NCBI GenBank assembly: GCA_020058085.1
Contig: JAGVER010000014.1
Location: 33,747-97,746, forward strand
Source of the DNA: Candidatus Omnitrophota bacterium
GTDB lineage: Bacteria > Omnitrophota > Gorgyraeia > Gygaellales > Profunditerraquicolaceae
Length of the DNA: 64,000 nucleotides
Direction: 5' to 3'
Part shown: positions 1-64,000 of the stretch, piece by piece
Numbering within the stretch: the stretch's first letter is position 1
How the letters are laid out: the number at the start of each line of letters is the position of its first letter
The notes under the pieces: model-generated
Seen by the model: only the letters and a program-made list of their open reading frames with translations
Database searches by the model: none
What the model was told of the DNA's origin: nothing
Made by a program: the position numbers and the translations under genes

Positions 1-73
1 GAGGGAGTTGAACCCTCACAGGTTGCCCCACTACCCCCTCAAAGTAGCGTGTCTGCCATTCCACCACCCGCGC
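1..73 (-). tRNA. tRNA-Leu(GAG), 3' end truncated by window edge
   Basis: Reverse complement reads GCGCGGG-TG-...AATGGCAGA...CTACT-TTGAGGG-GGTAG...long variable arm...AGGGTTCAACTCCCT, a type II tRNA with anticodon GAG. The acceptor 3' strand lies beyond position 1. Confidence 0.6.
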
Positions 74-108
74 AAAATTTTAAGCAGGGTTATTATATAA
101 CGGGAAAA

Positions 109-1326
109 TTAAAAACTCAACAGAAACCTTAAGCCGCAGACTAAAGCTGTTTCAGCAGCCTTATCGGCGTTAGGATTAGTTACTATCTGTAAATTAGGCG
201 TAAGGATAAGAAAACTATTTAAATTATAACTATAATATACTTCATAAATAGTTTCAGACCTCGCTGCCTCCTCTTCACTGGCTTCGCGATAATCTTTGCC
301 CATAATCGACCGGGCTACCCCTACCCCCAAACAATCAAACTTACGCCCGGGTATAGGTTCAATAATCTGTCCGCCAAAAGACCAGAAATGTTTGATATCC
401 CTTACTCTCTCATCAGCATGACCATAACGTAAAAATAAAGTAATCCCTTTAGCTATTTCCTGATCAAAACTTATCCCATAACCAAAATCCTCGCTCCTCT
501 CCCCCTCCCCACCAATGCGCTCAAGCTTTTCATGATTCATGTGGAAGATAAACCGGTAGTTTCCTTTAAGTGAACCGATCTTCGGGCTTAAACCAATTTC
601 ATTCACGAAAAATACGCTGTTAAACCCATCGCTTAAACCTGTTTTCGTAGAAGATGCCCTGGCAGTAGATGCGCCTGACTCAAAATAGATCCATTCATAT
701 GGTTTAAATTCTATTCTTGCTCCCAATCCTTTTGCGGGAAATGGTATAGTCAAACTATTAATAAGGGCGCAGGACAAAAACTGCGTATCGCCTGATTCTG
801 CCACGAGATTACCGTCAAACCAATCAGATAGATCCAGCTTTCCAACCGAGAGAGATATCCTCTCTGTAAATAAATTCTGCTCTATATAAAACTCGGGAAT
901 GTAAAAATCAATATCTTCTCCTGAATTAGTATTACAACCGGAAAACGTTGAGATAAACTGGTCAACCCCTCGGCCTTTATCCGATTCTAATTCAATAAAT
1001 GTCGCGGTCCCCGGCCAAAGCCTCTGTTCAATCTCAAGATTTAAATAACCTACCCCGCGAATCTTACCTTGATCGCGGATGCTCTTTATAATTATCTGCT
1101 GTGTATAATTTACAAGGAAGGCGAATTCTGTCCCATATTCCTCAACAAGATGTTCCCTGTATTTGGTAAGGCTGTTAAACCAAGACCCGGAGGAAGAAGC
1201 TTCTCTCTTCCCCTCGGATATCTCGATTGGAGTAAGGCTGGCTTCGGATAAAGGCAGGAACGCGTACGTAATAAAAAATACGGACAAGACAAAATTGAAA
1301 CAACTTTTAATTACGCGCACCGGCAT
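109..1326 (-). CDS. outer-membrane porin, carbohydrate-selective (OprB-like) beta-barrel
   Basis: 405 aa with an N-terminal signal peptide, glycine/aromatic-rich composition typical of beta strands and a C-terminal Phe. Composition-based call only. Confidence 0.35.
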   Translation of the reverse strand: MPVRVIKSCFNFVLSVFFITYAFLPLSEASLTPIEISEGKREASSSGSWFNSLTKYREHLVEEYGTEFAFLVNYTQQIIIKSIRDQGKIRGVGYLNLEIEQRLWPGTATFIELESDKGRGVDQFISTFSGCNTNSGEDIDFYIPEFYIEQNLFTERISLSVGKLDLSDWFDGNLVAESGDTQFLSCALINSLTIPFPAKGLGARIEFKPYEWIYFESGASTARASSTKTGLSDGFNSVFFVNEIGLSPKIGSLKGNYRFIFHMNHEKLERIGGEGERSEDFGYGISFDQEIAKGITLFLRYGHADERVRDIKHFWSFGGQIIEPIPGRKFDCLGVGVARSIMGKDYREASEEEAARSETIYEVYYSYNLNSFLILTPNLQIVTNPNADKAAETALVCGLRFLLSF

Positions 1327-1369
1327 AAGAATTTACTGCGATGTTTGATATAGATATGAGATAGGTGAT

Positions 1370-2779
1370 TTATGGGGAATGATATTTATCGGGTAAATCG
1401 ATTTTTTCCGTAACAGCCAACGACTTGACTATAGTCCATTTATACCTATCGATATCCTTTTCTTTTTCCAGAAGATTAACCACATAGGGAATTTTTACTT
1501 TTTGCCCGTCTGCGGCATAGAGCAACTCAACCTGCGGTCTTCTGATATCGAGCACACTCTCTTTTATCACCAATCCAACGCTTTTGTCATCCAACTCAAC
1601 TAATGTTCCCGGAGGATAAACCCCGAGTACCCCAAAAAAATTCTCTACCAACTCTGGGTGCAACTGGGAACCGGCAACCTTGGTTATCTCTTCATAAACC
1701 TTTTCAGGAGCCATCTCGTCGTGGTATGCCCTCTTACTGCGCAAAGCATCGTAATAATCGGCAATACTCACCATCATACTTACTAGATTCGGCTTGCCGC
1801 AATAGAGACGCTGAGGATAACCTTCTGCATTATAGCCGATGTGATGTTCAAAAGAAACAAGCGCGCTCAATGGATTAATTTCAGGCGAGTCAAAGAGTAT
1901 CTTTGCTCCATCCAGAGGGTGCTGGCGAATCCGGCCAAACTCATCCGGGAGAAGTTTCTCTTTTTTTCTTATAATATCTCCGGAAAGCACCAACTTTCCT
2001 GAATCATGCAGGAGCGCAGCCACCCCGATCTCTGTTAAATGAGTACCCTGTATCCCAAGGGACTCTGCCTGGACCAAGGTTAATATAGCCACATTTAAGG
2101 AATGCAAAAATGTATATTCATCATGACTCTTGAGGGACGAAAGGATGAGCAAGGGTTCTTTGTTCTGCAACAGATTACTGATGATCCGATTAATTAGGAG
2201 ATATGCCAGTTGCGCATCGATGCGCCGGTTTTGCTGGATATCATCGGAGGTCTTTTCAAGGAATTGAATAACCTCTTGGATATTCTGCCGGGCCAAAAAG
2301 TTACTATCGGTTTCCCCCTCGGCTGACATTGAGCTGCCAGCTGCCAATCGCGAAAAAACAATCGTCTCCATACCTAACGATTCGGCCAGGTGCTTAACGC
2401 CCCCGGATTTCTCTACCGCCTCGGCACTCATATTGATAATATCAAGGAACGATAACAATTCCCTCTCCTTAGTCCCCCTCAAAAAGGAGATTCTTTCTAT
2501 CTTCAGTTCTTTAAGATGCACAATAATATCCCTTAAATACTTACTCAATTCATAGAGGGGTTCTTTCTCAAAAGCTATCTCGTTGCCGATAATACCTATT
2601 GTTATCTCCGGCTGGGATGAAGAGACGCTCTCCAGCTTCAAGAGGAGTTTCTTAATGCTTTCTTTGGTAAGCTCATGACTCGGCCCGTAGTTTTTGCTGA
2701 CCTGTCGGGCGGCAAACAACTCTTTTACCAACTCCTCAATAGGGACCCTGATTTCGCTACTACTCGAATCGTTCATCAT
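1370..2779 (-). CDS. HD-GYP domain protein (putative c-di-GMP phosphodiesterase)
   Basis: Motifs LLHDSGK (the HD) and HHIGYNAEGYP (the HHE...GYP signature) in the C-terminal half, with an N-terminal regulatory region. Confidence 0.6.
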   Translation of the reverse strand: MMNDSSSSEIRVPIEELVKELFAARQVSKNYGPSHELTKESIKKLLLKLESVSSSQPEITIGIIGNEIAFEKEPLYELSKYLRDIIVHLKELKIERISFLRGTKERELLSFLDIINMSAEAVEKSGGVKHLAESLGMETIVFSRLAAGSSMSAEGETDSNFLARQNIQEVIQFLEKTSDDIQQNRRIDAQLAYLLINRIISNLLQNKEPLLILSSLKSHDEYTFLHSLNVAILTLVQAESLGIQGTHLTEIGVAALLHDSGKLVLSGDIIRKKEKLLPDEFGRIRQHPLDGAKILFDSPEINPLSALVSFEHHIGYNAEGYPQRLYCGKPNLVSMMVSIADYYDALRSKRAYHDEMAPEKVYEEITKVAGSQLHPELVENFFGVLGVYPPGTLVELDDKSVGLVIKESVLDIRRPQVELLYAADGQKVKIPYVVNLLEKEKDIDRYKWTIVKSLAVTEKIDLPDKYHSP

Positions 2780-2822
2780 CTCTCTCTGCCTTTATTTATC
2801 CTCTCGCCCATTGCACCGTACA

Positions 2823-5090
2823 TTACGCACTATTCGCTATGCCCTTATCCTTGCATGATTCTACGGCAAGCCGGGCTATTTTTCTCACGGATTCGCTTCT
2901 GTCGTTCAACGCCTTCTTGAGAACAATCATCGCCTCAGGCGAAGCAATCTCCCCTAGACTTACCACCGCGCTGACCCTGAGTTCCCTTTTTGCTTGATTA
3001 TCCAAAAGCGGCCTCCTCGCCACTACCTGCTCCAAACAGGGTATGGCCTGGTTTACCGAAAAATCACCGCACGCCCTTATGTACGTAAGCAGATACTTGC
3101 GGGGAGAAAATCTTTTGCTGAGAATAATAAACAACTGATTTAGAAGAGGGGCGCTATTAGTTTTTACCAAGACACCAATTATTTTTTCTTTCACTTGCGT
3201 GCTTTCTTCTTTCTGAAAGATTTCAAGCAACAAACTCTTCTCTTCTTCGCTTTCCGACATAAAATTTTCCAATCCTGCGAGACGCGTGTCAAGATCTTTA
3301 CTTTGCAGCATCGTCTGGGCTGCCTTATGGGCTTCTTGAGGATTAAGTTTCTTGAGAATATCAAAAAGCTCTCCAAGAGATGAGCCCTCCTTGCCTATCT
3401 CCGCAGTAAACCGTTGAGATATACTTGCTGCCGCAGCAGGCCCAAGGCCAGCGATAACTGAGCAAATCCTTTCCTTTACTGCCTTATTTTTTTCTAAAAC
3501 ATAGGCCTCAATGAGAAGATCGGGTGCCCATTGCGATTTTGCAAGAATAGAGCGCACGTCCGGCATTCCTCTTTCATCGAGCCTTGGAATAAATGATATT
3601 ATTTTCTCCGCCACCGCTTTCTCTGTTAGCTCACCCAGCGCCGAGTGAGCATATCCGGCTATTTCTTGATTCTGACTCTGTTGGGGCTTTAGCTTCTCGC
3701 TAAAGAACTCGATACTCTCTTTAATGCTCGAGAGATACTCTGGCTGAATGATCTTTTTGCATGCGGCTGTTAGGATATCGCAAAATTTCTTAAACTCTTC
3801 CGGCTTATCTTCTTGCCATAGAATATTAAGCAAAAGCCAAATTTTCTGTCTCTGCAAACCAGGTTCCTCCAGCGACTCTAGACAATCCTGCGCAAGAGCC
3901 GATAAGCTACTGCCCTTATTTTTCCCGGAAACGCTCTTGTCAATAAGTGTCTCGACCGTAAGTTTATACATCTGCGATATAAACTGGCTGCTTGAGTTAG
4001 CCTCAAAGAGCTCTTTGACGGAAACCTGCAGCTGCGAGAGCGTATTTTTGTTAAGCAGTTTTTTCTCAAATAACTTATCGGCAAGCGTCGCCACAAGGCT
4101 ACCCGAACTTGACTCTTGAGGCACAAGCTTATCAAATAGTTTGAAAAGGTTATCACTCATCTTACCTTCACTATCAATAAGAGAAGCCATAAAATCGGCG
4201 ATTGTATCTTCTGGTAAATCCTTAAGGAAATCTTGACCGAGATTAAATGCAGAATCATCCTCCTGCTCACCGCTAAACAGATTGGCGACAAAATCAGGAT
4301 TGAGCCCGGCAATAACCTTAGTGAGGTCTTGTTTGATGACGCTAGAGCTATCCGGGGACTGTTGCTGAGCGTACTTTAACATGCGCACAAAGGTGGCGCG
4401 GAAATTGTTGACAACGGTACGGTCTTCGAGCTTCGCCAGAGCTTCTTTGTAAACTTTGTTAAGTAAAGAAGAGGATCTTTTCTGATCCTTAAGAAAATGC
4501 ATAACAAAATCTAATTTTGACTCGGGCAAGATATCCGTACCGGCAGATGAATCGAGGCTTGTCAACTCTTGCCAAAGAGTACGCTCTTCTTCGGTGACAC
4601 CAGTACTCGTTGACTCATCCCCCGCGAGAAACTTGCGGTAGTCGATTTCCTTGATAAAAATATGCCCCGCTGAAGGTATTTGGGAAGCAATGCCGCCGGA
4701 CCTCTTAATGAGTTTCGCATCCTTTACAATTAGGCAAAAGAAATCCAAGAGTTCTTTCAACTCAACGCCCCTGGAAATACGTAAAGCGATTACCCCACGC
4801 TGATGCAAATAACCAGCTACCTGCCGATAGAGATCATTCTTCTCTCGCACAAAATTATTTTGTAAAAGCAAATTATCGGATGCAACACCAGTATCTAGGG
4901 ATTCATGAACCGAAAGCCAATTATCGAGATGGCCCTTAAAATTCTTAACCGCCTGCTCGACTGCCGGATGGGCAGGGTTATATAGAGCGCTGCTCTCGAC
5001 GGCAATATTTAATGACCGCACAATAGAATCAAAGAGTTTTATTTCGCCTTCAGTAATCTTCTCTTCCGTATTTTTACGCGACTGCTCCAT
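2823..5090 (-). CDS. large HEAT/ARM-repeat-like hypothetical protein
   Basis: 755 aa, alpha-helical, repetitive. The C-terminal repeats resemble HEAT/PBS repeats (PEAMIVLKKALNDRSESVRKIARLAV). No enzymatic motif found. Confidence 0.3.
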   Translation of the reverse strand: MEQSRKNTEEKITEGEIKLFDSIVRSLNIAVESSALYNPAHPAVEQAVKNFKGHLDNWLSVHESLDTGVASDNLLLQNNFVREKNDLYRQVAGYLHQRGVIALRISRGVELKELLDFFCLIVKDAKLIKRSGGIASQIPSAGHIFIKEIDYRKFLAGDESTSTGVTEEERTLWQELTSLDSSAGTDILPESKLDFVMHFLKDQKRSSSLLNKVYKEALAKLEDRTVVNNFRATFVRMLKYAQQQSPDSSSVIKQDLTKVIAGLNPDFVANLFSGEQEDDSAFNLGQDFLKDLPEDTIADFMASLIDSEGKMSDNLFKLFDKLVPQESSSGSLVATLADKLFEKKLLNKNTLSQLQVSVKELFEANSSSQFISQMYKLTVETLIDKSVSGKNKGSSLSALAQDCLESLEEPGLQRQKIWLLLNILWQEDKPEEFKKFCDILTAACKKIIQPEYLSSIKESIEFFSEKLKPQQSQNQEIAGYAHSALGELTEKAVAEKIISFIPRLDERGMPDVRSILAKSQWAPDLLIEAYVLEKNKAVKERICSVIAGLGPAAAASISQRFTAEIGKEGSSLGELFDILKKLNPQEAHKAAQTMLQSKDLDTRLAGLENFMSESEEEKSLLLEIFQKEESTQVKEKIIGVLVKTNSAPLLNQLFIILSKRFSPRKYLLTYIRACGDFSVNQAIPCLEQVVARRPLLDNQAKRELRVSAVVSLGEIASPEAMIVLKKALNDRSESVRKIARLAVESCKDKGIANSA

Positions 5091-5190
5091 GTGAATTGCC
5101 TCGCCTTAAACAAAAAAACGCTCTCTGCTTATATTCTACTCGCCCATCAAAGGTGAGTGAGCACGAACAAAGCGAGGACGCGTCTCAGAG

Positions 5191-5265
5191 TGGTTGCCCC
5201 GCATGGAGTCGAACCATGATAGTCAGATTCAGAATCTGAAGTCCTACCAGTTAGACGACAGGGCA
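5191..5265 (-). tRNA. tRNA-Gln(CTG) with encoded CCA
   Basis: Reverse complement TGCCCTG...TCAGA-TTCTGAA-TCTGA...CATGG-TTCGACT-CCATG-CGGGGCA-A-CCA. U1-A72 acceptor as in E. coli tRNA-Gln. Confidence 0.65.
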
Positions 5266-5280
5266 AAATATTATCTTCTA

Positions 5281-5430
5281 CTAAGACTTACTTGAATCGT
5301 GAACCTTATTATACTTCTTAATCATCTCTTTGATATTACCATCAACACGACGCATGTTGATTGAAATATCGATAAGGAAAGCTAAAACAAAAACTGCCAC
5401 AACCCCCATAGTTAAAATAATCGCAGCCAT
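5281..5430 (-). CDS. small (49 aa) single-pass membrane protein, hypothetical
   Basis: ATG at 5430 preceded by GGAGG. Translates MAAIILTMGVVAVFVLAFLIDISINMRRVDGNIKEMIKKYNKVHDSSKS. Not in the supplied ORF track because it is under 60 aa. Confidence 0.35.
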   Translation of the reverse strand: MAAIILTMGVVAVFVLAFLIDISINMRRVDGNIKEMIKKYNKVHDSSKS

Positions 5431-5454
5431 ATTTCCTCCCTTGTTGGAAAAATC

Positions 5455-6750
5455 TCACCTTATAAACTTTCCCAGCCTTTTACAGATCCGCTCACTCCCT
5501 AAGTAATACATTGCCTCAAATAATCCCGGGCCGATAGTCTTTCCTGTAAGCGCAACTCTAAGAGGATGAATCAAGGCCTTTGCTTCTATGCCTAGCTCGC
5601 TTACCAAACCCCGGAAGCTCTCTTCAATACTAACGATATCAAAACTCTGCAAAACCTTTAAGCGCTCCAATAAAAGCTTAAATTCCCGTGAGAGATCCTT
5701 GTTCAAGTACTTCTCTGCTGCTGCCGGATCAATATTAAGCTCATCCACAAAGAAAAAATCTGCCCAATCTGGGAAATCATTTACTACTGACATCCTCGGC
5801 TGGAATAATTTTACCAGAGAGACTATATAATTTCTATCAAAATTATCTTTCCGGATATAATTTTTTTCTATTAACATTGGGATTATTTCATCAGTTAATT
5901 TATCACTATCTTCATTTTTAAGATACTGGTTATTTAACCAATTAAGTTTCTTTAAGTCAAAGGTGGCGGCAGCTTTATTCACATCGCTAAGATCGAACAA
6001 TTTTATGGCTTCATTTATATCTATCAATTCACAGTTGTTCCCGGGCGCCCAGCTTAAGAGTAAAAGATAATTAACCAAAGCTCCGGGAAGATACCCCATC
6101 TTGCGATAGTCGCTTATGGCAGTAGCACCCGTCCTCTTAGAGAGCCTGCCTCCCTCGATTCCCATAATCAAAGGCAAGTGCGCAAATTTAGGAAGTTTAA
6201 AACCAAGCGCCTCATAGAGAAGCGCTTGTTTGGGCGTATTGGAGATATGATCATCCCCGCGGATTACATGAGTAATGTCTGTTGTCGCATCATCGACCAC
6301 ACAAGCAAAGTTATAAGTAGGCGTACCGTCGGACTTAATAAGTACCTGGTCCTTAATTAGTTCGGCATTAAATTCTATCTCTCCACGGATTAAATCATTT
6401 ATTTTAACCTGCTGCGGCATTACCTTAAATATTATCGCTTCGCCTTGCCTCTCGGGAGATTTTTCCGTATAGGCCTTGCCTTCTTTAAGAAGTTTCTGAG
6501 CAAACTCGGCATAGATATTAAAACGATGGCTCTGGTAATAAATCTCATCCCAGTTAAAACCCATCCATTGCAAGCTGTTTAATATCTCATCCACATACTC
6601 CTGCTTAGAACGCAGTTTATCCGTATCCTCTATTCTTAAAATAAATTTTCCGTCTTTTGCCTGAGCATAAAGCCAATTAAAAAGCGCGGTACGGCCGCCG
6701 CCGATATGTAAATTACCCGTTGGGCTTGGAGCAAAACGCACTCTAACCAT
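5455..6750 (-). CDS. gltX: glutamyl-tRNA synthetase
   Basis: N-terminal RFAPSPTGNLHIGG (HIGH motif) and LSKR (KMSKS-like). 431 aa. Confidence 0.85.
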   Translation of the reverse strand: MVRVRFAPSPTGNLHIGGGRTALFNWLYAQAKDGKFILRIEDTDKLRSKQEYVDEILNSLQWMGFNWDEIYYQSHRFNIYAEFAQKLLKEGKAYTEKSPERQGEAIIFKVMPQQVKINDLIRGEIEFNAELIKDQVLIKSDGTPTYNFACVVDDATTDITHVIRGDDHISNTPKQALLYEALGFKLPKFAHLPLIMGIEGGRLSKRTGATAISDYRKMGYLPGALVNYLLLLSWAPGNNCELIDINEAIKLFDLSDVNKAAATFDLKKLNWLNNQYLKNEDSDKLTDEIIPMLIEKNYIRKDNFDRNYIVSLVKLFQPRMSVVNDFPDWADFFFVDELNIDPAAAEKYLNKDLSREFKLLLERLKVLQSFDIVSIEESFRGLVSELGIEAKALIHPLRVALTGKTIGPGLFEAMYYLGSERICKRLGKFIR

Positions 6751-7273
6751 TTCTCAATTTCACCCCTGTATCTAGCGCCTTCTGGTTAATCTTCAAAATG
6801 TCATCTCTCCCAGCAGGCGCCATCATTTTCATAACTCCTAATATATTTTTTAGACTAACCGTCTTCCTCTTGGCCAGATAAGATCCTAAGGCAACCATAT
6901 TCGCTACCCTAACATTACCTAATTCTACTGCTATATCTGTAAAAGGATACCTTTTGGCCTTGGCCTTTGCGCCTGCTTCTACTATAGAGCTGTTAATAAT
7001 TAATAACCCATTATCCTTAAGGCGGCTTTTGAATCTGGCTAGTGAAGGCTGATTCATAATGATTAAGGTATCTGTTTTATCAATATATGGAGAACCGATC
7101 TCTTCATCTGAAATAACAATCATACAATGCGCGGTTCCGCCGCGCACCTCTGCGCCATAAGCAGGAAGCCAGGTTACGAATTTACCTTCGATCATCGCAG
7201 CTTGCGCTAAAATCTTGCCCCAAAGCATTATCCCCTGCCCGCCGCTACCAGCAATAATTATACGTTCGGTCAT
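6743..7273 (-). CDS. porG: 2-oxoacid:ferredoxin oxidoreductase gamma subunit
   Basis: 176 aa with the IAGSGGQG motif typical of POR/KOR gamma subunits. Last gene of the four-gene cluster. Confidence 0.7.
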
Positions 7274-7998
7274 TTAATCCTTCCTAATGGAAACTCTTTT
7301 GACATCGTATCCCTAATCCAATCTAATGAAGCTTTTGGCGCCATACCCCAGTAAGTAGGGCATGGTGAGAGTATCTCTACAAGGGAAAAACCCACCCCTT
7401 CTATCTGATTCAAAAAAGCCTTATTTATGGCTTTTTTGGTTTTTATAATCTCCGGGGGCGAATGTAAAGATGTACGCTCAATATATTTTACTCCGGGCAA
7501 AAGCGCAAGCATCTCTGATATTTTTAAAGGATAGCCATGTAGCCCTGCATCCCTGCCTTTAATAGTGGTTGAGGTTTTCTGGTTAAGTAAAGTAGTAGGC
7601 GCCATCTGGCCGCCGGTCATGCCGTAAACTGCATTATTAATAAAAAACACACAAACATTCTCTCCCCGGTTAGCCGCATGTATAGTCTCATTAGTCCCTA
7701 TGGCGGCAAGGTCGCCATCACCCTGATAGGTAAAAACTATATTATCTTGCCTTACTCTTTTTATAGCAGTAGCGACAGCTAATGCCCTGCCATGAGCTGC
7801 CTCTGAACAATCAAAATCCCAGTAATCATAAGCAATCACAGCGCAGCCTACCGGGGCTATAGCTATCACTTTTTCCCTGATCCCTAATTCATCCACAACC
7901 TCCGCGATAAGCCGGTGCGCTATGCCATGCCCGCAACCCGGGCAATAATGAGTTGAAAGATTACGCAGAGATTTAGGATGGCTGTATATCTTTTCCAT
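7270..7998 (-). CDS. porB: 2-oxoacid:ferredoxin oxidoreductase beta subunit (TPP-binding)
   Basis: Cys cluster CPGCGHG and the TPP motif GDGD...N. 242 aa. Confidence 0.75.
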
Positions 7999-8000
7999 AT

Positions 8001-9053
8001 CTATAACCTCATAACCTTTTTTATGATCTCATCTTCCGTCGGAATCCCGCCGCCTGAACGGCCCAGAAATTCAACTCGGGCCTTTCCTTCCAAGACGAGC
8101 CTTACATCTTCAACCATCTGGCCATAAGACATCTCTATCACTAAAAATGCTAATGGCTTATGGCTTATGGCTAATCGCTTAAAAATGTCTTTGGGGAATG
8201 GCCAAAGAGTAATTGGACGGATTAAGCCGGATTTTTTACCCTTACTTCTTAAAAATTTTACCGCGGACTTAGCAATCCTAGCCATGCTTCCATAAGCGAC
8301 TAAAATAACTTCTGCGTCATCTAAAAATAACCCCTCAAAACGCTGCTCTTTTTCCTGTATCTGATTATATTTCTTCTGTAAAGTCAGATTGAATCTTTCT
8401 AAATCACCTTCGCGCATATAAAAAGACTTTATAATATTAGGTTTCCTTCCTTTACAACCGGTTAATGCCCAGCTCTTTTTAATTTTTGATATTTTATTCC
8501 TTGTATTCGATATCTTAACCGGCTCCATCATCTGGCCTAACATGCCATCTCCTAAAATCATCGCCGGATTGCGGTATTTATCCGCAAGATCAAAGGCAAC
8601 GCGCATAAAATCAAAACTCTCCTGCACAGAAGCAGGAGCTAAAACTATACAGTGATAATCGCCATTGCCTCCTCCTCGGGTTGCCTGAAAATAATCTGAT
8701 TGCGCCGGCCAGATATTTCCCAAACCCGGGCCCGCACGCATAATATTTACAATCACCGCCGGAAGTTCCGCCCCGGCGATATAAGATATCCCCTCCTGCT
8801 TAAGGCTGATTCCCGGGCTGGATGATGAAGTCATCGCACGCACGCCTGCGGCAGAAGCGCCATAAACCATATTAATCGCGGCAATCTCTGATTCTGCCTG
8901 AATAAATACGCCTCCTTTATCCTGCAGATGCGAAGACATATAAGCAATAAGCTCATTCTGCGGAGTAATCGGATAACCGGCGTAAAAAGTACATCCTGCC
9001 TGTATTGCTCCTTCGGCTATAGCCTCATTACCGCTGATTAAAACTTTTTTCAT
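8001..9053 (-). CDS. porA: 2-oxoacid:ferredoxin oxidoreductase alpha subunit
   Basis: 350 aa with GNEAIAEGA...AGYPITP at the N terminus, typical of POR/VOR alpha subunits. Confidence 0.75.
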
Positions 9054-9256
9054 TATTTATATACCTCGATACAGCAATCCGGGCAGATAATCGCGCATAA
9101 TGCACAGCCCAAGCAACCGGATTTATCACTGAACTTAACAGGATTCAACCCTTTTTTATTTAAACCCCTATCCTTGCTAATCAACTTCTTAGGACAAAAA
9201 CTTACACATAAAAGGCACCCCTTGCACTTATCTCTATCTATAATTATCTTGGGCAT
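9053..9256 (-). CDS. porD: 2-oxoacid:ferredoxin oxidoreductase delta subunit (2x[4Fe-4S] ferredoxin)
   Basis: 67 aa with two CxxCxxCxxxCP motifs. Confidence 0.75.
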   Translation of the reverse strand: MPKIIIDRDKCKGCLLCVSFCPKKLISKDRGLNKKGLNPVKFSDKSGCLGCALCAIICPDCCIEVYK

Positions 9257-11106
9257 ATTACTAATTTTATTTTATCCGCGATAGCTTTAGCGGATAATCC
9301 ATATTTTTCTAGTAACAACTCCCTCTGGCCATGAGGGATAAATTTACAGGGAAGTCCTATTTTAATTACGGACTTTGATATAAGATCCTCTAGCGCGCCA
9401 CCAAATCCTGAATCTATTATCCCCTCTTCCGCAGTAAAAATAAACTTAGATTTATTGCCTAAGGCTCGGAAGGATTCAATATCTAACGGCTTGGCAAAAC
9501 GCGCATTGATTACTGCACCTGAATAGCCTTCTTTTTTAAGCAACTCTGCTGCCTCTAAAGAGGACGAGACCATACTTCCCAAAGCAATAATCGCAAAATC
9601 AACCCCTTCTCTTAAAATCTCCGGTTTACCTAATTCAATCTTGGATACCGTTTTGTTATCCGACAGAGAATCAATCTCCCCTCTGGGATACCTTATCGCT
9701 ACCGGCTTATTTAAACGAAGAGCAAATTCCAGCATCTCCTTAAGCTCTTCTCCATCCTTAGGCGCCATATTCACCAAGCCTGGAACAGTATTTAAAAAAC
9801 TAATATCGAATATACCTTGATGCGTAACTCCATCTTCCCCTACAATCCCTGCGCGGTCAATACAAAAAACAACGGGTAGATTCTGTAAGGCTACATCCTC
9901 AATAATCTGGTCATATGCCCTCTGCAGAAATGTGGAATATAAAGCTACCACTGGCTTAAGGCCACCTTTAGCTAAACCGGCGGAGAAAGTAACCGCGTGT
10001 GACTCGGCAATCCCCACATCAAAAAATCTCTCAGGAAAACTATCGCGAAATTTATCCAAACCTGTACCTTCAGGCATAGCCGCGGTAATCGCGACAATTT
10101 TATTATCCAGCCTGGCTAACTCTAACAACTTTTCTCCAAACACTTCAGTATAGCTCTTCTTACCCCCTGTTTTAGTTATGGCTGCGCCGGTCTGAATATC
10201 AAAAGGCCCTGTCCCGTGGAATCTCACCGGATCGCGTTCTGCTGCAAAATAACCTTTTCCTTTTTTAGTGACGATATGCAGTATACGCGGGCCTTTGATA
10301 TTTAATATATTCTTTAAAGCGGGTATTAACAAATCCAAATTATGGCCATCTAATGGCCCAAAATAACGAAAACCTAATTCCTCAAAGAGGACTCCCGGTA
10401 TAAACAGCCCCTTTAAACCTTCCTCAAATTTACTCGCTAATTTAAGCAACCTCTCCGCACGCGGCCCACGGGAGGAAAGAAAATTAACCAAAGATTCCCT
10501 AAAGTGATTATATACTGGCAAAGATATAATCTTATTCAAATAATTACTTATCGCGCCTACATTAGGAGCAATGCTTAATTCATTGGTATTTAAGATTACT
10601 AAAATATCTTTTTTAAGGTGGCCGGCATTATTTAAACCCTCAAAACATAACCCTCCGCTTAAAGAGCCGTCTCCTATAACAGCTACAACTTTAAAAGACC
10701 CTGCGGGAGGGATGCGGTCTCTTGCGCAAACCAAACCCAAAGCCAAGGAAACTGCGCTTGATGAATGTCCGGTAGTAAAGACATCGAACTCCGACTCATC
10801 CTTGAGGGGGAAACCGCTTAACCCTTCATATTGCCTAAGAGTTGAAAAAACCTCTGCCCTTCCGGTAATTATTTTATGCGCATAGGCCTGATGGCCTACA
10901 TCAAAAATTATCTTATCCGTTGGAGTATTTAAACAATAATGCAAAGCAATAATCAATTCTACTGCGCCAAGACTTGAGGCAAGATGCCCGCCATTAAGAG
11001 AAACGGCCTCTATCATCTTCTGGCGTATCTCTGAAGCTAACTTCACCAAGTCTTCGTTTTTAAACTTCCTTAGATCTTGCGGTGAATTGATCTTTTCCAA
11101 AAACAT
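9244..11106 (-). CDS. dxs: 1-deoxy-D-xylulose-5-phosphate synthase
   Basis: 620 aa with the DVGHQAYAHKIITGR and TPP-binding GDG motifs of the transketolase-like DXS family. Confidence 0.85.
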   Translation of the reverse strand: MFLEKINSPQDLRKFKNEDLVKLASEIRQKMIEAVSLNGGHLASSLGAVELIIALHYCLNTPTDKIIFDVGHQAYAHKIITGRAEVFSTLRQYEGLSGFPLKDESEFDVFTTGHSSSAVSLALGLVCARDRIPPAGSFKVVAVIGDGSLSGGLCFEGLNNAGHLKKDILVILNTNELSIAPNVGAISNYLNKIISLPVYNHFRESLVNFLSSRGPRAERLLKLASKFEEGLKGLFIPGVLFEELGFRYFGPLDGHNLDLLIPALKNILNIKGPRILHIVTKKGKGYFAAERDPVRFHGTGPFDIQTGAAITKTGGKKSYTEVFGEKLLELARLDNKIVAITAAMPEGTGLDKFRDSFPERFFDVGIAESHAVTFSAGLAKGGLKPVVALYSTFLQRAYDQIIEDVALQNLPVVFCIDRAGIVGEDGVTHQGIFDISFLNTVPGLVNMAPKDGEELKEMLEFALRLNKPVAIRYPRGEIDSLSDNKTVSKIELGKPEILREGVDFAIIALGSMVSSSLEAAELLKKEGYSGAVINARFAKPLDIESFRALGNKSKFIFTAEEGIIDSGFGGALEDLISKSVIKIGLPCKFIPHGQRELLLEKYGLSAKAIADKIKLVICPR

Positions 11107-11342
11107 TATTTTTCTTCTTCCTCTTCTTCGAATTTCTCAAGCGTATATTTACCGTCATTTTTCATTAAGGACTCAACCTTACGCTGCGCCTCCTCCAGAA
11201 GAGAAGAACAACTCTGGGAGAGCTTTACCCCTTCCTCGTATTTCTTAAGCGACTCCCCGAGAGTAAGCTTGCCGCTGGATAATTCTTCTACAATCTTCTG
11301 CAGACGCTTTAAATCATCCTCAAATGATTGTTTTTCTTTCAT
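11106..11342 (-). CDS. xseB: exodeoxyribonuclease VII small subunit
   Basis: True start is MKEKQSFEDDLKRLQKIVEEL... (ATG at 11342). The 22 codons upstream in the ORF track are read-through of a repeat element. Confidence 0.7.
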   Translation of the reverse strand: MKEKQSFEDDLKRLQKIVEELSSGKLTLGESLKKYEEGVKLSQSCSSLLEEAQRKVESLMKNDGKYTLEKFEEEEEEK

Positions 11343-11366
11343 CTTATTTCTCCTTGCGCAGAAAGG

Positions 11367-11440
11367 GCACACCGGCAAATCTGCCGCAGTAGGCGGCATA
11401 CCCGCCATTCCAATATGGCGGGGTACATTAAGGCCGGGTG
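11367..11440. repeat. structured intergenic repeat, family 1 copy a (between xseA and xseB)
   Basis: 74-nt near-identical copy of 16794..16867: gcacaccggcaaatctgccgcagtaggcggcatacccgccattccaatatggcggggtacattaaggccgggtg, containing nested inverted repeats. Confidence 0.8.
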
Positions 11441-12676
11441 CTAATTAATTTCATTTTTTATAATCTCCTCAACCTTACTGATAAAACCACCTCTGCTGAG
11501 AATAGTCTTTATTCTATCCCCGGGATTAATCTTAAGCGTATCTTTAACAACAACCCCATCAACCTGCCGCATACTTAAACTATACCCGCGCGACAAAACT
11601 GCCAGAGGGCTAAGCGCTTCCAACCTCTCAATCGACGACCCTAGCCTCTCACGGGTAATATTGATTCTCTGCCGGACATTATTATTCAGGGCTACGGTTA
11701 GCTCATCTAAGAATTGCCCTTTCTCATCAAGGCGATCTGCCGGACTCTTTAAACTATGCTTAAGACGGGTAACTTCATTCTTAAAAGAATTAATTATATT
11801 AAAAACAGAAAAACCCAATTCGTGTTTTAAACCCGCCAATTCGGCTAATAAATGATTCTTCTTGTCCACGATGATCTTAGCAGCAGCCGTAGGAGTTTCA
11901 ACAAAGAGATCCGCCGCTAGATCGCAAAGACTTGTATTTATCTGATGTCCCACAGCCGAAATTATTGGTATCTTGGAATTATATACCGCGCGTGCGCAAA
12001 CCTCTTCATTAAATGCCCAAAGGTCCTCTCTGCTCCCGCCGCCGCGGCTGACAATAATAATGTCGACTGCGCTGGCTTCGCCGGCTTTATTAAACTCATT
12101 GAGTTCTTCTATGCCTTTAGCTATTTCAAGGGCAGCCCCTGTACCCTGTACGCGCACAGAACGTATTATTACGTCTACGCCACTAGCTCCTTTTTTAAGT
12201 ATCCCCAGTATATCGCGGATAGCAGCGCCTGCGCCTGAAGTAACTATGCCTACACTAAAAGGCATAAGTGGGAGTTCTTTTTTCCGCAGAGGATCAAATA
12301 GGCCTTCTTTGGAGAGCCTCTCTTTTAACTGCTCAAATGCCAGTTGCCGAGCCCCTATCCCTTTAGGCTCTATTCTTTCTACGATAAGCTGATATTGTCC
12401 GCGCGGGCCATAAACATCAACCTTGCCAAAACAGATAACCTTAATTCCGTCTTCAAGTTTAAATTTTACTTCTCGGTTTATCCGAGAAAACATTGCCGCG
12501 CTTAAAACAGACTTCTCATCTTTTAAAGAAAAATAAGAATGCCCGGAAGAAGCTGCCTTAAAATTAGAGATCTCTCCCTCAACCCAAACCCCCAATCCAA
12601 AAGTATTCTCAAAAATAACCTCGATCTCTTGGGTAATTTTAGTAACGGTGTAAATATACTTACTTTCCTGCGGCAT
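11441..12676 (-). CDS. xseA: exodeoxyribonuclease VII large subunit
   Basis: OB-fold N terminus (VWVEGEISNFK) and XseA catalytic region. Start trimmed to MPQESK (ATG at 12676). Confidence 0.75.
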   Translation of the reverse strand: MPQESKYIYTVTKITQEIEVIFENTFGLGVWVEGEISNFKAASSGHSYFSLKDEKSVLSAAMFSRINREVKFKLEDGIKVICFGKVDVYGPRGQYQLIVERIEPKGIGARQLAFEQLKERLSKEGLFDPLRKKELPLMPFSVGIVTSGAGAAIRDILGILKKGASGVDVIIRSVRVQGTGAALEIAKGIEELNEFNKAGEASAVDIIIVSRGGGSREDLWAFNEEVCARAVYNSKIPIISAVGHQINTSLCDLAADLFVETPTAAAKIIVDKKNHLLAELAGLKHELGFSVFNIINSFKNEVTRLKHSLKSPADRLDEKGQFLDELTVALNNNVRQRINITRERLGSSIERLEALSPLAVLSRGYSLSMRQVDGVVVKDTLKINPGDRIKTILSRGGFISKVEEIIKNEIN

Positions 12677-14432
12677 CTTTATTCGATTCCTTATCCGTCT
12701 CAAGCGCAGGCGCGACCGAGGCTGGGTCCGGCGCCGGGGGAGCCGGCTTCTTTTTTAATATAATCAAATTTACAGAATAAGGAGTGAGCTTCAAATCTTC
12801 CTGATACAAATCTTGGATAGATATCTCCTTCTCTTCAACCGGCTTAAATTCACAATTTAGACTACAGGAAGAATCAACTATAAAGCGGCTATAAGAATAT
12901 CCCTCCTTGATACCTTTAATGCTAATTTTGAGATTACGGGATGAATCTAGAGACTCTTTAGCCCTATCTGCTAATTCTTGGGACTTATTTAGCAAAACTT
13001 TAACTTTAGGTTCAGCGCGCAATAAGGCTATATCTTGTTCATGCGCAATAAATTTACCTAACTGGCCCGTCCTGATAATCTGCAGTAAAGACTGCCTCTC
13101 GGGGACATTAAGCCCTGCGATGTTTCGGGCAAGATAATTCTTGGCAATCTCGGGATCAATATAATTATAAATGAGAATACAAATTTCATCGGATGACTTT
13201 GTAGCGATAGCCCCGACAAACTCATCATCAATTTTAATCGAGAACGCATTCGAGCCTAGCTTACCCAACATTCTGAATACATTATAGGCAGCTTTATGCC
13301 CTCCCTTATATTGCGCGCGCTCGGAATCAAAATAAAAAACTCCGACATTCCTAGTAACATTCTCTGGATTGTTTCCAAAATCCTCTAAAGAAAAATAAAC
13401 CTGATTATCAAGGCCGGCCTCAAACATATTATTAATGCGTGCCGGTATATAACTTGCCGCAATATAAGACTCGCTTCTCCTTGCAGGTAACAGATTAACA
13501 TCAAGATCAAAATTCCATTCATCTATAATTAAGGACGTATCGCGCTTAAAATTAAAATACGAAAGCCAATCCCGAATAAGCTCCACCGCATTTTTATTAT
13601 ATATAGTGATCTCTTTTTCTGTTTTCGGGTCAGATGAAAAGGCGTGCCAAGTAATAAAATTCAAGGATAGCTTTTCAGAAGAACAGAATTTAATTAATTC
13701 ATAAATTAAGCTCTTTTCAGGGGTAAGAATATTATTACTCTCCAGATTATGAAACCATCCGCTAGGGCTCGGGGCACCCACGGGTATATTAATCTTAAAT
13801 TGGGCCCCTAGTTCTTTTGCGCTTTCAGAGATGACTCTATACATATTGAAATAATCTTGTGTTCGACCAATGAAAAAATCATCTAAATCAGGAGCAGCCC
13901 AGACCTCATACCATATATTATATTTCTTTTCACAACTTAAATATCTCATCGTATCCTTGACTAGCGTCTTAAAAGCCACTAGATTAAGTGGTGCGCTTTT
14001 TTTATCCAATGCTTTACCTAATCCCGCGGGGGTGCCAAATATATCAAGTATAACTGTCCCGCCGGCGTCTGAAATATTTTTTATCGCATCTTCGTAATTA
14101 GCCAGGAGTTTATCTTGTGCCACCTTATCTTTGGCCAGTTGATTAATCTCCCAAAGGTTGTACTGCATACGATAAAGGCTGGCAAAACTTATATCCTTAC
14201 GCCATAGGTCCAAAACATCTTTAGCAGCCAAGCCCTGCGGCCAAAAATTATCATGATGAAAACCTCGCCCTCCCAAATCAATATTGGGCTTAAAAATCGT
14301 AGGAGTAGGTGTAGTACTCGAAGTGATATCTAAGGCGAGTTCAAGGTTAACCTCTTGGGCAAAAAGAGGAGTACAAAAATAAAATAATGAAGCTACTAAG
14401 ACCAATCTTAACAATTGCCGCATCTTAAACAT
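12660..14432 (-). CDS. secreted TIM-barrel glycoside-hydrolase-like protein (GH5/GH39-like), hypothetical
   Basis: Signal peptide MFKMRQLLRLVLVASLFYFCTPLFAQ. YEVWAAPD sits where the WE.WNEP acid/base motif would be, and IIDEWNF is nucleophile-like. Proline-rich C-terminal tail. Confidence 0.3.
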   Translation of the reverse strand: MFKMRQLLRLVLVASLFYFCTPLFAQEVNLELALDITSSTTPTPTIFKPNIDLGGRGFHHDNFWPQGLAAKDVLDLWRKDISFASLYRMQYNLWEINQLAKDKVAQDKLLANYEDAIKNISDAGGTVILDIFGTPAGLGKALDKKSAPLNLVAFKTLVKDTMRYLSCEKKYNIWYEVWAAPDLDDFFIGRTQDYFNMYRVISESAKELGAQFKINIPVGAPSPSGWFHNLESNNILTPEKSLIYELIKFCSSEKLSLNFITWHAFSSDPKTEKEITIYNKNAVELIRDWLSYFNFKRDTSLIIDEWNFDLDVNLLPARRSESYIAASYIPARINNMFEAGLDNQVYFSLEDFGNNPENVTRNVGVFYFDSERAQYKGGHKAAYNVFRMLGKLGSNAFSIKIDDEFVGAIATKSSDEICILIYNYIDPEIAKNYLARNIAGLNVPERQSLLQIIRTGQLGKFIAHEQDIALLRAEPKVKVLLNKSQELADRAKESLDSSRNLKISIKGIKEGYSYSRFIVDSSCSLNCEFKPVEEKEISIQDLYQEDLKLTPYSVNLIILKKKPAPPAPDPASVAPALETDKESNKDAAGK

Positions 14433-15210
14433 TTAACTTTTCCTGAATCCTTAAAATAGAGTGTGCCTTACCGCTTTTATCATCTACGTCTACTACCACC
14501 CCATGCAACTGAATATTTTCTTCCGCTACTTCAAATCTTACCGGAATAGAAGTGAGAAACCGAGTTAAAACATCATCTACTTTTCTGCCAATAACCGAGT
14601 CATATGGCCCGGCCATCCCTACGTCGGTAATGTAAGCTGTGCCTTGAGGCAGAATCCTTTCATCCGCAGTCTGAATATGGGTATGCGTGCCTAAAACAGC
14701 GGAAACTTTTCCGTCGAGATACCAACCTAAAGCCACTTTCTCTGAAGTCGCCTCAGCATGGATATCTACAATAATTATTTTTGTCTCTTTGACTAGCTCT
14801 TCTTGCGCAGCCAATACACTCTTAAAGGGGCATTCCAACGCATCCATAAATACCCTGCCATTAACATTAATCACGCCAAGCTTCTCTCCGGATTTAGTTT
14901 TAAATATACTACTTCCTCTTCCAGGAGCGCCAGCCGGATAATTAAGCGGCCTTAAGATTCTCTCTTCCTGATTAATCAATTCAAATATCTCCTTCTTCTT
15001 CCAAATATGATCCCCGGAAGTCAATACATCCACTCCGGAATTAAATAACTCTTCCGCTACCTTTTGAGTAATGCCTGAACCACCCGAGGAATTTTCGGCA
15101 TTGGCAATTACAAAATCGAGAGAATGCCTTGTTTTCAATATAGGCAGAAGCTTATCCACTGCTTCTCTCCCCGGGCTACCGACTATGTCTCCAATAAATA
15201 GTATTTTCAT
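14425..15210 (-). CDS. ymdB: YmdB-family metallophosphoesterase (TIGR00282, 2',3'-cyclic-nucleotide phosphodiesterase)
   Basis: MKILFIGDIVGSPGR...ANAENSSGGSGIT motif. Sits immediately downstream of rny, as in Bacillus. Confidence 0.75.
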   Translation of the reverse strand: MKILFIGDIVGSPGREAVDKLLPILKTRHSLDFVIANAENSSGGSGITQKVAEELFNSGVDVLTSGDHIWKKKEIFELINQEERILRPLNYPAGAPGRGSSIFKTKSGEKLGVINVNGRVFMDALECPFKSVLAAQEELVKETKIIIVDIHAEATSEKVALGWYLDGKVSAVLGTHTHIQTADERILPQGTAYITDVGMAGPYDSVIGRKVDDVLTRFLTSIPVRFEVAEENIQLHGVVVDVDDKSGKAHSILRIQEKLNV

Positions 15211-15212
15211 CT

Positions 15213-16769
15213 TTACTTAGCATACTCGATCGCGCGAGTCTCTCTAATAACCGTCACCTTAATCTGACCAGGGTATTCCATGCCTTCTTCTATTTTCTTA
15301 CGAATATCCCTAGCCATAGCCGTAGCTTCGCTGTCTGTTATCTTCTCCGGCTGAACAATTACGCGGATCTCGCGGCCAGCCTGAATAGCAAATGATTTAT
15401 CTACCCCTTTAAAAAGATTAGCTATGGCCTCTAATTTTTCAAGCCTCTTGATATATGTTTCTAAGGTTTCCCGCCGAGCTCCCGGGCGAGAGGCGCTTAT
15501 GGCATCTGCGGCTATTGCTAAAACTCCGTAAATACTCTGTATCGGCGCTTCCTCATGATGCGACTCGATTGCTGCTACTACTTCAACAGACTCTCCATAT
15601 TTCTTGGCTAAATCTGCTCCTAACTTAGCATGTGTCCCTTCAACCTGATGATCAACTGCTTTTCCTATATCATGCAAAAGCCCTACTCTCCGCGCTAATT
15701 TAAAATCAAGGCCTAATTCTGTAGCCATCGAGCCCAAAAGAAATGACGCTTCCTTAGAATGCTGAAGAGCGTTTTGGCCAAAACTTGTACGATACTTAAG
15801 CCTACCAAGTAATTTAATTATCTCGGGATGCAGGCCATTTACCCCTGCCTCAAATGCCACGCGCTCTCCTTCTTCGCGTATTTTTTCATCCATCTCTTTC
15901 TTGGTCTTCTCAACTATCTCCTCAATCCTACCCGGATGAATCCTCCCGTCAGCAAGAAGTTTCTCTAAACTTAAACGGGCAATCTCCCTGCGCACAGCAT
16001 CAAAAGCAGATATGGTCACTGCTTCAGGGGTATCATCAATAATTACATCTACACCCGTGGCCATCTCAAAGGCACGAATATTTCTACCTTCGCGGCCAAT
16101 GACCCTTCCCTTCATTTCATCGTTAGGCAGAGCAACTACACTTACCGTAGATTCAACCGTATGTTCAGCCGCGCATTTTTGTATTGCCAGGCTCAAAATT
16201 TCTCTCGCTTTTTTATCCGAGGTAACGCGCAATTCTTCTTCCTGTTTTCTAATTAATGCCGCCTTTTCATTGCTCAACTCTTCATTAAGGCGGCTTAAAA
16301 GAATCTGCTTTGCCTCTTCAGCCGAAAGTGAGGATATTTTTTGCAGCCTTTCTTTTTCTTCAGCAATCAATAAATGTAACTGATTATCCTTGAGCTTCAT
16401 CCCATCTTCCTGCTTTTTAATCCCCTCGTGCTTTAAATCAAGCTCTTTTTCCTTTTTCTCTAAGAGGTCGAGTCTTCTATCAATATTTTCTTCTTTCTGG
16501 GTAAACCTCTTCTCCATATTAGAGATCTCTAAACGCCTATCCTTAGTTTCACGCTCAAAGTCCTGACGCACTCGGTAGAGAAGATCTTTTGCCTCTAGCT
16601 CTGCTTCCCTGCGCTTATCAATTGCTTCTTTTCTTGCTTGTTCTAATATATGTCCTGCTTGAGATTCGGCATCCTGAATTTTCTTTTCAGCCACATGTTT
16701 TCTTAAAACATAGCCGATTGCGGCAGCTATAAAAGCCACAACTATAGATACAATAGCGCTAATCAACAT
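15213..16769 (-). CDS. rny: ribonuclease Y
   Basis: N-terminal TM helix, coiled coil, KH domain and HD domain (LLHDIGKAVDHQVEGTHAKLG). Start trimmed to MLISAIV (ATG at 16769, with GGAGG upstream). Confidence 0.85.
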   Translation of the reverse strand: MLISAIVSIVVAFIAAAIGYVLRKHVAEKKIQDAESQAGHILEQARKEAIDKRREAELEAKDLLYRVRQDFERETKDRRLEISNMEKRFTQKEENIDRRLDLLEKKEKELDLKHEGIKKQEDGMKLKDNQLHLLIAEEKERLQKISSLSAEEAKQILLSRLNEELSNEKAALIRKQEEELRVTSDKKAREILSLAIQKCAAEHTVESTVSVVALPNDEMKGRVIGREGRNIRAFEMATGVDVIIDDTPEAVTISAFDAVRREIARLSLEKLLADGRIHPGRIEEIVEKTKKEMDEKIREEGERVAFEAGVNGLHPEIIKLLGRLKYRTSFGQNALQHSKEASFLLGSMATELGLDFKLARRVGLLHDIGKAVDHQVEGTHAKLGADLAKKYGESVEVVAAIESHHEEAPIQSIYGVLAIAADAISASRPGARRETLETYIKRLEKLEAIANLFKGVDKSFAIQAGREIRVIVQPEKITDSEATAMARDIRKKIEEGMEYPGQIKVTVIRETRAIEYAK

Positions 16770-16793
16770 GGAATTCCTCCTTGAACAGTAAGT

Positions 16794-16867
16794 GCACACC
16801 GGCAAATCTGCCGCAGTAGGCGGCATACCCGCCATTCCAATATGGCGGGGTACATTAAGGCCGGGTG
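16794..16867. repeat. structured intergenic repeat, family 1 copy b (5' leader of rny)
   Basis: Identical 74-nt core to 11367..11440. In mRNA sense it ends 25 nt before the rny ribosome-binding site. Confidence 0.8.
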
Positions 16868-16900
16868 TTAGGAAATAAACTTAAAAGATTTTTGTTGTCT

Positions 16901-17500
16901 TTAAGCGAAGAGGACTTTTTTGACGCTTACATCAGAGGAATTAATAGGAACAACTGGTAAGATTTGCAGTCGATATGCCAAACCAATTGACGGAGTATCT
17001 TTAGGGATCTTGCTTAAGAAGCGGTCGTAATAACCTTTCCCCCGGCCAAGGCGGTTACCCTTCTTATCAAAGGCAACACCCGGGGTAATTACTAAATCCA
17101 AGTCTTTTAAAGCTATAAATCGGCTTGTTACTGGCTCGGATACTCCATAAGGGCCCTTCTTTAGATGCGCAAAACTATCCAAGAGGGCCGGCCTTAAAGA
17201 TGTTCTATTTTTTATACAAACTGGCACGGCAATAATCTTACCTAAACTTTTAGCTGCTTCTATCATCTCTTTAGTTTCAACCTCGCCTTTTAAAGCGATG
17301 TAAAACATCACTCTCTTTGCTTTCTTAAAAACCGACTGTTTAAAAAGTTTCTCCTTAATTAAACAACTTTTTATACTACGGTCCTCCTTCTTCTGTTTTG
17401 ATAACTTGAGTAAGATTTTACTACGTATTTCTTGTTTTGTCAACCCAACTTCCGACTTACAAACACTTCTCGTTTTCATGAGTATGGCCTTTATCCTCAA
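16901..17500 (-). CDS. 5-formyltetrahydrofolate cyclo-ligase
   Basis: 199 aa with the GNRLGRGKGYYDRFL motif of the MTHFS family. Confidence 0.7.
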   Translation of the reverse strand: MRIKAILMKTRSVCKSEVGLTKQEIRSKILLKLSKQKKEDRSIKSCLIKEKLFKQSVFKKAKRVMFYIALKGEVETKEMIEAAKSLGKIIAVPVCIKNRTSLRPALLDSFAHLKKGPYGVSEPVTSRFIALKDLDLVITPGVAFDKKGNRLGRGKGYYDRFLSKIPKDTPSIGLAYRLQILPVVPINSSDVSVKKVLFA

Positions 17501-17894
17501 AAGGAATAGGCTTACCTTGTTTAGTATAATAATCTTTTAAGGCAGAACGCAACGCTTCTTCTGCTAATACCGAACAGTGCATTTTAACCGGCGGAAGCCC
17601 ACCTAATGCCTCGGCTACCGCTTTATTACTAATCTTTAAGGCTTCTTCAATAGTCTTACCTTTGACCATCTCCGTTACCATGGAACTCGTGGCCACAGCC
17701 GCGCCACACCCATACGTCTTAAACTTAATATCAATAATAATATTGTTCTCTATTTTTAAGAACATCTTCATTACATCCCCGCAGATAGGATTCCCGACGG
17801 TGCCGATACCACTGGCATCAGAAATTTCTCCCACATTTCTGGGATTGGTAAAATGATCCATTACTTTTTCGCTATAGGGTAATTGCCCGCTCAT
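17457..17894 (-). CDS. iscU: NifU/IscU-type Fe-S cluster scaffold
   Basis: Motifs NPRNVG, GDVMK, YGCGAA and HCS, with the three conserved Cys. Confidence 0.8.
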   Translation of the reverse strand: MSGQLPYSEKVMDHFTNPRNVGEISDASGIGTVGNPICGDVMKMFLKIENNIIIDIKFKTYGCGAAVATSSMVTEMVKGKTIEEALKISNKAVAEALGGLPPVKMHCSVLAEEALRSALKDYYTKQGKPIPFEDKGHTHENEKCL

Positions 17895-17906
17895 TTTTAC
17901 CTTTTC

Positions 17907-18560
17907 TTATTTTGCTATTAATAACTTATGTGGTTTAGCGGATTTCTTATAATCTTTGGGATTGCGGATTTCTCTAAGAGACTCGAGTTTTTTATTTTTT
18001 TCTAATTCTTTATAAATTAAAACCCAGGCGCAATCCCGTTCGTTATCCACTTCACACTTTCCCTTATTCATCCCTCCGCATGGGCCATTTAAAAGCCCTT
18101 TGGAGCAAAGAGTAACCGGACAAATCCCCGCGGTTAGATCTAAAACACATTCACCACACATAGAACATTTTTCATAGAAATTACCTTTAGTATCCATTAC
18201 TGCGCCAAAGATAGTATTGCAAGCAGGAAATACCACTAGGCCAAATCTATCGTTATCTTTAAATGACTGAACTCCTAAACCACAGGCTAAAACTAAAACC
18301 GCATCTGCCTCGCGCAAGGCCTTCATATTTTTCGCTAGTTCTGCCTTGAGTTTGGCGGCCACGCATGGCGCAGAAGGGATACAGCTTCCGGTTACAGCTT
18401 TCCCGGCGGCCTCTAGATCCTTCTTGATTTTAAGAACCTCTGGTTCCCCTCCGGTCTTACAGGCAGTAGCGCATTCTCCACAGCCGATAATGAATATTTT
18501 AGAGTAGCTTTTTAAGCTATCTATAATACTCTTAATAGGTTTAAGCTCTGTTATAATCAT
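17907..18560 (-). CDS. Cys-rich protein with an MTHFR C-terminal-like zinc-ribbon domain (MetV-like)
   Basis: Cys pairs CGEC, CSMCGEC and an LLNGPCGG motif. Assignment from memory of the MTHFR_C family; moderate confidence. Confidence 0.4.
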   Translation of the reverse strand: MIITELKPIKSIIDSLKSYSKIFIIGCGECATACKTGGEPEVLKIKKDLEAAGKAVTGSCIPSAPCVAAKLKAELAKNMKALREADAVLVLACGLGVQSFKDNDRFGLVVFPACNTIFGAVMDTKGNFYEKCSMCGECVLDLTAGICPVTLCSKGLLNGPCGGMNKGKCEVDNERDCAWVLIYKELEKNKKLESLREIRNPKDYKKSAKPHKLLIAK

Positions 18561-18591
18561 GTAGAAATTTTAGCACTAATCCCGGCCATTC

Positions 18592-20643
18592 TCAAGGAAA
18601 ATAATCCTCCTGGCCGCGGAAATAATCTTTCATCATCTCAAGAAACTCTTGGTCTCTTTTTCTATCTTTAACCGGTTCATCCAGCTGATCATGCTCAAAG
18701 TCGTCTTCTGCTGGCGCTTCTAACTCTACCTTAACTAAATTATTCAATATATTTCCTTCATCTAAAAAGCGGGAGACTTGAGTAAAAACTGACCCGCCGC
18801 CATCCATAAAACCCCGGGGAGATCGGTCAATATGCGGTTTAAGCAAAAATAAATTCTCCTTAGCGCGGGTTGAGGCTACATAAAATAATCGGCGCTCTTC
18901 TTCAATGGCATCTTCGTCTTCAAAGGATAAATATGAAGGCAGATGCCCTTCAGCTACATAAATCATAAATACCGTATGCCATTCTAGGCCCTTGGCTGAA
19001 TGTATTGTAGAAAGAGTAAGCGGGGCATCGTCTTTATCTCTTAATCCCGCCTCAATAATACCCCTCTCCGGAGGCTCTAAGGCAATATCTGTAAGAAACT
19101 CCTCTAAGGATTTATAGCGTCCGGCAATACGCAATAATGAATCCAAATCATTAAAGCGCTTATGAAAATCATCGTATTTATTTTTAAGCAGCGGCTGGTA
19201 ATATTCTAAAAATGCTTCGATAATCTTAGCCGGCTCGCAACAAAGAACGTTAACCTCGCCGAGTAGCTTAAAAAGTTTAGCCACTTCTTCATTCTTACGT
19301 AAGGATAACTCTTTAGTTAAATTTTCTTTATCGCCGATTAGATTAATTATCTTTTCCGCGCCCTTAGGGCCTATTCCGGGGATCAGAAGCAAGGCGCGCA
19401 ACCAACTAACCTGATCTGACCAGTTATAAGCAATACGCAGGTAAGAAATGATATCTTTTATATGAGCTGCCTCAACAAATTTCTGGCCGCCATACTTTAC
19501 AAAAGGTATATTGCGGCTGGCCAACTCTACCTCTAAATCATTAGAATGCCAGCCTGAACGAAATAATATTGCCATATCATTTAACTCTAATCCCTCTTCT
19601 CTTAATTGCAGTATCTTGTCCGCGATATATTTTGACTGCGCGTTTTCATCAGTAGCATCAATAAAGATGGGTTGCTTATCCCCTTTTTTGCGCGTGTAGA
19701 GATTTTTCTTAAAACTCTCTTTGGCCCGGCCAATAACTTTATTGGTAAGATCTAATATCGGCTGGGTTGAGCGGTAATTTTCTTCCAAAGTAATAATTTT
19801 AGCCCCTTTAAATATACGCGGGAATCCCATAATATTCTTAAAATTCGCGCCGCGAAAAGAATAAATACTCTGGGCATCGTCACCCACAACCATAATATTC
19901 TTATTCTCCGAGGCAAGGAGGCAGGCGACATAAGCCTGCAGGTTATTCGTATCCTGATATTCGTCAACCATAATATATTTATATTTTTTAGCTAAAACAA
20001 GGCGTACATCTTGATGGTTAGTAAGGAGGTCTTTTAAATAAACCAGTAGATCATCGTAATCCAAGAGAGATTTGGCGCGCTTATACTTCTGGTATCCATC
20101 GCGGATCTTCTTAATATCTTCGCTAAATTCCATAAACTGCGGGTATTCATCATATAAGACATCGTCTAACTTCTGAGATTTATTAATACTTTTGGATATG
20201 ACTTCCAGTATTGCCTTTTTTCTAGGAAACCTCTTTTCGCCTTTATTAAAACCTAGCTGTGTACGCACCAAATTAATTGTATCTTGCGCATCCGGGGAAT
20301 CAAGAATGGTGAAATTATTAGCTAGCCCTAAAACCGAAGCGTATCTTCTTAAAGTCGCGTTGGCAAAAGAATGAAATGTCCCCCCGGATACTTTAGCGCA
20401 ACGTTCGTCAAGTAATAAGGTTGCGCGCTTAAGCATCTCTTCGGCTGCCCGACGGGTAAAGGTAAGCAGCAATATTTCATCCGGACGCACACCTTTCTCA
20501 ACTAAATATGCTACACGATGTACTAAAACACGAGTTTTCCCGCTTCCTGCTCCGGCAATAACCAAATAAGCGCCCTCAATAGATTCAACTGCCTCTAGCT
20601 GGGCAGGATTAAGTTCTTTTTTATAATCTAATTTTTCTTTCAT
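18592..20643 (-). CDS. UvrD/PcrA/Rep-family ATP-dependent DNA helicase
   Basis: Walker A AGAGSGKTRVL and helicase motifs through the C terminus. Start trimmed to MKEKLDYKK (ATG at 20643); the upstream 70 codons in the ORF track overlap the neighbouring gene. Confidence 0.8.
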   Translation of the reverse strand: MKEKLDYKKELNPAQLEAVESIEGAYLVIAGAGSGKTRVLVHRVAYLVEKGVRPDEILLLTFTRRAAEEMLKRATLLLDERCAKVSGGTFHSFANATLRRYASVLGLANNFTILDSPDAQDTINLVRTQLGFNKGEKRFPRKKAILEVISKSINKSQKLDDVLYDEYPQFMEFSEDIKKIRDGYQKYKRAKSLLDYDDLLVYLKDLLTNHQDVRLVLAKKYKYIMVDEYQDTNNLQAYVACLLASENKNIMVVGDDAQSIYSFRGANFKNIMGFPRIFKGAKIITLEENYRSTQPILDLTNKVIGRAKESFKKNLYTRKKGDKQPIFIDATDENAQSKYIADKILQLREEGLELNDMAILFRSGWHSNDLEVELASRNIPFVKYGGQKFVEAAHIKDIISYLRIAYNWSDQVSWLRALLLIPGIGPKGAEKIINLIGDKENLTKELSLRKNEEVAKLFKLLGEVNVLCCEPAKIIEAFLEYYQPLLKNKYDDFHKRFNDLDSLLRIAGRYKSLEEFLTDIALEPPERGIIEAGLRDKDDAPLTLSTIHSAKGLEWHTVFMIYVAEGHLPSYLSFEDEDAIEEERRLFYVASTRAKENLFLLKPHIDRSPRGFMDGGGSVFTQVSRFLDEGNILNNLVKVELEAPAEDDFEHDQLDEPVKDRKRDQEFLEMMKDYFRGQEDYFP

Positions 20644-20659
20644 AACGAGCCAACAATAA

Positions 20660-23600
20660 TTATCGTTTTTCTTTCTGTTTCTGTTTTTCTTCAATGAGCT
20701 TCTGGGTGATTTCCTGCGGAACTTGCAGGTATTTGGAGAACTCCATCGTAGCATTTGCGCGGCCTGATGAGAGGGAACGAAATGCGGTTGCATAACCGAA
20801 CATCTCAGATAATGGTACTTCGGCAGAGATAATTTTCTGTTTACCTTTAGCATCCATATTCAAAATCTTACCGCGATGCGAACAGATATAACCTACGCAG
20901 CCATTGACATACTCTTCCGGGGTAGCTACTTCTAAAGACATGTATGGCTCAAGCAGAATCGGCTTGGCCTTCATAAAGGCCTCTTTAAAACCAAAAATCC
21001 CGGCCATCTTAAAAGCAAGTTCCGAGGAATCTACATCATGAAATGATCCATCATAAAGTTCTACTTTCAAATCTACAATAGGATAGCCAACATACACGCC
21101 ATTCTGTATTGCTTCAATCACGCCTTTCTCTACCGCAGGAATAAATGAGCGCGGAATCGATCCTCCTTTTATAGAATCAATAAATTCAAACCCTTCTCCC
21201 GACGAAACAGGAATTAATCTTAACAAAGCGTGCCCATATTGTCCGCGGCCACCGGATTGTTTAATATATTTACCCTCACCCTCGGCTTCTTCGGTAATCG
21301 TCTCACGATAAGCAACTTTAGGTTGACCCACAATCGCCTCAACCCCAAACTCTTCTTTCAACCTATCCACAATAATCTCAAGGTGTAATTCTCCCATTCC
21401 GGTAAGCACAACTTCTTTAGTCTCTTCATCGGTATGCACCAGAAAAGTCGGGTCTTCTTCAGTAAGCTTAGCCAAACCCTTTCCAAGTTTATCCTGGTCT
21501 CCGCGGCTTTTCGGCTCAATACTTAAAGAAACAACCGGCGTAGGAAATTGTATCGCTTCTAATAAAATCGGGTGCTCCGAATCACAAAGCGTATCTCCGG
21601 TTACAGTATCATTTAATCCTGCTACTGCCACAATATCTCCGGTAAAAGCATATTCAATATTTTCGCGTTGATTAGCATGCATCTGCACAATACGAGCAAT
21701 TCTCTCTCTCTTGTCCTTAGTGGAATTTAAAGCATATGTTCCGGTCTCTAAACACCCGGAATAAACACGCACATAGACAATTTTACCCATATGCGGATCA
21801 GCCTGCACCTTAAAAGCAAGGCCTGAAAATGGTTCATTAATATCCGGATTGCGTAATAATATTTTTTCTTTATCATCTAAATCGTGGCCTTCTACCGCCG
21901 GCAGATCCAGAGGGGAAGGAAGATACATAGTAACAGCGTCAAGTAATTTCTGAACACCCTTATTCTTAAAAGCTGAACCGCAGATAACCGGCACAGCTTT
22001 ATTGGCTACGGTCCCCTTACGAATGGCGCTAACTAAATCTTCCGGAGTAATCGTTCCTTCACCTGACTCAAGATATTGTTTCATCAGGGCTTCATCAAAA
22101 ACCGTAGCCTTCTCAACCATTATATGTCGGTATTCCTTCGCTTTCTCCAAATAATCCTGCGGGATCTCTTCAACACGGTATTCCTTGCCTTGGGATTCTT
22201 CCTCATAAAAATAGGCTTTCATCTCTAACAAGTCAATTACACCCTTAAAACTATCTTCTGCGCCTAAGGGTATTTCTATAGGAATAGGATTCCCTCCTAA
22301 GTCCGCTTCAATTCCTTTTAAGACCGCGTAAAAATCAGCTCCGGTCCGGTCCATCTTATTTACAAATCCTATTTTAGGAACATTATATTTATTAGATTGA
22401 TGCCAGACTGTCTCTGACTGCGGCTCAATCCCTCCTACGGCGCAAAATACCGCTACCGCACCATCTAAAACACGTAAAGAACGCTCTACCTCAACCGTAA
22501 AATCCACATGTCCGGGAGTATCGATTATATTTATGCGGTAACCTTTCCAGAAACAAGTAGTTGCCGCAGAAGTAATAGTAATACCTCGTTCCTGTTCCTG
22601 CTTCATCCAATCCATAACCGCAGAACCATCATGTACCTCACCTATTTTGTGCGAACGTCCGGTATAAAAAAGGATCCTCTCGGTAGTAGTAGTTTTGCCG
22701 GCATCAATATGCGCCATAATTCCGATATTGCGCGTCTTATCTAATGCATATTTTGGTTTGGGCCGTGGTTGATCTTTAGGCTTAGACACTTCTTCAGCTG
22801 GTATGGTGCTCTCCTCTTTAAGAGGAGTAACGGGCGGCGCTTCAGGGGTAGGCACAACCACTTCTTCTTGTATAGGGGGCTTAGGTTCTTCTGCCTGCGG
22901 CTTAGGCTCCTCTTGCACTGGAGGCTTTAATTCTTCTTTAATCTCAATGGCTGGCTCTTCTTGAGTAACTTCTTTAGGTTTTTCCTCAGGCGGATTTTCC
23001 TCAAGAGATTTTTCTTCGGAAGTGCTTTTTTCAGAGTGCTTTTTTAAATTGACAATCTCTTCGGCGAAACTCTTTAGCTTCTCATCCTTATGTTCTAATT
23101 CCTTCTCTAATTCCGTATATTCTTCGTTTAATTTATTAAACTCCGCCTTGGGGACCCACTCGCTGATTTTTTCTTTGTTCTTAAATTCAAGGATTGTCTT
23201 GAGATGGTCTTTAATATCCTGTCCATTCTTTTCTATCCTGTGCTTCTGTATTTCAATCTGCTCGGATTGCTCTTTAATTATCTTATCCAATGCCTCTGAC
23301 TTTTCATTAAACTCCCTTATCTCTTTCTGTAGGTTTACATTTTTGGTGAACTCTTCCTGCGATTCTTTCTCTTTCCCCAGAAATTTATTTTTTAAATCTA
23401 AATTTTCCGCTTTGACTTTATTAAGCATCTCTTCAGATTTAGCTACCCATTCTTGCCTACGGTTTAATTCCTGTTTTAGTTCATCGTCCTTATTTGTTGC
23501 CTCTTGAAATTTAACTTTTTCCGCGGCAGAAGCGGATTTTGTTTTCTCAAGCTCTGCTTCTAAAGATTTAATCTTTTCCCCAAGCCCTGATATCTTCTGG

Positions 23601-23755
23601 TCGCGGAAATCCGGGAGCGAACTTAAAGAAGCAGAAATATCCTTTTTCTTCCGCTTCTTATTTTCATTAGAATCCCCGGAAGAAAAAAGGCTAAATAACG
23701 CATATATAATCATCCCTGCCGCGGGAATCAAAACTATTAATATTTGCTTATCCAT
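20660..23755 (-). CDS. EF-G-family translational GTPase with a membrane-anchor, coiled-coil and Pro-rich N-terminal extension
   Basis: C-terminal roughly 690 aa is a full EF-G ([33 protein letters not shown], domains II-V). The N-terminal roughly 340 aa carry a TM helix ([20 protein letters not shown]), about 200 aa of heptad-like Lys/Glu-rich sequence and a PEEKPK/EEPKP-rich linker. Confidence 0.75.
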
Positions 23756-23758
23756 ATT

Positions 23759-25066
23759 CTATTTCACGCTTTTACGCAACTTCTCCATGCGTTCTTTAAT
23801 CTTAGCTTCATACCCTATATCCGTAGGTTCATAGTAACGCACTTTCTTACGGGTGTATTTTTGTTTTACATAATGCCCTTCGTAATCATGGGCATATTTG
23901 TAATCTTTGCCGTGATTTAAAGTAGCACCATCTAAAGTAGCGTCTTTTAAGTGATCCGGGACCTCTTGCACCTTATTATTCTCTATATCTTGCATGGCTT
24001 TGTCAATGGCTAAGTAGCTGGCATTTGATTTAAGGGCGCAAGATATATAAATTACCGCTTGAGCCAATGGTATACGCGCTTCAGGCATCCCTACAAATTC
24101 TGAGATTTGTAACGCGGCATTAGCTAAAACCAAAGCCAGAGGATCGGCATTACCTACATCTTCAGCTGCTAAGATGCAGATCCTGCGCGCGATAAAACGA
24201 GGGTCTTCTCCGGCATAAAGCATCTTGGCCATCCAATAGAGCGCGGCGTCCGGATCGCTTCCGCGCATAGATTTAATAAATGCCGAAGCAGTATCATAGT
24301 GGCCATCTTCATCTTTATCGTAAACAACCGGTTTTTTCTGAATAGATTCCGCGGCAATCTCCAAATTAAGATTAATAAACCCGTCTTTTGATTTGGGGGT
24401 AGTGAGTACTCCTACCTCAAGGGCATTAAGCGCCCTACGAGCATCACCCTCACAGATATGCGCTAAAAATTCCAGCGCTTTATTTTCAGCTTTAACTTTT
24501 AAATTACCTAAACCTAAGTTTTTATCCTTTAAGGCTAAATTAAGAATAGTGATAATTTCATTTTCTTTTAGGGCCTTTAACTCGCAAACCAGGGAACGCG
24601 ATAAAAGCGGAGCAACGAGAGAAAAGAAAGGATTATGAACAGTAGCGCCAATAAGTATAGGATTCCCGCTCTCTATATCAGGAAGTAAAACATCCTGCTG
24701 TGCTTTATTAAAGCGATGGATCTCGTCGATAAAAAGAATCGTCTTCTTGCTGGTATTTATCTGCTTCTGCTTAGCGACAGCTATTGCCTTGCGCAGTTCA
24801 TCAACATTAGATGTCGTGGCATTGATTGCCGTATAGTTGGCCTTACTGATATTGGCAATACACCAAGCCAGGGAAGTCTTTCCTGTACCCGGAGGGCCAA
24901 ATAGAATAAGAGAACTTAAACGATCGGCCTCGATTGCCCGGCGTAAAAGTTTTCCTTTACCTATTATATGAGTTTGTCCAACATAAGAATCTAGAGATGC
25001 CGGACGCATACGTACGGCTAAAGGCAGGTCTTTAGAACTAAGCTCCTTTTCTTCGAAGAAATCCAT
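23759..25066 (-). CDS. rarA: replication-associated recombination protein A (AAA+ ATPase)
   Basis: LILFGPPGTGKTSLA Walker A, DEIHRFNK and MgsA C-terminal domains. 435 aa. Confidence 0.8.
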   Translation of the reverse strand: MDFFEEKELSSKDLPLAVRMRPASLDSYVGQTHIIGKGKLLRRAIEADRLSSLILFGPPGTGKTSLAWCIANISKANYTAINATTSNVDELRKAIAVAKQKQINTSKKTILFIDEIHRFNKAQQDVLLPDIESGNPILIGATVHNPFFSLVAPLLSRSLVCELKALKENEIITILNLALKDKNLGLGNLKVKAENKALEFLAHICEGDARRALNALEVGVLTTPKSKDGFINLNLEIAAESIQKKPVVYDKDEDGHYDTASAFIKSMRGSDPDAALYWMAKMLYAGEDPRFIARRICILAAEDVGNADPLALVLANAALQISEFVGMPEARIPLAQAVIYISCALKSNASYLAIDKAMQDIENNKVQEVPDHLKDATLDGATLNHGKDYKYAHDYEGHYVKQKYTRKKVRYYEPTDIGYEAKIKERMEKLRKSVK

Positions 25067-25130
25067 GACTTATTTTAACACAAAAGGCAGGCTATATAAA
25101 CAAAAAGGTGCGTGAAATAGAATATCGCAG

Positions 25131-25955
25131 TTAATTATTAATAGTAGATAAAATATCACTATAGATATCGAGGACATTGTCATCTTCCAGATGAAGAAAA
25201 TGCCCGACATTCTTAATAATTTTCATTTTGCAATTCGGGATTTGCGCGGCCAAAAATTTAACATCCTCAAGGTCTATGATTGTATCCTTCTCGCCGTTCA
25301 ATAATATAGTTTCAACTTTAATATTTTTAAAATCAACTATATCACCTAAACTTTTCGCCGAGAGTATAAACAAACCATGCTCGCAGAAGGCGCGCAGACT
25401 CTCCTTACTCATCGCGGAGAATTGTTTGGATATTCTTTCCTTAATCTGCCCCGGTAAATTCTCGCCGAAGCTCTTAATAAGGACTTGCGCCATTGCCTTA
25501 CGTTCACGATCATCCATATTGCAGCCTTTTTTAATGGTTTCAACCATTTTCTTATTCGGCCTTGTCCCCATCCCCGCTAATATCAACCGCTTAACGAGTT
25601 GGGGATATTTCGTAGCAAAAACCATAGCGACAACCCCTCCCCACGAAGCAGAACATAAAACAATATTAGAAGCGCCTGTTGCCTTGATTACTCCGCTTAA
25701 AATCTCAACTTGTTCATCAATAGACGCGCTTAGTGAACCACTCTCAACAGAAGATTTACCTTGTCCCGGAAAATCAAATAAGATAATCTTGTGGTCTTGA
25801 GAAAAACGACTGACAAAACTATGCCACATCGCCATGGATTGCTGAACACCATTTAAACAGACAAGATGAAGGCCATCATTCCCGTAAACACGATAAGGAA
25901 TAATGAACCTTTTTATCTTAACCTGTCCCTTAGTAATCGCTGGTAAAACCTTCAT
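25131..25955 (-). CDS. alpha/beta-fold hydrolase
   Basis: 274 aa. Nucleophile-elbow-like LCSASWGG and a C-terminal NVGHFLHLE (catalytic His). Confidence 0.5.
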   Translation of the reverse strand: MKVLPAITKGQVKIKRFIIPYRVYGNDGLHLVCLNGVQQSMAMWHSFVSRFSQDHKIILFDFPGQGKSSVESGSLSASIDEQVEILSGVIKATGASNIVLCSASWGGVVAMVFATKYPQLVKRLILAGMGTRPNKKMVETIKKGCNMDDRERKAMAQVLIKSFGENLPGQIKERISKQFSAMSKESLRAFCEHGLFILSAKSLGDIVDFKNIKVETILLNGEKDTIIDLEDVKFLAAQIPNCKMKIIKNVGHFLHLEDDNVLDIYSDILSTINN

Positions 25956-26030
25956 TGCTCACTATCTCCCTTAAAGAATATTATTTAGCTTATCATTATT
26001 TTATTCTTATCTCCAGCATTCTTTAACCTT

Positions 26031-26714
26031 TTATCCATTATAGAGGTTCCCATCAATGATGCGAACGATGCGACGCGCATAATGAGATACCATGTCATCA
26101 TGAGTAACTAAAAGAATTGTCGTCTTATGCTCCTCATTTATTTTTTGTAATAAACCGAGGGTGTTTTTAGCATTACCACTATCTAAATTTCCTGTCGGCT
26201 CATCTGCTAAAATGCATTGAGGCTCGTGGAGTAAGGCGCGCGCGATGCATACCCGCTGACGTTCCCCTGCAGATAGGGTTTCTACCCGCGAATTTATTTT
26301 CTCGCGGATATTTAAATATTCAAGATACATCTCTGCTTTCTTAATTGTGGAAGCGGGAAGACTAAACTGATACAGAGAGGGAAACAACATATTTTCTAAT
26401 GCCGTAAAACGCGGATAGAGATAAAAATCCTGGAAGACAAAACCAATATTATTCCTACGGTAAAGAGCCTTGTTCTTTACAATCTCAAGGGGTTTTTCCT
26501 GGAAATATATTTCGCCGGAGGTAGGTTTAAGCAAGCCTGCCAAGAGATAAAGAAGCGTACTCTTGCCGCTTCCGCTTGGCCCTTTAATCCCCACAAATTC
26601 TCCCTTGGTAACCGTAAAACTTAAATCACGTAGAGCGAAAGATTGTGTTTGCGGATAGAATTTTCGTAAGTTAACAGTCCGGAAAATGTTTTCTCTGCAA
26701 GAACATTTATTCAC
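26031..26714 (-). CDS. ABC transporter ATP-binding protein (LolD/MacB-like)
   Basis: GPSGSGKSTLL, LSAGERQRV and ILADEPTGNLD motifs. Confidence 0.8.
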   Translation of the reverse strand: MNKCSCRENIFRTVNLRKFYPQTQSFALRDLSFTVTKGEFVGIKGPSGSGKSTLLYLLAGLLKPTSGEIYFQEKPLEIVKNKALYRRNNIGFVFQDFYLYPRFTALENMLFPSLYQFSLPASTIKKAEMYLEYLNIREKINSRVETLSAGERQRVCIARALLHEPQCILADEPTGNLDSGNAKNTLGLLQKINEEHKTTILLVTHDDMVSHYARRIVRIIDGNLYNG

Positions 26715-27861
26715 TTCTTATAATCTCCACAGGATTAGAATTCAGTGTTATCCAGGTAGGGACTGCCGCAGCAAAAACCGCACTCCCTAAAATAATCCCT
26801 GTAATTTTTAGTATAAAAACAATTCCTAGCGTAGGAACAAGCGCATTGATGCCAGTTATACCAAAGATGTATGCTGTCCCTTTAAAACCCAGCAATATTC
26901 CAAGAGCGCCCCCGATGAATGCGACGATTAAAGATTCACAAATAAAAAGCAAAGCGATTTCAACCTTCTGCCATCCCAAAGCAAGTAAGATAGCGAGAAG
27001 CTTGCGTTTTTCAAAACTGGAAGTAACCATAGTATTAGCTAAGCCCAAGGCCACCGCGATAACAGTAATCAAGCTCACGAGAAAAGAAAATTGTTCTCCC
27101 ATTACAATGAATTTTGTCTTTTCGGAAACAAATGCGTCCGCTCTCATAGCCGCGATGGTCGGAAAAAGACGCTCGATCTCTTTTATCGTGCTCTCAATCA
27201 TAGCTTCCGATCGATACTGAGGCTTTAACTTTACGTTAATAAAAGTTGCCTTGCCTTCTTCATGGATTGTTTTCTGAAGATCTGCTAATGGCATCAGCAC
27301 AGCAAATTGTTCAAAAGGACTACTGCTCTTAAACACACCGACAACAATAAATGAGACCCCTTTGATTTTGATCTCTTTTTCATTTTCTTTCCCTAAACTC
27401 CTCGCCAGGGAATCACCGACCATGACTTCTTTTTTCCCAAGAGCAGGCCTCCTGCCATGGATAAGTTCAACGGCGTCAAATAAAAAGCTGTTCTCTTCCC
27501 ATCCAAAGACAGGAACCGCAACTCCTTTGATTTTATGAAGATATAAAAGCGTAGCCGAAGCATCCTCTATGGCCGAAATTCCTTGAATTTCTTGCGTAAG
27601 GTGTGCATCCACTCTGCTCAACAAAATACTCAACTGATCTTTCTCTTCAATAATTATCTCTATCTGGCGTTTACCATAAATATCTTTAAAAGAATTTTTT
27701 ATGCTTTCCCCTATACCTAGCATAATAATGCATACAGATACCCCAATACTAACCCCGCAAATAGTAAGGAAGACACGCATTTTTTTCTGAAAGATGTCTT
27801 TAACTAAAAAATATAATATATTCATAAGATTGATCCTGCTCGATAAAAAAAATCCCCGCAT
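26707..27861 (-). CDS. ABC transporter permease, FtsX/LolCE family
   Basis: 384 aa with an N-terminal TM, a periplasmic domain and 3 C-terminal TM helices. Cotranscribed with the ATPase. Confidence 0.65.
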   Translation of the reverse strand: MRGFFLSSRINLMNILYFLVKDIFQKKMRVFLTICGVSIGVSVCIIMLGIGESIKNSFKDIYGKRQIEIIIEEKDQLSILLSRVDAHLTQEIQGISAIEDASATLLYLHKIKGVAVPVFGWEENSFLFDAVELIHGRRPALGKKEVMVGDSLARSLGKENEKEIKIKGVSFIVVGVFKSSSPFEQFAVLMPLADLQKTIHEEGKATFINVKLKPQYRSEAMIESTIKEIERLFPTIAAMRADAFVSEKTKFIVMGEQFSFLVSLITVIAVALGLANTMVTSSFEKRKLLAILLALGWQKVEIALLFICESLIVAFIGGALGILLGFKGTAYIFGITGINALVPTLGIVFILKITGIILGSAVFAAAVPTWITLNSNPVEIIRSE

Positions 27862-28062
27862 CGTGCCGTCGGACTGAATAGCTTGAACCAGTTTATTTTA
27901 AGGTGGGTGCCCTCTCTCGGATGCTTAAGGCATACGTGAATACGGGCTCCCTTGATATTTTTGTTGGTTCAAAAATTATCAAATTTCCGACGCGCACAGC
28001 AGGGATATCTAAAAGAGCGATTTCTAGAAAAAGTATAGCATATATCCCGGAAAAGTCAATCC

Positions 28063-30087
28063 CTACCTTATTTTGGCGCTAAATAACTCTGTTAGCATCG
28101 AGCAAATGAGTTTATGTACCGGTATAATCTCTTCTTCGGTTAAAGTACGCTCGCTAGAACCATAAGTGCAGGATAGGGTCAGCCCCCGGTATCCAGCAGG
28201 TATTTGTCTACCTTTATAATAATCTGTTATCTCTAGACTGCGCAATAAAGGCCGCCCTTTTTCTTGTAATACAGAAAGTAGATCCTTAACGGAATTTTCT
28301 TGCTTTAGAATAAAACTTATATCTCGAGTGATCCCCGGGTATCTTGGTAAGGGTACATATCTTTTGCCCAAATTGGCAAGAGTGAGGATTTTTTCTAAAG
28401 ATACCTCCAGCGTAAAAACATCTTTATTCTTTATGTTAAATTTATCCAGCAATGCTGAATCTAACGTCGATATTAAACCAACGGGTTCCTTATTCAGACA
28501 AATATCCACCTTAAATCCATGAGCTTGATTGATAAATTCGTAATTTTTTATCCCAAGCCTTGTAAAAAGTGCTTCTATTATACCTTTCAAATTTAACAAC
28601 CCTAGCTCATCTTTAAACGCAGCCTCATTCAAGAGCATTTTCTTGGTTCCGCTTAAGGCTATCCCTAATCTGAGCTCTTCATGAGGAGTATTATTTATTC
28701 TTAGAAAAACATTGCCTATCTCAAAAAGAGCGGCGTATTCTAGTTTTTGGTTTAAATTGTGCGCGATTGCACGAATTAGACCTGGGAGAAGAGTCGTCCT
28801 TAAAAATCCCTGTTCCTGGCTTAAGGGATTCATAATCTCTATGGCGCCAAAAGCAGGATTAAGATCATTTAATATCTTTGAATCCGTTAGGCTATAAGTA
28901 ATTGCCTCGTTTAATCCTAAGCCAATTAGGATGTTCTTGATATTAGAGACTAAATCCCTTCTCTCCCTTATGTTTACCTTGGGTAAAACTTTAGGTAGAC
29001 TTATAGGAATATGCTCATAACCGAATATACGAGCAATTTCTTCAATTAAATCCTCTGGCAAATTCACATCTTGCCTGAAAGACGGTATCCCTACACTGAA
29101 AACATTCTTTGATCTCTCTTTCACTATAAAACCAAGTTTAGATAAAATCTGTTTTACTTTTATTGCGCTTATATTCACACCCAATATTCTTGTCAGATCA
29201 GGAAGGTTTAAAATAATCTCTCTCGCCTTAGGCTTAACGGACCCGTTAACTTTATATAAAATTTCGCTTCCTCCGCAAATTTCGCTTATTAACTCTACGG
29301 CTCTTGATGATGCCTTTTCTGCTATCCCTGTATCTACCCCTCTTTCAAACCTATAGCTGGCTTCACTCTGTAAACCCAGCTCCTGCCTTCCTCGGCGCAC
29401 CAAAACAGGATTAAATACCGCTGCTTCTAATAGAATATTCTTAGTAGTAAAACCGACTTCAGTATTGCTCCCACCCATTACTCCAGCTATAGCCACTGAC
29501 CTCTCCCTATCTGCAATAACTAATATATTCCGGCTCAAGGTTCTTTCAATGCCATCAATAGTCAAAATCTTTTCGCCCAGCTTGCCCCGACGTACAAATA
29601 TCTTATCTTGGATCAATTTATCCAAATCAAACGCGTGCAACGGCTCACCTAACTCAAATAATACATAGTTAGTAATATCTACGAGATTGTTCACACTGCG
29701 GCAACCCACTAACTCCAACCTCTTGCTTAACCATTCTGGAGATGGCCCAACTTTTACACCATTAATAATCCTAGCAGCATACAAAGAACAGTCTTTTTTA
29801 TTCTCGATCTCTATCTTTAAGGAGCTGCGGTTTTTTATTTTTTTCGTTGGCTTATAATTCTCAACTTTGAGTTTAGCATTGGTAATCGCCGCAACTTCTC
29901 TAGCTATACCTGAAAGGCTCAACCAATCCGGACGATTAGAAGTAATTTCAATCTCTAGGACGAAATCCCCTGACTTCTCTTCCAGAGAGACTACTTCCAG
30001 GCCGGCCATAGTAAGTTTATCCGCTAACTCCCGAGGAGAAATCTTAATATCCACAAAATCCTTTAGCCAATTATAAGTTATCTTCAT
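28063..30087 (-). CDS. pheT: phenylalanyl-tRNA synthetase beta subunit (short form)
   Basis: 674 aa with tRNA-binding, B3/B4, B5 and FDX-ACB domains. Follows pheS with a 1-nt gap. Confidence 0.8.
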   Translation of the reverse strand: MKITYNWLKDFVDIKISPRELADKLTMAGLEVVSLEEKSGDFVLEIEITSNRPDWLSLSGIAREVAAITNAKLKVENYKPTKKIKNRSSLKIEIENKKDCSLYAARIINGVKVGPSPEWLSKRLELVGCRSVNNLVDITNYVLFELGEPLHAFDLDKLIQDKIFVRRGKLGEKILTIDGIERTLSRNILVIADRERSVAIAGVMGGSNTEVGFTTKNILLEAAVFNPVLVRRGRQELGLQSEASYRFERGVDTGIAEKASSRAVELISEICGGSEILYKVNGSVKPKAREIILNLPDLTRILGVNISAIKVKQILSKLGFIVKERSKNVFSVGIPSFRQDVNLPEDLIEEIARIFGYEHIPISLPKVLPKVNIRERRDLVSNIKNILIGLGLNEAITYSLTDSKILNDLNPAFGAIEIMNPLSQEQGFLRTTLLPGLIRAIAHNLNQKLEYAALFEIGNVFLRINNTPHEELRLGIALSGTKKMLLNEAAFKDELGLLNLKGIIEALFTRLGIKNYEFINQAHGFKVDICLNKEPVGLISTLDSALLDKFNIKNKDVFTLEVSLEKILTLANLGKRYVPLPRYPGITRDISFILKQENSVKDLLSVLQEKGRPLLRSLEITDYYKGRQIPAGYRGLTLSCTYGSSERTLTEEEIIPVHKLICSMLTELFSAKIR

Positions 30088-30088
30088 A

Positions 30089-31102
30089 TTAGAACTGCCT
30101 CAAAAATCTTAAATCATTCTCAAAAAATAACCTTATATCATTTATCCCGTATTTAAGCATGGCGATTCTCTCAACCCCCATGCCAAAGGCAAAACCAGTA
30201 TATTCCTTAGAATTGATGCCAACATGATTAAAAACATTGGGATGAATCATTCCTGAACCTAAAATCTCAAGCCAGCCTTTTCTACCGCAAACAGAACATC
30301 CTATTCCTTTACAGATAATGCAGGATATATCTACTTCTGCTGAAGGCTCGGTGAAAGGAAAAAAATGCGGCCGGAAACGCATCTTAATATCTTTACCAAA
30401 GATAGCCTTAGAAAACTCTTCGAGTACCCCCTTCAAATCCGAAAATCTAATCCCCTTATCTACCATAAAACCTTCTACTTGATGAAACATAAAAGAATGT
30501 GAAGCATCTACGGCATCCGGGCGATAAACGCGACCAGGGACAATTATCGCTAAAGGTACCTTGCGATCCTTCATCGCGCGCACCTGAACTGGCGAGGTAT
30601 GACTACGCAAAAGCATTTTTGAGTAATCTTTTAAATAGAATGTATCAAATGCCTCACGAGAAGGATGTTCTAAGGGTATATTCAAACCGGTAAAATTATT
30701 ATATTCGCTTTCAATCTCCGGACCTTCAACTATAGAAAAACCCATACGGTTAAATATAGTGCAAATCTCCTCGGTGACTTGAGTCAAGGGATGTAAATGC
30801 CCTAATTCTTGAACGATCCCCGGCATTCCAATATCAAAAGAAGCAGATTCTCTTGGACTATTATTAGCAGAATTTCCTCTCTGCTTTTCTTCAAGCAGTA
30901 AAGAGAGCTTATTTTTAAGGGCATTAACTTGCTGGCCAAAAGAAGCGCGTTCACCCTGAGATAGGGTAGGTATAGTTGCAGTTAGCTGGGCAACAATTCC
31001 TTTTCTTCCCAAGTACTTAAGGCGAAATTGTTCTAGGTTCTCAGGAGAATTTATATTATTTATTTCTAGATCTATTTCCGCAAGAATAATGTTAATATCC
31101 AT
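30089..31102 (-). CDS. pheS: phenylalanyl-tRNA synthetase alpha subunit
   Basis: Class II aaRS motifs (FRPHFFPFTEPS, GFAFGMGVERIAM). Confidence 0.85.
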   Translation of the reverse strand: MDINIILAEIDLEINNINSPENLEQFRLKYLGRKGIVAQLTATIPTLSQGERASFGQQVNALKNKLSLLLEEKQRGNSANNSPRESASFDIGMPGIVQELGHLHPLTQVTEEICTIFNRMGFSIVEGPEIESEYNNFTGLNIPLEHPSREAFDTFYLKDYSKMLLRSHTSPVQVRAMKDRKVPLAIIVPGRVYRPDAVDASHSFMFHQVEGFMVDKGIRFSDLKGVLEEFSKAIFGKDIKMRFRPHFFPFTEPSAEVDISCIICKGIGCSVCGRKGWLEILGSGMIHPNVFNHVGINSKEYTGFAFGMGVERIAMLKYGINDIRLFFENDLRFLRQF

Positions 31103-31545
31103 ACCGAAAATAATACCCCCAATAAGATTAAAACTTGGCTTACTTTAGACGGATTTAGCCTTTCCCGTACAAACTTTCCGGAGTCTGTCTTTCGCAAGGT
31201 TTGCGCATGTAAGTCTAAATCTCCCCCATGCTTAGAACAAGCGCGATTAAAAATTCCGGAGACCTCAATAATGTCTCCTTTTGCCTTATAACTTCCAGTA
31301 TAAACAATTTCTTTGGTAAGTGTTAAAGGGACCCATATGCCAATGGCATTTACTCCATCATGGAGATTTACCCAAGCGAAATCACCGCGCGTCATTACAT
31401 CTCCGATCACTTCACCCTTATAGGTAACGGCTTCACCGTCATAGAGTTTCGCATTATTAACTAATTCGCTACTAGAGATCCCTTGAGCTAATGCAAAATC
31501 AAATATCAACAATAAAATAATAAATACATAAATTGATTTTTTCAT
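31072..31545 (-). CDS. small secreted/membrane-anchored hypothetical protein
   Basis: Signal peptide MKKSIYVFIILLLIFDFALAQ and a C-terminal TM helix. 157 aa. Confidence 0.4.
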   Translation of the reverse strand: MKKSIYVFIILLLIFDFALAQGISSSELVNNAKLYDGEAVTYKGEVIGDVMTRGDFAWVNLHDGVNAIGIWVPLTLTKEIVYTGSYKAKGDIIEVSGIFNRACSKHGGDLDLHAQTLRKTDSGKFVRERLNPSKVSQVLILLGVLFSVWILTLFLRK

Positions 31546-33047
31546 TACTTTCCTTTAACTATTGCAACTAAAAAACCTATTAAGGTAAAAACAGACATAA
31601 ATTCTAACCGCCCTGCCCACATTTGCAAGATATAAGTAACTTTCAATACTGCCGGCATAGAGGGCGAAGTTATGCCGCAAGATAATCCTACATTTGCTGC
31701 GGCTGATGTAGACTCAAACAAAGAATTCAAAAACGGATGCCCGTAGAACATGCCTACGCAAGCTCCAATTCCATACAAGATTAAATATGCTAAAGTAATT
31801 AAGAGCGCGCTCCTAACCTGTTTATCCTCTAAAAATACTTCTTTGATATGATGAAATTTCTGGATCACAATTGCCCTTTCAGGAAGGATTATTCTTTTAA
31901 TATCTTCTATAAATGCTTTAAAGATTATGCCAATCCTTAACATCTTAATCGCTCCAGTAGTGGAACATACAGCACCACCTAAGCCCATAGCTAAAATTAC
32001 TCCTACCAACGCCAGATGATTCCATTCATTTACAAATTGCTGAGCATAAATAGTCTGGAATCCTGTTCCGGTATGCCCGGAAATAAGCTGGTAAAAACCC
32101 TTACGAAAGAGCATAACTACCTTAGGATAAGTACCTATCTGGGTTAAACCTATGGCAGTAATAATAAATGTAGTCATAACCGTGATAAAAAGGGTGGTTG
32201 CCTCTAGGTTTTTCGCTATCTCCTTACGATTACCCATCCAAATGTGATAGTGTAACTTAAAATTAATTGCACCCAAGATCATAATCACAATGGTTACGAT
32301 TTCAAAGATAAAAGAGTGGTAATAAAGTATACTCTGCGACTGCGGAGCAAAACCCCCGGTATCAAAAGCAGCCATAAATATACAGGCACCATGAAAAAAA
32401 GCGCTAAACGGTTTCATCCCATCTAAAATCCCGACTATCCCTAAGGCAAGAGTCCCTAATACTAAATAAACAAGACTTACTAACCATATAAACCTTGAAG
32501 TATGCATAACATTAGGCATAATCTTTTCATCGCGAGCCTCACCAACATACAACTTAAACGCACCGGATGCGCCCTTAACAAAAAATGAGAGGGCGATAAT
32601 TACAATTCCCTGCCCGCCGATAAACATGATTAGGTGGCGCCAGAAATTATGCGCTAAAGAGATATGATCTAAATTCTGCACTAGGGCTAAACCAGTGGTA
32701 GCAAAACCGGACATAGAATCAAAACAGGCATCAAGATAAGATATCCAATGCCCACTTAAATACATCGGGATAGCGCCTAAAAACATTGCCGCAATCCATG
32801 AAAGAGAGACTACAATCATACCCTGCATCCAATTAAGCTCATGCTCGGTATAGCATGCCTTAACCAAAACAAGGCCGAAAATTAAACTTATCTCCAGACC
32901 AATTAAAAAATCTAAAGCAGGATTTATCTCTCCTGCGGCTAAACCTATTAATATAGGTATGGCCATGGTTAAGGCAAGGCCTAAAATAATCTTGCCTAAA
33001 TAATAACCTATAGCCTTAATATCTTGGATGGTTGGCTTTAGAATCAT
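31545..33047 (-). CDS. trkH: TrkH/KtrB-family K+ uptake membrane subunit
   Basis: 500 aa polytopic protein with repeated GGxxG-like pore loops. Adjacent to the TrkA genes. Confidence 0.7.
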   Translation of the reverse strand: MILKPTIQDIKAIGYYLGKIILGLALTMAIPILIGLAAGEINPALDFLIGLEISLIFGLVLVKACYTEHELNWMQGMIVVSLSWIAAMFLGAIPMYLSGHWISYLDACFDSMSGFATTGLALVQNLDHISLAHNFWRHLIMFIGGQGIVIIALSFFVKGASGAFKLYVGEARDEKIMPNVMHTSRFIWLVSLVYLVLGTLALGIVGILDGMKPFSAFFHGACIFMAAFDTGGFAPQSQSILYYHSFIFEIVTIVIMILGAINFKLHYHIWMGNRKEIAKNLEATTLFITVMTTFIITAIGLTQIGTYPKVVMLFRKGFYQLISGHTGTGFQTIYAQQFVNEWNHLALVGVILAMGLGGAVCSTTGAIKMLRIGIIFKAFIEDIKRIILPERAIVIQKFHHIKEVFLEDKQVRSALLITLAYLILYGIGACVGMFYGHPFLNSLFESTSAAANVGLSCGITSPSMPAVLKVTYILQMWAGRLEFMSVFTLIGFLVAIVKGK

Positions 33048-33159
33048 ATTTTAAGACTGAAAACAAAACAAATCAGGAATGCTACAAACATCATGAATAA
33101 AGCATATAATACCTCCGTAAATATGCCTAATATAATATTCAAAGGGAGCTTTACCTTAA

Positions 33160-33822
33160 TCATAATTTTCCTGCCAGTAAATTTAAAAGCTGCGGTTCAT
33201 TTCCTATGAGCGTTAAAGCCACTACATCATCCCCGGGCTTAAGTATAGTATCACCCTTAGGGACGATAACCTCTTCACCCCGTAAAATAGAGACTAAAAC
33301 CGAGTCTTTAGGAAGGAGTATATCCTTAATCTCTTTATTTATTACCGGAGAATCTTCCGGTAGATCCACGCGCACAATAGCAAGTTTACCGCGTTTAAAA
33401 CTCATCAAATTAACGAAGTCTGAAAAAGATACTTCTTCTTCAATAATCTTAGCGATGATCTTAGTAGAATCAACCGGGATATCAATGCCTAACTCGCTGA
33501 AAGTATGTTCATTATCCGGATTATTTACTCTCCCGACCGTGCGCTGTATATTAAACCGCTCTTTAGCTAACTGACAGATAATCAAATTATCTTCATCATC
33601 ACCTGTAACCGCAGCTACTACATCTGCCCGGAGTATTCCGGCCTCTTCTAAGATCCTTGGATCACAACCATCGCCGTTAATTACTAGTGCCTCAATATTC
33701 TTCGCCACATCTTCACAGATAAGCTTATTCTTATCTATAATACTGATAGTATGTTTATTATTTACAAGCCTCTTGGCCAAGAAATAACCCACCTTACCTG
33801 CGCCGATGATTATAATATACAT
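33160..33822 (-). CDS. trkA: TrkA/KtrA K+ transport NAD-binding regulatory subunit
   Basis: IIGAGKVG Rossmann motif (TrkA-N) plus a TrkA-C domain. Confidence 0.75.
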   Translation of the reverse strand: MYIIIIGAGKVGYFLAKRLVNNKHTISIIDKNKLICEDVAKNIEALVINGDGCDPRILEEAGILRADVVAAVTGDDEDNLIICQLAKERFNIQRTVGRVNNPDNEHTFSELGIDIPVDSTKIIAKIIEEEVSFSDFVNLMSFKRGKLAIVRVDLPEDSPVINKEIKDILLPKDSVLVSILRGEEVIVPKGDTILKPGDDVVALTLIGNEPQLLNLLAGKL

Positions 33823-33910
33823 TTCTTACAGACCTCCAATCTAATTCTCCCTATATTTGTATTTAGAGAATTAATCCCTTCTCGCTGAAGGCGAAAAGGG
33901 ACCTAACAAC

Positions 33911-34558
33911 TTAAAGCAACTTAAACTTTTCTTTTATCTTATCAAGACTGGCAACTTTAATTACCGCCATTAATACGTCTTTAAGTTTAAATACAGTCAC
34001 ACTCTCCGGAATAATAACCCCGGAAAGCCTTCTAATAGCTACTATCATAAATTCTTGAGGAATATTTATATCCATGGGAGTCTTACCGACAAGCTCATCC
34101 TTAACTTCAATCTCAAATACTCCGAGATCCTTAGTTTCAATTAAATAGCTAGAGAAGCGGCTTTCAATAATTTTATCTCTTAGCATAGAGGCAAAAAGCG
34201 TTGTCCCGCTTATAATATCCAGGCCTAATGCCGCATAGATATGCGCACGCTGAGGATCATATACGCGAGCGATAACTTTGGGAACCTTGAATATTTTCTT
34301 AGCCACTTGCGCTGAAATTAAATTAGTATTATCTCCATTAGTAACAGTGCAAAAGGCGTCTGCTTTTTCAATTCCTACCTGTTTTAACAGATCGAGATCG
34401 AATCCATTCCCAGCCATGGTTAAACCATTAAAGGTATTACCTAGACGGTCAAAAGAATCCCGGGATTTGTCAATTACAACGACATTATGCCCTTCGTTAG
34501 ACAAAAGCTTTGCCAGCTCGGCGCCTACTCTTCCGCAACCAACTATTATCACATACAT
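33911..34558 (-). CDS. second TrkA/KtrA-like NAD-binding subunit
   Basis: IVGCGRVG Rossmann motif plus TrkA-C. Paralogue of 33160..33822; the two share a near-identical 5' UTR. Confidence 0.7.
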   Translation of the reverse strand: MYVIIVGCGRVGAELAKLLSNEGHNVVVIDKSRDSFDRLGNTFNGLTMAGNGFDLDLLKQVGIEKADAFCTVTNGDNTNLISAQVAKKIFKVPKVIARVYDPQRAHIYAALGLDIISGTTLFASMLRDKIIESRFSSYLIETKDLGVFEIEVKDELVGKTPMDINIPQEFMIVAIRRLSGVIIPESVTVFKLKDVLMAVIKVASLDKIKEKFKLL

Positions 34559-34589
34559 TCGGTTACGACCTCCAATCTTAATTCTCCTG

Positions 34590-34937
34590 CTATTTCTTAA
34601 CTAGCCCCACTATTTTCTTAAAAGCCGTACTATCCTTTACTGCTAAATCTGCGAGAATCTTGCGGTCTAAAGCAATCTTCGACTTCTTTAAACCATTCAT
34701 AAATACGCTATAGGTAATACCCTGCGCTCGACAAGCGGCATTGATGCGCGCAATCCATAAAGCACGAAACTCTCTTTTCTTATTATGCCTATCGCGGTAT
34801 GCATACTTTAAAGCATGCATAAGCGCTCTGCTTGCCTGCTGGTATTGCTTACTCCTGTCCCCGAAATAACCCTTAGTCTTTTTTAATAACCTTTTCTTTC
34901 TTCTACGTGTTGCGACACTATGTTTAATCTTAGCCAT
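34590..34937 (-). CDS. rplT: 50S ribosomal protein L20
   Basis: [26 protein letters not shown]... Start trimmed to ATG at 34937; the upstream [10 protein letters not shown] in the ORF track is repeat read-through. Confidence 0.9.
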
Positions 34938-34946
34938 GACAATTCC

Positions 34947-35034
34947 TCTCCTTGTGCAGTAGCACACACCGGACTCTCAATTAAGTCCGGGTGTTGCGCA
35001 GTAGCGCATAGCGGCCGCTCCAATTAGGCCGGGT
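34947..35034. repeat. structured intergenic repeat, family 2 copy a (rpmI-rplT spacer; two hairpin units)
   Basis: ctccttgtgcagtagcacacaccggactctcaattaagtccgggtgtt matches 43088..43137. It is followed by a second unit, gcagtagcgcatagcggccgctccaattaggccgggta, that resembles family 1. Confidence 0.75.
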
Positions 35035-35039
35035 ATTTT

Positions 35040-35240
35040 TTATCCGTATGGTAACATCCTTTTTAAATACTTTGTTTCTTTTTTATTATTCAATACGCCA
35101 CGTTTTCTTAATCTTCTTAATCTCTTGGCTTTCTTACTGGAGGCAAGGTGGCTTTTCCCGCCAAGCGAATATTTAATTTTACCCTTCTTGGTTAATTTAA
35201 ACCTTTTTGCTACTCCCCTTTTAGTCTTTAGCTTTCCCAT
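35040..35240 (-). CDS. rpmI: 50S ribosomal protein L35
   Basis: MGKLKTKRGVAKRFKLTKKGK, 66 aa. Confidence 0.9.
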   Translation of the reverse strand: MGKLKTKRGVAKRFKLTKKGKIKYSLGGKSHLASSKKAKRLRRLRKRGVLNNKKETKYLKRMLPYG

Positions 35241-35250
35241 TTTTTACCTC

Positions 35251-35769
35251 TTATGATTTAGGTGCAATTACAAAATACATAATCCTGCCTTCTAACGCAG
35301 GTGATTTTTCTACCTGGCCATCACCGGATAAATCAAGAATAAATTTATCTAAAACCTTTCTTCCTAAATCCAGATGTTCCATCTGCCTGCCACGGAAGAA
35401 AAGATTAATCTTAACTTTATCTTTTTTCTTCAAAAAACTTATTACCTGTTTTAGCTTAGTTTCATAATCATGGTCGTCAATATTTGGTTTTAAGCGAATC
35501 TCCTTAAGCTTACTCTGCTTTTGATGTTTTTTTGCCTCGCGCTCTTTTTTCTCCTCGTCATATTTGAACTTGCTGAAATCGATAATACGACAAACCGGAG
35601 GATTGGCGCTAGGAGCCACCTCTACCAAATCAAGTTCATACTGATTAGCTAATTCCAGGGCTTTTTGTATAGCTACTATCCCCAACTGATTTGCGTCCGG
35701 GCCGATAAGCCTTACATGTGGGACGCGAATCCTTTCATTTACTCGAATAAACTTTTTTATCGCAACCAC
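35251..35769 (-). CDS. infC: translation initiation factor IF-3 (GTG start)
   Basis: 172 aa with N and C IF-3 domains. The first codon is GTG. infC-rpmI-rplT order. Confidence 0.85.
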   Translation of the reverse strand: MVAIKKFIRVNERIRVPHVRLIGPDANQLGIVAIQKALELANQYELDLVEVAPSANPPVCRIIDFSKFKYDEEKKEREAKKHQKQSKLKEIRLKPNIDDHDYETKLKQVISFLKKKDKVKINLFFRGRQMEHLDLGRKVLDKFILDLSGDGQVEKSPALEGRIMYFVIAPKS

Positions 35770-35778
35770 CTACCTTTC

Positions 35779-37497
35779 TTATTGTTTGTTTTTTATCTCT
35801 TCAGTGGCTTGCTTTATAAAATCACTAAGCGCCACTGTGCCTATATTTCCCTTGCCTTTTTTTCTAATCGCTACTGTGCCGGCCATAGCCTCGCGCTCCC
35901 CGATAACAAGTGAATAAGGTATCTTGTTCAACTCGGCATTACGTATTCTTTTATTTAAAGTTTCATTGCTGGAGTCTATCTCTACACGCAAACCCGCATC
36001 TATTAAGTCGCTCATTACCTTTAAGCTATATTCGATAACAGAAGAACTAACCGGTATAATCAAAGTTTGAACCGGGGCAAGCCAGAGAGGAAAATCCGCA
36101 TTATAGTGCTCTATCAATGCACCGATAAAACGCTCTAAGCTTCCTAATAAAACCCTATGTAACATTATCGGTTGCTTCTCCTTGCCTTCATTATCGACAT
36201 AAGCAAGGCCAAATCTTTTAGGAAGGGCAAAATCGCATTGAATAGTAGCGCACTGCCAAGACCTCTTTAGGGCATCCTTTAATTTTATATCTATCTTAGG
36301 GCCGTAAAATGCTCCGTCCCCCTCATTAATATCATACTTTAATCCTTTTTCTTTTAAGGTGCTCTCTAACGCCTCCGTCGCCCTCCGCCAATCTTCTTCG
36401 GAACCGATATAATCTTTAGGCCGTGTGCTTAATTCTATTGCCCAATCATAAAACCCGAAAACCTTCATCGTATCAAATACGAAATCTATAACTCCTCCAA
36501 TTTCTTCGCGAAGTTGTTCAGGTAAACAAAATATATGCGCATCATCCTGAGTAAATCCGCGCACGCGCAATAGCCCATGCAAAACCCCTGCCTTTTCATG
36601 GCGATAAACCGTCCCCAGTTCAAATAGGCGTATAGGCAAATCTTTATAACTTCTCGTTTGTGATTTATAGATCAAAATATGCCCAGGACAATTCATCGGT
36701 TTCAAGACGTATTCTTGTTCGTCTATTTTGAATATATGCATATTATCTTTATAATAATCGTAGTGCCCGCTTTTCTTCCAAAGCCCAGACTGCATAATAT
36801 GCGGGGTAGTTACCATCTGATATCCACGTTTTAAATGTTCTTTCTTTTCATATTCTTCAATAAGGTTACGCAGTATTGCTCCTTTAGGATAATAAAAAAC
36901 TAACCCTGCCCCCGCCTCTTCATGATATATATCAAACAATCCTAAAGCCGGACCTATCTTACGGTGGTCGCGCAACCGAGCCTCTTCCAAATTTTTTAAA
37001 TGCCCCTCCAATTCTTTATGGGTTAAAAAAGCTGTGCCATAAATTCTCTGGAGCATTGGGTTGGTCTCTATGCCATGCCAATATGCCCCAGCGACAGAAA
37101 GAAGCTTAAAGGCCTTGATCTCTAAGGCAGATTCAATATGCGGCCCACGGCATAAATCTACAAATTTGTTTCCGGTTTTATAAATAGTTACCTTTGGATC
37201 GGCCAAGGCATTAATTAATTCTACCTTATAATCCTCTTTCAGCTTTCTAAATAATTTTATCGCCGCATCACGGTTAACTTCTTCCCTAATAAACTTTTCG
37301 TCTGAAGCTATAATTTCACGCATTTTGTTCTCGATCTTAAACAGGTCATCGTCGGTAAAGGGAGTTTTCTTATCGAAATCATAATAAAACCCATCCTCTA
37401 TAGAAGGGCCTATAGCTAATTTGGCATCCGGCCAAAGCTCTTTTACTGCGTAAGCCATTATATGTGAACAAGAGTGCCTTAAGGTATCTAGATTCAT
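35779..37497 (-). CDS. thrS: threonyl-tRNA synthetase (lacking the N-terminal TGS domain)
   Basis: Starts at the editing domain (HSCSH), followed by the class II catalytic and anticodon-binding domains. 572 aa. Confidence 0.8.
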   Translation of the reverse strand: MNLDTLRHSCSHIMAYAVKELWPDAKLAIGPSIEDGFYYDFDKKTPFTDDDLFKIENKMREIIASDEKFIREEVNRDAAIKLFRKLKEDYKVELINALADPKVTIYKTGNKFVDLCRGPHIESALEIKAFKLLSVAGAYWHGIETNPMLQRIYGTAFLTHKELEGHLKNLEEARLRDHRKIGPALGLFDIYHEEAGAGLVFYYPKGAILRNLIEEYEKKEHLKRGYQMVTTPHIMQSGLWKKSGHYDYYKDNMHIFKIDEQEYVLKPMNCPGHILIYKSQTRSYKDLPIRLFELGTVYRHEKAGVLHGLLRVRGFTQDDAHIFCLPEQLREEIGGVIDFVFDTMKVFGFYDWAIELSTRPKDYIGSEEDWRRATEALESTLKEKGLKYDINEGDGAFYGPKIDIKLKDALKRSWQCATIQCDFALPKRFGLAYVDNEGKEKQPIMLHRVLLGSLERFIGALIEHYNADFPLWLAPVQTLIIPVSSSVIEYSLKVMSDLIDAGLRVEIDSSNETLNKRIRNAELNKIPYSLVIGEREAMAGTVAIRKKGKGNIGTVALSDFIKQATEEIKNKQ

Positions 37498-38571
37498 TTA
37501 ATCACTGACAAATATATTGTTAGGTAACAGGTCTAATTTCTGAAAACGCTGAAAGAATAAGGGATAATATCTTATTGTCGGCTTAAGGCTACCCACTACT
37601 TTATCGTTTTCCATTTTCTCAAAACGGAAAGTAAATAAATCATTGAAGAGGATTTCATTATTATCCAGCCCCCTTACTTCGGTAATATAGGTAACCTTGC
37701 GGCTGCCATCCCGTACTCTCTCTAAATGCACGATTACATTAATAGCCGAGGCAATTAATTTTCTCGATTCTAAGATTGGGATATTCATCCCCGACATTAA
37801 GACCATAGTCTCCAGACGCGCCACTACATCCTTAGGGGAATTCCCGTGCACAACTCCTATGGTCCCGGAATGCCCCGTAGCCATAGCCTGAAACATGTTT
37901 ATTGCTTCTTCTCCCCGGACCTCTCCGACAATGATACGATCAGGAGCCATACGTAAGGAGTTAGAAATTAAATCTTTCAAGCTAACCCCGCCCTTACCAT
38001 CTTCGTCCGGTGTTCTTGTTTCCATAGAAATGTAGTTCTCCTGCGTGAACCTTAATTCCGCGGCATCTTCAATAGTAACCACTCTCTCGTGGGGAGCGAA
38101 ATAATTAGAGAGCATTTGCAAAAGAGTAGTCTTACCCGTACTTGTTCCTCCGGAAAATATCATATTTATCTTACCCTTAATACAAGCAATTAAAAAATCT
38201 GCTGCCTTCTGAGTCAAGGTATCATTAGCAATTAAATCCTGAAGCGTACCTATCTGTTTAGAAAATTTCCTGAAGGTTACTGCTGTCCCGAAACGAGATA
38301 CCGGAGCCATAATCATATTCACACGCGTGCCATCTTCAAGACAAACATCACCATAATAAATATCGTTACCTACGCGCTTGCCCACAGCGCGGAAAAAATT
38401 TCCTATAGTCCTGACCAGATCTTCCTCGCCAGAAAAGACAACATCGCTTAGGGCTTTTTTACCATCTCTCTCTACAAAAACTTTTTTAGGACCATTGACC
38501 ATAATTTCAGAAATTGCTGGGTCATCTATCAGTTTTTGCAGTGGACCTAAATCTAATTTATTACTCTCCAT
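37498..38571 (-). CDS. CpaF/TadA-like secretion or pilus-assembly ATPase (VirB11 superfamily), orphan
   Basis: [20 protein letters not shown] and Walker [15 protein letters not shown]. No other pilus genes nearby. Confidence 0.6.
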
Positions 38572-38622
38572 ACTAACCTCGCTTTCTATGCCAATTTAAT
38601 TTTCTTGTCAAAAAATTTAAAT

Positions 38623-38695
38623 GGGCGCTACAGGATTTGAACCCGTGGCCTTTTCCATGTCAAGGAAACGCTCTAACCAACTGAGCTAAGCGCCC
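38623..38695 (-). tRNA. tRNA-Val(GAC)
   Basis: Reverse complement GGGCGCTTAGCTCAGTTGGTTAGAGCG-TTTCC-TTGACAT-GGAAA...GGGTTCAAATCC...GCGCCC. Confidence 0.75.
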
Positions 38696-38703
38696 AAACT
38701 ATC

Positions 38704-38787
38704 ATGGGCAGGGAGGGAGTCGAACCCTCACGCTCTTACGAACGGGAGATTTTAAGTCTCCATTGTCTGCCATTCCAACACCTGCCC
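38704..38787 (-). tRNA. tRNA-Leu(TAA)
   Basis: Reverse complement GGGCAGG-TG-TTGGAATGGCAGACAA...GGAGA-CTTAAAA-TCTCC, a long variable arm, GGGTTCGACTCCCT and CCTGCCC. Confidence 0.75.
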
Positions 38788-38794
38788 AATTCTT

Positions 38795-39463
38795 CTAGGA
38801 ACAAAACGGAATGGTTGTTTTGCTTTTGCTCCAGCCCGCGTACGAATGCATACATTCTTGGGCTAATTTTATTTTTCTATCTAAACCAAAACAATTCTCA
38901 TAATAACAGTTTCTAGAAATTTCTTTAGCGGCCATTTTCCCGTATTTCAATACCCACAAATTAGCCCCATTCTTATGTATCTTGCCACGGACTTTTAATA
39001 AATTCTCAGCCACATTGTTTAACCAACTAATAAATTCACTAGATCCGGAATAAATTCTTAAACTCCACTGTTCTCTTTTATTCGAGGGATGAATCCATGC
39101 GCGAATGCAACCATCGCTATCAATTAGCCCTCTTAAAAAATCAACAAAAAATTTACTTGGCACATCTATTTTGCCTAAGGTAAGTGATTTGTTCGGTGTT
39201 AATCCTATTGATAAAAGAAATTCGTAAAAATTCCTATTTCCAATTTGGATATGAAAACATTTTTGTTTTTTACCATTATACTTAACACCGATTTGATTAG
39301 CAATACCAATCACAGTCTTTAGTTCTTGAAGAAAATTTTGATCTTTAGATGTTATATCAATATGCCTACCATCGGTACACAAACAGCCATCTGTCGTAAT
39401 CAACCCCACTAAATACCAAAGATTTGCGCCTACAATTTTTAATTCTTTTCGCTTTTGCGGCAT
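38795..39463 (-). CDS. free-standing double-motif LAGLIDADG homing endonuclease
   Basis: Two LAGLIDADG motifs, WYLVGLITTDGCL and FLRGLIDSDGCI. Start trimmed to MPQKRK (ATG at 39463), because the ORF-track version runs into tRNA-Cys. Flanked within 12 nt by intact tRNA genes. Confidence 0.7.
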   Translation of the reverse strand: MPQKRKELKIVGANLWYLVGLITTDGCLCTDGRHIDITSKDQNFLQELKTVIGIANQIGVKYNGKKQKCFHIQIGNRNFYEFLLSIGLTPNKSLTLGKIDVPSKFFVDFLRGLIDSDGCIRAWIHPSNKREQWSLRIYSGSSEFISWLNNVAENLLKVRGKIHKNGANLWVLKYGKMAAKEISRNCYYENCFGLDRKIKLAQECMHSYAGWSKSKTTIPFCS

Positions 39464-39474
39464 TTTTAATTCTA

Positions 39475-39546
39475 AGGCGACGAGCGGATTCGAACCGCTG
39501 AATAGCTCTTTTGCAGAGAGCTGCCTTACCACTTGGCTACGTCGCC
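39475..39546 (-). tRNA. tRNA-Cys(GCA)
   Basis: Reverse complement GGCGACGTAGCCAAGTGGTAAGGCA-GCTCT-CTGCAAA-AGAGC...GGTTCGAATCC...CGTCGCC. Confidence 0.75.
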
Positions 39547-39552
39547 AAACAT

Positions 39553-40092
39553 CTAAAGAACCTTGTTAACCTCCTTGATTATCGCCTCAATATCAGCCAA
39601 ACACCCCATACCAACGTCTCCACAGGCGAGTTTACCTTCTTGGGGGCCAATAAAAACATAGCCTAACTTTTTAAGTTTAGCAATATTATCCTGAGTAATT
39701 TTATTTTTATACATATTCTCGTTCATAGCCGGAGCGATTAAAACCGGGGCTCTGGTTGCGAGAATAATACAAGTCAATAAATCATCGCAAATTCCGGCGG
39801 CTATCTTAGCAATAATATTTGCTGTTGCTGGCGCAAGCAAAATTAAATCTGCTTTTTTGGCTAAAGATATGTGTTCTATCTCCCAAGTATCCACAAAATC
39901 AAAAAGCCCGCAATAAACCTTATTTCCGGAAAGGTTCTGGAAAACTATCGGCCTAATTAATTCTTCCGATTCTTTGGTCATCACTACAGTTACAGAACCA
40001 ATCTTCTCTTTAATCTGGCGCACGATATCACAAGATTTATAAATGGCGATACTCGCGCTAACCCCCAAAATAATATTCTTCTCTTTAACCAA
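39553..40092 (-). CDS. coaC: phosphopantothenoylcysteine decarboxylase-type flavoprotein (CoaC domain only)
   Basis: 179 aa with IILGVSASIAIYK, typical of the HFCD flavoprotein family. No CoaB domain is fused. Confidence 0.65.
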   Translation of the reverse strand: MVKEKNIILGVSASIAIYKSCDIVRQIKEKIGSVTVVMTKESEELIRPIVFQNLSGNKVYCGLFDFVDTWEIEHISLAKKADLILLAPATANIIAKIAAGICDDLLTCIILATRAPVLIAPAMNENMYKNKITQDNIAKLKKLGYVFIGPQEGKLACGDVGMGCLADIEAIIKEVNKVL

Positions 40093-40094
40093 TT

Positions 40095-40304
40095 TTACCC
40101 TTTGCCCTTAAGCTTCTTAGCCCGTACCCTGCCTTCAGTAATTTCATATAAGGCTATCGTAGAAGGCTTCAAGGCAGCATTGACATCTACGAGTTTAGGC
40201 TGGCCTTCGGCAATTTCAAGGGCTCTTTTTGCTGCCAAATTGACCAACTTATAAATCGACCCCTCACTCTTATCCAATAATCTTTCTCTATCAACATAAC
40301 CCAT
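40095..40304 (-). CDS. rpoZ: DNA-directed RNA polymerase subunit omega
   Basis: 69 aa with SIYKLVNLAAKRALEI. gmk-rpoZ synteny. Confidence 0.75.
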   Translation of the reverse strand: MGYVDRERLLDKSEGSIYKLVNLAAKRALEIAEGQPKLVDVNAALKPSTIALYEITEGRVRAKKLKGKG

Positions 40305-40307
40305 AGC

Positions 40308-40886
40308 TTACTCCTCGCTTTTATTTAATAACCTTTTTAATATAATACCTTTTAGTCTTTTGGCCGCTTGAACTAAATTTATATTTTTCAAAGAATAATC
40401 ATATTCTGATACATTCTTAAGCTCTCTCTCTGCGCGACTGATGCGCTTTGAGATCTCCTCCTCTCTGGTGCCCAGAGAGCGTCCCTCAATTCTTTTACGC
40501 AACTCCCCAAGAGAAGGGGGCATAATAAAAATGGTTATTGTATCCTTAGGATAAAGTTTTTTTATCCTACTGGCGCCCTTAAAATCGAGACAGAGCAATA
40601 CGTTTTTACCTTTTTTTAAGCTAAGCTCAAGTAAATCTTTTTTGGTGCCGTAATAATAGCCTAAGTACCTTGTCCATTCAAGAATTCTTTTGTTTTTTCT
40701 TAAGCTATGGAATATGTTTTCATTTATAAAAAAATAGTCCCTCCCTTCCCTCTCGCCTAAGCGCATAGGACGAGTAGTGAAAGAGATAGACTTAACAAAT
40801 ATTTTCTTGAGCGCCTTCTCCTTAAGCAGACGGTCGCGCAAGGTAGTCTTGCCCGAGCCCGAAGGGCCGGAAAGGACAAAAATCAT
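40308..40886 (-). CDS. gmk: guanylate kinase
   Basis: IFVLSGPSGSGKTTL P-loop and the guanylate kinase fold. Confidence 0.8.
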   Translation of the reverse strand: MIFVLSGPSGSGKTTLRDRLLKEKALKKIFVKSISFTTRPMRLGEREGRDYFFINENIFHSLRKNKRILEWTRYLGYYYGTKKDLLELSLKKGKNVLLCLDFKGASRIKKLYPKDTITIFIMPPSLGELRKRIEGRSLGTREEEISKRISRAERELKNVSEYDYSLKNINLVQAAKRLKGIILKRLLNKSEE

Positions 40887-41710
40887 TCTACATTCTGCAC
40901 CTGCTCTCGGATCTTTTCGATTAAACTCTTAATCTTAAGGACCTGGGCAGATACCGCCACATCAAATGTTTTAGCTGCCAACGTATTGGCCTCGCGCTGC
41001 ATCTCTTGAGCTATAAAATCGAGTTCTTTACCCACTGAACCGCTTGCAATAATTTTACTCTTAAGATTATTAATATGAAAACTAAGCCTATCTATCTCTT
41101 CTGTCGTATCCGTGTCTTTTAAAAATACTGCACGCTCTTCATCAGTAGCAAAGGCCTTAAGCCTTGCCTTAAGTGATTTTTTTAATATTTCTTTTATGCC
41201 GGACAGCCTCTTCTTAAGCTCTTCAGCCTGTTTTTTTAAATACCCCTGTAAAGCACTACCCTCTTTTATGCGCGCCTGAGTTAAATTATTTACAGCGATA
41301 TTTAAAGCGGTCTTTAATTTCGACCAGAGGCTCTCGGGAGAGACTCGTTTCTCTCCCAAAGTTAATACCCCGGGTAAATTTATCAAAGTACTTAATTCTA
41401 AATTATCTTTAAGTTTAAATTCCTCTTTGATACCATTTATTTTCTCTATATATTTTTTAAGGAGCGTTTTATTTATACAGGCATCCCCTGCTTGTTTACC
41501 GCTTAAATTTACTCCGCATGTTACTCTTCCTCTTTTAATCTTCAACTCAATAATTTTCTTCATCCTCTCTTCGAGAGAAAGCGATCCGTCGGGTAAATGC
41601 AATACTATCTCCAGAAACTTATGATTGGTACTTCTCAACTCTACAGATATCTTACCATACCCTGCAATCTCTATCTCGGAGCTGCCGAAGCCGGTCATAC
41701 TCTTAATCAT
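40883..41710 (-). CDS. yicC: YicC-family protein (TIGR00255)
   Basis: MIKSMTGFG N terminus and a DUF1732-like C terminus. yicC-gmk synteny. Confidence 0.7.
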   Translation of the reverse strand: MIKSMTGFGSSEIEIAGYGKISVELRSTNHKFLEIVLHLPDGSLSLEERMKKIIELKIKRGRVTCGVNLSGKQAGDACINKTLLKKYIEKINGIKEEFKLKDNLELSTLINLPGVLTLGEKRVSPESLWSKLKTALNIAVNNLTQARIKEGSALQGYLKKQAEELKKRLSGIKEILKKSLKARLKAFATDEERAVFLKDTDTTEEIDRLSFHINNLKSKIIASGSVGKELDFIAQEMQREANTLAAKTFDVAVSAQVLKIKSLIEKIREQVQNVE

Positions 41711-41722
41711 GATTTATCCTTT

Positions 41723-42229
41723 TTAAGAAACCCAGATATTGCTTCTTAACTCTTTCTTTACAATTTCTTGCGTAGGGTATAAATCTACAATAATCTCATC
41801 GGGCTGAAACCAGAGCTTAATCTCTCTCTCCGCATCAGGGACATCAGATGATACATGAATGACGTTTTCATAAACTCCGGTTGTAGTTATTCGTCCGTAA
41901 GACCCACGAATAGAGGTAGGATCTGCCTCTTCCGGATTTGTCGCCCCGGCTAATTCACGGCACTTCTTAATCGCATCCTCCCCCCAATAAACCAAGGCCA
42001 TAACTTTTTTGCGATCATGCAATTCACCCTGCAGATATTTAATGATCTCGCCGAAAAAAGGTTTTTCTTTCAGGTGACTATAGTGATTCACAGCTAATTC
42101 CTTAGAGACACGCACCATCTTGGCCGCGACAATTTCAAGCTTGGTCTCGGATAGGCGCGTAAGAATATTTCCGGTTAATGACTTTTTAAGCCCATCAGGC
42201 TTAATCAGAATTAAAACTGCTTGATTCAT
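41723..42229 (-). CDS. ndk: nucleoside diphosphate kinase
   Basis: LILIKPDG plus an active-site His region NVIHVSSD. Confidence 0.7.
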   Translation of the reverse strand: MNQAVLILIKPDGLKKSLTGNILTRLSETKLEIVAAKMVRVSKELAVNHYSHLKEKPFFGEIIKYLQGELHDRKKVMALVYWGEDAIKKCRELAGATNPEEADPTSIRGSYGRITTTGVYENVIHVSSDVPDAEREIKLWFQPDEIIVDLYPTQEIVKKELRSNIWVS

Positions 42230-43080
42230 TACGATTTACCTCCCTTAATTACACCTATGATCCTCTCTAAATCTTCTTGAGAATAAAATTCAATAAGGAT
42301 CTGCCCGCGTTTTTTCATTTTGCTAACCCTGACCTTAGTGGAGAGCAACTGCTGCAGGTCTTCTTCAACTGCTGCCACATATGGCTCACGAACCGCGTAC
42401 GAACTTTTACGCCTTATACCTTTAGGGCGATGTGTTTTAATTAAATTCTCCAGCTCTCTTACCGACAAACCCCTGGATATTACTTCTTGAGTCAACCTGC
42501 GCTGCTGGTTTTCATCCTCTATCTCCAATAATGCCCGACCATGCGCGAATGATATACGGCCTTTTTTCATCTCATCTTGAATCTCATGCGGAAGCTTCAG
42601 TAATCTTAAGGTATTAGCGATAGTAGCGCGAGCCTTACCTAAACCCTCGCCAATCTTTTCCTGGGTTACCTGAAACTTATCCATAAGATGCTGGTAAGCA
42701 TGTGCCTCTTCAATAGGATTCAAGCTCTCTCTTTGTATATTCTCTATCAATGCGTATTCTAGTGAATCGCGATCATCAACATCTTTAACTATTATTGGTA
42801 TCTCCTTGAGCTCCAATGATTTACATGCACGCAACCTTCTTTCTCCGGCTATTAATTCATAAGAATCACCTTTGCGTCTCACCAGAAGCGGCTGAATCAC
42901 CCCTTTTTCTTTTATTGATTGAGCAAGTTCTGCAATTGTACTCAAATCAAAATCTTCCCGCGGCTGAAAAGGATTTGGCTTGATTTGTCCAGTCTGGACA
43001 TAAATAATCGCGCTTTTATCAACATTCTCCCTCTCCGGTATTAAGGCGCCAATACCTTTCCCCAAGGCTTTTCTTTCCAT
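42229..43080 (-). CDS. parB: chromosome partitioning protein ParB
   Basis: ParB box GERRLRA and a helix-turn-helix. Start trimmed to MERKALGKG (ATG at 43080); the upstream MCYCTRRRSL is repeat read-through. Confidence 0.85.
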   Translation of the reverse strand: MERKALGKGIGALIPERENVDKSAIIYVQTGQIKPNPFQPREDFDLSTIAELAQSIKEKGVIQPLLVRRKGDSYELIAGERRLRACKSLELKEIPIIVKDVDDRDSLEYALIENIQRESLNPIEEAHAYQHLMDKFQVTQEKIGEGLGKARATIANTLRLLKLPHEIQDEMKKGRISFAHGRALLEIEDENQQRRLTQEVISRGLSVRELENLIKTHRPKGIRRKSSYAVREPYVAAVEEDLQQLLSTKVRVSKMKKRGQILIEFYSQEDLERIIGVIKGGKS

Positions 43081-43087
43081 CAAGCTT

Positions 43088-43137
43088 CTCCTCCTTGTGC
43101 AGTAGCACACACCGGACTCTCAATTAAGTCCGGGTGT
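43088..43137. repeat. structured intergenic repeat, family 2 copy b (parA-parB spacer)
   Basis: ctccttgtgcagtagcacacaccggactctcaattaagtccgggtgtt. In mRNA sense it forms a hairpin ending at the parB ribosome-binding site. Confidence 0.75.
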
Positions 43138-43919
43138 TATTTAACTATAGCATCTTTTAGCGGCAGACCTAAAATCTCCCGACAGAGTTCCTCATATTTT
43201 TGAGCGCCAAGAGAATCTTTATCATACAAATAAATCGGCTTACCAAAGCTCGGAGCTTCGGTAAGACGAATATTACGTGGAATTACCGTCTGATAAACCT
43301 TATCCTTAAAATGATTCCTGGCTTCTTGAATTACTTCTCTAGTAAGATTAGTCCTGTAATCTGCCATAGTCAATAGAACTCCCTCGATTGTTAAGTTTTG
43401 ATTAATATTATCTTTCACAAGTCTAATTGTATTATTAAGTTGCGTTAATCCTTCTAAGGCGTAATATTCGCACTGTACCGGCACAATAACTGAATCTGCC
43501 GCACATAAACCATTGATAGTTAAAAGCCCTAATGACGGAGGGGAATCAACAATGATAAAATCAAATTCTATTTTTATTTTTTCCAGGGCCCTTTTTAATC
43601 TATATTCCCTACCTAGCGATCCAACTAATTCTACTTCTGCTCCAGTTAAATCTAAATTAGATGGTGCAAGGACCAGGTTTGGTATTGCAGTAGGTTGAAG
43701 CACATCTCGGATATCTATTTCTTCCAAAAGTACATGATAAGTGCTTTTTTTGATGTCATGCTTATTCGCACCTATACCGCTAGTTGCGTTCGCTTGAGGA
43801 TCTAAATCTACAAGCATAACTTTCTTACCGGCAACAGCAAGGAATACAGCAATATTAATTGCTGATGTAGTTTTACCTACTCCACCCTTCTGATTACAGA
43901 TTGTAATTATCTTACCCAT
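43137..43919 (-). CDS. parA: chromosome partitioning ATPase ParA/Soj
   Basis: KGGVGKTT deviant Walker A. 260 aa. Confidence 0.85.
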   Translation of the reverse strand: MGKIITICNQKGGVGKTTSAINIAVFLAVAGKKVMLVDLDPQANATSGIGANKHDIKKSTYHVLLEEIDIRDVLQPTAIPNLVLAPSNLDLTGAEVELVGSLGREYRLKRALEKIKIEFDFIIVDSPPSLGLLTINGLCAADSVIVPVQCEYYALEGLTQLNNTIRLVKDNINQNLTIEGVLLTMADYRTNLTREVIQEARNHFKDKVYQTVIPRNIRLTEAPSFGKPIYLYDKDSLGAQKYEELCREILGLPLKDAIVK

Positions 43920-44012
43920 TGCAATTCATATAGTTACAATTTGTGTCCCGCGGAACATTCCTTAATTTGCTACCTCTATTATCTAAAAATTCTAGAGGTT
44001 GTCAAGTGTTTT

Positions 44013-44072
44013 TTCTTGATTTCACTTACGTTCAATCAAGAATTTCGCTAGACAAAACTTATGGTGCTCAAC
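44013..44072 (+). repeat. hairpin-plus-tail repeat, family 3 copy A
   Basis: cttgatt-TCACTTACGTT-caatcaag hairpin followed by aATTTCGCTAGACAAAACTTATGGTGCTCAA. Confidence 0.75.
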
Positions 44073-44086
44073 TTTTAGGAGCATTT

Positions 44087-44281
44087 TTACCTTATCTCCC
44101 TTATAATAGTAACGCGTACCTTAGCTAACTTAGTTCCAGGCATACCAAAAAGGCCCTTTGCTTCTTCAGAGATAATCTCTACTCTAACTTTCTTGCGTGG
44201 AAGCTGTAATTGTTGCAGGGCTTTTTTAATAGCTTCTTCCACCGTATTCCCTTCTATCTCAATAGCCTTATCTTCCTTCAT
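44087..44281 (-). CDS. Jag N-terminal-domain protein (truncated Jag/SpoIIIJ-associated protein)
   Basis: 64 aa with IEIEGNTVEEAIKKALQQL...RVEIISEEAKGLFG, matching the Jag_N domain. Follows yidC with a 4-nt overlap. No KH or R3H domains. Confidence 0.5.
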   Translation of the reverse strand: MKEDKAIEIEGNTVEEAIKKALQQLQLPRKKVRVEIISEEAKGLFGMPGTKLAKVRVTIIREIR

Positions 44282-45819
44282 TTTGCCCTATTCATGCGCA
44301 GTTGAAATGCTAACATAAGCATACTATTTACAAACCAATACAAAACTAATCCAGATGGCATGCGATAAAATATTAAACCAAACATAACCGGCATAACAAT
44401 AAGCATTATCTTTTGCTGTTCAGCAGAAGCGCCGCTAGCAGATGCCGAGGAGATCTTCTGCTGCACAAACATACCTATTGCCATAATAATGGGTAATATA
44501 TTTAAATCGCTCCCCAATATTGGCAATGATTTAGGTAGTATTATTAGACGATCTGGCTCAGAGAGATCCTTAATCCAAAGAAATCTCGCTCCTTTTAAAA
44601 CAATGGAGCGCATAAGTGCATTATAAAGAGCAAAGAATATAGGCATCTGTAGCAACAACGGCAAACAGCCACCTAAAGGATTAACCTTATGCTCTTTATA
44701 TAACCCCATTATCTCTTTGTTCATTCTTTGCGGATTATCTTTATAAATCTTGCGTAATTCTTCAACTTTAGGTTGCAAAACCTGCATTTCTTTCATTGAA
44801 CGCATCTGCTTTATGGATAGCGGGTATAACATTAAATATACTAATATACTTAATAAAACAATTGCCAAACCCCAGTTATGAACTATCTTATAGAGAAAAC
44901 CTAAGGCTTGCAAAAGTACTTGTGAAATAATATCAAATGTGCCATAATGAACTAGTGCGGACCATGCTGGATTGATACTATTAAGAATACCCACATCTTG
45001 CGGGCCTATGTAAATACGGTACGAATGTCCAATCTGACCGCCAGTTGGAACATTTTCTGTTTGGACATTTAATCCAATCTCGGATTCCTGTTTATTTAAT
45101 GTATTTACAAAACCACTAGCATTTTCTACATCTGGCTCAATAATAGCAGCGAAATATTGATCTCTTACTCCTAAAAATTTAACCCCGCTCAACTGCGTAT
45201 TCTTCTGTATACCTATGTGCGTAGTCTTATCCTGCATTGCTAAAGTTAAATCTTGATACCGCGCTTGAGAATTCTTGGATGAAAAATCCATAATTCCTAA
45301 TAATAGGGGTACTTCTAACTTAAGTGGAGAGGATGATAAATTTTGTATATTTATCTCTAAGCTCATGGTGTAATTAGAGTTATGAAACTTAAATCTTTTA
45401 GTTACCCTTTTATCAGCATTAACCGCAATAAAACTAATACTATCTTGGCTAATCTGACTCTTTTTAAAAACTAATGTTGGGTCATTTAATAGTAGTCCAT
45501 ATTTCAACGGCAGGGAATGGTTGCCGTAGTTCTTAAAAGTCACCTCTTTAAGCGCTGCGAGGTTCTCATAAAAAGTGACCATTAAGTTGCTCTGTTCGAA
45601 CTTAACAAGGCTCTCAGTTTCTGGTTTAGTTGATTGAATTACGCTAGCTGAAAGCGTTGTATTTTGCTTATTTAGTAATGGCTCTTTAGTTGTAACATCT
45701 TGCACGCCAACATTTTGCTGCTTTGGCATGATAAAGGACCAAATTAACAAAACCGCCAAAGATAATGCTATTGCCAAAACCATACGTTTTTCCATATTAA
45801 TCCAGGGGATCATAACCAT
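44278..45819 (-). CDS. yidC: membrane protein insertase YidC
   Basis: 513 aa with a large periplasmic domain and a conserved C-terminal 5-TM core. Confidence 0.85.
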   Translation of the reverse strand: MVMIPWINMEKRMVLAIALSLAVLLIWSFIMPKQQNVGVQDVTTKEPLLNKQNTTLSASVIQSTKPETESLVKFEQSNLMVTFYENLAALKEVTFKNYGNHSLPLKYGLLLNDPTLVFKKSQISQDSISFIAVNADKRVTKRFKFHNSNYTMSLEINIQNLSSSPLKLEVPLLLGIMDFSSKNSQARYQDLTLAMQDKTTHIGIQKNTQLSGVKFLGVRDQYFAAIIEPDVENASGFVNTLNKQESEIGLNVQTENVPTGGQIGHSYRIYIGPQDVGILNSINPAWSALVHYGTFDIISQVLLQALGFLYKIVHNWGLAIVLLSILVYLMLYPLSIKQMRSMKEMQVLQPKVEELRKIYKDNPQRMNKEIMGLYKEHKVNPLGGCLPLLLQMPIFFALYNALMRSIVLKGARFLWIKDLSEPDRLIILPKSLPILGSDLNILPIIMAIGMFVQQKISSASASGASAEQQKIMLIVMPVMFGLIFYRMPSGLVLYWFVNSMLMLAFQLRMNRAK

Positions 45820-46012
45820 ACTTGCCGGAAAATGGTTGGCAAGAAGATATTCTCCTGACTCCTTTTGCTGATCCTTTTAAGAATCCATATTTTACAATAG
45901 CCAGTTTCGTATATTCGGAACAACTAGGAATAAAACGACAAGACTGGGGTAATACCCTTCTAAGAGAGACCTGATAAACTTTAATTAAAAATAAGGCTGC
46001 ACGCTTAAGCAT
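45797..46012 (-). CDS. yidD: membrane protein insertion efficiency factor YidD
   Basis: CRFIPSCSEYT...SCQPFSGKYGYDP motif. Confidence 0.8.
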   Translation of the reverse strand: MLKRAALFLIKVYQVSLRRVLPQSCRFIPSCSEYTKLAIVKYGFLKGSAKGVRRISSCQPFSGKYGYDPLD

Positions 46013-46149
46013 TACCTACAGAGTTTTTTTCTGCCCTTTTGCCGGCGTCGAGCCAATAGTTTGCGGCCATTGCGGGTAGCCATTTTGCTGCGGAATCCAA
46101 GCTTTCTCTTTCCGACGATATTTGTCGGTGTTTTCAAATTCTTTTTCAT
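46012..46149 (-). CDS. rpmH: 50S ribosomal protein L34
   Basis: Translates MKKNLKTPTNIVGKRKLGFRSKMATRNGRKLLARRRQKGRKKLCR. Not in the ORF track because it is under 60 aa. Its stop overlaps the yidD ATG by 1 nt. Confidence 0.8.
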   Translation of the reverse strand: MKKNLKTPTNIVGKRKLGFRSKMATRNGRKLLARRRQKGRKKLCR

Positions 46150-46267
46150 CTCTTTTGACTCCTACTGTATTGTATTAATAAGAATTGTGGTTAATTATAA
46201 CATAAAAGCATGCCTCGTCAATGGCTAATTTTTATTCATCCCTGCGTTATGCACAAATAGACGATAA

Positions 46268-46276
46268 TTATCCACA
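46268..46276 (+). promoter_or_regulatory. DnaA box (perfect TTATCCACA)
   Basis: Exact 9-mer consensus in the rpmH-dnaA intergenic region. Confidence 0.6.
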
Positions 46277-46311
46277 GTCCCGTCGAAAAACGGATACAAT
46301 CTCAATGGGTT

Positions 46312-46370
46312 TCCTTGGCCTCACTTACGTTCGGCCAAGGATTTCCCTAGATAAAAACTTTAGAGCTCAA
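46312..46370 (+). repeat. hairpin-plus-tail repeat, family 3 copy B
   Basis: ccttggcc-TCACTTACGTT-cggccaagg hairpin followed by aTTTCCCTAGATAAAAACTTTAGAGCTCAA. It ends 7 nt before the dnaA -35 element. Confidence 0.75.
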
Positions 46371-46377
46371 TTTTTTA

Positions 46378-46405
46378 TTGACGCCCGGAAATATTATTGT
46401 ATAAT
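46378..46405 (+). promoter_or_regulatory. sigma70-type promoter for dnaA (TTGACG-N16-TGtTATAAT)
   Basis: -35 TTGACG at 46378..46383, extended -10 TG+TATAAT at 46398..46405 and a 16-nt spacer, about 200 nt upstream of the dnaA ATG. Confidence 0.55.
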
Positions 46406-46552
46406 AACTGACGTTTAACTTTTTTGCTTGCAACTGTTTTTGTTTCTGTTATAATTATTCTACGCTTCTGGATTTTTAATCATATTTTCCCCAATGGCTT
46501 TTTTATTTGGGTGCTAAACAATATTCAAATCCTGCTTTAACGAAAGAAATTA

Positions 46553-46595
46553 TTGTCCACAGATTTATTCAAGTTGTGGATAAACTGTTGATAAG
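46553..46595. promoter_or_regulatory. DnaA box cluster immediately upstream of dnaA (candidate oriC / autoregulatory boxes)
   Basis: TTGTCCACA (+) at 46553..46561, TTATCCACAA on the minus strand at 46574..46583, and TTATCAACA on the minus strand at 46587..46595. Confidence 0.55.
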
Positions 46596-46601
46596 AGAGA
46601 A

Positions 46602-47939
46602 ATGGACGACGTGAGCTTAATTTGGGACCAAGCACGAAGATACTTAAAAGAACATCTTGGCGTATCGACATTTGAAACTTGGATTGCCCCGTTAATCATA
46701 AAAGCTAAAGACCAAAACAGTATTATACTCGAGGCCCCAGATGCTTTTTTCAGGGATTGGATTAAAAAAAATTACAGCGCAGCTATAGAAGCTGCGGTCA
46801 AATCCGCGAGCCTCTCCCAAATAAATATAGAAATTGGGGTAGGGGCGCAATCCGAAAGCATAGCAGATAAAAAAGAAGCGAAGAGCCCGTATACAATAGA
46901 GAGTCGTGGCCAACAGAGTCTAAAACTAAACAGTCGTTATACTTTTGAGAATTTTGTAATTGGCTCTTCCAACCGGCATGCCCATGCTTATTCTGTTGCT
47001 GTAGCAGAATCGCCCGCGAAGACCTATAATCCTTTATTTATTTACGGAGGTGTTGGGTTAGGAAAAACCCACTTAATTCAAGCCATATGCCATAAAGTTC
47101 AGGCCAATTCTAACGGAACCCTAAGAATCACCTATCTGCCTTCAGAGCAATTTACTAACGAACTAATTAGTTCCATCCAGCATCATTCTACAGCTGCTTT
47201 TAGGCAAAAATATAGAAATACCGACGTTCTGGTAATAGATGATGTCCATTTCTTCGGCGGCAAAGATTCAACTCAAGAAGAATTTTTCAACACTTTTAAC
47301 GCCCTTTATGACGCGCATAAACAAATAATCTTATCCTCTGACAGGCCACCCAAGGATATAGCAGACCTTCAAGAGAGATTGATTTCGCGCTTTGGTTGGG
47401 GCCTAACTACTGATATACAACCCCCGGATCTTGAAACACGCATCGCCATATTAAAAAAGAAGATCGAAAGAGAACCTGTTGCCGTCCCGGATGATGTAAT
47501 ATTTTTTATCGCCCAACTCATCAGAACCAACATCCGGGAATTAGAAGGCGCATTAGTCAGAACCATGGCTTACTCATTAATGGAAGAGAAACCTATTACT
47601 ATAGACTTAGCTAAAGAAGTTTTAAGAGACCTCTTAAAAGAACCCAAAAAACTTATTACTATAGATTTTATTCAAAGATGTGTAGCAGAAGAATTTGGGA
47701 TCTCCTTGGGGGATATGAAAGCCCGCCGACGCAATAAAACAATAGTGCTACCAAGACAAGTAGCCATGTATTTAAGTAGAGACTTAACTGATTTATCCCT
47801 ACCTGAGATAGGGCAGTTTTTCGGTGGCAAAGACCACACAACAGTTTTACATTCGTATAATAAAATTAAAGAAGCAATCAAGGCAGGCTCTTCGTTGACC
47901 GAAAAGATAGAAAAAATCACGCAAGTCATTAAACAGTAA
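46602..47939 (+). CDS. dnaA: chromosomal replication initiator protein DnaA
   Basis: AAA+ Walker A GGVGLGKTHL, sensor motifs and a C-terminal DNA-binding domain (box-binding helix). 445 aa. Confidence 0.9.
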   Translation: MDDVSLIWDQARRYLKEHLGVSTFETWIAPLIIKAKDQNSIILEAPDAFFRDWIKKNYSAAIEAAVKSASLSQINIEIGVGAQSESIADKKEAKSPYTIESRGQQSLKLNSRYTFENFVIGSSNRHAHAYSVAVAESPAKTYNPLFIYGGVGLGKTHLIQAICHKVQANSNGTLRITYLPSEQFTNELISSIQHHSTAAFRQKYRNTDVLVIDDVHFFGGKDSTQEEFFNTFNALYDAHKQIILSSDRPPKDIADLQERLISRFGWGLTTDIQPPDLETRIAILKKKIEREPVAVPDDVIFFIAQLIRTNIRELEGALVRTMAYSLMEEKPITIDLAKEVLRDLLKEPKKLITIDFIQRCVAEEFGISLGDMKARRRNKTIVLPRQVAMYLSRDLTDLSLPEIGQFFGGKDHTTVLHSYNKIKEAIKAGSSLTEKIEKITQVIKQ

Positions 47940-48076
47940 TTAAGAGGGTTATCCAAGCTTGTTTTTTGTGTTAACTATAACTCAGGCAAGATATTGTGTG
48001 GTTTTCAACAGAAACACAAACCATTATTACTAATACTGTTTTAATATATTAAATAATAAATAGTAAGGAGCGTAAA
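47940..48076. other. AT-rich dnaA-dnaN spacer, alternative candidate DNA-unwinding element
   Basis: A degenerate box TTATCCAAG at 47949..47957 and a strongly AT-rich run at 48030..48064. Confidence 0.3.
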
Positions 48077-49168
48077 ATGAAGTTTAAGGTAGAAAAAAAC
48101 ATATTGATAAGCGGTATTCAAACCGTACAAAACGTTATTATTACCAAGAGTAGTTTACCCATATTGTCGAACATTTTAATAGAAACACAAGAAGATGGAT
48201 TACGTTTGACTGCCACCGATTTAGATATTGGTATAACCTGTTTAATACCTGTTAATATCCAAGAGGCGGGAGCGGTTACTGTACCAGCTAAAAGGTTTAG
48301 TGATATTATTAAGGAATTGCCCGGGAGTAGTATTAGTGTAACCACTAAAAAAAACAATCAGGTGAACATTGAAACAGATTTATGTCAATTTAAGATTATG
48401 GGTTTGGCTCGTGAAGAGTTCCCCAAGCTCCCAGAGTTTAAGGATAAAGAGGTATTTAAGTTAGAGCAGTCGGTTTTAAAAGAAATGCTCAACCTTACAT
48501 CATTTTCTGTTTCTATTGATGAAACGCGATATATTTTAAATGGGATACTGTTTAAGGTTAATAAAAATGGGCTTATTTTAGTAGCCACCGATGGTAAAAG
48601 GTTGGCGGTTGTGGAGAAAAAGCTGAATTACAGTGTAAGCCAAGAGATAAGCATTATTATTCCTATTAAAACTATCCATGAATTAAATCGTAATCTGAAA
48701 GAAGAGGGAGAGCTCTCTATTGTTTTGGGAAGTAATCAAGCGTTGTTTGATTTGGGTGGTGTTGTAATAATATCGCGGCTGATCGAAGGCGAATTTCCGG
48801 ATTATAAACAAGTTATTCCGCCAACAACAGAAAATAAATTGCGCGTGAGAAGGGAAGATCTTTTGTTGGCTGTAAAAAGAGCCGCATTGTTGTCTACTCC
48901 CGATTATCAGGCAGTTAAGTTAGAGATATTTAAGAATAAGCTTGTGGTCTCAAAGTCTACCCCGGACGTAGGAGAGTCTCGCGAGGAATTGGTGGTTGCG
49001 TACCAAGGTAAAGAATTAGCCATAGGTTTTAACCCAAACTATTTAATAGATGTTTTAAAAAATCTCGGAGAAGAGTCTATAGATATAGAACTAAGCGATA
49101 GCGAAAAACCCGGAGTTATCCGTATCGACGGTTATACATATATCGTATTACCTATGCGCATAGGTTAA
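48077..49168 (+). CDS. dnaN: DNA polymerase III beta sliding clamp
   Basis: 363 aa, three-domain clamp, immediately downstream of dnaA. Confidence 0.9.
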   Translation: MKFKVEKNILISGIQTVQNVIITKSSLPILSNILIETQEDGLRLTATDLDIGITCLIPVNIQEAGAVTVPAKRFSDIIKELPGSSISVTTKKNNQVNIETDLCQFKIMGLAREEFPKLPEFKDKEVFKLEQSVLKEMLNLTSFSVSIDETRYILNGILFKVNKNGLILVATDGKRLAVVEKKLNYSVSQEISIIIPIKTIHELNRNLKEEGELSIVLGSNQALFDLGGVVIISRLIEGEFPDYKQVIPPTTENKLRVRREDLLLAVKRAALLSTPDYQAVKLEIFKNKLVVSKSTPDVGESREELVVAYQGKELAIGFNPNYLIDVLKNLGEESIDIELSDSEKPGVIRIDGYTYIVLPMRIG

Positions 49169-49172
49169 AAAG

Positions 49173-53179
<4,007 letters not shown>

Positions 53180-53186
53180 ATATTAA

Positions 53187-53969
53187 ATGGAGGCCATTAT
53201 GCATCCTTGGGAAATTTTTGTTGAAGGTTTAAAGAATTGGCGGGTCAATTGGCCAAAGCTCGCAGGGATATATTTATTAATTTATATACCTCTTACTCTC
53301 TGGGATCTGCTTTGGAGTTCAAAAGGCGCGCAGCCGATCTTGGCTCAACTTGCGAGTGGCCTTATGCGTTGGGCACTCGACGCTTTCGTGATGGCAAGTT
53401 TAATTTTGTCGGTAAAAGAGCAATTAAATGCGATAGCAAGTAAGGCGATGGCTACAATGAAAGCAGCAACTAAATATTTATGGCGCTATATGTTAACTAC
53501 TTTATTGTATGGCATTATTGCCATGGGTATTATCTTATTGGCAGTTATGATTATGAGTTTTATGTTTGCTGCTTTTATCAAAATGCCGAATATAACTATT
53601 GCTGCTGTACTGATGCCTACTATCGCTATAATAGCGTGTGTGGTGATAATGGTCTATTGTGTAATTAGATTTTCGCTCTTCGGGGTCATATGTATTATGG
53701 AAGAAGTAGGGCCAGTTAGGTCGCTTAAAGCTAGCCATAGCCTGATAAAAAATAAAGTTTCGCCGGTTGTCGGGGTATTCTTTTTTATTTTATTGCTTTC
53801 CGCGTTATTGTTTATCCCGGGTTACCTCTTGATTCAAGTAATCGGGCCTAATGGCGCAGGTAATATTTTATTAGTTATTTATCAAGTTTTAGTAGGCGCG
53901 GTGGCAGTTCCTATCTGGGCATCCGTTGCGGTTATATTGTATAAAAAATTAAAAGAGGCAGTTAACTAA
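53187..53969 (+). CDS. polytopic integral membrane protein, hypothetical (between gyrB and gyrA)
   Basis: 260 aa with 5-6 hydrophobic helices and no recognisable motif. Confidence 0.4.
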
Positions 53970-53973
53970 AAAT

Positions 53974-56406
53974 ATGTATACTCGTAACGAGAAAATAATC
54001 CCGATTTGTATTGAAGAAGAGGTTAAGAATGCTTACTTAAATTATGCGATGAGTGTAATTGTTGGCCGTGCGCTACCGGATGTCAGAGACGGGCTTAAGC
54101 CGGTGCATAGAAGGATTCTCTATGCTATGCAAGATCTGAATCTTGATCACTCTAAACCCTACAAAAAATGCGCCCGTATCGTCGGCGAAACTATGGGTAA
54201 GTACCATCCACATGGGGATGTGGCAATTTATGATACTTTAGTAAGAATGGCGCAGGATTTTTCTCTACGCTATCCTCTTGTCGATGGCCAAGGAAACTTT
54301 GGATCAGTCGATGGGGATGCGGCTGCGGCTATGCGTTATACCGAAGCGCGTCTTGCCGCGATTTCCGATGTGATGCTCGGAGATATTGATAAGGAAACGG
54401 TTAATTTTGGCCCGAATTTCGACGCTTCTTTAAAAGAGCCCTTATTATTACCTGCGGCACTCCCTAATCTTTTGGTTAATGGCTCCAGCGGTATTGCTGT
54501 GGGCATGGCAACTAATATTCCGCCGCATAATCTCAATGAAGTAGCGGATGCGATTATTCATATTTTAGATAATCCCGCAGCGGAAATTAAAGACCTGCTG
54601 CGCTATATCAAGGGCCCGGATTTTCCGACGGGAGGAGTGATTTGTGGCAAGGCCGGGATCAAAGAAGCTTATACTACCGGGCGCGGTAAGCTCACTGTGC
54701 GCGCTAAGGCGACCGTGGAGCATCAGAAGAATGGCAAAGACCTAATTATTATTACTGAAATTCCTTATCAGGTGCAGAAGTCTTCGGTTATTGAAAACAT
54801 CGCTGATTTAGTTGACGATAAAAAGATTGAAGGTATCTCGGATATTCGCGATGAGTCAGATAAAGACGGTATGCGCATTGTCGTGGAATTAAAACGCGAG
54901 ATTGAACCGCAGCTGATCTTAAACCAGATCTTTAAACATACCCAGCTGGAAACCACCTTTGGCATTATAATGTTGGCCTTAGTAGAAAACCGGCCGCGGG
55001 TCTTAAATTTAAAACAAATTTTAGATTGCTATATTGAACATCGTAAGCTTATTGTCCGGCGCAGGACGCAGTTTGAATTGGATAAGGCCTTAAGGCGCGC
55101 GCATATTTTAGAGGGCTTGAAAATTGCGCTTAAATTTATTGACCGTATTATTAAGGTGATTAAAACATCCAAAAGTGTTGATGTCGCTAAGATAAACTTA
55201 ATGAAGGAGTTTGAACTTTCCGAAATTCAATCCCAGGCAATCTTGGAGATGCAGCTGCAGCGTTTAACCGCCCTGGAACGGGATAAACTTGAGGCCGAAT
55301 ATGCCGAGCTTTTAAAGAAAATCGAGTTTTGCCAGGCGATCTTGGCTTCAGAGAAGAGGATCGAAGGCATTATTAAAATGGAATTAGAAGATTTAAAGAA
55401 AAAATACGGCGATGAGCGCAGGACGGATATAGTCGGTGAAGTAGAGGAATTGGAAGTAGAAGATTTTATTGCCGAAGAAGATGTTGTTGTTACTATAAGC
55501 CACGGAGGCTATATTAAGCGCCTGCCGGTTAGCGCGTATCGCAAGCAAAAACGCGGCGGCACAGGCGCGACCGGGGCAGATCTCAAGGACGAAGATTTTA
55601 TTGAACATCTTTTTGTCGCTTCCACCAAAGACTATCTTTTAATTTTTACAGGCAAGGGCCAGGTACATTGGCTTAAGGTTTACGAGATACCACAGGCAAC
55701 CCGAACCTCCAAGGGTAAGGCTATAGTTAATCTAGTGCAGATGGAAGCAGGTTCTAAAATCAGTTCAACTATCCCGGTAAAGGAATTTGTCGGCGATAAG
55801 TATTTGGTGATGGCTACTAAATTAGGCCAAATTAAGAAGACTCGGCTTGACGCTTATGGTAACCCCAGAAAAGGCGGGATTATCGGGATTACTTTAGATA
55901 AAGATGATGAGTTAATCGGGGTAGAGATGACTGATGGTAAGCAGGAGTTGTTAATCGGTACCCGTCAGGGTAAGGCAATAAGATTTTCAGAGGAAAAAGT
56001 GCGCGATATGGGCAGAGGCGCGCGCGGGGTAAGAGGTATCTCTTTAGGTAAGAAAGACGAGGTTATTGATATGGTTATCCCCCAAAAAGGAGCGACCATA
56101 TTGACAGTTACTTCTTTAGGCTTTGCCAAGCGTACTACCGTTGATGAATACCGGTTGACTAGTCGCGGCGGTAAAGGGGTAATTAACATAAAAGTTACAG
56201 ATAAAAATGGTGAGGCAGTAAATTTAAAGACTGTAAATGATAATGATGAGTTGATGGTTATTACGCAGAACGGAATTTTCTTACGCTGCGCTATAAAAGA
56301 TATCCGTGAAACCGGACGTTCTGCCCAAGGTGTTCGCTTAATCAAATTGCAAGATAAGGATCATGTTTCTTGTGTTGCTCCGGTAATTGCTGAGGAAGAA
56401 GAATAG
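53974..56406 (+). CDS. gyrA: DNA gyrase subunit A
   Basis: Active-site region AMRYTEARL and a GyrA-box-bearing C-terminal beta-pinwheel. 810 aa; no intein. Confidence 0.9.
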
Positions 56407-56410
56407 GTTT

Positions 56411-56485
56411 GACCCCATCGTCTAGCCTGGTCTAGGACAAGAGCTTTTCAAGCTCTCGACACGGGTTCAAATCCCGTTGGGGTCA
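56411..56485 (+). tRNA. tRNA-Glu(TTC)
   Basis: GACCCCA-TC-GTCTAGCCTGGTCTAGGAC-AGAGC-TTTTCAA-GCTCT...ACGGG-TTCAAAT-CCCGT-TGGGGTC-A. Closely resembles E. coli tRNA-Glu. No CCA is encoded. Confidence 0.75.
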
Positions 56486-56526
56486 TTGATATTTGAAGGC
56501 GTTGTTTCGATTTGCTTGCGCCTAGG

Positions 56527-56590
56527 TCCTTGTTGCCTGCGGCAACAAGGATTTCGCACTAGATAAAAACTTATGGTGCTCAAATTTCGC
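56527..56590 (+). repeat. hairpin-plus-tail repeat, family 3 copy C
   Basis: ccttgttgcc-tgc-ggcaacaagg hairpin followed by ATTTCGCACTAGATAAAAACTTATGGTGCTCAAATTTCGC. It ends 22 nt before the glmS ATG. Confidence 0.75.
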
Positions 56591-56612
56591 AAACAAAATT
56601 TAAGGAACTCAA

Positions 56613-58451
56613 ATGTGCGGAATAATCGGATATATTGGTGAAAGAGAAGCACAGCCTGTGCTTCTCAACGGGCTTAAGCGTCTTGAGTACCGCGGATACG
56701 ATTCAAGCGGTATGGCCGTAATCTTTCCCAAGAAAAACACCATCTCTATAAGGAAGGCTCCCGGTAAAATAAGAGACTTAGAAAAAATACTAAAAGTCAG
56801 GCCACTTTCTGGGAATACCGGTATCGCTCATAGCCGCTGGGCAACTCATGGAGCTCCCACCCAAGCTAATGCCCACCCACATGAAGATTGCAAAGGAGAG
56901 ATAGCTGTGGTTCATAATGGTATTATCGAAAATCACGAGACTTTAAAAGCACAGCTAATTAAAGAAGGCCATAAATTCCGCAGCCAAACAGATACCGAAG
57001 TAATCGTGCATCTTATTGAAAAGTTTTATAAAAAAATCCCGTTGGAGGATGCTGTTGCCTGTGCGCTTAAATTGCTGGTAGGTTCTTTTGCGATTGGAGT
57101 CATTTCTGTAAAAGAGCCTAATAAATTAGTTGGCGCGCGTTCCGGGAGCCCGTTAATTGTCGGGGTAGGTAAGAACGAAAACTTTCTTGCTTCCGATGCC
57201 CCGGCGATATTAGAATTAACCAAGGACATTATTTTTTTAGATGAGGATGAGCTGGTAGTTTTATCAAAAGATAGCCTTAAGATATCGGATTTTGAAGGAA
57301 AAACTATTTTTAAGAAACCGGTACGTATCAATTGGGATATAACGCAGGCGCAAAAAAACGGCTTTAAGCATTTCATGCTTAAGGAGATCAATGAACAACC
57401 CAGGATTTTGGAGAATATATTAAATATAAGGATAGATAAAAAATCCGGGCAGGTTATTTTTAAGGAGCAGAATGTTCCGGAAGAAAAGCTAAAAACTATT
57501 AAAGATATTTTTATTATTGCCTGCGGCACGGCGTATCACGCAGGATTAGTAGGTAAGTATGCTTTAGAATCAATTTGTGTCATTCCCACACATATAGATG
57601 TTTCCAGCGAATTTCGCTATCGGGATCTTTTAATCGGCCCGGAAACCTTAGTTGTTGCGATAAGTCAATCCGGAGAAACCGCGGATACCTTAGCTGGCGT
57701 GCGCGAGGCGCGCAAGCGCGGGGCATCCGTAATCTCAATTTGCAATGTTTTAGGTTCTACCCTGACCCGCGAATCTGACGGGATAATTTATACCTATGCA
57801 GGCCCTGAGATCGGGGTCGCCTCTACTAAGGCTTATACCGCGCAGTTAGCCGTGTTATATTTATTTGCTTTTTATCTTGCTCAAATACGCGGTGCGCTCT
57901 CGGGATTTAAAATTAATAAATATCTCGGCGCATTACGGAAAATACCCAAACAGATGGGGTTGATATTAAAAGAGCAGAATTCTATAGCGAAAGTCAGCCG
58001 CAAGTATTCGCATTTCGGTTCATTTTTATACTTAGGCAGGAATATTAATTATGCTTCGGCCTTGGAAGGTGCGCTAAAACTAAAAGAGATATCTTATATT
58101 CCTGCTGAAGGTTATGCCGCCGGCGAGATGAAACACGGCCCGATCGCCCTGATTGACGAATACCGCGCGGTAGTTTGTATTGCTGTCTCTTCAAAAGTTT
58201 ATGAAAAAATGGTTTCTAATATTCAGGAGATCCGTTCCCGTAAAGGCAAGATTATCGTTATAGCCAGCGAAGGGGATAAGGAGATTAAAGCTTTGGTCCG
58301 GGAGGTTATCTATATTCCCAGGCAGGATGAAACATTTTCTCCTCTTTTAGTTGCCCTGCCTTTGCAATTGCTAGCGTATCATATTGCGGTTAAGCGCGGT
58401 TGTGATGTTGACCAGCCGCGTAATTTAGCCAAGTCAGTTACGGTTGAATAA
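56613..58451 (+). CDS. glmS: glutamine--fructose-6-phosphate aminotransferase
   Basis: MCGIIGYIG N-terminal nucleophile and two SIS domains. 612 aa. Confidence 0.9.
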   Translation: MCGIIGYIGEREAQPVLLNGLKRLEYRGYDSSGMAVIFPKKNTISIRKAPGKIRDLEKILKVRPLSGNTGIAHSRWATHGAPTQANAHPHEDCKGEIAVVHNGIIENHETLKAQLIKEGHKFRSQTDTEVIVHLIEKFYKKIPLEDAVACALKLLVGSFAIGVISVKEPNKLVGARSGSPLIVGVGKNENFLASDAPAILELTKDIIFLDEDELVVLSKDSLKISDFEGKTIFKKPVRINWDITQAQKNGFKHFMLKEINEQPRILENILNIRIDKKSGQVIFKEQNVPEEKLKTIKDIFIIACGTAYHAGLVGKYALESICVIPTHIDVSSEFRYRDLLIGPETLVVAISQSGETADTLAGVREARKRGASVISICNVLGSTLTRESDGIIYTYAGPEIGVASTKAYTAQLAVLYLFAFYLAQIRGALSGFKINKYLGALRKIPKQMGLILKEQNSIAKVSRKYSHFGSFLYLGRNINYASALEGALKLKEISYIPAEGYAAGEMKHGPIALIDEYRAVVCIAVSSKVYEKMVSNIQEIRSRKGKIIVIASEGDKEIKALVREVIYIPRQDETFSPLLVALPLQLLAYHIAVKRGCDVDQPRNLAKSVTVE

Positions 58452-59104
58452 TGCTATACATAGTTGCCACTCCAATAGGCAATCTTAAGGATATAACCTT
58501 TCGGGCTATAGAAGTTTTAAAATCCGTAGATTTGATTGCCTGCGAGGATACGCGCCACACCAAGATCCTCCTTAACCATTATGATATTCATAAACCAACG
58601 ACAAGTTTTTTCCAGCAGAATAGGTTTACCAAAGGCGAGTATATCCTGGGATTGTTAAAAGAAGGCAAAAATATCGCCCTTGTCTCTGATGCCGGTACCC
58701 CCGGCATACTTGATCCGGGTTATAATTTAATTAATTTAGCCATAAAAAATAATATCGCAATAACGGTAATTCCGGGAGCTACTGCTTTTGTGAATGCTTT
58801 AGTGCTTTCAGGAAAACCTGCGCATGAATTTATTTTTGTTGGATTTCTGCCTAACCGTTCCGGTGCGCGGAAAAATCAGCTCAAAGAGCTGATTCAACAA
58901 AAGCGCACGATCATCCTTTATGAATCCTGCCACCGCATTCTCGCTACCCTAGAGGACATCGATACGGTATTTGGCGATAGGGAGATAGTGGTAACCAGGG
59001 AACTAACCAAGAAATTTGAAGAAATAAAACGGGATAAGGCTAGTCGACTTATAGAGTATTTTGAAAAAGTAAGCCCGCGTGGCGAGTTCGTTTTGGTTAT
59101 TTAA
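58451..59104 (+). CDS. rsmI: 16S rRNA (cytidine1402-2'-O)-methyltransferase RsmI-like (short form)
   Basis: LYIVATPIGNLKDITFRAIEVLKSVDLIACEDTRHT, the tetrapyrrole-methylase fold typical of RsmI. 217 aa. Confidence 0.65.
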   Translation: MLYIVATPIGNLKDITFRAIEVLKSVDLIACEDTRHTKILLNHYDIHKPTTSFFQQNRFTKGEYILGLLKEGKNIALVSDAGTPGILDPGYNLINLAIKNNIAITVIPGATAFVNALVLSGKPAHEFIFVGFLPNRSGARKNQLKELIQQKRTIILYESCHRILATLEDIDTVFGDREIVVTRELTKKFEEIKRDKASRLIEYFEKVSPRGEFVLVI

Positions 59105-59149
59105 TTTTGTAGGAAAGAGTTCTCATCCTTGACCTCACTAGCGATCAGG

Positions 59150-59210
59150 CCCTTGTTGCTACGGCAACAAGGATTTCGCTGGACAAAGGCTTATTGTGCT
59201 CAAATTTCGT
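59150..59210 (+). repeat. hairpin-plus-tail repeat, family 3 copy D
   Basis: ccttgttgc-tac-ggcaacaagg hairpin followed by ATTTCGCTGGACAAAGGCTTATTGTGCTCAAATTTCGTC. It ends 1 nt before the pyrR -35 element. Confidence 0.75.
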
Positions 59211-59211
59211 C

Positions 59212-59239
59212 TTGACAATTACGACAATAATGGTATACT
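59212..59239 (+). promoter_or_regulatory. sigma70-type promoter for the pyrR operon (TTGACA-N16-TGgTATACT)
   Basis: -35 TTGACA at 59212..59217 and extended -10 TGg+TATACT at 59231..59239. Confidence 0.5.
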
Positions 59240-59254
59240 TATTCAAATATATAA

Positions 59255-59357
59255 AGGACCTTTAAGCCCAGCTCTGTGAAGTTGGCAAGGTAAGTATAAT
59301 GAAAGAGAGAATGATAAAAATATCACCCTTGGCAAGAAATGCCAGGGGTATTTTTTT
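59255..59357 (+). promoter_or_regulatory. pyr leader: candidate PyrR-binding loop plus intrinsic terminator/attenuator
   Basis: cctttaagcccagctctgtgaagttggcaagg resembles PyrR-box leader sequence. The hairpin cccttggca-agaaa-tgccagggg at 59326..59348 is followed by a U-run at 59350..59357, just 5' of pyrR. The upstream ttggcaagg could form an alternative antiterminator pairing. Confidence 0.45.
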
Positions 59358-59375
59358 GCCTGGTTGGGAGAGAAG

Positions 59376-59921
59376 ATGAAAGAAAAAGTTAAGATTTTAG
59401 ATAAAGAGGCGGTTGCGCGGGCAATTACACGTATTGCTCACGAAATTCTTGAGAAAAATAAGAGCACAAAAGACCTCTGTCTTATAGGTATAAGAAATCG
59501 CGGGGTATATCTTGCAGAGCGTCTCGCAGATCGCATCAAAAATATTGAAGGCTCTGGCGTTTTAACCGGAGCCCTTGATATAACTTTATACCGTGATGAT
59601 TTAGCTCTTGTTTCAGGTCAACCTTTAGTGCGTAAAACCGAAATAGATTTTGATATCAATGGAAAGAATCTTGTTTTAGTGGACGATGTTTTATATACGG
59701 GGAGAACGATAAGGGCTGCACTCGATGCTTTGATTGATTTTGGCAGGCCGAGATCGATCCAATTAGCAGTTTTAGTGGATCGTGGGCATAGGGAATTGCC
59801 GATTCGTGCAGATTATGCCGGAAAAAATATTCCGACTTCCAAGGATGAATCCGTAGAAGTAAGGTTGGAGGAGACAGAGGGCGTAGACGAAGTGGTAATT
59901 ATCGGTAAAGAACTAAAATGA
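59376..59921 (+). CDS. pyrR: pyrimidine operon regulator / uracil phosphoribosyltransferase PyrR
   Basis: [24 protein letters not shown]... plus the PRPP-binding [12 protein letters not shown]. The start was moved from the ORF-track TTG (59364) to the ATG at 59376, which follows GGGAGAGAAG. Confidence 0.8.
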
Positions 59922-60880
59922 CCTGGATAAGAAAAGATTTACTGGGATTGGAAGAACTAAATAGGGAAGAATTGGAGTTAATTCTCTCTACTGCTGAATC
60001 ATTCAAAGAAGTATCCAGCCGGGAAATAAAAAAAGTTCCTGCGTTGCGTGGTAAGACCGTGGTAAATTTATTTTATGAACCTTCTACGCGCACGCGTGTA
60101 TCCTTTGAAGTGGCCGCTAAAAGGCTTTCTGCTGATGTAATTAATATCGCTACTGAAACCTCCAGTGTTAAAAAAGGAGAGACGCTGATTGATACCGGTA
60201 AAAATATCGAAGCCCTAAAAGCAGATATTATTGTTATGCGTCATAACGCTTCAGGGGCTGCGGCGATGCTTGCCCGTAACTTAAATATTAGTGTGGTTAA
60301 TGCTGGAGATGGTTGGCATGAGCATCCTACGCAGGCACTTTTGGATATATTTACTTTAAAAGAGAAATTAGGCAGAATTGAAGGTTTAAATGTAAGTATT
60401 GTCGGTGACATTGCGCATTCACGGGTAGCGCGTTCAAATATCTGGGGTCTGCTTAAATTAGGTGCTAAAGTAACTCTCTGCGCGCCTAAAATACTCATTC
60501 CTGCGGCAATAGAAGATATGGGCGTAGCCGTAACTAATGATATAGAAGAAGCCTTAGCGAAGGCAGACGCAGTAAATGTTTTGCGTATGCAGTTCGAGCG
60601 AGACGGAGAAACGGCCTTTCCTAGACAGTTGGAATACTTTAAGCAATTTGGCATTACCGCGGAGAGGCTAAAAAAGGCGAAGAAGAATATTATAGTTATG
60701 CATCCTGGGCCGGTTAACCGCGGGATTGAGATATCAAGTGAGGTTGCCGACGGCGCCAATTCGGTGATTTTAGAACAAGTGACTAATGGTATTGCTGTGC
60801 GCATGGCGGTATTATTTTTAGTGGCACAGGCTCAAGACAAATTAGCCAATATTACGAAAGATGAACCCAGCCTTTCCTAA
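59918..60880 (+). CDS. pyrB: aspartate carbamoyltransferase catalytic subunit
   Basis: STRTR and HPTQ motifs. 320 aa. Confidence 0.85.
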
Positions 60881-60882
60881 GG

Positions 60883-62190
60883 GTGGGTATAGGGTATGAA
60901 AGGAAGAGCTGGGTGAAAATACTGATTAAAAATGGGCATGTTATAGACCCGATAAATAATTTAGACGAGGTTAGGGATATTTTAGTTGAGGGTTCTAAGA
61001 TATCTATGGTCGAAAAAAATATTAATGTAGATGCAGATAAAATAATTGAGGCAGAGGGGAAAATTGTCATGCCCGGTTGTGTTGATATGCATGTGCATTT
61101 AAGGGAACCGGGTAGAGAAGATAAAGAGACTATCTGCAGCGCAACTAAAGCCGCGCTACATGGCGGAGTTACTACTCTTTTGGCGATGCCTAATACTGAC
61201 CCGGCAATTGATTCCCTAGAGAATATCAAACTTTTAAAAGATGCGATAGCTAAAAGCGCCAAGGCAAATGTTTTCATTTGCGCAGCTATTACTAAATTCC
61301 GCCAAGGCAAGGAATTGGTTGATGTCGCTGGGCTTAAGCAGGATGGGGCGGTGGCCATCTCTGACGACGGAGCATCGGTAGATTCAGATGAATTAATGTT
61401 AGAGGCCTTACGATCTGCTCAAGAGGCAAAAATTCCGGTTATCTGCCACTCTGAAGATAAGAAATTATCAGATTCAGGGGTAGTAAACTTAGGTTTCACC
61501 TCTACCCGCTTGGGCTTAAAAGGGATATCTAAGGAATCGGAATACAAAAGAGTTGCCCGGGATATCGGATTGGCGGAAAAAACGGGCGCGGCTATACATA
61601 TCGCGCACATAAGCTGTAAAGAGTCGTTAGATATAATCGCCCGCGCCAAGAAAAAAGGAGTTAAGGTAACTTGTGAAACTGCGCCGCACTATTTTACATT
61701 TAATGAAGAGATGGTTCTGGGGTTTGATACAAACTTTAAGATGAATCCTCCTTTGCGTAGCAAGGAAGATGTTGCAGCAATAAAAGAGGGTTTAGCGAAC
61801 GGGATAATTGATGTTATTGCTTCGGATCACGCCCCGCATACGGAGAATGAAAAAGAGATAGAGTTTGAGCGAGCGGAATTCGGAGTAACCGGTTTAGAAA
61901 CAGAGTTAGCGGTTGCGATCACAGAGTTAATCGGAGCTGGTATTTTAAGTTGGAGTAAGCTTATAGAGAAAATGGCAATTAACCCCAGTCGTATCTTAGG
62001 CATAGATAAAGGTGGCTTGGGTATAGGTAAAGACGCGGATATAGCTATAGTTTCTCCGGAAAAAGAATGGATAGCCAAGAAGGAGAATTTTTTATCAAAG
62101 TCCAAGAACTCAAGTTTTATCAACAAGACCCTAAGGGGCTTTGTTGAATATACAATTTGTCAGGGCAAGGTTAATAAATGGAATTCATAG
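60883..62190 (+). CDS. pyrC: dihydroorotase
   Basis: DMHVHLREPG metal-binding motif and the amidohydrolase fold. 435 aa. Confidence 0.8.
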   Translation: MGIGYERKSWVKILIKNGHVIDPINNLDEVRDILVEGSKISMVEKNINVDADKIIEAEGKIVMPGCVDMHVHLREPGREDKETICSATKAALHGGVTTLLAMPNTDPAIDSLENIKLLKDAIAKSAKANVFICAAITKFRQGKELVDVAGLKQDGAVAISDDGASVDSDELMLEALRSAQEAKIPVICHSEDKKLSDSGVVNLGFTSTRLGLKGISKESEYKRVARDIGLAEKTGAAIHIAHISCKESLDIIARAKKKGVKVTCETAPHYFTFNEEMVLGFDTNFKMNPPLRSKEDVAAIKEGLANGIIDVIASDHAPHTENEKEIEFERAEFGVTGLETELAVAITELIGAGILSWSKLIEKMAINPSRILGIDKGGLGIGKDADIAIVSPEKEWIAKKENFLSKSKNSSFINKTLRGFVEYTICQGKVNKWNS

Positions 62191-64000
62191 CTGATTTTCA
62201 TATTCATTCTAAATACTCCCGAGCCACCAGTCGTAATATGGATGTAAAAAACTTAAGCGAGTGGGCTAAGCTTAAGGGTATCACTTTGATGGGCACCGGA
62301 GATTTTACGCATCATTTATGGCTCGAGGAATTGAAAAATAACTTAGAGGATTGCGCCAACGGTTTATATAAATACAACGGCATTAATTTTATTTTGACTG
62401 CGGAGGTAAGCAGTATTTACTCCAAAGGAGGCAAGACCTATAGGATCCATAATCTTATTTTCGCCCCTTCTTTCAAAATTGTAGATCAGATTAATGATAA
62501 GCTTGGCCGTATTGGTAATCTAGCTTCGGACGGTAGGCCGATCCTGGGATTGGATGCTGCAGAGTTGGCGCGCATTGTTTTTGATATTGACGCAAACTGT
62601 ATGATTGTTCCGGCACATTGTCTTTTGCCGGGGACATTTGTACATACGTTAAGGGGAATGAAAACTATAGAGAGTATTTCTAAGAAGGACCACGTTTATA
62701 CTCATAAAATGCGTTTTAAAAAAGTAACTGAGTTATTGCGAAGAGAGTATCGGGGAGATATGCTACATATTAAACCATATTATTTCAGAATGGGAATTAA
62801 GGCAACTCCCGAACACCCATTTTTTATAATCAAGACCCATAAAAATTGTGCTTCTAGAGGCAGTTTTTGCATGTCAAATTGCTCCCATTTGAAAAATAAA
62901 GGCTGTAAACGCAGGTACTTTAATCAATATTATCCAGAGTGGGTCCGGGCAAAAGATATCGCAGTCGGTGATGTAATGGTTTTTCCAAGGTTCAATGATA
63001 AAATCAGAGATAAAGCCGATATAAAAATTAGCGAACTAATACCGGGGAAATTGGTTTTCAATAAAGAAAAAATAGCATATAAAGGAAACAGGGTCAGTTT
63101 TGTAAAGGACAAAATTAAGGTAGGAGCGGAGTTCTGCAGGTTGGCAGGGTATTTTATTTCTGAGGGTTACACCAATAGCAGGGATTGTATTGCTTTTTGT
63201 TTTCTCAAGGATGAAGCTGCCTATATAAACGATACAATATGTTTAATGAATAAAATATTTGGCATTAAATTATCGAAGATACAATCCAAGAAAAATGTAG
63301 ATGGAGTAGAGTTGATATTTTATTCTAAGGTTTTATACAAACTATTTACTAAGCTTTTTTATACTAATAAGATAATTAAGAAGGCGCATTCTAAATCCTT
63401 GCCGAATTGGATGCTAGGATTGCCTATCGCAAAACAGGTAGAAATTATAAAAGGATGGTGGCGTGGAGATAAGGGTTATACCGTGTCGGAAACTTTGATG
63501 AATCAAATTAAGGTTTTATTTTTGAGATTAGGCGCAATTCCGTCTATCGGAGTTGATTCTATAGAAAAGCACAAAATTCGCGGCAAACATTTCATAGGGG
63601 TAAGAGAAATTTTAGCCAAGCATGATATTTTTCAATTTAATAATCTTTCATTTTTTGAAGACAAATTTAATCTGCTTAAAGAAGAAGAATTTAAGAAATT
63701 TAGAACGAAATCAATAAGCAAGCACGGTTGGATGGATGAAAATTATGTGTATTTACCAGTAAGGAATATAGAAAAGGAAAAATATAAAGGTAAAGTTTAT
63801 AATTTAGAAGTAACGGGTGATAATTCTTATGTTTGCGATTTTGCAGTGGTTCATAACTGCTGGACTCCGTGGTTCTCGCTCTTTGGTTCGATGTCCGGGT
63901 TTGACAGGATTGAGGATTGTTTTGAGGAACAGACGCCAAATATTTTCGCCTTGGAGACCGGACTTTCCTCAGATCCCGCAATGAACTGGCGCATAAGCGC
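62178..64000 (+). CDS. endonuclease-Q-like PHP-domain protein (TIGR00375 family), intein-containing, 3'-truncated by window edge
   Basis: Frame-3 ORF from the ATG at 62178. N terminus is MEFIADFHIHSKYSRATSRNMD...GTGDFTHHLW (PHP), with C-extein ...WTPWFSLFGSMSGFD...ETGLSSDPAMNWR. A 413-aa intein interrupts it. Absent from the ORF track because no stop occurs before position 64000. Confidence 0.55.
   Translation, partial: MEFIADFHIHSKYSRATSRNMDVKNLSEWAKLKGITLMGTGDFTHHLWLEELKNNLEDCANGLYKYNGINFILTAEVSSIYSKGGKTYRIHNLIFAPSFKIVDQINDKLGRIGNLASDGRPILGLDAAELARIVFDIDANCMIVPAHCLLPGTFVHTLRGMKTIESISKKDHVYTHKMRFKKVTELLRREYRGDMLHIKPYYFRMGIKATPEHPFFIIKTHKNCASRGSFCMSNCSHLKNKGCKRRYFNQYYPEWVRAKDIAVGDVMVFPRFNDKIRDKADIKISELIPGKLVFNKEKIAYKGNRVSFVKDKIKVGAEFCRLAGYFISEGYTNSRDCIAFCFLKDEAAYINDTICLMNKIFGIKLSKIQSKKNVDGVELIFYSKVLYKLFTKLFYTNKIIKKAHSKSLPNWMLGLPIAKQVEIIKGWWRGDKGYTVSETLMNQIKVLFLRLGAIPSIGVDSIEKHKIRGKHFIGVREILAKHDIFQFNNLSFFEDKFNLLKEEEFKKFRTKSISKHGWMDENYVYLPVRNIEKEKYKGKVYNLEVTGDNSYVCDFAVVHNCWTPWFSLFGSMSGFDRIEDCFEEQTPNIFALETGLSSDPAMNWRIS
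62619..63857 (+). mobile_element. intein with a LAGLIDADG homing-endonuclease domain in the PHP-domain gene
   Basis: Starts CLLPGTFVHTLRGMKTIESI (block A) with TPEH (block B). LAGLIDADG-like LAGYFISEGYT. Ends VYNLEVTGDNSYVCDFAVVHN, followed by Cys+1 (CWTPWF). Confidence 0.75.

Follow-up and report, generated by a model that had tools for sequence, protein, structure and literature searches.

A two-hairpin repeat abutting Shine-Dalgarno sequences in Omnitrophota, probably a recently inserted mobile element

Results

A 64-kb window of an Omnitrophota genome (the whole 64,000-nt stretch of DNA analyzed here) contains five units of a single repeat family spread over four loci, and at every locus a unit ends directly 5' of the GGAG of a gene's Shine-Dalgarno sequence (Table 1). 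The repeat is probably dispersed and recently inserted, with a sense-oriented target next to GGAG, and the best reading of the family is that it consists of small nonautonomous mobile DNA repeats of Omnitrophota that are REP-like or MIRU-like. The loci separate the gene pairs xseA/xseB, MTHFS/rny (MTHFS being 5-formyltetrahydrofolate cyclo-ligase), rpmI/rplT, and parA/parB. A preliminary description of this DNA had placed repeats at these four loci, with stable stem-loops in the mRNA sense ending in one orientation just before the Shine-Dalgarno sequences of four unrelated genes, and both the positions and the arrangement are borne out by the sequence.

Table 1. Repeat units and adjoining features in the window
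Feature	Position	Strand	Remarks
GGAG of xseB Shine-Dalgarno	11350..11353	-	directly 3' of element; start codon 11340-11342
Composite (nested) element	11354..11442	-	between xseA stop and xseB Shine-Dalgarno
xseB composite, decayed second hairpin	11354-11366	-	
xseB composite, inner complete unit	11382-11426	-	
GGAG of rny Shine-Dalgarno	16777..16780	-	directly 3' of element; start codon 16767-16769
Composite (nested) element	16781..16869	-	between MTHFS gene and rny Shine-Dalgarno
rny composite, inner unit	16809-16853	-	
GGAG of rplT Shine-Dalgarno	34948..34951	-	directly 3' of unit A; start codon 34935-34937
Short unit, type A	34952..34995	-	adjoins rplT Shine-Dalgarno; covariance-model score 66.5 bits
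Short unit, type B	34996..35037	-	diverged; stems carry compensatory changes; upstream neighbor of unit A in direct tandem, 6 nt past rpmI stop codon; covariance-model score 63.2 bits
Unoccupied target	35769..35781	-	thrS stop codon to infC Shine-Dalgarno (TAAGAAA/GGTAGG)
GGAG of parB Shine-Dalgarno	43091..43094	-	directly 3' of element; start codon 43078-43080
Short unit, type A	43095..43138	-	between parA and parB; last two bases complete parA stop TAA (43137-43139)

The family in the window is made up of two identical 74-nt composites, two identical 44-nt units, and one diverged tandem unit. The composite cores, which the preliminary description had called near-identical, match at 74/74 positions (11367-11440 and 16794-16867) between diverged flanks, and identity between the two type A short units extends over about 48 nt. 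A covariance model of the unit recovered exactly five matches in the window (E = 1e-10 to 1e-12), all on the minus strand, which is the gene-sense strand, with the next-best match below 10 bits; the pattern CACCGG-N-CCGGGT occurs twice, against 0.04 occurrences expected. A regular-expression search over 197 kb recovered no decayed relic copies. Read-through of the repeats also accounts for false N-termini in the predicted open reading frames, as previously proposed, with MAGMPPTAADLPVC and VCYCTRR both reproduced.

The basic unit is ~42 nt long and in the mRNA sense reads (R)RCACCCGGnn-UUAAUUGAGA-nnCCGGUGUG, followed by YGCGC-UACU-GCRCA and a final A. The first segment forms an imperfect hairpin of 10 to 11 pairs with one extrahelical base, and the second forms a small hairpin that differs from it in both sequence and size. 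The hairpin module of the preliminary description is upheld as a stable fold (z = -2.6 to -4.2 against shuffled sequence as RNA and down to -5.0 as DNA) but amended in its architecture, since each unit has two hairpins rather than one, and in the 74-nt form one unit sits inside the loop of a second, so that the whole folds as a three-way junction. Double (compensatory) changes occur at 6 of 13 pairs, and 94% of cells pair, a level of pairing and double change reached by none of 500 shuffles. The composite form spans 74 to 89 nt; the nested copy sits where the host loop itself has a CTC/GAG motif, and in the xseB composite an outer hairpin is present as well. The unit has no start codon or reading frame and carries stop codons in one to three frames. 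On the antisense strand, GTAG stands 4 to 5 nt 5' of the foot of the large hairpin, inside the small hairpin, in 8 of 9 distinct units, the exception being the copy in relative L017.

Covarying stems, conserved loops, and a composite that folds as a three-way junction are features that would also suit a regulatory RNA binding a ligand or protein, such as a riboswitch or ribosomal-protein leader, or else a small self-cleaving ribozyme. Nevertheless, searches of Rfam with the whole window at gathering thresholds, and with two of the loci at E up to 10, returned nothing relevant (the best match was freshwater-2, at 19.6 bits against a threshold of 49.9 and E = 0.5), and the core motifs of hammerhead, twister, pistol, and hatchet ribozymes are absent. 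The downstream genes are functionally unrelated, and presence or absence of the element varies among near-identical strains. We consider a regulatory RNA or ribozyme very improbable on these grounds and reject it as a candidate. Several other identities were also rejected: there is no tRNA or tmRNA at the repeat loci; the units lack promoter-like hexamers; a terminator is contradicted by the missing U-run in the mRNA sense, with terminator-like calls on the opposite strand at the level of shuffled sequence; and integron attC sites do not fit flanking genes that are syntenic core genes, nor is there a GTTRRRY core.

Pattern scans that did not include the Shine-Dalgarno sequence identified five more sites in other Omnitrophota. 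Sites from these scans lie upstream of hemC, a tautomerase gene, rplL, and purE, with the same junction as in the window. Among 185,579 species-representative genomes the pattern scan gave only one true match, so either the family is narrow or the pattern is strict, and no match was found in the viral contigs searched. The related genomes are also crowded with other intergenic hairpin-repeat families.

The unit's mRNA-sense end, ...GCRCAA, directly precedes the GGAG. All 10 known sites, counted over the window and other Omnitrophota (including at least five other assemblies), are in the sense orientation and abut GGAG, or CTCC/ when viewed on the antisense strand, which supports the positional preference for ribosome-binding sites on which the preliminary description depended. 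All copies lie between codirectional genes or in a 5' leader, and the downstream genes share no function or regulon. Because all 10 sites are in genes co-oriented with replication, gene orientation and replication direction are inseparable in this set. Less precision is seen at the left junction, where AA, AG, or GG precedes the insert, and since the two bases next to the insert at parB and xseB are replaced relative to related genomes, the junction there is fixed only to within 2 nt.

Comparison with related genomes points to a recent arrival of the element. The preliminary description had treated the leaders of xseB, rny, rplT, and parB as conserved, but all four junctions are empty in the closest relatives compared (92 to 97% protein identity). 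The parA/parB junction is empty in L012-L019 and L025, rpmI-rplT in L017, the rny site in L020-L024 and L026, and the xseB site in L020, L021, L023, and L026; rny itself is 92.4% identical at the nucleotide level to relatives with an empty site. In the nearest relatives parA/parB and xseA/xseB overlap or abut, and the gap between MTHFS and rny is 43 nt. A reciprocal case is found at thrS-infC, where relative L017 has a unit (16597-16638) and the window is empty. Wherever a filled site was compared with an empty one, the stretch from GGAG to the start codon was the same in both, and the insert terminated in ...CAA/GGAG. No consistent target-site duplication was found in such comparisons at five sites, and terminal inverted repeats are lacking, the ends TTGYGCAGTAG... 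and ...CCGGGTGYY not being inverted copies of each other; both features set the repeat apart from a classical MITE. The CTTG target of IS91-type elements was likewise discarded, as the empty sites lack CAA/TTG. The copies in this genome show no differences from one another, against ~8% divergence of coding DNA from the nearest relative; this indicates recent insertions of a dispersed element rather than an inherited regulatory leader.

These comparisons bear on the idea that the repeat is a cis-acting RNA element selected by the host, whose stem-loop, at a 5' end or between cistrons, shields the mRNA that follows it against RNase Y or RNase J or serves as a processing mark. Such a role would agree with the stable mRNA-sense hairpins, which leave the downstream Shine-Dalgarno sequence free, and with the strict position and orientation across the known sites. 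A promoter-like TTGACA-17-TAACAT in L011 stops 12 nt short of the element, which would place the hairpin near the mRNA 5' end, and the purE copy is identical between L009 and L011 (41/41) despite flanks that are 93.6% identical. Yet the same genes lack the element in the nearest relatives, the identity of copies within one genome points to recent spread rather than long-term selection, and no regulon unites the downstream genes. The structure folds equally well on both strands, with no G-U bias (3 G-U versus 2 A-C, too close to tell which strand folds), and the Shine-Dalgarno-proximal hairpin has decayed in both composites. We therefore consider host selection for RNA function an improbable origin of the pattern, and the positional bias is best explained by the element's integration site.

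Integration could in principle proceed without a transposase, by template switching or gene conversion between ribosome-binding sites. Shared GGAG(G) would provide the microhomology at one end, and A/T-rich sequence or a stop codon would do so at the other. The right junction always falls inside GGAG, which donor and target have in common, and the variable left junction fits such events. The identical 74-nt core of the composites, beside an adjoining 13 nt that differ at 4 positions, resembles a conversion tract, and no transposase was seen in the window or the compared loci. Against this, four bases offer scant homology for precise events to recur at 10 different genes across several genomes, the left end is constant within 2 nt, and the conserved loops and extrahelical base resemble a protein recognition site. 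On balance we give template switching little credence.

Discussion

The one-orientation landing of the repeat directly before a ribosome-binding site is unusual for a bacterial mini-element. We propose that integration takes place immediately 5' of GGAG (on the opposite strand, 3' of CTCC), always in the same orientation and with no obvious duplication of the target. Elsewhere, GGAG lies mostly within coding sequence, so that surviving copies would be the ones at genuine Shine-Dalgarno sequences. Selection could, by itself and in place of target choice, contribute to the position. Insertion would split gene pairs that formerly overlapped or abutted, and the upstream gene would lose its last codons and often take its stop codon from the element, at the junction or within the loop of the hairpin. 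Downstream, neither disruption nor pairing would affect the Shine-Dalgarno sequence, spacer, and start codon, and the insertion is presumably tolerated for this reason. The composite form would arise when one unit inserts into the loop of another. A 5' or intercistronic stem-loop may stabilize or insulate the mRNA, and any such effect would be a by-product of insertion.

Whether the preference reflects true mechanistic specificity for the Shine-Dalgarno core on single-stranded DNA (3' of CTCC, or 5' of GGAG) is a nearly balanced question on which we lean slightly toward the negative. Under such specificity the repeat would act as a selfish "cistron spacer" for which ribosome-binding sites are safe harbors, turning overlapping, translationally coupled pairs into hairpin-separated cistrons with stops in up to three frames. 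Still more tentatively, mobilization might depend on a trans-acting single-strand enzyme (HUH/Y1, RAYT-like or IS200-like) that recognizes the imperfect hairpin, a suggestion that we regard as somewhat unlikely; no transposase or HUH gene was identified among the nonsyntenic open reading frames of the window or in the loci compared in relatives.

The repeat shares with REPs short (30 to 45 nt) G+C-rich imperfect hairpins with a mismatch or extrahelical base in an A+T-rich genome, in most units a GTAG 5' of the hairpin on one strand, and extragenic, dispersed, near-identical, and sometimes tandem copies. It differs in that GTAG is separated from the hairpin foot by 4 to 5 nt, lies within a second small hairpin, and is missing in one copy. 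No inverted pairs (BIME or REPIN) were found, the Omnitrophota units being only in direct tandem (34952-35037) or nested, and no RAYT gene was seen in the window or the compared loci. To our knowledge, REPs have no fixed offset from a Shine-Dalgarno sequence. The placement of GTAG ahead of an imperfect hairpin on the antisense strand is reminiscent of what RAYT binding requires in REPs (PMC3333891), and Escherichia coli TnpA-REP cuts single-stranded DNA at CC/T (PMC3333891), which may be compared with the CTCC/TT junction on the same strand of the Omnitrophota repeat.

MIRUs, which according to a later account citing Supply et al. 1997 (PMC12548453) are regarded as mobile sequences that enter translation-start regions with downstream expression preserved, are likewise small intra-operon repeats in one orientation relative to transcription. 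The MIRU has a small reading frame overlapping the stop and start codons on either side, with translational coupling at a -4 spacing, whereas the Omnitrophota element is hairpin based and without a reading frame, enters upstream of the Shine-Dalgarno sequence instead of at the start codon, and abolishes the coupling that a MIRU restores. We found no precedent beyond MIRU in the literature on mini-elements that target Shine-Dalgarno sequences. Mini-elements derived from IS200/IS605 (PATE type) resemble the repeat in inserting strand-specifically beside a short, specific sequence, in relying on hairpins, and in lacking both target duplication and terminal inverted repeats; however, their two subterminal hairpins are alike and their length is about 100 nt or more, compared to dissimilar hairpins in a 42-nt unit, and no TnpA was found in the window or compared loci. 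Finally, the ompA and ermC leaders and the STAB-SD of cryIIIA are 5' stabilizers located upstream of strong Shine-Dalgarno sequences, fixed in particular genes and with stabilization demonstrated experimentally. The Omnitrophota repeat has the same arrangement of a stem-loop upstream of a strong Shine-Dalgarno sequence but is a dispersed insertion.

These findings indicate that hairpins before many ribosome-binding sites can be the landing footprints of a mobile element rather than regulatory leaders. Coupling is broken in the parA/parB and xseA/xseB pairs, and expression ratios may shift as a result. Presence or absence among strains that are 92 to 97% identical provides a usable strain marker for groundwater Omnitrophota. 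If the targeting of GGAG is mechanistic, a selfish element would be able to colonize a compact, operon-dense genome without polar effects, ending the upstream frame between cistrons and leaving an intact ribosome-binding site to the gene that follows. Specificity for the Shine-Dalgarno core, if true, would be a targeting strategy undescribed for bacterial mini-elements and would imply an uncharacterized recombinase in Omnitrophota, and the enzyme responsible could be a short-site-specific single-strand DNA integrase.

Repeat units in the window

The hairpin repeats that the preliminary description placed at four loci between 11367 and 43137 were recovered at those positions, as was the near-identity of the two 74-nt copies (74/74 matches between 11367-11440 and 16794-16867), whose neighboring sequences are unrelated except at the ribosome-binding site. 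The two short type A units, at 34952-34995 and 43095-43138, match without a difference for about 48 nt. Searched with a covariance model trained on seven units, the 64-kb window yields exactly five (54 to 66 bits, E about 1e-10 to 1e-12), all on the minus strand, and nothing further above 10 bits. The elements have 52 to 61% G+C, compared to 40.5% for the window, and read-through of the repeat does account for the false N-termini among the listed ORFs. Close homologs of ParB and RNase Y labeled Candidatus Omnitrophica/Omnitrophota number in the hundreds.

Features of the window and their genomic setting
Feature	Position	Strand	Remarks
Repeat copy at the xseA -> xseB gene pair	11367-11440	-	
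Repeat copy at the 5-formyl-THF cyclo-ligase (MTHFS) -> rny gene pair	16794-16867	-	
6S RNA gene	27849-28008	-	73 bits; between pheT and FtsX/MacB-type permease gene
Repeat units at the rpmI -> rplT gene pair	34952-35037	-	
Third short unit (type B), diverged	34996-35037	-	direct tandem with 34952-34995
Free-standing LAGLIDADG ORF	38795-39532	-	among tRNA-Cys/Leu/Val genes
Repeat copy at the parA -> parB gene pair	43095-43138	-	
Another repeat family	44011-44076, 46310-46375, 56559-56589, 59179-59209		CTTGnnn...nnnCAAG-type hairpin, then CTAGAYAAAAACTTATGGTGCTCAA
dnaA	46602-47939	+	
1240-aa ORF	49457-53179	+	synteny/size orthologs in relatives are intein-bearing GyrB (Pfam Intein_splicing)

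The CTTGnnn...nnnCAAG family, presumably the first family of the preliminary description, clusters around dnaA/oriC and further spacers between genes, and a similar palindrome (TCCTTGCGC...GCGCAAGGA) occurs in a related locus (L023:500-520). Relatives carry further intergenic hairpin repeats (L017:17160-17480; L021:1355-1490; L020:1700-1850, 4875-4980, and 7730-7815) that are missing from the orthologous spacers of the window; one family with TGTCATTCTGA... inverted termini has three copies in L020, and another pairs a GCACTTGACTTATG...CATAAGTCAA hairpin with a CCCGCCGAATA...GAGGCGGG hairpin. Rfam gave zero matches to the L017 block (17160-17480). The L020 NifU contains an intein with a LAGLIDADG domain, which the window lacks.

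Structure and covariation

In mRNA sense, each unit comprises a large hairpin ((R)R-CACCCGGnn, loop UUAAUUGAGA, nnCCGG-U-GUG; 10 to 11 bp with one extrahelical base) and a small 5-bp hairpin (YGCGC, UACU, GCRCA), with a final A followed immediately by the Shine-Dalgarno GGAG; on the antisense strand it reads CTCC^TTGYGCAGTAGCRCA-CACCGG...CCGGGTG (^ marks an element edge or insertion point). In an alignment of nine distinct units, pairing holds in 94% of cells and compensatory double changes occur at 6 of 13 pairs, a level reached by 0 of 500 shuffles. The stems vary in concert (GGACU/AGUCC, GGCC/GGCC, or CGCC/GGCG; UGUGC/GCACA, UGCGC/GCGCA, or UGUCU/AGACA) and the loops are conserved. The fold is equal on both strands, as RNA or DNA, and G-U pair counts do not point to the strand that folds.

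The 74-nt form consists of a complete unit (11382-11426; 16809-16853; 53.9 bits) nested in the loop of another large hairpin, and is predicted to fold as a three-way junction (about -44 kcal/mol). The small hairpin of the outer unit has decayed differently in each copy, with 4 differences in 13 nt adjoining the 74 identical nucleotides.

Placement next to the Shine-Dalgarno sequence

A pattern covering only the hairpin region, without the Shine-Dalgarno sequence, had one true match among 185,579 species genomes, in a Candidatus Omnitrophica MAG, and four further independent loci in metagenomes. All matches read ...GCGCAA^GG(A/G)... with a start codon 5 to 10 nt on, which is that of hemC, a 4-oxalocrotonate-tautomerase-like gene, rplL, or purE. 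Counting the window, L017, and pattern-scan sites, 10 of 10 abut a Shine-Dalgarno sequence in sense orientation, which bears out the proposed positional preference; the ten downstream genes share no common function. The window contains 429 GGAG tetramers on both strands, and integration beside GGAG with loss of coding-disrupting insertions would suffice to leave copies only at ribosome-binding sites.

The tandem pair runs unit B, unit A, Shine-Dalgarno, which fits unit A having come second to the same target, and the nested unit lies in the outer loop at the normal loop sequence UU^GAGAGG (CTC^ on the other strand); therefore, the element's own loop mimics the target. Both arrangements agree with insertion immediately 5' of GGAG. 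Gene orientation flips at 46021-46601, presumably the replication origin, with yidD-yidC-jag-parAB to the left (-) and dnaA-dnaN-gyrB to the right (+). The left replichore holds all five units, among genes codirectional with replication, and none occur in the 18 kb rightward.

Filled and empty junctions

The leaders of xseB, rny, rplT, and parB had been described as conserved, but they are not inherited, as the orthologous junctions are empty in relatives. At parA-parB, the two genes overlap or directly adjoin each other in L025 (94% ParB identity), L012/13 (93%), L014-16 (92%), and L017-19 (86%); in mRNA sense, L025 reads GTTAAATCT^GGAGGAGAAGCTTAATG and the window GTTAAATAA(42 nt)GGAGGAGAAGCTTGATG. 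At MTHFS-rny, L026 (97% RNase Y identity, 92.4% nucleotide identity) has ...TTTTCTAA^GGAGGAATTCCATG where the window has ...TTTCCTAA(87 nt)GGAGGAATTCCATG, and the site is also empty in L020 to L024. The xseA-xseB junction is AATTAATTGT^GGAGAAATAAAATG in L026 versus AATTAATTAG(87 nt)GGAGAAATAAGATG in the window, and rpmI-rplT is TAAGAAAA^GGAGAG in L017 versus TAAAAAA(two units)GGAGAG. The reciprocal case is thrS-infC, filled in L017 (GGAAGG(...)GGAGGTGG; 45.5 bits) and empty in the window (TAAGAAA^GGTAGGTGG). The GGAG-to-start-codon stretch is unaltered in every comparison.

Since copies within the genome are identical while coding DNA differs by ~8% from the nearest relative, the window elements are recent, lineage-specific insertions. 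Exact loss of the element from every relative would be much less parsimonious, given that parA/parB and xseA/xseB generally overlap. Neither terminal inverted repeats nor a consistent target duplication was found at the element insertions. The parB and xseB junctions have two bases unlike every relative; the purines at the junctions (AA, AG, GG) may be part of the element or may owe their presence to selection once it had inserted.

Effects on flanking genes and a possible RNA role

Where the upstream gene overlapped the Shine-Dalgarno sequence, insertion trims its last codons: ParA ends ...VK* rather than ...VKSGGEA* (L025), and XseA ...NEIN* rather than ...DGINCGEIK* (L026). Stops form across the junction at parB (U^AA), xseB (U^AG), and L004 (UG^A), and purD in L009 runs six codons into the unit to end at the loop UGA. 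With the junction stop included, all three frames are closed within the first 20 nt of type A units and of the L006 unit (5828-5869), by UAA at the edge plus UAA and UGA inside the loop; the remaining units close one or two frames, and the upstream frame stays open across the L003 unit. Insertion abolishes translational coupling based on gene overlap.

As first described, the hairpins directly precede the Shine-Dalgarno sequence in mRNA sense, and the Shine-Dalgarno itself lies outside the predicted hairpins. With the ribosome-binding site left free, they may stabilize the mRNA or serve in its processing, the role originally proposed; a promoter-like TTGACA-17-TAACAT ends 12 nt upstream of the L011 unit, and L009 and L011 have identical purE copies although the flanks are 93.6% identical. 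As the element's reason for being, however, this role is at odds with presence or absence varying among near-identical strains, decay of the proximal hairpin in composite copies, structural symmetry between strands, and the several other intergenic hairpin repeat families in these genomes. The L009-L011 similarity (L009:1736-4661 and L011:62-2987; 93.6% over 2.9 kb) starts at the second base of the purE element; upstream, the two contigs are unrelated, with the 3' end of purD in L009 and a promoter-like, A+T-rich stretch in L011. This synteny breakpoint at the element's 5' edge reflects either separate insertions into one ribosome-binding site or a rearrangement at the repeat.

Possible mobilization and comparison with known elements

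Strand-specific insertion beside a short fixed sequence, an imperfect hairpin, conserved loops, and the lack of terminal inverted repeats or consistent target duplication recall single-strand HUH (Y1) systems. REPs are imperfect palindromes of 30 to 40 nt with GTAG 5' of the foot, and TnpA-REP binding requires GTAG and a stem mismatch, with cleavage at CC^T (PMC3333891). In our element, by contrast, GTAG lies away from the foot, within the second hairpin, and is missing from one copy (L017), and inverted pairs are lacking. An HUH gene was found neither in the 64-kb window nor in any fetched locus; mobilization by an HUH (Y1)-type enzyme is a tentative and rather doubtful proposal, and transposase-free spread via GGAG microhomology is a live rival.

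By analogy, the closest known elements are REPs in structure and possibly enzymology and MIRUs in behavior, the latter being oriented intra-operon repeats thought to insert at start codons while sparing downstream expression (PMC12548453). The element belongs to neither family, having no MIRU reading frame and no REP pair organization; no Rfam family matches it. Targeting next to the Shine-Dalgarno sequence is not mentioned in the reviews of bacterial mini-elements searched. The element is of a kind already known, a small nonautonomous intergenic repeat, and its unusual part is the well-supported rule by which it targets the edge of the Shine-Dalgarno sequence.

Follow-up and report, generated by a model that had tools for sequence, protein, structure and literature searches.

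What is a LAGLIDADG homing endonuclease gene doing between two tRNA genes of a bacterial chromosome? For free-standing homing endonucleases, much work exists on phages and organelles and little on bacterial chromosomes. The gene lies in a 64,000-nucleotide stretch of an Omnitrophota genome, here called the window. The initial annotation described an intron-less, free-standing, double-LAGLIDADG enzyme in a tRNA operon, with a tRNA spacer or a tRNA gene as its putative target, and this description is supported by our analysis. The open reading frame probably encodes a functional and selfish free-standing LAGLIDADG homing endonuclease, from a family that is likely to have its home just 5' of a tRNA-Leu gene, within a few nucleotides. 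The features of the locus are collected in Table 1.

Table 1. Features of the tRNA-Cys/tRNA-Leu locus, with positions in the window.
Feature	Position	Strand	Description
LAGLIDADG homing endonuclease gene, free-standing (predicted)	38795..39463	-	222 aa plus stop; from ORF, Pfam, PDB and fold
LAGLIDADG motif 1, LVGLITTDG	39386..39412	-	Residues 18-26, catalytic Asp25; read from sequence
LAGLIDADG motif 2, LRGLIDSDG	39110..39136	-	Residues 110-118, catalytic Asp117; read from sequence
tRNA-Cys(GCA)	39475..39546	-	ARAGORN; Rfam tRNA 68.9 bits; directly upstream of the endonuclease gene
tRNA-Leu(UAA)	38704..38788	-	ARAGORN; Rfam 50.6 bits; downstream partner, proposed target carrier
tRNA-Val(GAC)	38621..38696	-	ARAGORN; Rfam 72.4 bits; third gene of the tRNA cluster
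Spacer, tRNA-Cys to ATG	39464..39474	-	11 nt, A/T-rich, TAGAATTAAAA
Spacer, stop codon to tRNA-Leu	38789..38794	-	6 nt (ARAGORN) or 7 nt (Rfam)
coaC-like flavoprotein gene	39553..40092	-	Pfam Flavoprotein; ends 6 nt before tRNA-Cys

The reading frame opens with an ATG at 39463 and closes with a TAG stop at 38797-38795. The coordinates given for it earlier were right, and the length of 223 aa is corrected to 222 aa plus the stop codon. It is intact and free of frameshifts, which speaks against a degenerate pseudogene. A longer version of 245 aa, starting from a GTG at 39532, merely reads through tRNA-Cys and was rejected as an artefact because the homologues all begin with MPxKRK.

Both LAGLIDADG motifs are present and their catalytic aspartates are intact. 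In an alignment of 24 homologues more than 60 residues are invariant, including L21, D25 and G26 of motif 1 and R111, G112, I114, D115, D117 and G118 of motif 2. The protein matches the Pfam profile LAGLIDADG_3 (PF14528) with an E-value of 1.7e-11 and 44.6 bits (cut-off 22.5), and the scan returned this profile alone, with no HTH, RNA-binding or Hint domain. The AF2 model, of moderate confidence (pLDDT 68, pTM 0.64), shows the alpha-beta-beta-alpha-beta-beta-alpha arrangement twice. I-Tsp061I (2dch) is the top PDB match by sequence; it is also among the best Foldseek matches of the model (E 3.6e-11), together with I-AniI and I-DmoI, and the wider structural neighbours include WhiA (3hyi) and the bI3 maturase. 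Motifs, profile and predicted fold agree in identifying the product as a single-chain, two-motif LAGLIDADG endonuclease. A protein 100% identical to it is held in a public collection. Among 19 close pairs of homologues, the 16 in which dS was not saturated gave dN/dS values of 0.06-0.28, and as far as such comparisons reach, the gene is shown to be intact and under purifying selection.

The two flanking tRNAs had been described as complete genes, and both are called by ARAGORN and score above the Rfam tRNA gathering score of 29. Of the spacers reported earlier, that of 11 nt was exact, while the 7 nt downstream hold with the Rfam boundary and become 6 nt with that of ARAGORN. Many homologous loci have similarly short spacers of the AATTAAA type. 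Judged by its length, the 11-nt spacer can accommodate neither a promoter nor a Shine-Dalgarno sequence. It contains no promoter-like site; consensus matches occur inside the reading frame (one) and inside tRNA-Leu (one), and such sites at the locus are not above the shuffled background (3 found vs 5.3 expected). The sole terminator-like site at the locus lies inside coaC. The coaC-like gene is probably the source of the endonuclease transcript. The surrounding gene order, yicC-gmk-rpoZ-coaC-tRNAs-thrS-infC, is conserved.

A search for homologues returned 820 at E<=1e-3; of the best 120, nearly all deviate from full length by no more than about 20 aa. In about 80 loci or genomes, mostly of Omnitrophota with some of Patescibacteria, Elusimicrobia and Armatimonadota, the gene stands 0-15 nt from tRNA-Leu(UAA) or overlaps it, with a median gap of 8 nt as measured in 47 Omnitrophota loci. 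In essentially all 80 related loci the next gene downstream is tRNA-Leu, and in most of them the next gene upstream is tRNA-Cys; the placement 5' of tRNA-Leu(UAA) is kept even at loci with a Val or Thr tRNA, or no neighbour at all, on the upstream side. The third tRNA gene, tRNA-Val(GAC), is conserved in the Omnitrophota loci. A sister family with about 38% identity was checked at nine loci, and at each of them it lies 5' of tRNA-Leu(CAG) or tRNA-Leu(GAG). In 29 of 150 cluster representatives the translated 5' end of tRNA-Leu forms the terminus of the reading frame. These alignments and neighbourhoods show the gene at the same position in several phyla, and its hosts carry the labels of at least six bacterial groups. 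One JGI record names a homologue 'WhiA'.

The family is large and apparently undescribed. A literature search for LAGLIDADG genes beside tRNA genes, free-standing or in Omnitrophica/CPR, returned mitochondrial, rRNA-intron and phage cases only. Viral contigs contained only distant relatives (at most 34% identity), and a tRNA was nearby in 2 of the 78 phage loci that carry them. A phage origin of the gene was rejected on these grounds.

Comparison with relatives that lack the gene had been proposed as a check, and the same gene order without it was indeed found. A scan that was seeded on CoaC and blind to the endonuclease recovered 16 syntenic Omnitrophota loci: 14 are clean empty sites, another has a deletion relic and the last an intact gene. 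The estimate of its prevalence is based on these 16 loci only. The relic at L167 retains a 40-aa C-terminal piece (E 2e-13), the copy at L059 is frameshifted and that at L048 is broken by a MITE-like insertion. When the empty locus L160 is aligned with the occupied locus L005, homology restarts exactly at position +1 of tRNA-Leu. Such comparisons show that the gene is optional at this locus and that some lineages carry it in decayed form or have lost it.

The phylogeny also points to movement. Among themselves the flanking genes correlate with rho 0.64-0.86, whereas the endonuclease correlates with them at only 0.33-0.52. In the endonuclease tree, copies from Elusimicrobia and Armatimonadota are nested within the Omnitrophota clade; the Omnitrophota and Patescibacteria clades are separated by a deep split, and the major clades follow the host phyla. 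By these measures the gene behaves like a mobile, selfish gene.

Marks left in the neighbouring tRNA sequences suggest where such movement may begin. In seven loci (L001, L009, L010, L018, L023, L032 and L047) a 5' fragment of a tRNA-Leu that ends at position 20-28 lies just upstream of the start codon. The exact fragment pattern was matched by five of them (L009, L010, L018, L023 and L047), with 0.024 expected by chance; a fuzzy pattern with two errors gave 451 background matches and was dropped in favour of the exact one. Each fragment differs in sequence type from the intact tRNA-Leu downstream. The fragments are of foreign type, because they were detected only when all tRNA types were used as queries; fragments of a locus's own tRNAs were almost absent upstream of the gene. 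Fragments of the 3' part of tRNA-Cys lie upstream of the gene in L002, L011 and L055. No tRNA-Leu fragments were found upstream of the sister-family genes.

The intact tRNA-Leu genes appear to turn over faster than their neighbours. Between L166 and L022 the identity is 97% for tRNA-Cys, 93% for tRNA-Val and 76% for tRNA-Leu, and between L167 and L036 it is 92%, 92% and 72%, respectively. The correlation with the flank phylogeny is absent for the first 27 nt of tRNA-Leu (rho -0.05), compared to 0.22 for tRNA-Cys and 0.37 for tRNA-Val. The closest pairs of empty and occupied tRNA-Leu alleles differ at D-loop positions of about 20-21; these polymorphisms are few and fall at naturally variable positions. 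In L035 the allele linked to the endonuclease has a D-arm identical to that of empty-site alleles. Simple co-inheritance or co-transfer of tRNA-Leu and endonuclease was also considered and rejected, with weak or null Mantel-type correlations for the whole tRNA and per segment. Global co-transfer is unsupported because the identities of tRNA-Leu and endonuclease do not rise and fall together (rho 0.16 overall, partial 0.05, p 0.29; D-arm alone 0.09).

A working model for a selfish endonuclease at this locus would run as follows. The gene would have no promoter of its own and would be transcribed within the coaC/tRNA operon, its mRNA being freed by tRNA processing at both ends, i.e., by 3' maturation of tRNA-Cys and by RNase P at tRNA-Leu. 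The enzyme would then cleave gene-less alleles of the locus. The putative cut would most likely fall within tRNA-Leu itself, around positions 20-28 (3' side of the D-arm). We infer this site only from the scars in seven loci and the few D-loop polymorphisms. Repair of the break from a gene-carrying chromosome would copy both the endonuclease gene and the tRNA-Leu sequence next to it (intronless homing with co-conversion), and the linked tRNA-Leu allele may escape cleavage through differences in its D-loop or D-stem. Illegitimate joining on the left of the break would strand the 5' piece of the old tRNA-Leu upstream of the incoming gene.

A broader and more tentative extension, which we would currently rather doubt than accept, is that the genes form a phylum-spanning LAGLIDADG superfamily specialised on bacterial tRNA-Leu genes (UAA, CAG and GAG). 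Its members might recognise the class-II D-arm in DNA and move as a cassette of endonuclease and tRNA-Leu that overwrites the resident allele, thus acting as a natural gene drive on an essential tRNA gene. The mRNA could be punctuated by tRNA processing, and expression could be limited by reading frames that enter the tRNA.

The main competitor of a selfish endonuclease is a LAGLIDADG protein that has been domesticated for a host role connected with tRNA-Leu and is inherited vertically with some losses; it might act as a regulator or a maturase-like chaperone by binding the gene for tRNA-Leu or the precursor RNA. The low dN/dS values and the more than 60 invariant positions agree with a host function, as does the fact that the gene keeps strictly to tRNA-Leu in different phyla and beside different isoacceptors. 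The frequent overlap of reading frame and tRNA, and therefore obligate co-transcription, points the same way, as does the presence of WhiA and the bI3 maturase among the structural neighbours. Major clades match host phyla, and the deep split between Omnitrophota and Patescibacteria, combined with purifying selection, would fit long vertical residence. Against this stand the 14 empty sites and the relic among the 16 syntenic relatives, the frameshifted and MITE-interrupted copies, the poor congruence with flanking genes and the tRNA-fragment scars beside the gene. Furthermore, both catalytic aspartates are invariant, unlike in domesticated proteins of the WhiA type, and no HTH or RNA-binding domain has been added. 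We consider domestication, which the initial annotation had raised, unlikely, the patchy distribution and the decayed copies in particular disfavouring it.

The decayed copies at L059, L048 and L167 would also suit a passive passenger, i.e., a once-mobile and now inactive gene kept by its linkage to an essential tRNA gene. However, dN/dS is well below 1 in each close pair for which it could be estimated, catalytic and many other residues are invariant, and nearly all of the best 120 homologues remain near full length, none of which is expected of an inactive gene. This explanation is improbable.

The idea that the locus is the relic of a group I intron of tRNA-Leu(UAA), with the ribozyme gone and the intron ORF stranded beside the tRNA, draws on tRNA-Leu(UAA) being a classic group I intron host in bacteria and plastids and on the nearest solved relatives, I-Tsp061I and I-DmoI, being intron-encoded, but it is scarcely credible: Rfam scans of 38000-40200, even at E<=10, and of 17 related loci with longer spacers, at the gathering score, returned tRNAs only, as the initial annotation had expected in finding no intron; the two spacers beside the gene measure only 11 nt and 6 nt; in every locus the tRNA is uninterrupted and the gene stands outside it; the scars stop at tRNA positions 20-28 and not at the anticodon-loop site of tRNA-Leu introns; and the sister family adjoins tRNA-Leu(CAG) or tRNA-Leu(GAG), which to our knowledge are not intron hosts.

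As a selfish endonuclease family, these genes would offer hundreds of natural variants at one defined site by an essential and highly conserved gene, with empty sites, relics and recombination scars all at hand for comparison. They open to test the long persistence of a selfish nuclease in cellular genomes, its possible role in driving tRNA allele turnover and its expression from within a tRNA operon. The family would also supply new compact meganucleases with putative targets in tRNA-Leu genes. For annotation, reading frames wedged by tRNA-Leu in Omnitrophota, Patescibacteria, Chloroflexi and other groups can be treated as one element family.

Several known systems share parts of this arrangement. 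WhiA is a domesticated LAGLIDADG transcription factor with a C-terminal HTH that has lost the catalytic acidic residues and is universal in its lineages. The window protein has the double LAGLIDADG fold in common with WhiA, whereas it lacks the HTH, belongs to a family in which both aspartates are invariant and is patchily distributed (present in one or two of the 16 syntenic relatives). The best sequence and structure matches, I-Tsp061I and I-DmoI, resemble it as single-chain enzymes of about 200 aa whose two motifs each contribute a catalytic acidic residue, although sequence identity to this group is only about 21%. They target a highly conserved gene for a stable RNA, and we propose a target of this kind for the window enzyme. 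They are encoded in archaeal rRNA introns, in contrast to the window gene, which lies outside an uninterrupted tRNA.

In Patescibacteria (CPR), insertions in 16S and 23S rRNA genes carry LAGLIDADG endonucleases (PMC8172020, PMC7143001, PMC11809585). Those enzymes belong to the same superfamily, share its hosts (Patescibacteria and other uncultured lineages) and are likewise parasites of stable-RNA genes, but they reside inside insertions that are removed from the transcript, whereas the window family sits beside tRNA-Leu and would need no splicing. As far as they were consulted, the three papers contain no mention of a tRNA-flanking family.

The nearest known analogue of the locus is SegB of phage T4, a free-standing GIY-YIG homing endonuclease within the T4 tRNA gene cluster (PMC2330249). 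Its recognition site contains a conserved tRNA motif, the T-psi-C stem-loop, and it drives its own gene and neighbouring tRNA genes into relatives without them, by intronless homing with co-conversion (PMC2330249). Both are free-standing genes between tRNA genes, and the mechanism of SegB is the one that we infer here. The two differ in fold, GIY-YIG as opposed to LAGLIDADG, and in the tRNA element concerned, the T-arm for SegB and, as proposed, the tRNA-Leu D-arm for the window family. SegB is phage-borne and confined to a single T-even locus, whereas the window family comprises hundreds of chromosomal loci in several phyla.

The endonuclease gene in the window was annotated as an ORF with two LAGLIDADG motifs, and this was confirmed (see the table), with a Pfam LAGLIDADG_3 match at E 1.7e-11 (44.6 bits, cut-off 22.5). 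Among proteins of solved structure, the one closest in sequence is I-Tsp061I (2dch, E 4e-7), an endonuclease encoded in an archaeal intron. An AlphaFold model with 24 homologues as input (pLDDT 68, pTM 0.64) predicts an alpha-beta-beta-alpha-beta-beta-alpha unit twice, and Foldseek comparison of this model with the PDB returned I-Tsp061I, I-AniI, I-DmoI, WhiA and bI3 maturase. Both catalytic aspartates and about 60 further positions are invariant among these 24 homologues. A 245-aa ORF from GTG 39532, with its start inside tRNA-Cys (extension 39463-39532, minus strand), was rejected as read-through of tRNA-Cys because all homologues begin at MPxKRK. Several homologues in the databases are mis-called likewise and carry a stretch of translated tRNA at their N- or C-terminus.

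Coordinates of the endonuclease gene, its motifs and the adjacent tRNA genes (window positions unless residues are stated)
Feature	Position	Strand	Remark	Source
Endonuclease ORF	38795-39463	minus	222 codons + stop, uninterrupted	sequence
LAGLIDADG motif 1	residues 18-26		LVGLITTDG	sequence
LAGLIDADG motif 2	residues 110-118		LRGLIDSDG	sequence
tRNA-Cys(GCA)	39475-39546	minus	11 nt upstream of ATG	ARAGORN, Rfam
tRNA-Leu(UAA)	38704-38788	minus	6-7 nt past stop codon	ARAGORN, Rfam
tRNA-Val(GAC)	38621-38696	minus		ARAGORN, Rfam

The two programs agree that all three tRNAs are complete, and a permissive Rfam scan of 38000-40200 gave no group I intron, as the initial annotation had expected. Upstream lie yicC, gmk, rpoZ and a coaC-like flavoprotein gene, which ends 6 nt from tRNA-Cys; thrS and infC lie downstream. 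Only the window has a gene for a 357-aa T2SSE-family secretion ATPase (37498-38571, minus strand) separating tRNA-Val from thrS; no syntenic Omnitrophota locus carries it there. Since the spacer between tRNA-Cys and the ATG holds no promoter-like site and the count for the scanned region is not above background (3 vs 5.3 in shuffled sequence), the endonuclease gene is probably transcribed within the coaC/tRNA operon. The sole terminator-like site of the scanned region is inside coaC.

The best-matching proteins carry the annotation Candidatus Omnitrophota. Among 5.8 billion proteins searched there are 820 homologues; the best 120 show 61-77% identity, with one entry at 100%, and most measure 219-222 aa. 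In an exhaustive profile search, 5486 cluster representatives passed E ≤ 1e-3 and 65 passed E ≤ 1e-30. Scanning one genome per GTDB species identified 153 encoding stretches, from which 80 loci were fetched (these and other related loci carry L numbers below). According to ARAGORN, tRNA-Cys(GCA), endonuclease and tRNA-Leu(UAA) follow one another on a single strand in essentially all 80, including loci labelled Patescibacteria, Elusimicrobia and Armatimonadota at only 43-51% protein identity to the window. The attachment to tRNA-Leu(UAA) holds whatever the upstream neighbour, which is tRNA-Val in L010, L032, L045 and L047, tRNA-Thr in L018 and no tRNA in L006, L012, L062 and L065. The Cys-Leu(UAA) adjacency itself is old; E. 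coli has glyW-cysT-leuZ, in which 12 nt separate cysT from leuZ.

The gene is fitted tightly between the tRNAs. In most family loci the gap from tRNA-Cys to the ATG is 5-17 nt, without a Shine-Dalgarno sequence, and on the tRNA-Leu side there is a 0-15 nt gap or an overlap. Of 61 Omnitrophota loci, 47 have a stop codon ahead of tRNA-Leu, at a median distance of 8 nt; the ORF reads into tRNA-Leu without a stop in the other 14 and in 12 of 19 loci from elsewhere. The C-terminal peptide is the translated start of the tRNA-Leu gene in 29 of the 150 best 50%-identity representatives. With such short gaps, or an overlap on the tRNA-Leu side, processing of the tRNA ends would set free an mRNA with almost no leader. 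If the ORF extends into the tRNA, cleavage by RNase P would yield a non-stop mRNA, which may keep the nuclease level low. A palindrome that can fold into a hairpin, of the type GAATTTTGC-NNNN-GCAAAATTC, occurs in the first ~25 nt past tRNA-Cys in L159, L160, L163, L165 and L177; this type is found in many loci lacking the endonuclease and some that have it (L001, L023), and could be a processing or termination signal.

A sister family keeps the same side of tRNA-Leu. Searching with P0230, a distant member 38% identical to the window protein, we fetched nine contigs (L240-L248, ~38% identity) labelled Chloroflexi, Margulisbacteria, Daviesbacteria, Patescibacteria or unlabelled. The gene is directly 5' of tRNA-Leu, abutting or overlapping it, in all nine (CAG 8, GAG 1), and two different tRNA-Leu genes enclose it in L242 and L244. 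In a control set of 78 phage loci with more distant LAGLIDADG_3 relatives, only 2 had a tRNA within 300 nt. A 197-kb IMG/VR contig (L086:4001-4725) encodes a 30%-identical LAGLIDADG relative, whose match stops ~220 nt short of a tRNA-Leu(UAA) on the same strand; the locus may belong to the same arrangement, as either a phage-borne or a mis-binned member.

Occupancy of the site is optional. A metagenome scan seeded on CoaC, and thus blind to the endonuclease, recovered 16 Omnitrophota-type loci running from coaC through tRNA-Cys to tRNA-Leu. One (L190) has the gene, and 14 have neither gene nor trace in Cys-Leu spacers of 25-321 nt. The 150-nt spacer of the remaining locus (L167:717-866) holds a remnant of the last ~40 residues (query 177-216, 57.5% identity, E 2e-13), which adjoins tRNA-Leu and is a 5'-deletion relic. 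In the comparison of spacers with gene-less relatives that the initial annotation proposed, homology between empty L160 and occupied L005 spans tRNA-Cys and about 100 nt of spacer, is then lost, and restarts exactly at tRNA-Leu +1, a clean indel. The copy in L059 (1475-2160) is decaying: a frameshift splits it into two HSPs, and the original frame contains stops. In the Omnitrophota locus L048 (4549-4715), an in-frame GC-rich insertion of ~167 nt with 27-nt terminal inverted repeats (89% complementary) looks like a MITE within the endonuclease gene.

The site also carries tRNA scars. Directly upstream of the endonuclease start, seven occupied loci (L001, L009, L010, L018, L023, L032, L047) have a tRNA-Leu 5' fragment extending from position 1 to 20-28; the ATG within the D-loop sequence GGAATGGCA serves as the start codon in L009, L018 and L023. 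The exact fragment pattern occurs ≤70 nt from the start in five loci (L009, L010, L018, L023, L047), vs 0.024 expected by chance. In the endonuclease tree the fragments fall on six or more separate branches, and each differs in sequence type from the intact downstream tRNA-Leu (e.g., a GGGCAAG-type fragment with a GCCGGGG-type gene). Fragments of the tRNA-Cys 3' end precede the gene in L002, L011 and L055. In empty L175 (4801-4840), a 40-nt fragment from the 3' half of tRNA-Cys (tRNA positions 33-72), a perfect match to the L057 tRNA-Cys, follows an intact tRNA-Cys and ends 1 nt ahead of tRNA-Leu; it looks like a scar that an earlier rearrangement left at this site. In L047 (3436-3810), two extra tRNA-Val 3' ends (21-24 nt, 100% identical) lie in ~180-nt tandem repeats that separate tRNA-Val from the endonuclease gene.

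Turnover of tRNA-Leu was apparent from the closest empty/occupied pairs (L166/L022, L167/L036), in which tRNA-Cys and tRNA-Val are 92-97% identical but tRNA-Leu only 72-76%. Pairs with the same tRNA-Leu type (L160/L005 and L161/L011, 94-95%) differ, among other places, at D-loop positions ~20-21, where the tRNA-Leu fragments end. In a set of 34 loci, flank phylogeny showed no correlation with the initial 27 nt of tRNA-Leu (rho -0.05, p 0.77); for the same region, tRNA-Cys gave rho 0.22 (p 0.03) and tRNA-Val rho 0.37 (p 0.004). As a hypothesis and not a result, we propose that the target may lie within tRNA-Leu, close to the 3' side of its D-arm. The endonuclease would cut gene-less alleles there, and repair would copy its gene together with adjoining tRNA-Leu sequence. 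However, tRNA-Leu identity does not follow endonuclease identity, and L035 has an endonuclease-linked allele with an empty-type D-arm.

The endonuclease is loosely tied to its host. When identities were compared pairwise in 34 loci, four flanking genes gave rho 0.64-0.86 with one another; for the endonuclease against these genes rho is only 0.33-0.52. By flanks, the loci nearest to the window are L011 and L013 (74-91% identity), whose endonucleases reach only 64-66%, and the most similar endonucleases (L001-L003, 70-71%) are in more distant genomes. A neighbour-joining tree has two main clades, Patescibacteria and Omnitrophota. Since the Elusimicrobia and Armatimonadota copies nest in a basal Omnitrophota group, the tree indicates transfer of the endonuclease across phyla into the same site.

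The protein is under strong constraint and probably still works, with dN/dS of 0.06-0.28 in 16 of 19 close pairs, those with unsaturated dS. The initial annotation had also suggested a domesticated nuclease, but a homing life cycle fits better, because this constraint comes with an optional locus, decayed copies and the same site in unrelated phyla. A WhiA-like host protein, specifically, does not agree with retained catalytic residues, the lack of an HTH domain and a patchy distribution. The other suggestion, a relic of group I intron homing, lacks the defining feature, a ribozyme. We regard the finding as real and the main part of its original interpretation as right, and consider it likely that the gene is an optional, mobile, selfish homing-endonuclease element.

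The known kind here is a free-standing homing endonuclease with intronless homing. The new element is a large family of free-standing LAGLIDADG endonuclease genes that spans several phyla and keeps to the 5' flank of tRNA-Leu genes; comparison of loci gives evidence that the site has gained and lost the gene and has recombined. We found no description of such a family in an incomplete literature search, and an earlier one is possible. Patescibacteria LAGLIDADG genes have been described within rRNA insertions (PMC8172020, PMC7143001, PMC11809585). The nearest structural relatives, I-Tsp061I and I-DmoI, are archaeal enzymes encoded in rRNA introns. The nearest functional analogue is T4 SegB, a free-standing GIY-YIG endonuclease in a phage tRNA gene cluster, whose site holds a conserved tRNA T-arm motif and which drives its own inheritance along with that of neighbouring tRNA genes (PMC2330249).

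Follow-up and report, generated by a model that had tools for sequence, protein, structure and literature searches.

A mosaic hairpin-and-tail repeat of Omnitrophota found at the upstream edges of genes, promoters and tRNAs

Introduction

Several described classes of short bacterial element are built around a hairpin. REP and BIME elements of enterobacteria and pseudomonads are short extragenic hairpins of ~20–40 nt that keep stem complementarity and, together with conserved non-palindromic motifs, build up mosaics and clusters. Those that lie in operons are transcribed, and the hairpin can then affect the RNA; copies are alike within a genome and persist for long in a lineage. In Neisseria, NIME alternate a non-palindromic repeat with an inverted repeat of conserved ends and variable centre (dRS3, ATTCCC-N8-GGGAAT) and, like Correia elements, are intergenic, vary among related strains and can bring expression signals to a neighbouring gene. 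The ends of IS200/IS605 elements and of their miniature derivatives (PATEs) are hairpin-dependent and orientation-specific, make no target duplication and insert by a short specific sequence. Integron attC sites act in folded, single-stranded form, with basal pairs that are conserved, a central part that stays unpaired and a terminal structure that varies, and they lie directly 5′ of the next ORF in the orientation of the genes.

Here we describe a repeat found in a 64-kb stretch of DNA from Candidatus Omnitrophota (the window), which resembles each of these classes in the respects just listed, although the lack of a target duplication and insertion by a specific sequence are only putative for it. 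Its counterpart of dRS3 is TCC..N..GGA, and its likeness to IS200/IS605 extends to a sharp conserved end (...GCTCAA) and to a position, read on the complementary strand, 3′ of CGAAAT or CGATAT. It also differs from each of them. Unlike REP/BIME elements, it has no GTAG/GTGG-type 5′ tetranucleotide at the palindrome foot, forms direct tandem arrays rather than the alternating inverted pairs of REPINs and BIMEs, numbers tens rather than hundreds of copies per genome, lies in one orientation at the 5′ border of the gene that follows rather than mainly at 3′ ends, and has a tail that carries a usable ribosome-binding site; the RAYT gene with which REP elements are associated was not seen among the ORFs beside ten arrays. 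NIME and Correia elements are unrelated in sequence and belong to another phylum; the Omnitrophota units are smaller than NIME (~25 + 31 nt) and strongly co-oriented with the downstream gene, and they lack the terminal inverted repeats and TA duplication of Correia elements. Each unit has one hairpin, whereas IS200/IS605 elements and PATEs have one at each end; its hairpins can be inserted alone, the hairpin-to-end distance of 31 nt is unlike the known IS200/IS605 geometry, and no tnpA or tnpB was seen nearby. The RYYYAAC/GTTRRRY core of attC is absent, the basal stem being TCC...GGA, and the flanks are housekeeping genes (dnaA, glmS, pyrR) and tRNAs in conserved synteny rather than cassettes, with no integrase context.

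In the Omnitrophota, which are uncultured nanobacteria, hardly any gene-expression signal is known from experiment. For many of their genomes this repeat offers a conserved landmark of promoters, start codons and the 5′ ends of tRNAs.

Results

Four copies of the repeat in the window

The original prediction described four copies on the + strand, each a hairpin followed by a conserved tail. They occupy positions 44013–44071 (copy A), 46312–46370 (B), 56527–56583 (C) and 59150–59203 (D), and their parts and neighbouring signals are as follows.

43978–44005, − strand: parA promoter-like site, TTGACA-16-GATAAT, 11/12 match
44013–44042, + strand: copy A hairpin, 9-bp stem TTCTTGATT/AATCAAGAA, UC:UC internal loop, 2-bp inner stem, loop TTAC
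44042–44071, + strand: copy A tail, ATTTCGCTAGACAAAACTTATGGTGCTCAA; orientation opposite to that of the jag-like and parA genes on either side
46312–46341, + strand: copy B hairpin, TCCTTGGCC/GGCCAAGGA; loop as in copy A; MFE −18.1, z −3.5
46341–46370, + strand: copy B tail, ATTTCCCTAGATAAAAACTTTAGAGCTCAA; the most diverged of the window tails
46378–46405, + strand: dnaA promoter P1, TTGACG-16-TATAAT, 11/12 sigma70 match, 7 nt 3′ of copy B
56527–56551, + strand: copy C hairpin, perfect 11-bp stem TCCTTGTTGCC/GGCAACAAGGA, loop TGC
56551–56583, + strand: copy C tail, ATTTCGCacTAGATAAAAACTTATGGTGCTCAA, with a 2-nt insertion
56584–56612, + strand: decayed older second tail before glmS, ATTTCGCAAACAAAATTTAAGGAACTCAA; 10.9 bits with the covariance model
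59126–59149, + strand: decayed older hairpin 5′ of copy D, TCCTTGACCTCACTAGCGATCAGG; ortholog of the single hairpin at this place in relative L204
59150–59173, + strand: copy D hairpin, CCTTGTTGC/GCAACAAGG
59173–59203, + strand: copy D tail, ATTTCGCTGGACAAAGGCTTATTGTGCTCAA
59212–59239, + strand: pyrR promoter, TTGACA-16-TATACT, 11/12 sigma70 match, 8 nt 3′ of copy D

A profile HMM built from the four copies matched each with E-values of 1e-15 to 1e-18 and found no further match below E 0.6 in the 64 kb. A covariance model trained solely on copies from other genomes, and run on the window with filters off, re-found all four (44–56 bits, E 2e-9 to 3e-12). No occurrence of the exact tail 30-mer is expected in shuffled sequence. 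Folding gave the hairpins z-scores between −2.1 and −3.9, copy A having an MFE of −10.4 and a z-score of −2.1. Copies A and B share the loop TCACTTACGTTC, as had been noted, and the hairpins of copies C and D are almost identical.

The strong, sigma70-like promoters of dnaA and pyrR lie 7 nt past copy B and 8 nt past copy D, respectively. Copy A is antisense to parA, the foot of its hairpin lying 7 nt from the −35 of the opposite-strand parA promoter (44005 to 43978). Copy C lies in the glmS leader, between tRNA-Glu (56410–56486) and the glmS ATG (56613), and no promoter-like site was found in that interval. The decayed tail that follows it abuts the glmS ATG and provides the AAGGA ribosome-binding site of glmS.

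A family of short repeats in Omnitrophota

Searches with nhmmer and the covariance model found ~155 units of unique context in metagenome-assembled genomes and metagenome contigs of Omnitrophota, 138 of them with E<1e-3 and from 100 sources; the source contigs are almost all labelled Candidatus Omnitrophota. No copies were found in viral contigs, and no copy matches any Rfam 15 family, either at the gathering score or with E up to 10. The window copies belong to a family of short Omnitrophota repeats that had not been described before. Outside the seeded sites, copies occur at a density of ~1 per 67 kb.

The tail has a consensus of 31–32 nt, ATTTCGCTRGAYAAAA-RCTT(T)AAGGTGCTCAA(WTT), also given as ATTTCGCTRGAYAAAA-RCTTAAGGTGCTCAA; most copies were gathered with patterns that fix parts of it, so its conservation at positions 1–16 and 27–32 is inflated. 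The hairpin has conserved basal pairs (U-CC...GG-A) and a mid-stem that is free to vary yet covaries; a UC:UC internal loop is frequent and the tip can be of any length. On its 5′ side just two positions stand out, −1 (T, 75%) and −2 (A, 53%), and the conserved side is the 3′ one, ATTTCGC. Units also occur as head-to-tail direct repeats in tandem arrays (L124, L100, L172, L134 and L008).

Stems that differ between copies while remaining complementary had been taken as a sign of selection for structure, and the difference and complementarity hold across ~140 copies with compensatory changes. The 105 hairpins examined have 59 distinct stems, each anchored exactly at GG|ATTTCGC. Base-pairing occupies 95.2% of cells in a hand-picked MAFFT alignment (78% in shuffles) and 93.0% of cells in the 138 model-aligned copies (72.5% in shuffles); in the latter, 222 cells are changed on both sides, against 74 expected, and 9/9 pairs covary. 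Controls with slid pairing gave 38–51%. Mismatches of the G.T type outnumber A.C mismatches by 11:3, a bias that points to a single-stranded, sense-strand form. Hairpins are alike within a genome (C and D; A and B; the arrays of L124, L172 and L100) and differ between orthologous loci of different genomes. Because hairpins are swapped at orthologous sites, compensatory-looking stems can arise by replacement of one family member with another as well as by stepwise compensatory mutation, which calls for caution in covariation-based RNA discovery.

Copies adjoin start codons, promoters, tRNAs and other units

The placement of copies is strongly non-random. The downstream reading frame is co-directional with the copy in 93 cases and opposed in 17. 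An ATG follows the tail within 0–12 nt in 24 cases, and in such copies AAGGTG or AAGGAG stands 6–7 nt 5′ of the ATG, with AAGGTG serving as Shine–Dalgarno sequence. A sigma70 −35 box begins 5–12 nt past the tail end in 16 cases, most often at 7–8 nt. Both the conserved tail and the promoter-adjoining position first noticed in the window hold across ~140 copies. Another unit follows in 17–19 cases and a tRNA 2–4 nt downstream in five. Dozens of unrelated genes and tRNAs have the element in front of them.

These positions bear on the proposal that the hairpin is an intrinsic terminator or insulator, halting upstream read-through before the next promoter or gene. Many stable hairpins do lie 20–100 nt past co-directional stop codons, copies A, B and D are 7–8 nt from strong promoters, and 11 of the 16 promoter-adjoining copies have a co-directional frame on their upstream side. 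However, the hairpin is followed by AUUUCGCU rather than a U-tract, and a terminator scan calls none of the copies. Copies between convergent genes number just 2 of 140, against 11 between divergent genes, a setting with no transcript to end; many others are operon-internal, directly 5′ of an ATG, and must be transcribed through. The 31-nt conserved tail would moreover be superfluous for termination. We consider this explanation, which the original prediction had raised, very unlikely. Its suggestion of a small-RNA gene family, with each ~60-nt hairpin-plus-tail as one RNA, fares still worse: conserved structure and sequence, and tandem arrays that could be processed into units, would suit it, but a strong promoter 5′ of the hairpin is rare (6/105) and at scattered distances, no terminator follows the tail, and the tail runs straight into start codons, tRNAs and −35 boxes. 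We regard it as extremely improbable.

Several of the same observations would be accounted for by an RNA element that acts in cis as a leader or as punctuation, is transcribed in 5′ leaders and intercistronic regions and is read by a conserved trans-acting factor. The factor would be an RNA-binding protein or an endoribonuclease cutting GG|AUUUCGC, leaving an upstream RNA that ends in a protective hairpin and a downstream RNA that starts with a standard ribosome-binding site; the patchy distribution of copies would then reflect frequent regulatory rewiring. RNase E prefers RN|WUU, and GG|AUUU fits this preference. Co-orientation with the downstream gene in 85% of copies, covariation with a sense-strand G.U bias, and the combination of variable tip length with a conserved internal loop, typical of RNA hairpins, all agree with such an element, as do the optimal spacing of AAGGTG from the 24 start codons, including the operon-internal skp-lpxD and tRNA-Glu-glmS junctions, and a TTGACA-17-TATACT promoter in L001 from which transcription starts a few bases 5′ of a tRNA-Leu leader hairpin. 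On the other hand, three of the four window copies, and ~20% of all, lie upstream of the nearest strong promoter and so outside its transcript; 10–15% of copies are inverted, some of them conserved at orthologous sites; the flanked genes form no coherent set; and there is no Rfam family match. Close relatives also have the same genes without the element, and orthologous tails lose block 1 while the gene stays intact (glmS in L204; see below). We hold an RNA element to be rather unlikely.

Copies come and go at orthologous sites

We compared the window with syntenic relatives chosen by GlmS homology, independently of the element. Five of them (L199, L200, L201, L202 and L203) share 82–94% protein identity and the gene order, and the covariance model finds no element in any of these at dnaA, glmS or pyrR; L204 is the only one of six relatives with copies by the model. 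The five keep the same −35 and −10 hexamers at the dnaA and pyrR promoters.

This comparison speaks against a shared regulator-binding site that would couple dnaA, glmS and pyrR, as originally proposed, and more generally against the tail as a duplex-DNA site for a global regulator of these and other genes or as an UP-like element. The fixed distance from tail end to −35 (5–12 nt, most often 7–8), the promoter-proximal position at about −44 to −75 and the asymmetric, conserved tail with its A-tract would suit such a site. However, relatives without the element have the same dnaA and pyrR promoters, base for base, copy A is inverted so that its tail is ~30 nt farther from the promoter, and about one-fifth of copies lie directly 5′ of an ATG or tRNA rather than a promoter. 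Binding to duplex DNA would leave the covariation of the palindrome unexplained, and the flanked genes have no common theme. This explanation appears very improbable.

Insertion polymorphism with clean empty sites is seen. At pyrR an insertion is present in the window and in L204 but not in L202, L199, L200 and L201, the empty sites of L202 and L199 reading TAA-5 nt-AATATCG(T/A)C-TTGACA. The tails of the window and L204 share derived bases here, and because both have the unusual CTGGRCAAAGGCTTA they are orthologous; their hairpins are unlike. Compared with L204, the window has one hairpin more, that of copy D, which sits between the older hairpin and ATTTCGC, its point of insertion being exactly GG|ATTTCGC. 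A further case is a transporter junction, where L158 has an empty site of 14 nt and L089 a 300-nt mosaic.

At glmS, the L204 tail, ortholog of the decayed tail at 56584–56612, has lost block 1 and retains AAGGTG-N6-ATG, and only ATAAAtTTAAGGTGCTCA-ATG remains in L200 and L201; the tail parts that decay are those dispensable for translation. The window has gained a new hairpin and consensus tail 5′ of the old tail. Full glmS copies occur in lineages with just 74–77% GlmS identity, while nearer relatives (87–92%) lack them. We could reconstruct three events (the copy D unit, the copy D extra hairpin and the new copy C unit); in each the added sequence sits 5′ of A(A/T)T(A/T)TCG, although the events are few. 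Presence and absence could in part reflect loss instead of gain. The tree of the window, L204 and L202 comes close to a trichotomy (93.8, 93.5 and 93.3% identity).

(A)TT(T)CG also follows the tail immediately in 20 of 140 units, compared with 1.65% in controls (p 3e-13). This post-tail motif echoes the ATTTCGC that follows the hairpin, and most copies are without it.

Discussion

Our preferred explanation, in which we have modest confidence, is that the family is an Omnitrophota-specific, BIME/NIME-like mosaic intergenic repeat that spreads to positions next to ATTTCG-like sites and has in some cases been taken over as a ribosome-binding site. Copying within genomes, rather than conservation of single sites, would maintain the family. 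A hairpin alone, or a hairpin with its tail, would be inserted in a single orientation, immediately 5′ of an ATTTCG-like sequence; because the target would often be the ATTTCGC of an existing unit, stacked hairpins, tail–tail pairs and tandem arrays would result. Single copies would afterwards decay or disappear. New copies may survive, or be targeted, almost solely at the upstream edge of functional units, before a −35 box, a start codon or a tRNA 5′ end. Within a transcript, a copy would supply an RNA hairpin followed by a ready-made Shine–Dalgarno sequence, which genes such as glmS have adopted, and copies could also influence neighbouring promoters.

The original suggestion of a miniature mobile element is thus the one that fits best, given the empty sites, hairpin insertion and replacement, arrays and decay, though not in the form of a plain MITE. 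That candidate was rejected: the inverted repeat is at the hairpin end only, the other end being the non-palindromic tail (...GCTCAA), so there are no terminal inverted repeats; no clear or consistent target-site duplication surrounds the copies; and placement relative to genes is non-random. Candidates for the copying machinery would be an HUH/RAYT-type, hairpin-recognising single-stranded DNA enzyme or a site-specific recombinase, and no transposase, recombinase or RAYT gene was seen among the ORFs next to ten arrays, inspected by eye. The factor that copies or recognises the repeat, if found, could be a new hairpin-specific enzyme.

Against a spreading repeat, ~1 copy per 67 kb is a low density for a selfish element. 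The persistence of the tail across lineages of ~75% GlmS identity and the gene-proximal, 85% co-oriented placement would also fit a host-selected function. One such possibility, which we judge tentative and on balance doubtful, is that the unit is a standardised expression cassette maintained by the cell, with one factor, for example a hairpin-specific nuclease or recombinase cutting at GG|ATTTCGC, both copying it and recognising it in RNA. A single processing site and a single ribosome-binding site would then serve dozens of housekeeping genes and tRNAs, which would amount to a natural version of synthetic 5′-UTR insulators and a new form of repeat targeting of gene starts.

In practical terms, the family can be of use in improving the annotation of gene starts and operons. 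It also warns against taking such motifs for regulons, and it provides an example of a repeat donating ribosome-binding sites to core genes, as at glmS.

The window may hold one more, decayed member of the family, which we assign tentatively.

33845–33901, − strand: weak decayed fifth copy, hairpin TCCCTTTTCGC/GCGAGAAGGGA and degenerate tail; 12.8 bits, E 0.16

It sits between an ORF at 33911–34558 (−) and a trkA-like ORF at 33160–33822 (−) and is co-oriented with both. Because this weak copy is on the − strand, the shared + orientation of the other four is not a rule.

The element in the window and its neighbouring genes

The original prediction placed four copies of the element, a hairpin followed by a conserved tail, on the plus strand, and a profile built from these copies recovers each of them at E values of 1e-15 to 1e-18, with nothing further below E 0.6 in the 64-kb window. 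Shuffling gives no expectation of an exact match to the 30-nt tail by chance. A covariance model of the unit (R1), trained only on copies from other genomes with those of the window left out, returned the same four with filters off (44-56 bits). R1 also revealed three features absent from the first reading: a decayed second tail at glmS, a decayed hairpin beside copy D and a weak fifth copy.

Copies and remnants of the element in the window
33845-33901, minus: fifth copy, weak, flanked by two minus-strand ORFs
44013-44042 (hairpin) and 44042-44071 (tail), plus: copy A
46312-46341 (hairpin) and 46341-46370 (tail), plus: copy B
56527-56551 (hairpin) and 56551-56583 (tail), plus: copy C
56584-56612: second tail, decayed, reaching the glmS ATG
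59126-59149: older hairpin, decayed, 5' of copy D
59150-59173 (hairpin) and 59173-59203 (tail), plus: copy D

The surrounding genes are those originally assigned, and the sign of GC skew switches at 44-48 kb of the window, which places the origin at rpmH/dnaA.

Genes and promoters around the copies
43137-43919, minus: parA
44005 to 43978, minus: near-consensus sigma70 site of parA
44087-44281, minus: jag-like ORF
44278-45819, minus: yidC
45797-46012, minus: yidD
46012-46149, minus: rpmH
46378-46405, plus: near-consensus sigma70 site of dnaA
46602-47939, plus: dnaA, then dnaN, a DciA-like ORF, gyrB (with intein) and gyrA
56410-56486: tRNA-Glu
56613-58451: glmS, then a TP_methylase gene ending at 59104, then pyrR
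59212-59239, plus: near-consensus sigma70 site of pyrR

As predicted, copies B and D adjoin promoters, with the -35 beginning 7 nt past the end of B and 8 nt past the end of D. Copy A is oriented opposite to its neighbouring genes, its hairpin foot lying 7 nt from the parA -35. No promoter-like site was found in the tRNA-Glu to glmS interval, which contains copy C. As for the tail itself, its hexamers never fit sigma70, extended -10, sigma54, sigma28, ECF, Bacteroidetes-type or T4 MotA-box promoters by eye; the sigma54 reading breaks down at the -12 GC, and the sole -10-like match is lost in AAGGAG variants, which improve the Shine-Dalgarno sequence.

The dnaA leader carries tandem promoters (46378-46405 and 46428-46455) kept in three genomes and an inverted DnaA-box pair, TCCACAGATTTATTCAAGTTGTGGATAAACTG (46540-46600), conserved in two syntenic relatives, L199 (1290-1334) and L200 (2115-2159); a further DnaA box, TTATCCACA, lies at ~46281, 5' of copy B. 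The gyrB gene (49457-53179, plus) encodes 1240 aa because an intein (PF14890) separates the GyrB domain from the Toprim domain. An intein is also present in gyrB of the relative L201, and the genes of L199, L200 and L202 are intein-free (~810 aa). In the dnaN/gyrB interval, a 95-aa ORF (49173-49460, plus) corresponds to the relatives' DciA-family (PF05258) gene. Between the pyrR promoter and pyrR, a PyrR-binding attenuator leader (59255-59357, plus) scores 44.8 bits (E 3e-4), short of the Rfam gathering score of 54; it contains a terminator-like hairpin (59325-59349) and is kept in all relatives. Elsewhere in the window, a 6S (SsrS) RNA gene (27849-28008, minus) matches RF00013 in Rfam at 73 bits.

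A covarying hairpin joined to a constant tail

The tail reads ATTTCGCTRGAYAAAA-RCTT(T)AAGGTGCTCAA over 31-32 nt and is usually followed by WTT. Conservation at its pattern-fixed positions is inflated because the same patterns were used to collect the copies; its middle, TTAAGGT, lies outside the pattern constraint and is 74-96% conserved. The 3' boundary of the hairpin always falls exactly between GG and ATTTCGC, and from this foot at least five consecutive pairs form in 105 of 119 units, compared with about 4 in shuffles. We counted 59 distinct stems. They share a common plan (U-CC-N3-6, a UC:UC internal loop, an inner stem of 2-3 bp and a small loop), in which a long extra hairpin can stand in place of the tip; a second class has perfect stems of 7-10 bp with 3-nt loops.

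The claim that stem sequences change in a compensatory manner is upheld in a MAFFT alignment of 26 copies, where 95.2% of cells are paired versus 78.0% after shuffling. Across 138 copies, whose alignment was fitted to the covariance model and is hence tilted toward the model structure, 93.0% of cells are paired versus 72.5% after shuffling, 222 cells are changed on both sides versus 74 expected, and covariation is present in nine of nine pairs; slid controls on this alignment give 38-51%. In stems that carry one mismatch, G.T is seen 11 times and A.C 3 times (p 0.06), which hints that the sense strand folds single-stranded, as either RNA or DNA.

Several candidate identities were rejected. The DnaA-box reading of CTGGATAAA matches at just 6-7 of nine positions, and copies are not limited to the origin; the element does not conform to an IHF, CtrA, Fur or Spo0A consensus, and likeness to a dif/Xer site is superficial. 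A CsrA site at CAAGGAU seems unlikely, with its GGA paired at the stem foot instead of exposed in a loop. The loop-tail pseudoknot CTAGCG/CGCTAG is available to a single hairpin class and is sterically unlikely, and preQ1-I and pistol-like folds have no Rfam match at E up to 10.

The family extends across the Omnitrophota

Degenerate-pattern scans, one of species-representative genomes and one of metagenome contigs, yielded 198 loci (given L-handles here), and the true relatives are labelled Candidatus Omnitrophota almost without exception. After duplicate removal, ~155 units with unique context remain, 138 of them at E<1e-3 with R1, from 100 sources. Outside seeded matches, the density is ~1 unit per 67 kb, or tens per genome. 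The element matched no Rfam family at E up to 10 and no viral contig searched. The tail sequence is absent from the searchable literature, and neither the main Omnitrophota genomics paper (PMC10066038) nor keyword literature searches had anything on repeats. The phylum-wide spread, sharp architecture, gene-start placement and ribosome-binding-site supply are unusual, and no description of them was found in the searchable literature.

Units associate with the 5' ends of downstream genes

The next reading frame downstream runs in the direction of the element for 93 units and against it for 17, and units lie between divergent genes in 11 cases and between convergent genes in only 2; the element is therefore associated with the 5' end of the gene downstream of it and not with the 3' end of the one upstream. 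An ATG or GTG follows the tail within 12 nt in 24 units (for example, at glmS, lpxD, pfkA, rpsJ, panD, purF, phoU and a transporter gene), with AAGGTG or AAGGAG 6-7 nt 5' of the start codon. Elsewhere, the tail is followed by a sigma70 -35 at 5-12 nt (16 units), by another repeated module and then a -35 at 38-41 nt (13 units), by a further unit in a tandem array (17-19 units) or by a tRNA 5' end at 2-4 nt (5 units). Strong promoters 5' of the hairpin are rare (6 of 105 units, at scattered distances), a clear case being one locus (L001) with a promoter at the start of a hairpin-tail-tRNA-Leu transcript. Of the tails next to an ATG, 83% have the Shine-Dalgarno-like hexamer intact, versus 46-69% of those before a promoter or other sequence; this contrast is only a trend, because the hexamer is also intact in 88% of tails with another unit next. 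At locus L063 (5440-5460, minus), the TAA within a decayed tail (GCGATAAAAAATTTATGGTGCT) is the stop codon of the gene 5' of tRNA-fMet, so repeat sequence can also make up the 3' end of a coding region.

These placements bear on two alternatives raised by the original prediction. Intrinsic terminators are unlikely, since the U-tract is absent, a terminator scan calls no copy, hardly any copies lie between convergent genes and many lie within operons. A family of small-RNA genes is not borne out either, as both promoters and terminators are missing.

Five syntenic relatives lack the element at orthologous promoters

Because loci found through the element cannot show that a site needs it, we searched for GlmS homologues and examined the contigs of the relatives. 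Six (L199 to L204) share the gene order rpmH<->dnaA-dnaN-dciA-gyrB-gyrA-tRNA-Glu-glmS-methylase-pyrR-pyrB. Identity to the window over GyrA, GlmS and the methylase is 93.8% for L204, 93.5% for L202 and L203, 90.8% for L199, 83.0% for L200 and 82.1% for L201. With filters off, R1 did not find the element in L199, L200, L201, L202 or L203; in L204 it found two copies, a good one at pyrR and a decayed one at glmS.

At pyrR, the element-free arrangement is TAA-agcta-AATATCGTC-TTGACA in L202 and TAA-ggccc-AATATCGAC-TTGACA in L199. In the window and L204, the element lies between the stop codon and AATNTCG, and the downstream promoter is unchanged. The two tails share an odd CTGGRCAAAGGCTTA and are thus orthologous; the hairpins differ, and the window has an additional one, near-identical to the hairpin of copy C, inserted precisely where the older hairpin meets ATTTCGC. 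At glmS, the copy in L204 consists of a long hairpin and a tail that has a decayed first half (TCTTACCAAACAAAAACTTAAGGTGTTTG-ATG) and is orthologous to the proximal decayed tail of the window; the window has since gained a new hairpin and consensus tail 5' of that old tail. The same locus holds ATAAAtTTAAGGTGCTCA-ATG alone, right after the tRNA, in L200 and L201, and short, unrelated spacers in L202 and L199; lineages with a GlmS just 74-77% identical to that of the window carry full copies at glmS, and these have four unrelated hairpins. At dnaA, promoters and DnaA boxes are kept in the window, L199 and L200; of the element, no more than an unrecognisable remnant is left in L199, and L200 has a spacer of 75 nt. 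A small-gene/transporter junction likewise measures 14 nt in locus L158 and is a 300-nt mosaic in L089.

The original prediction favoured a duplex-DNA site at which one regulator would couple dnaA, glmS and pyrR. This is contradicted by the element-free orthologous promoters, the inverted copy A and the copies adjoining ATG codons and tRNAs; the element is not the proposed device coupling replication, cell-wall and pyrimidine synthesis. An RNA leader or processing element would account for the way the units are oriented, for their RNA-like hairpins and for the Shine-Dalgarno sequence, but we consider it possible rather than likely, as it leaves unexplained the promoter-upstream copies, the conserved inverted copies, the decay of the first half of the tail (block 1) and the dispensability in close relatives.

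A probable propagating repeat with a putative joining site

Single copies are gained, overwritten, decayed and lost within 5-10% protein divergence, and the family consensus stays. Hairpins are alike within one genome (C and D, A and B, units of arrays) and differ at orthologous sites between genomes. This turnover, together with the within-genome likeness, argues for a propagating repeat family and not for independently conserved regulatory sites. In the three reconstructed events (the pyrR unit, the extra hairpin of D and the new unit at C), new material lies directly 5' of A(A/T)T(A/T)TCG; in 20 of 140 units the tail runs directly into (A)TT(T)CG, versus 1.65% at control positions (p 3e-13), and ATTTCGC also opens several other repeat modules of these genomes. 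ATTTCG thus looks like a joining or target site, and joining there would give rise to stacked hairpins, tail-tail pairs and tandem arrays. The conserved foot, strand-specific wobble bias and oriented, duplication-free insertion suggest that copying may rely on a single-strand mechanism that recognises hairpins, or on a site-specific recombinase; ORFs beside ten arrays were scanned for a transposase, with nothing suggestive. In transcribed copies, only the gene-useful part (AAGGTG at the right distance) persists over time, which supports the view that the tail has been co-opted as a ribosome-binding site. That the unit is a standard leader or processing cassette, maintained by the host and served by a dedicated enzyme, is in our view possible rather than likely.

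The closest known systems are the mosaic intergenic repeats called BIMEs in Escherichia coli, which combine palindromic units with linker motifs, and NIMEs in Neisseria, in which dRS3 inverted repeats alternate with RS units. Unlike REP sequences, the element has no GTAG foot or alternating pairs; it also lacks the terminal inverted repeats of MITE and Correia elements and the attC core. IS200/IS605-type ends offer a mechanistic analogy only, as each unit has one hairpin. Of the alternatives in the original prediction, the miniature mobile element agrees best with these data, but not in its specific forms, as MITE terminal inverted repeats and the two-hairpin IS200/IS605 layout are absent. Because the defining features of each named system are lacking, we place the element in no named family, its general kind, the mosaic extragenic repeat, being already known. 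A CRISPR-like array was also rejected: the 'spacers' are hairpins with common feet, and the tail is constant.

Other modules in Omnitrophota intergenic regions

Omnitrophota intergenic regions appear to consist of several such modules joined at ATTTCGC. A second module, often 3' of the tail, reads ATTTCGCGAGGAAATnnCCTCTCTAAA...TTGATAT-N17-TATAAT...TTTAGAGAGGTTTCCCCTCGGCTCATACGAGAGGGACCCC (L155 290-400, L183, L117, L179, L139, L016, L144 and L107); it comprises a strong promoter between inverted repeats and then a conserved, probably structured RNA, has unrelated genes downstream and matches nothing in Rfam. A trans-acting RNA was considered for a 13/16 complementary stretch 3' of the repeat-associated promoter in L155 and rejected, as the stretch is not kept in the other eight loci with the module. 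A third module starts with ATTTCGC (ATTTCGCRCAGYAAGYGCGCACTTGCCnATCC...GGCAAGGTGC) and forms nested hairpins (L175 2147-2190, L079, L087, L028, L154 and L196), and a fourth reads TTCGCAGACGCCCTACGGGCTACAACTTAC (L121, L064, L193 and L190). In L089 (3330-3440, minus), a structured leader of ~110 nt with a CCGCC/GGCGG closure follows a TTGCAA-17-TATAAT promoter, ends exactly at ATTTCG and lies 5' of repeat units and an SNF-family transporter gene; it could be riboswitch-like. Matches to the nhaA-I (Na+) riboswitch over the gathering score occur on the Omnitrophota contigs L179 (3748-3799 and 8786-8843, minus) and L183 (4121-4178, plus).
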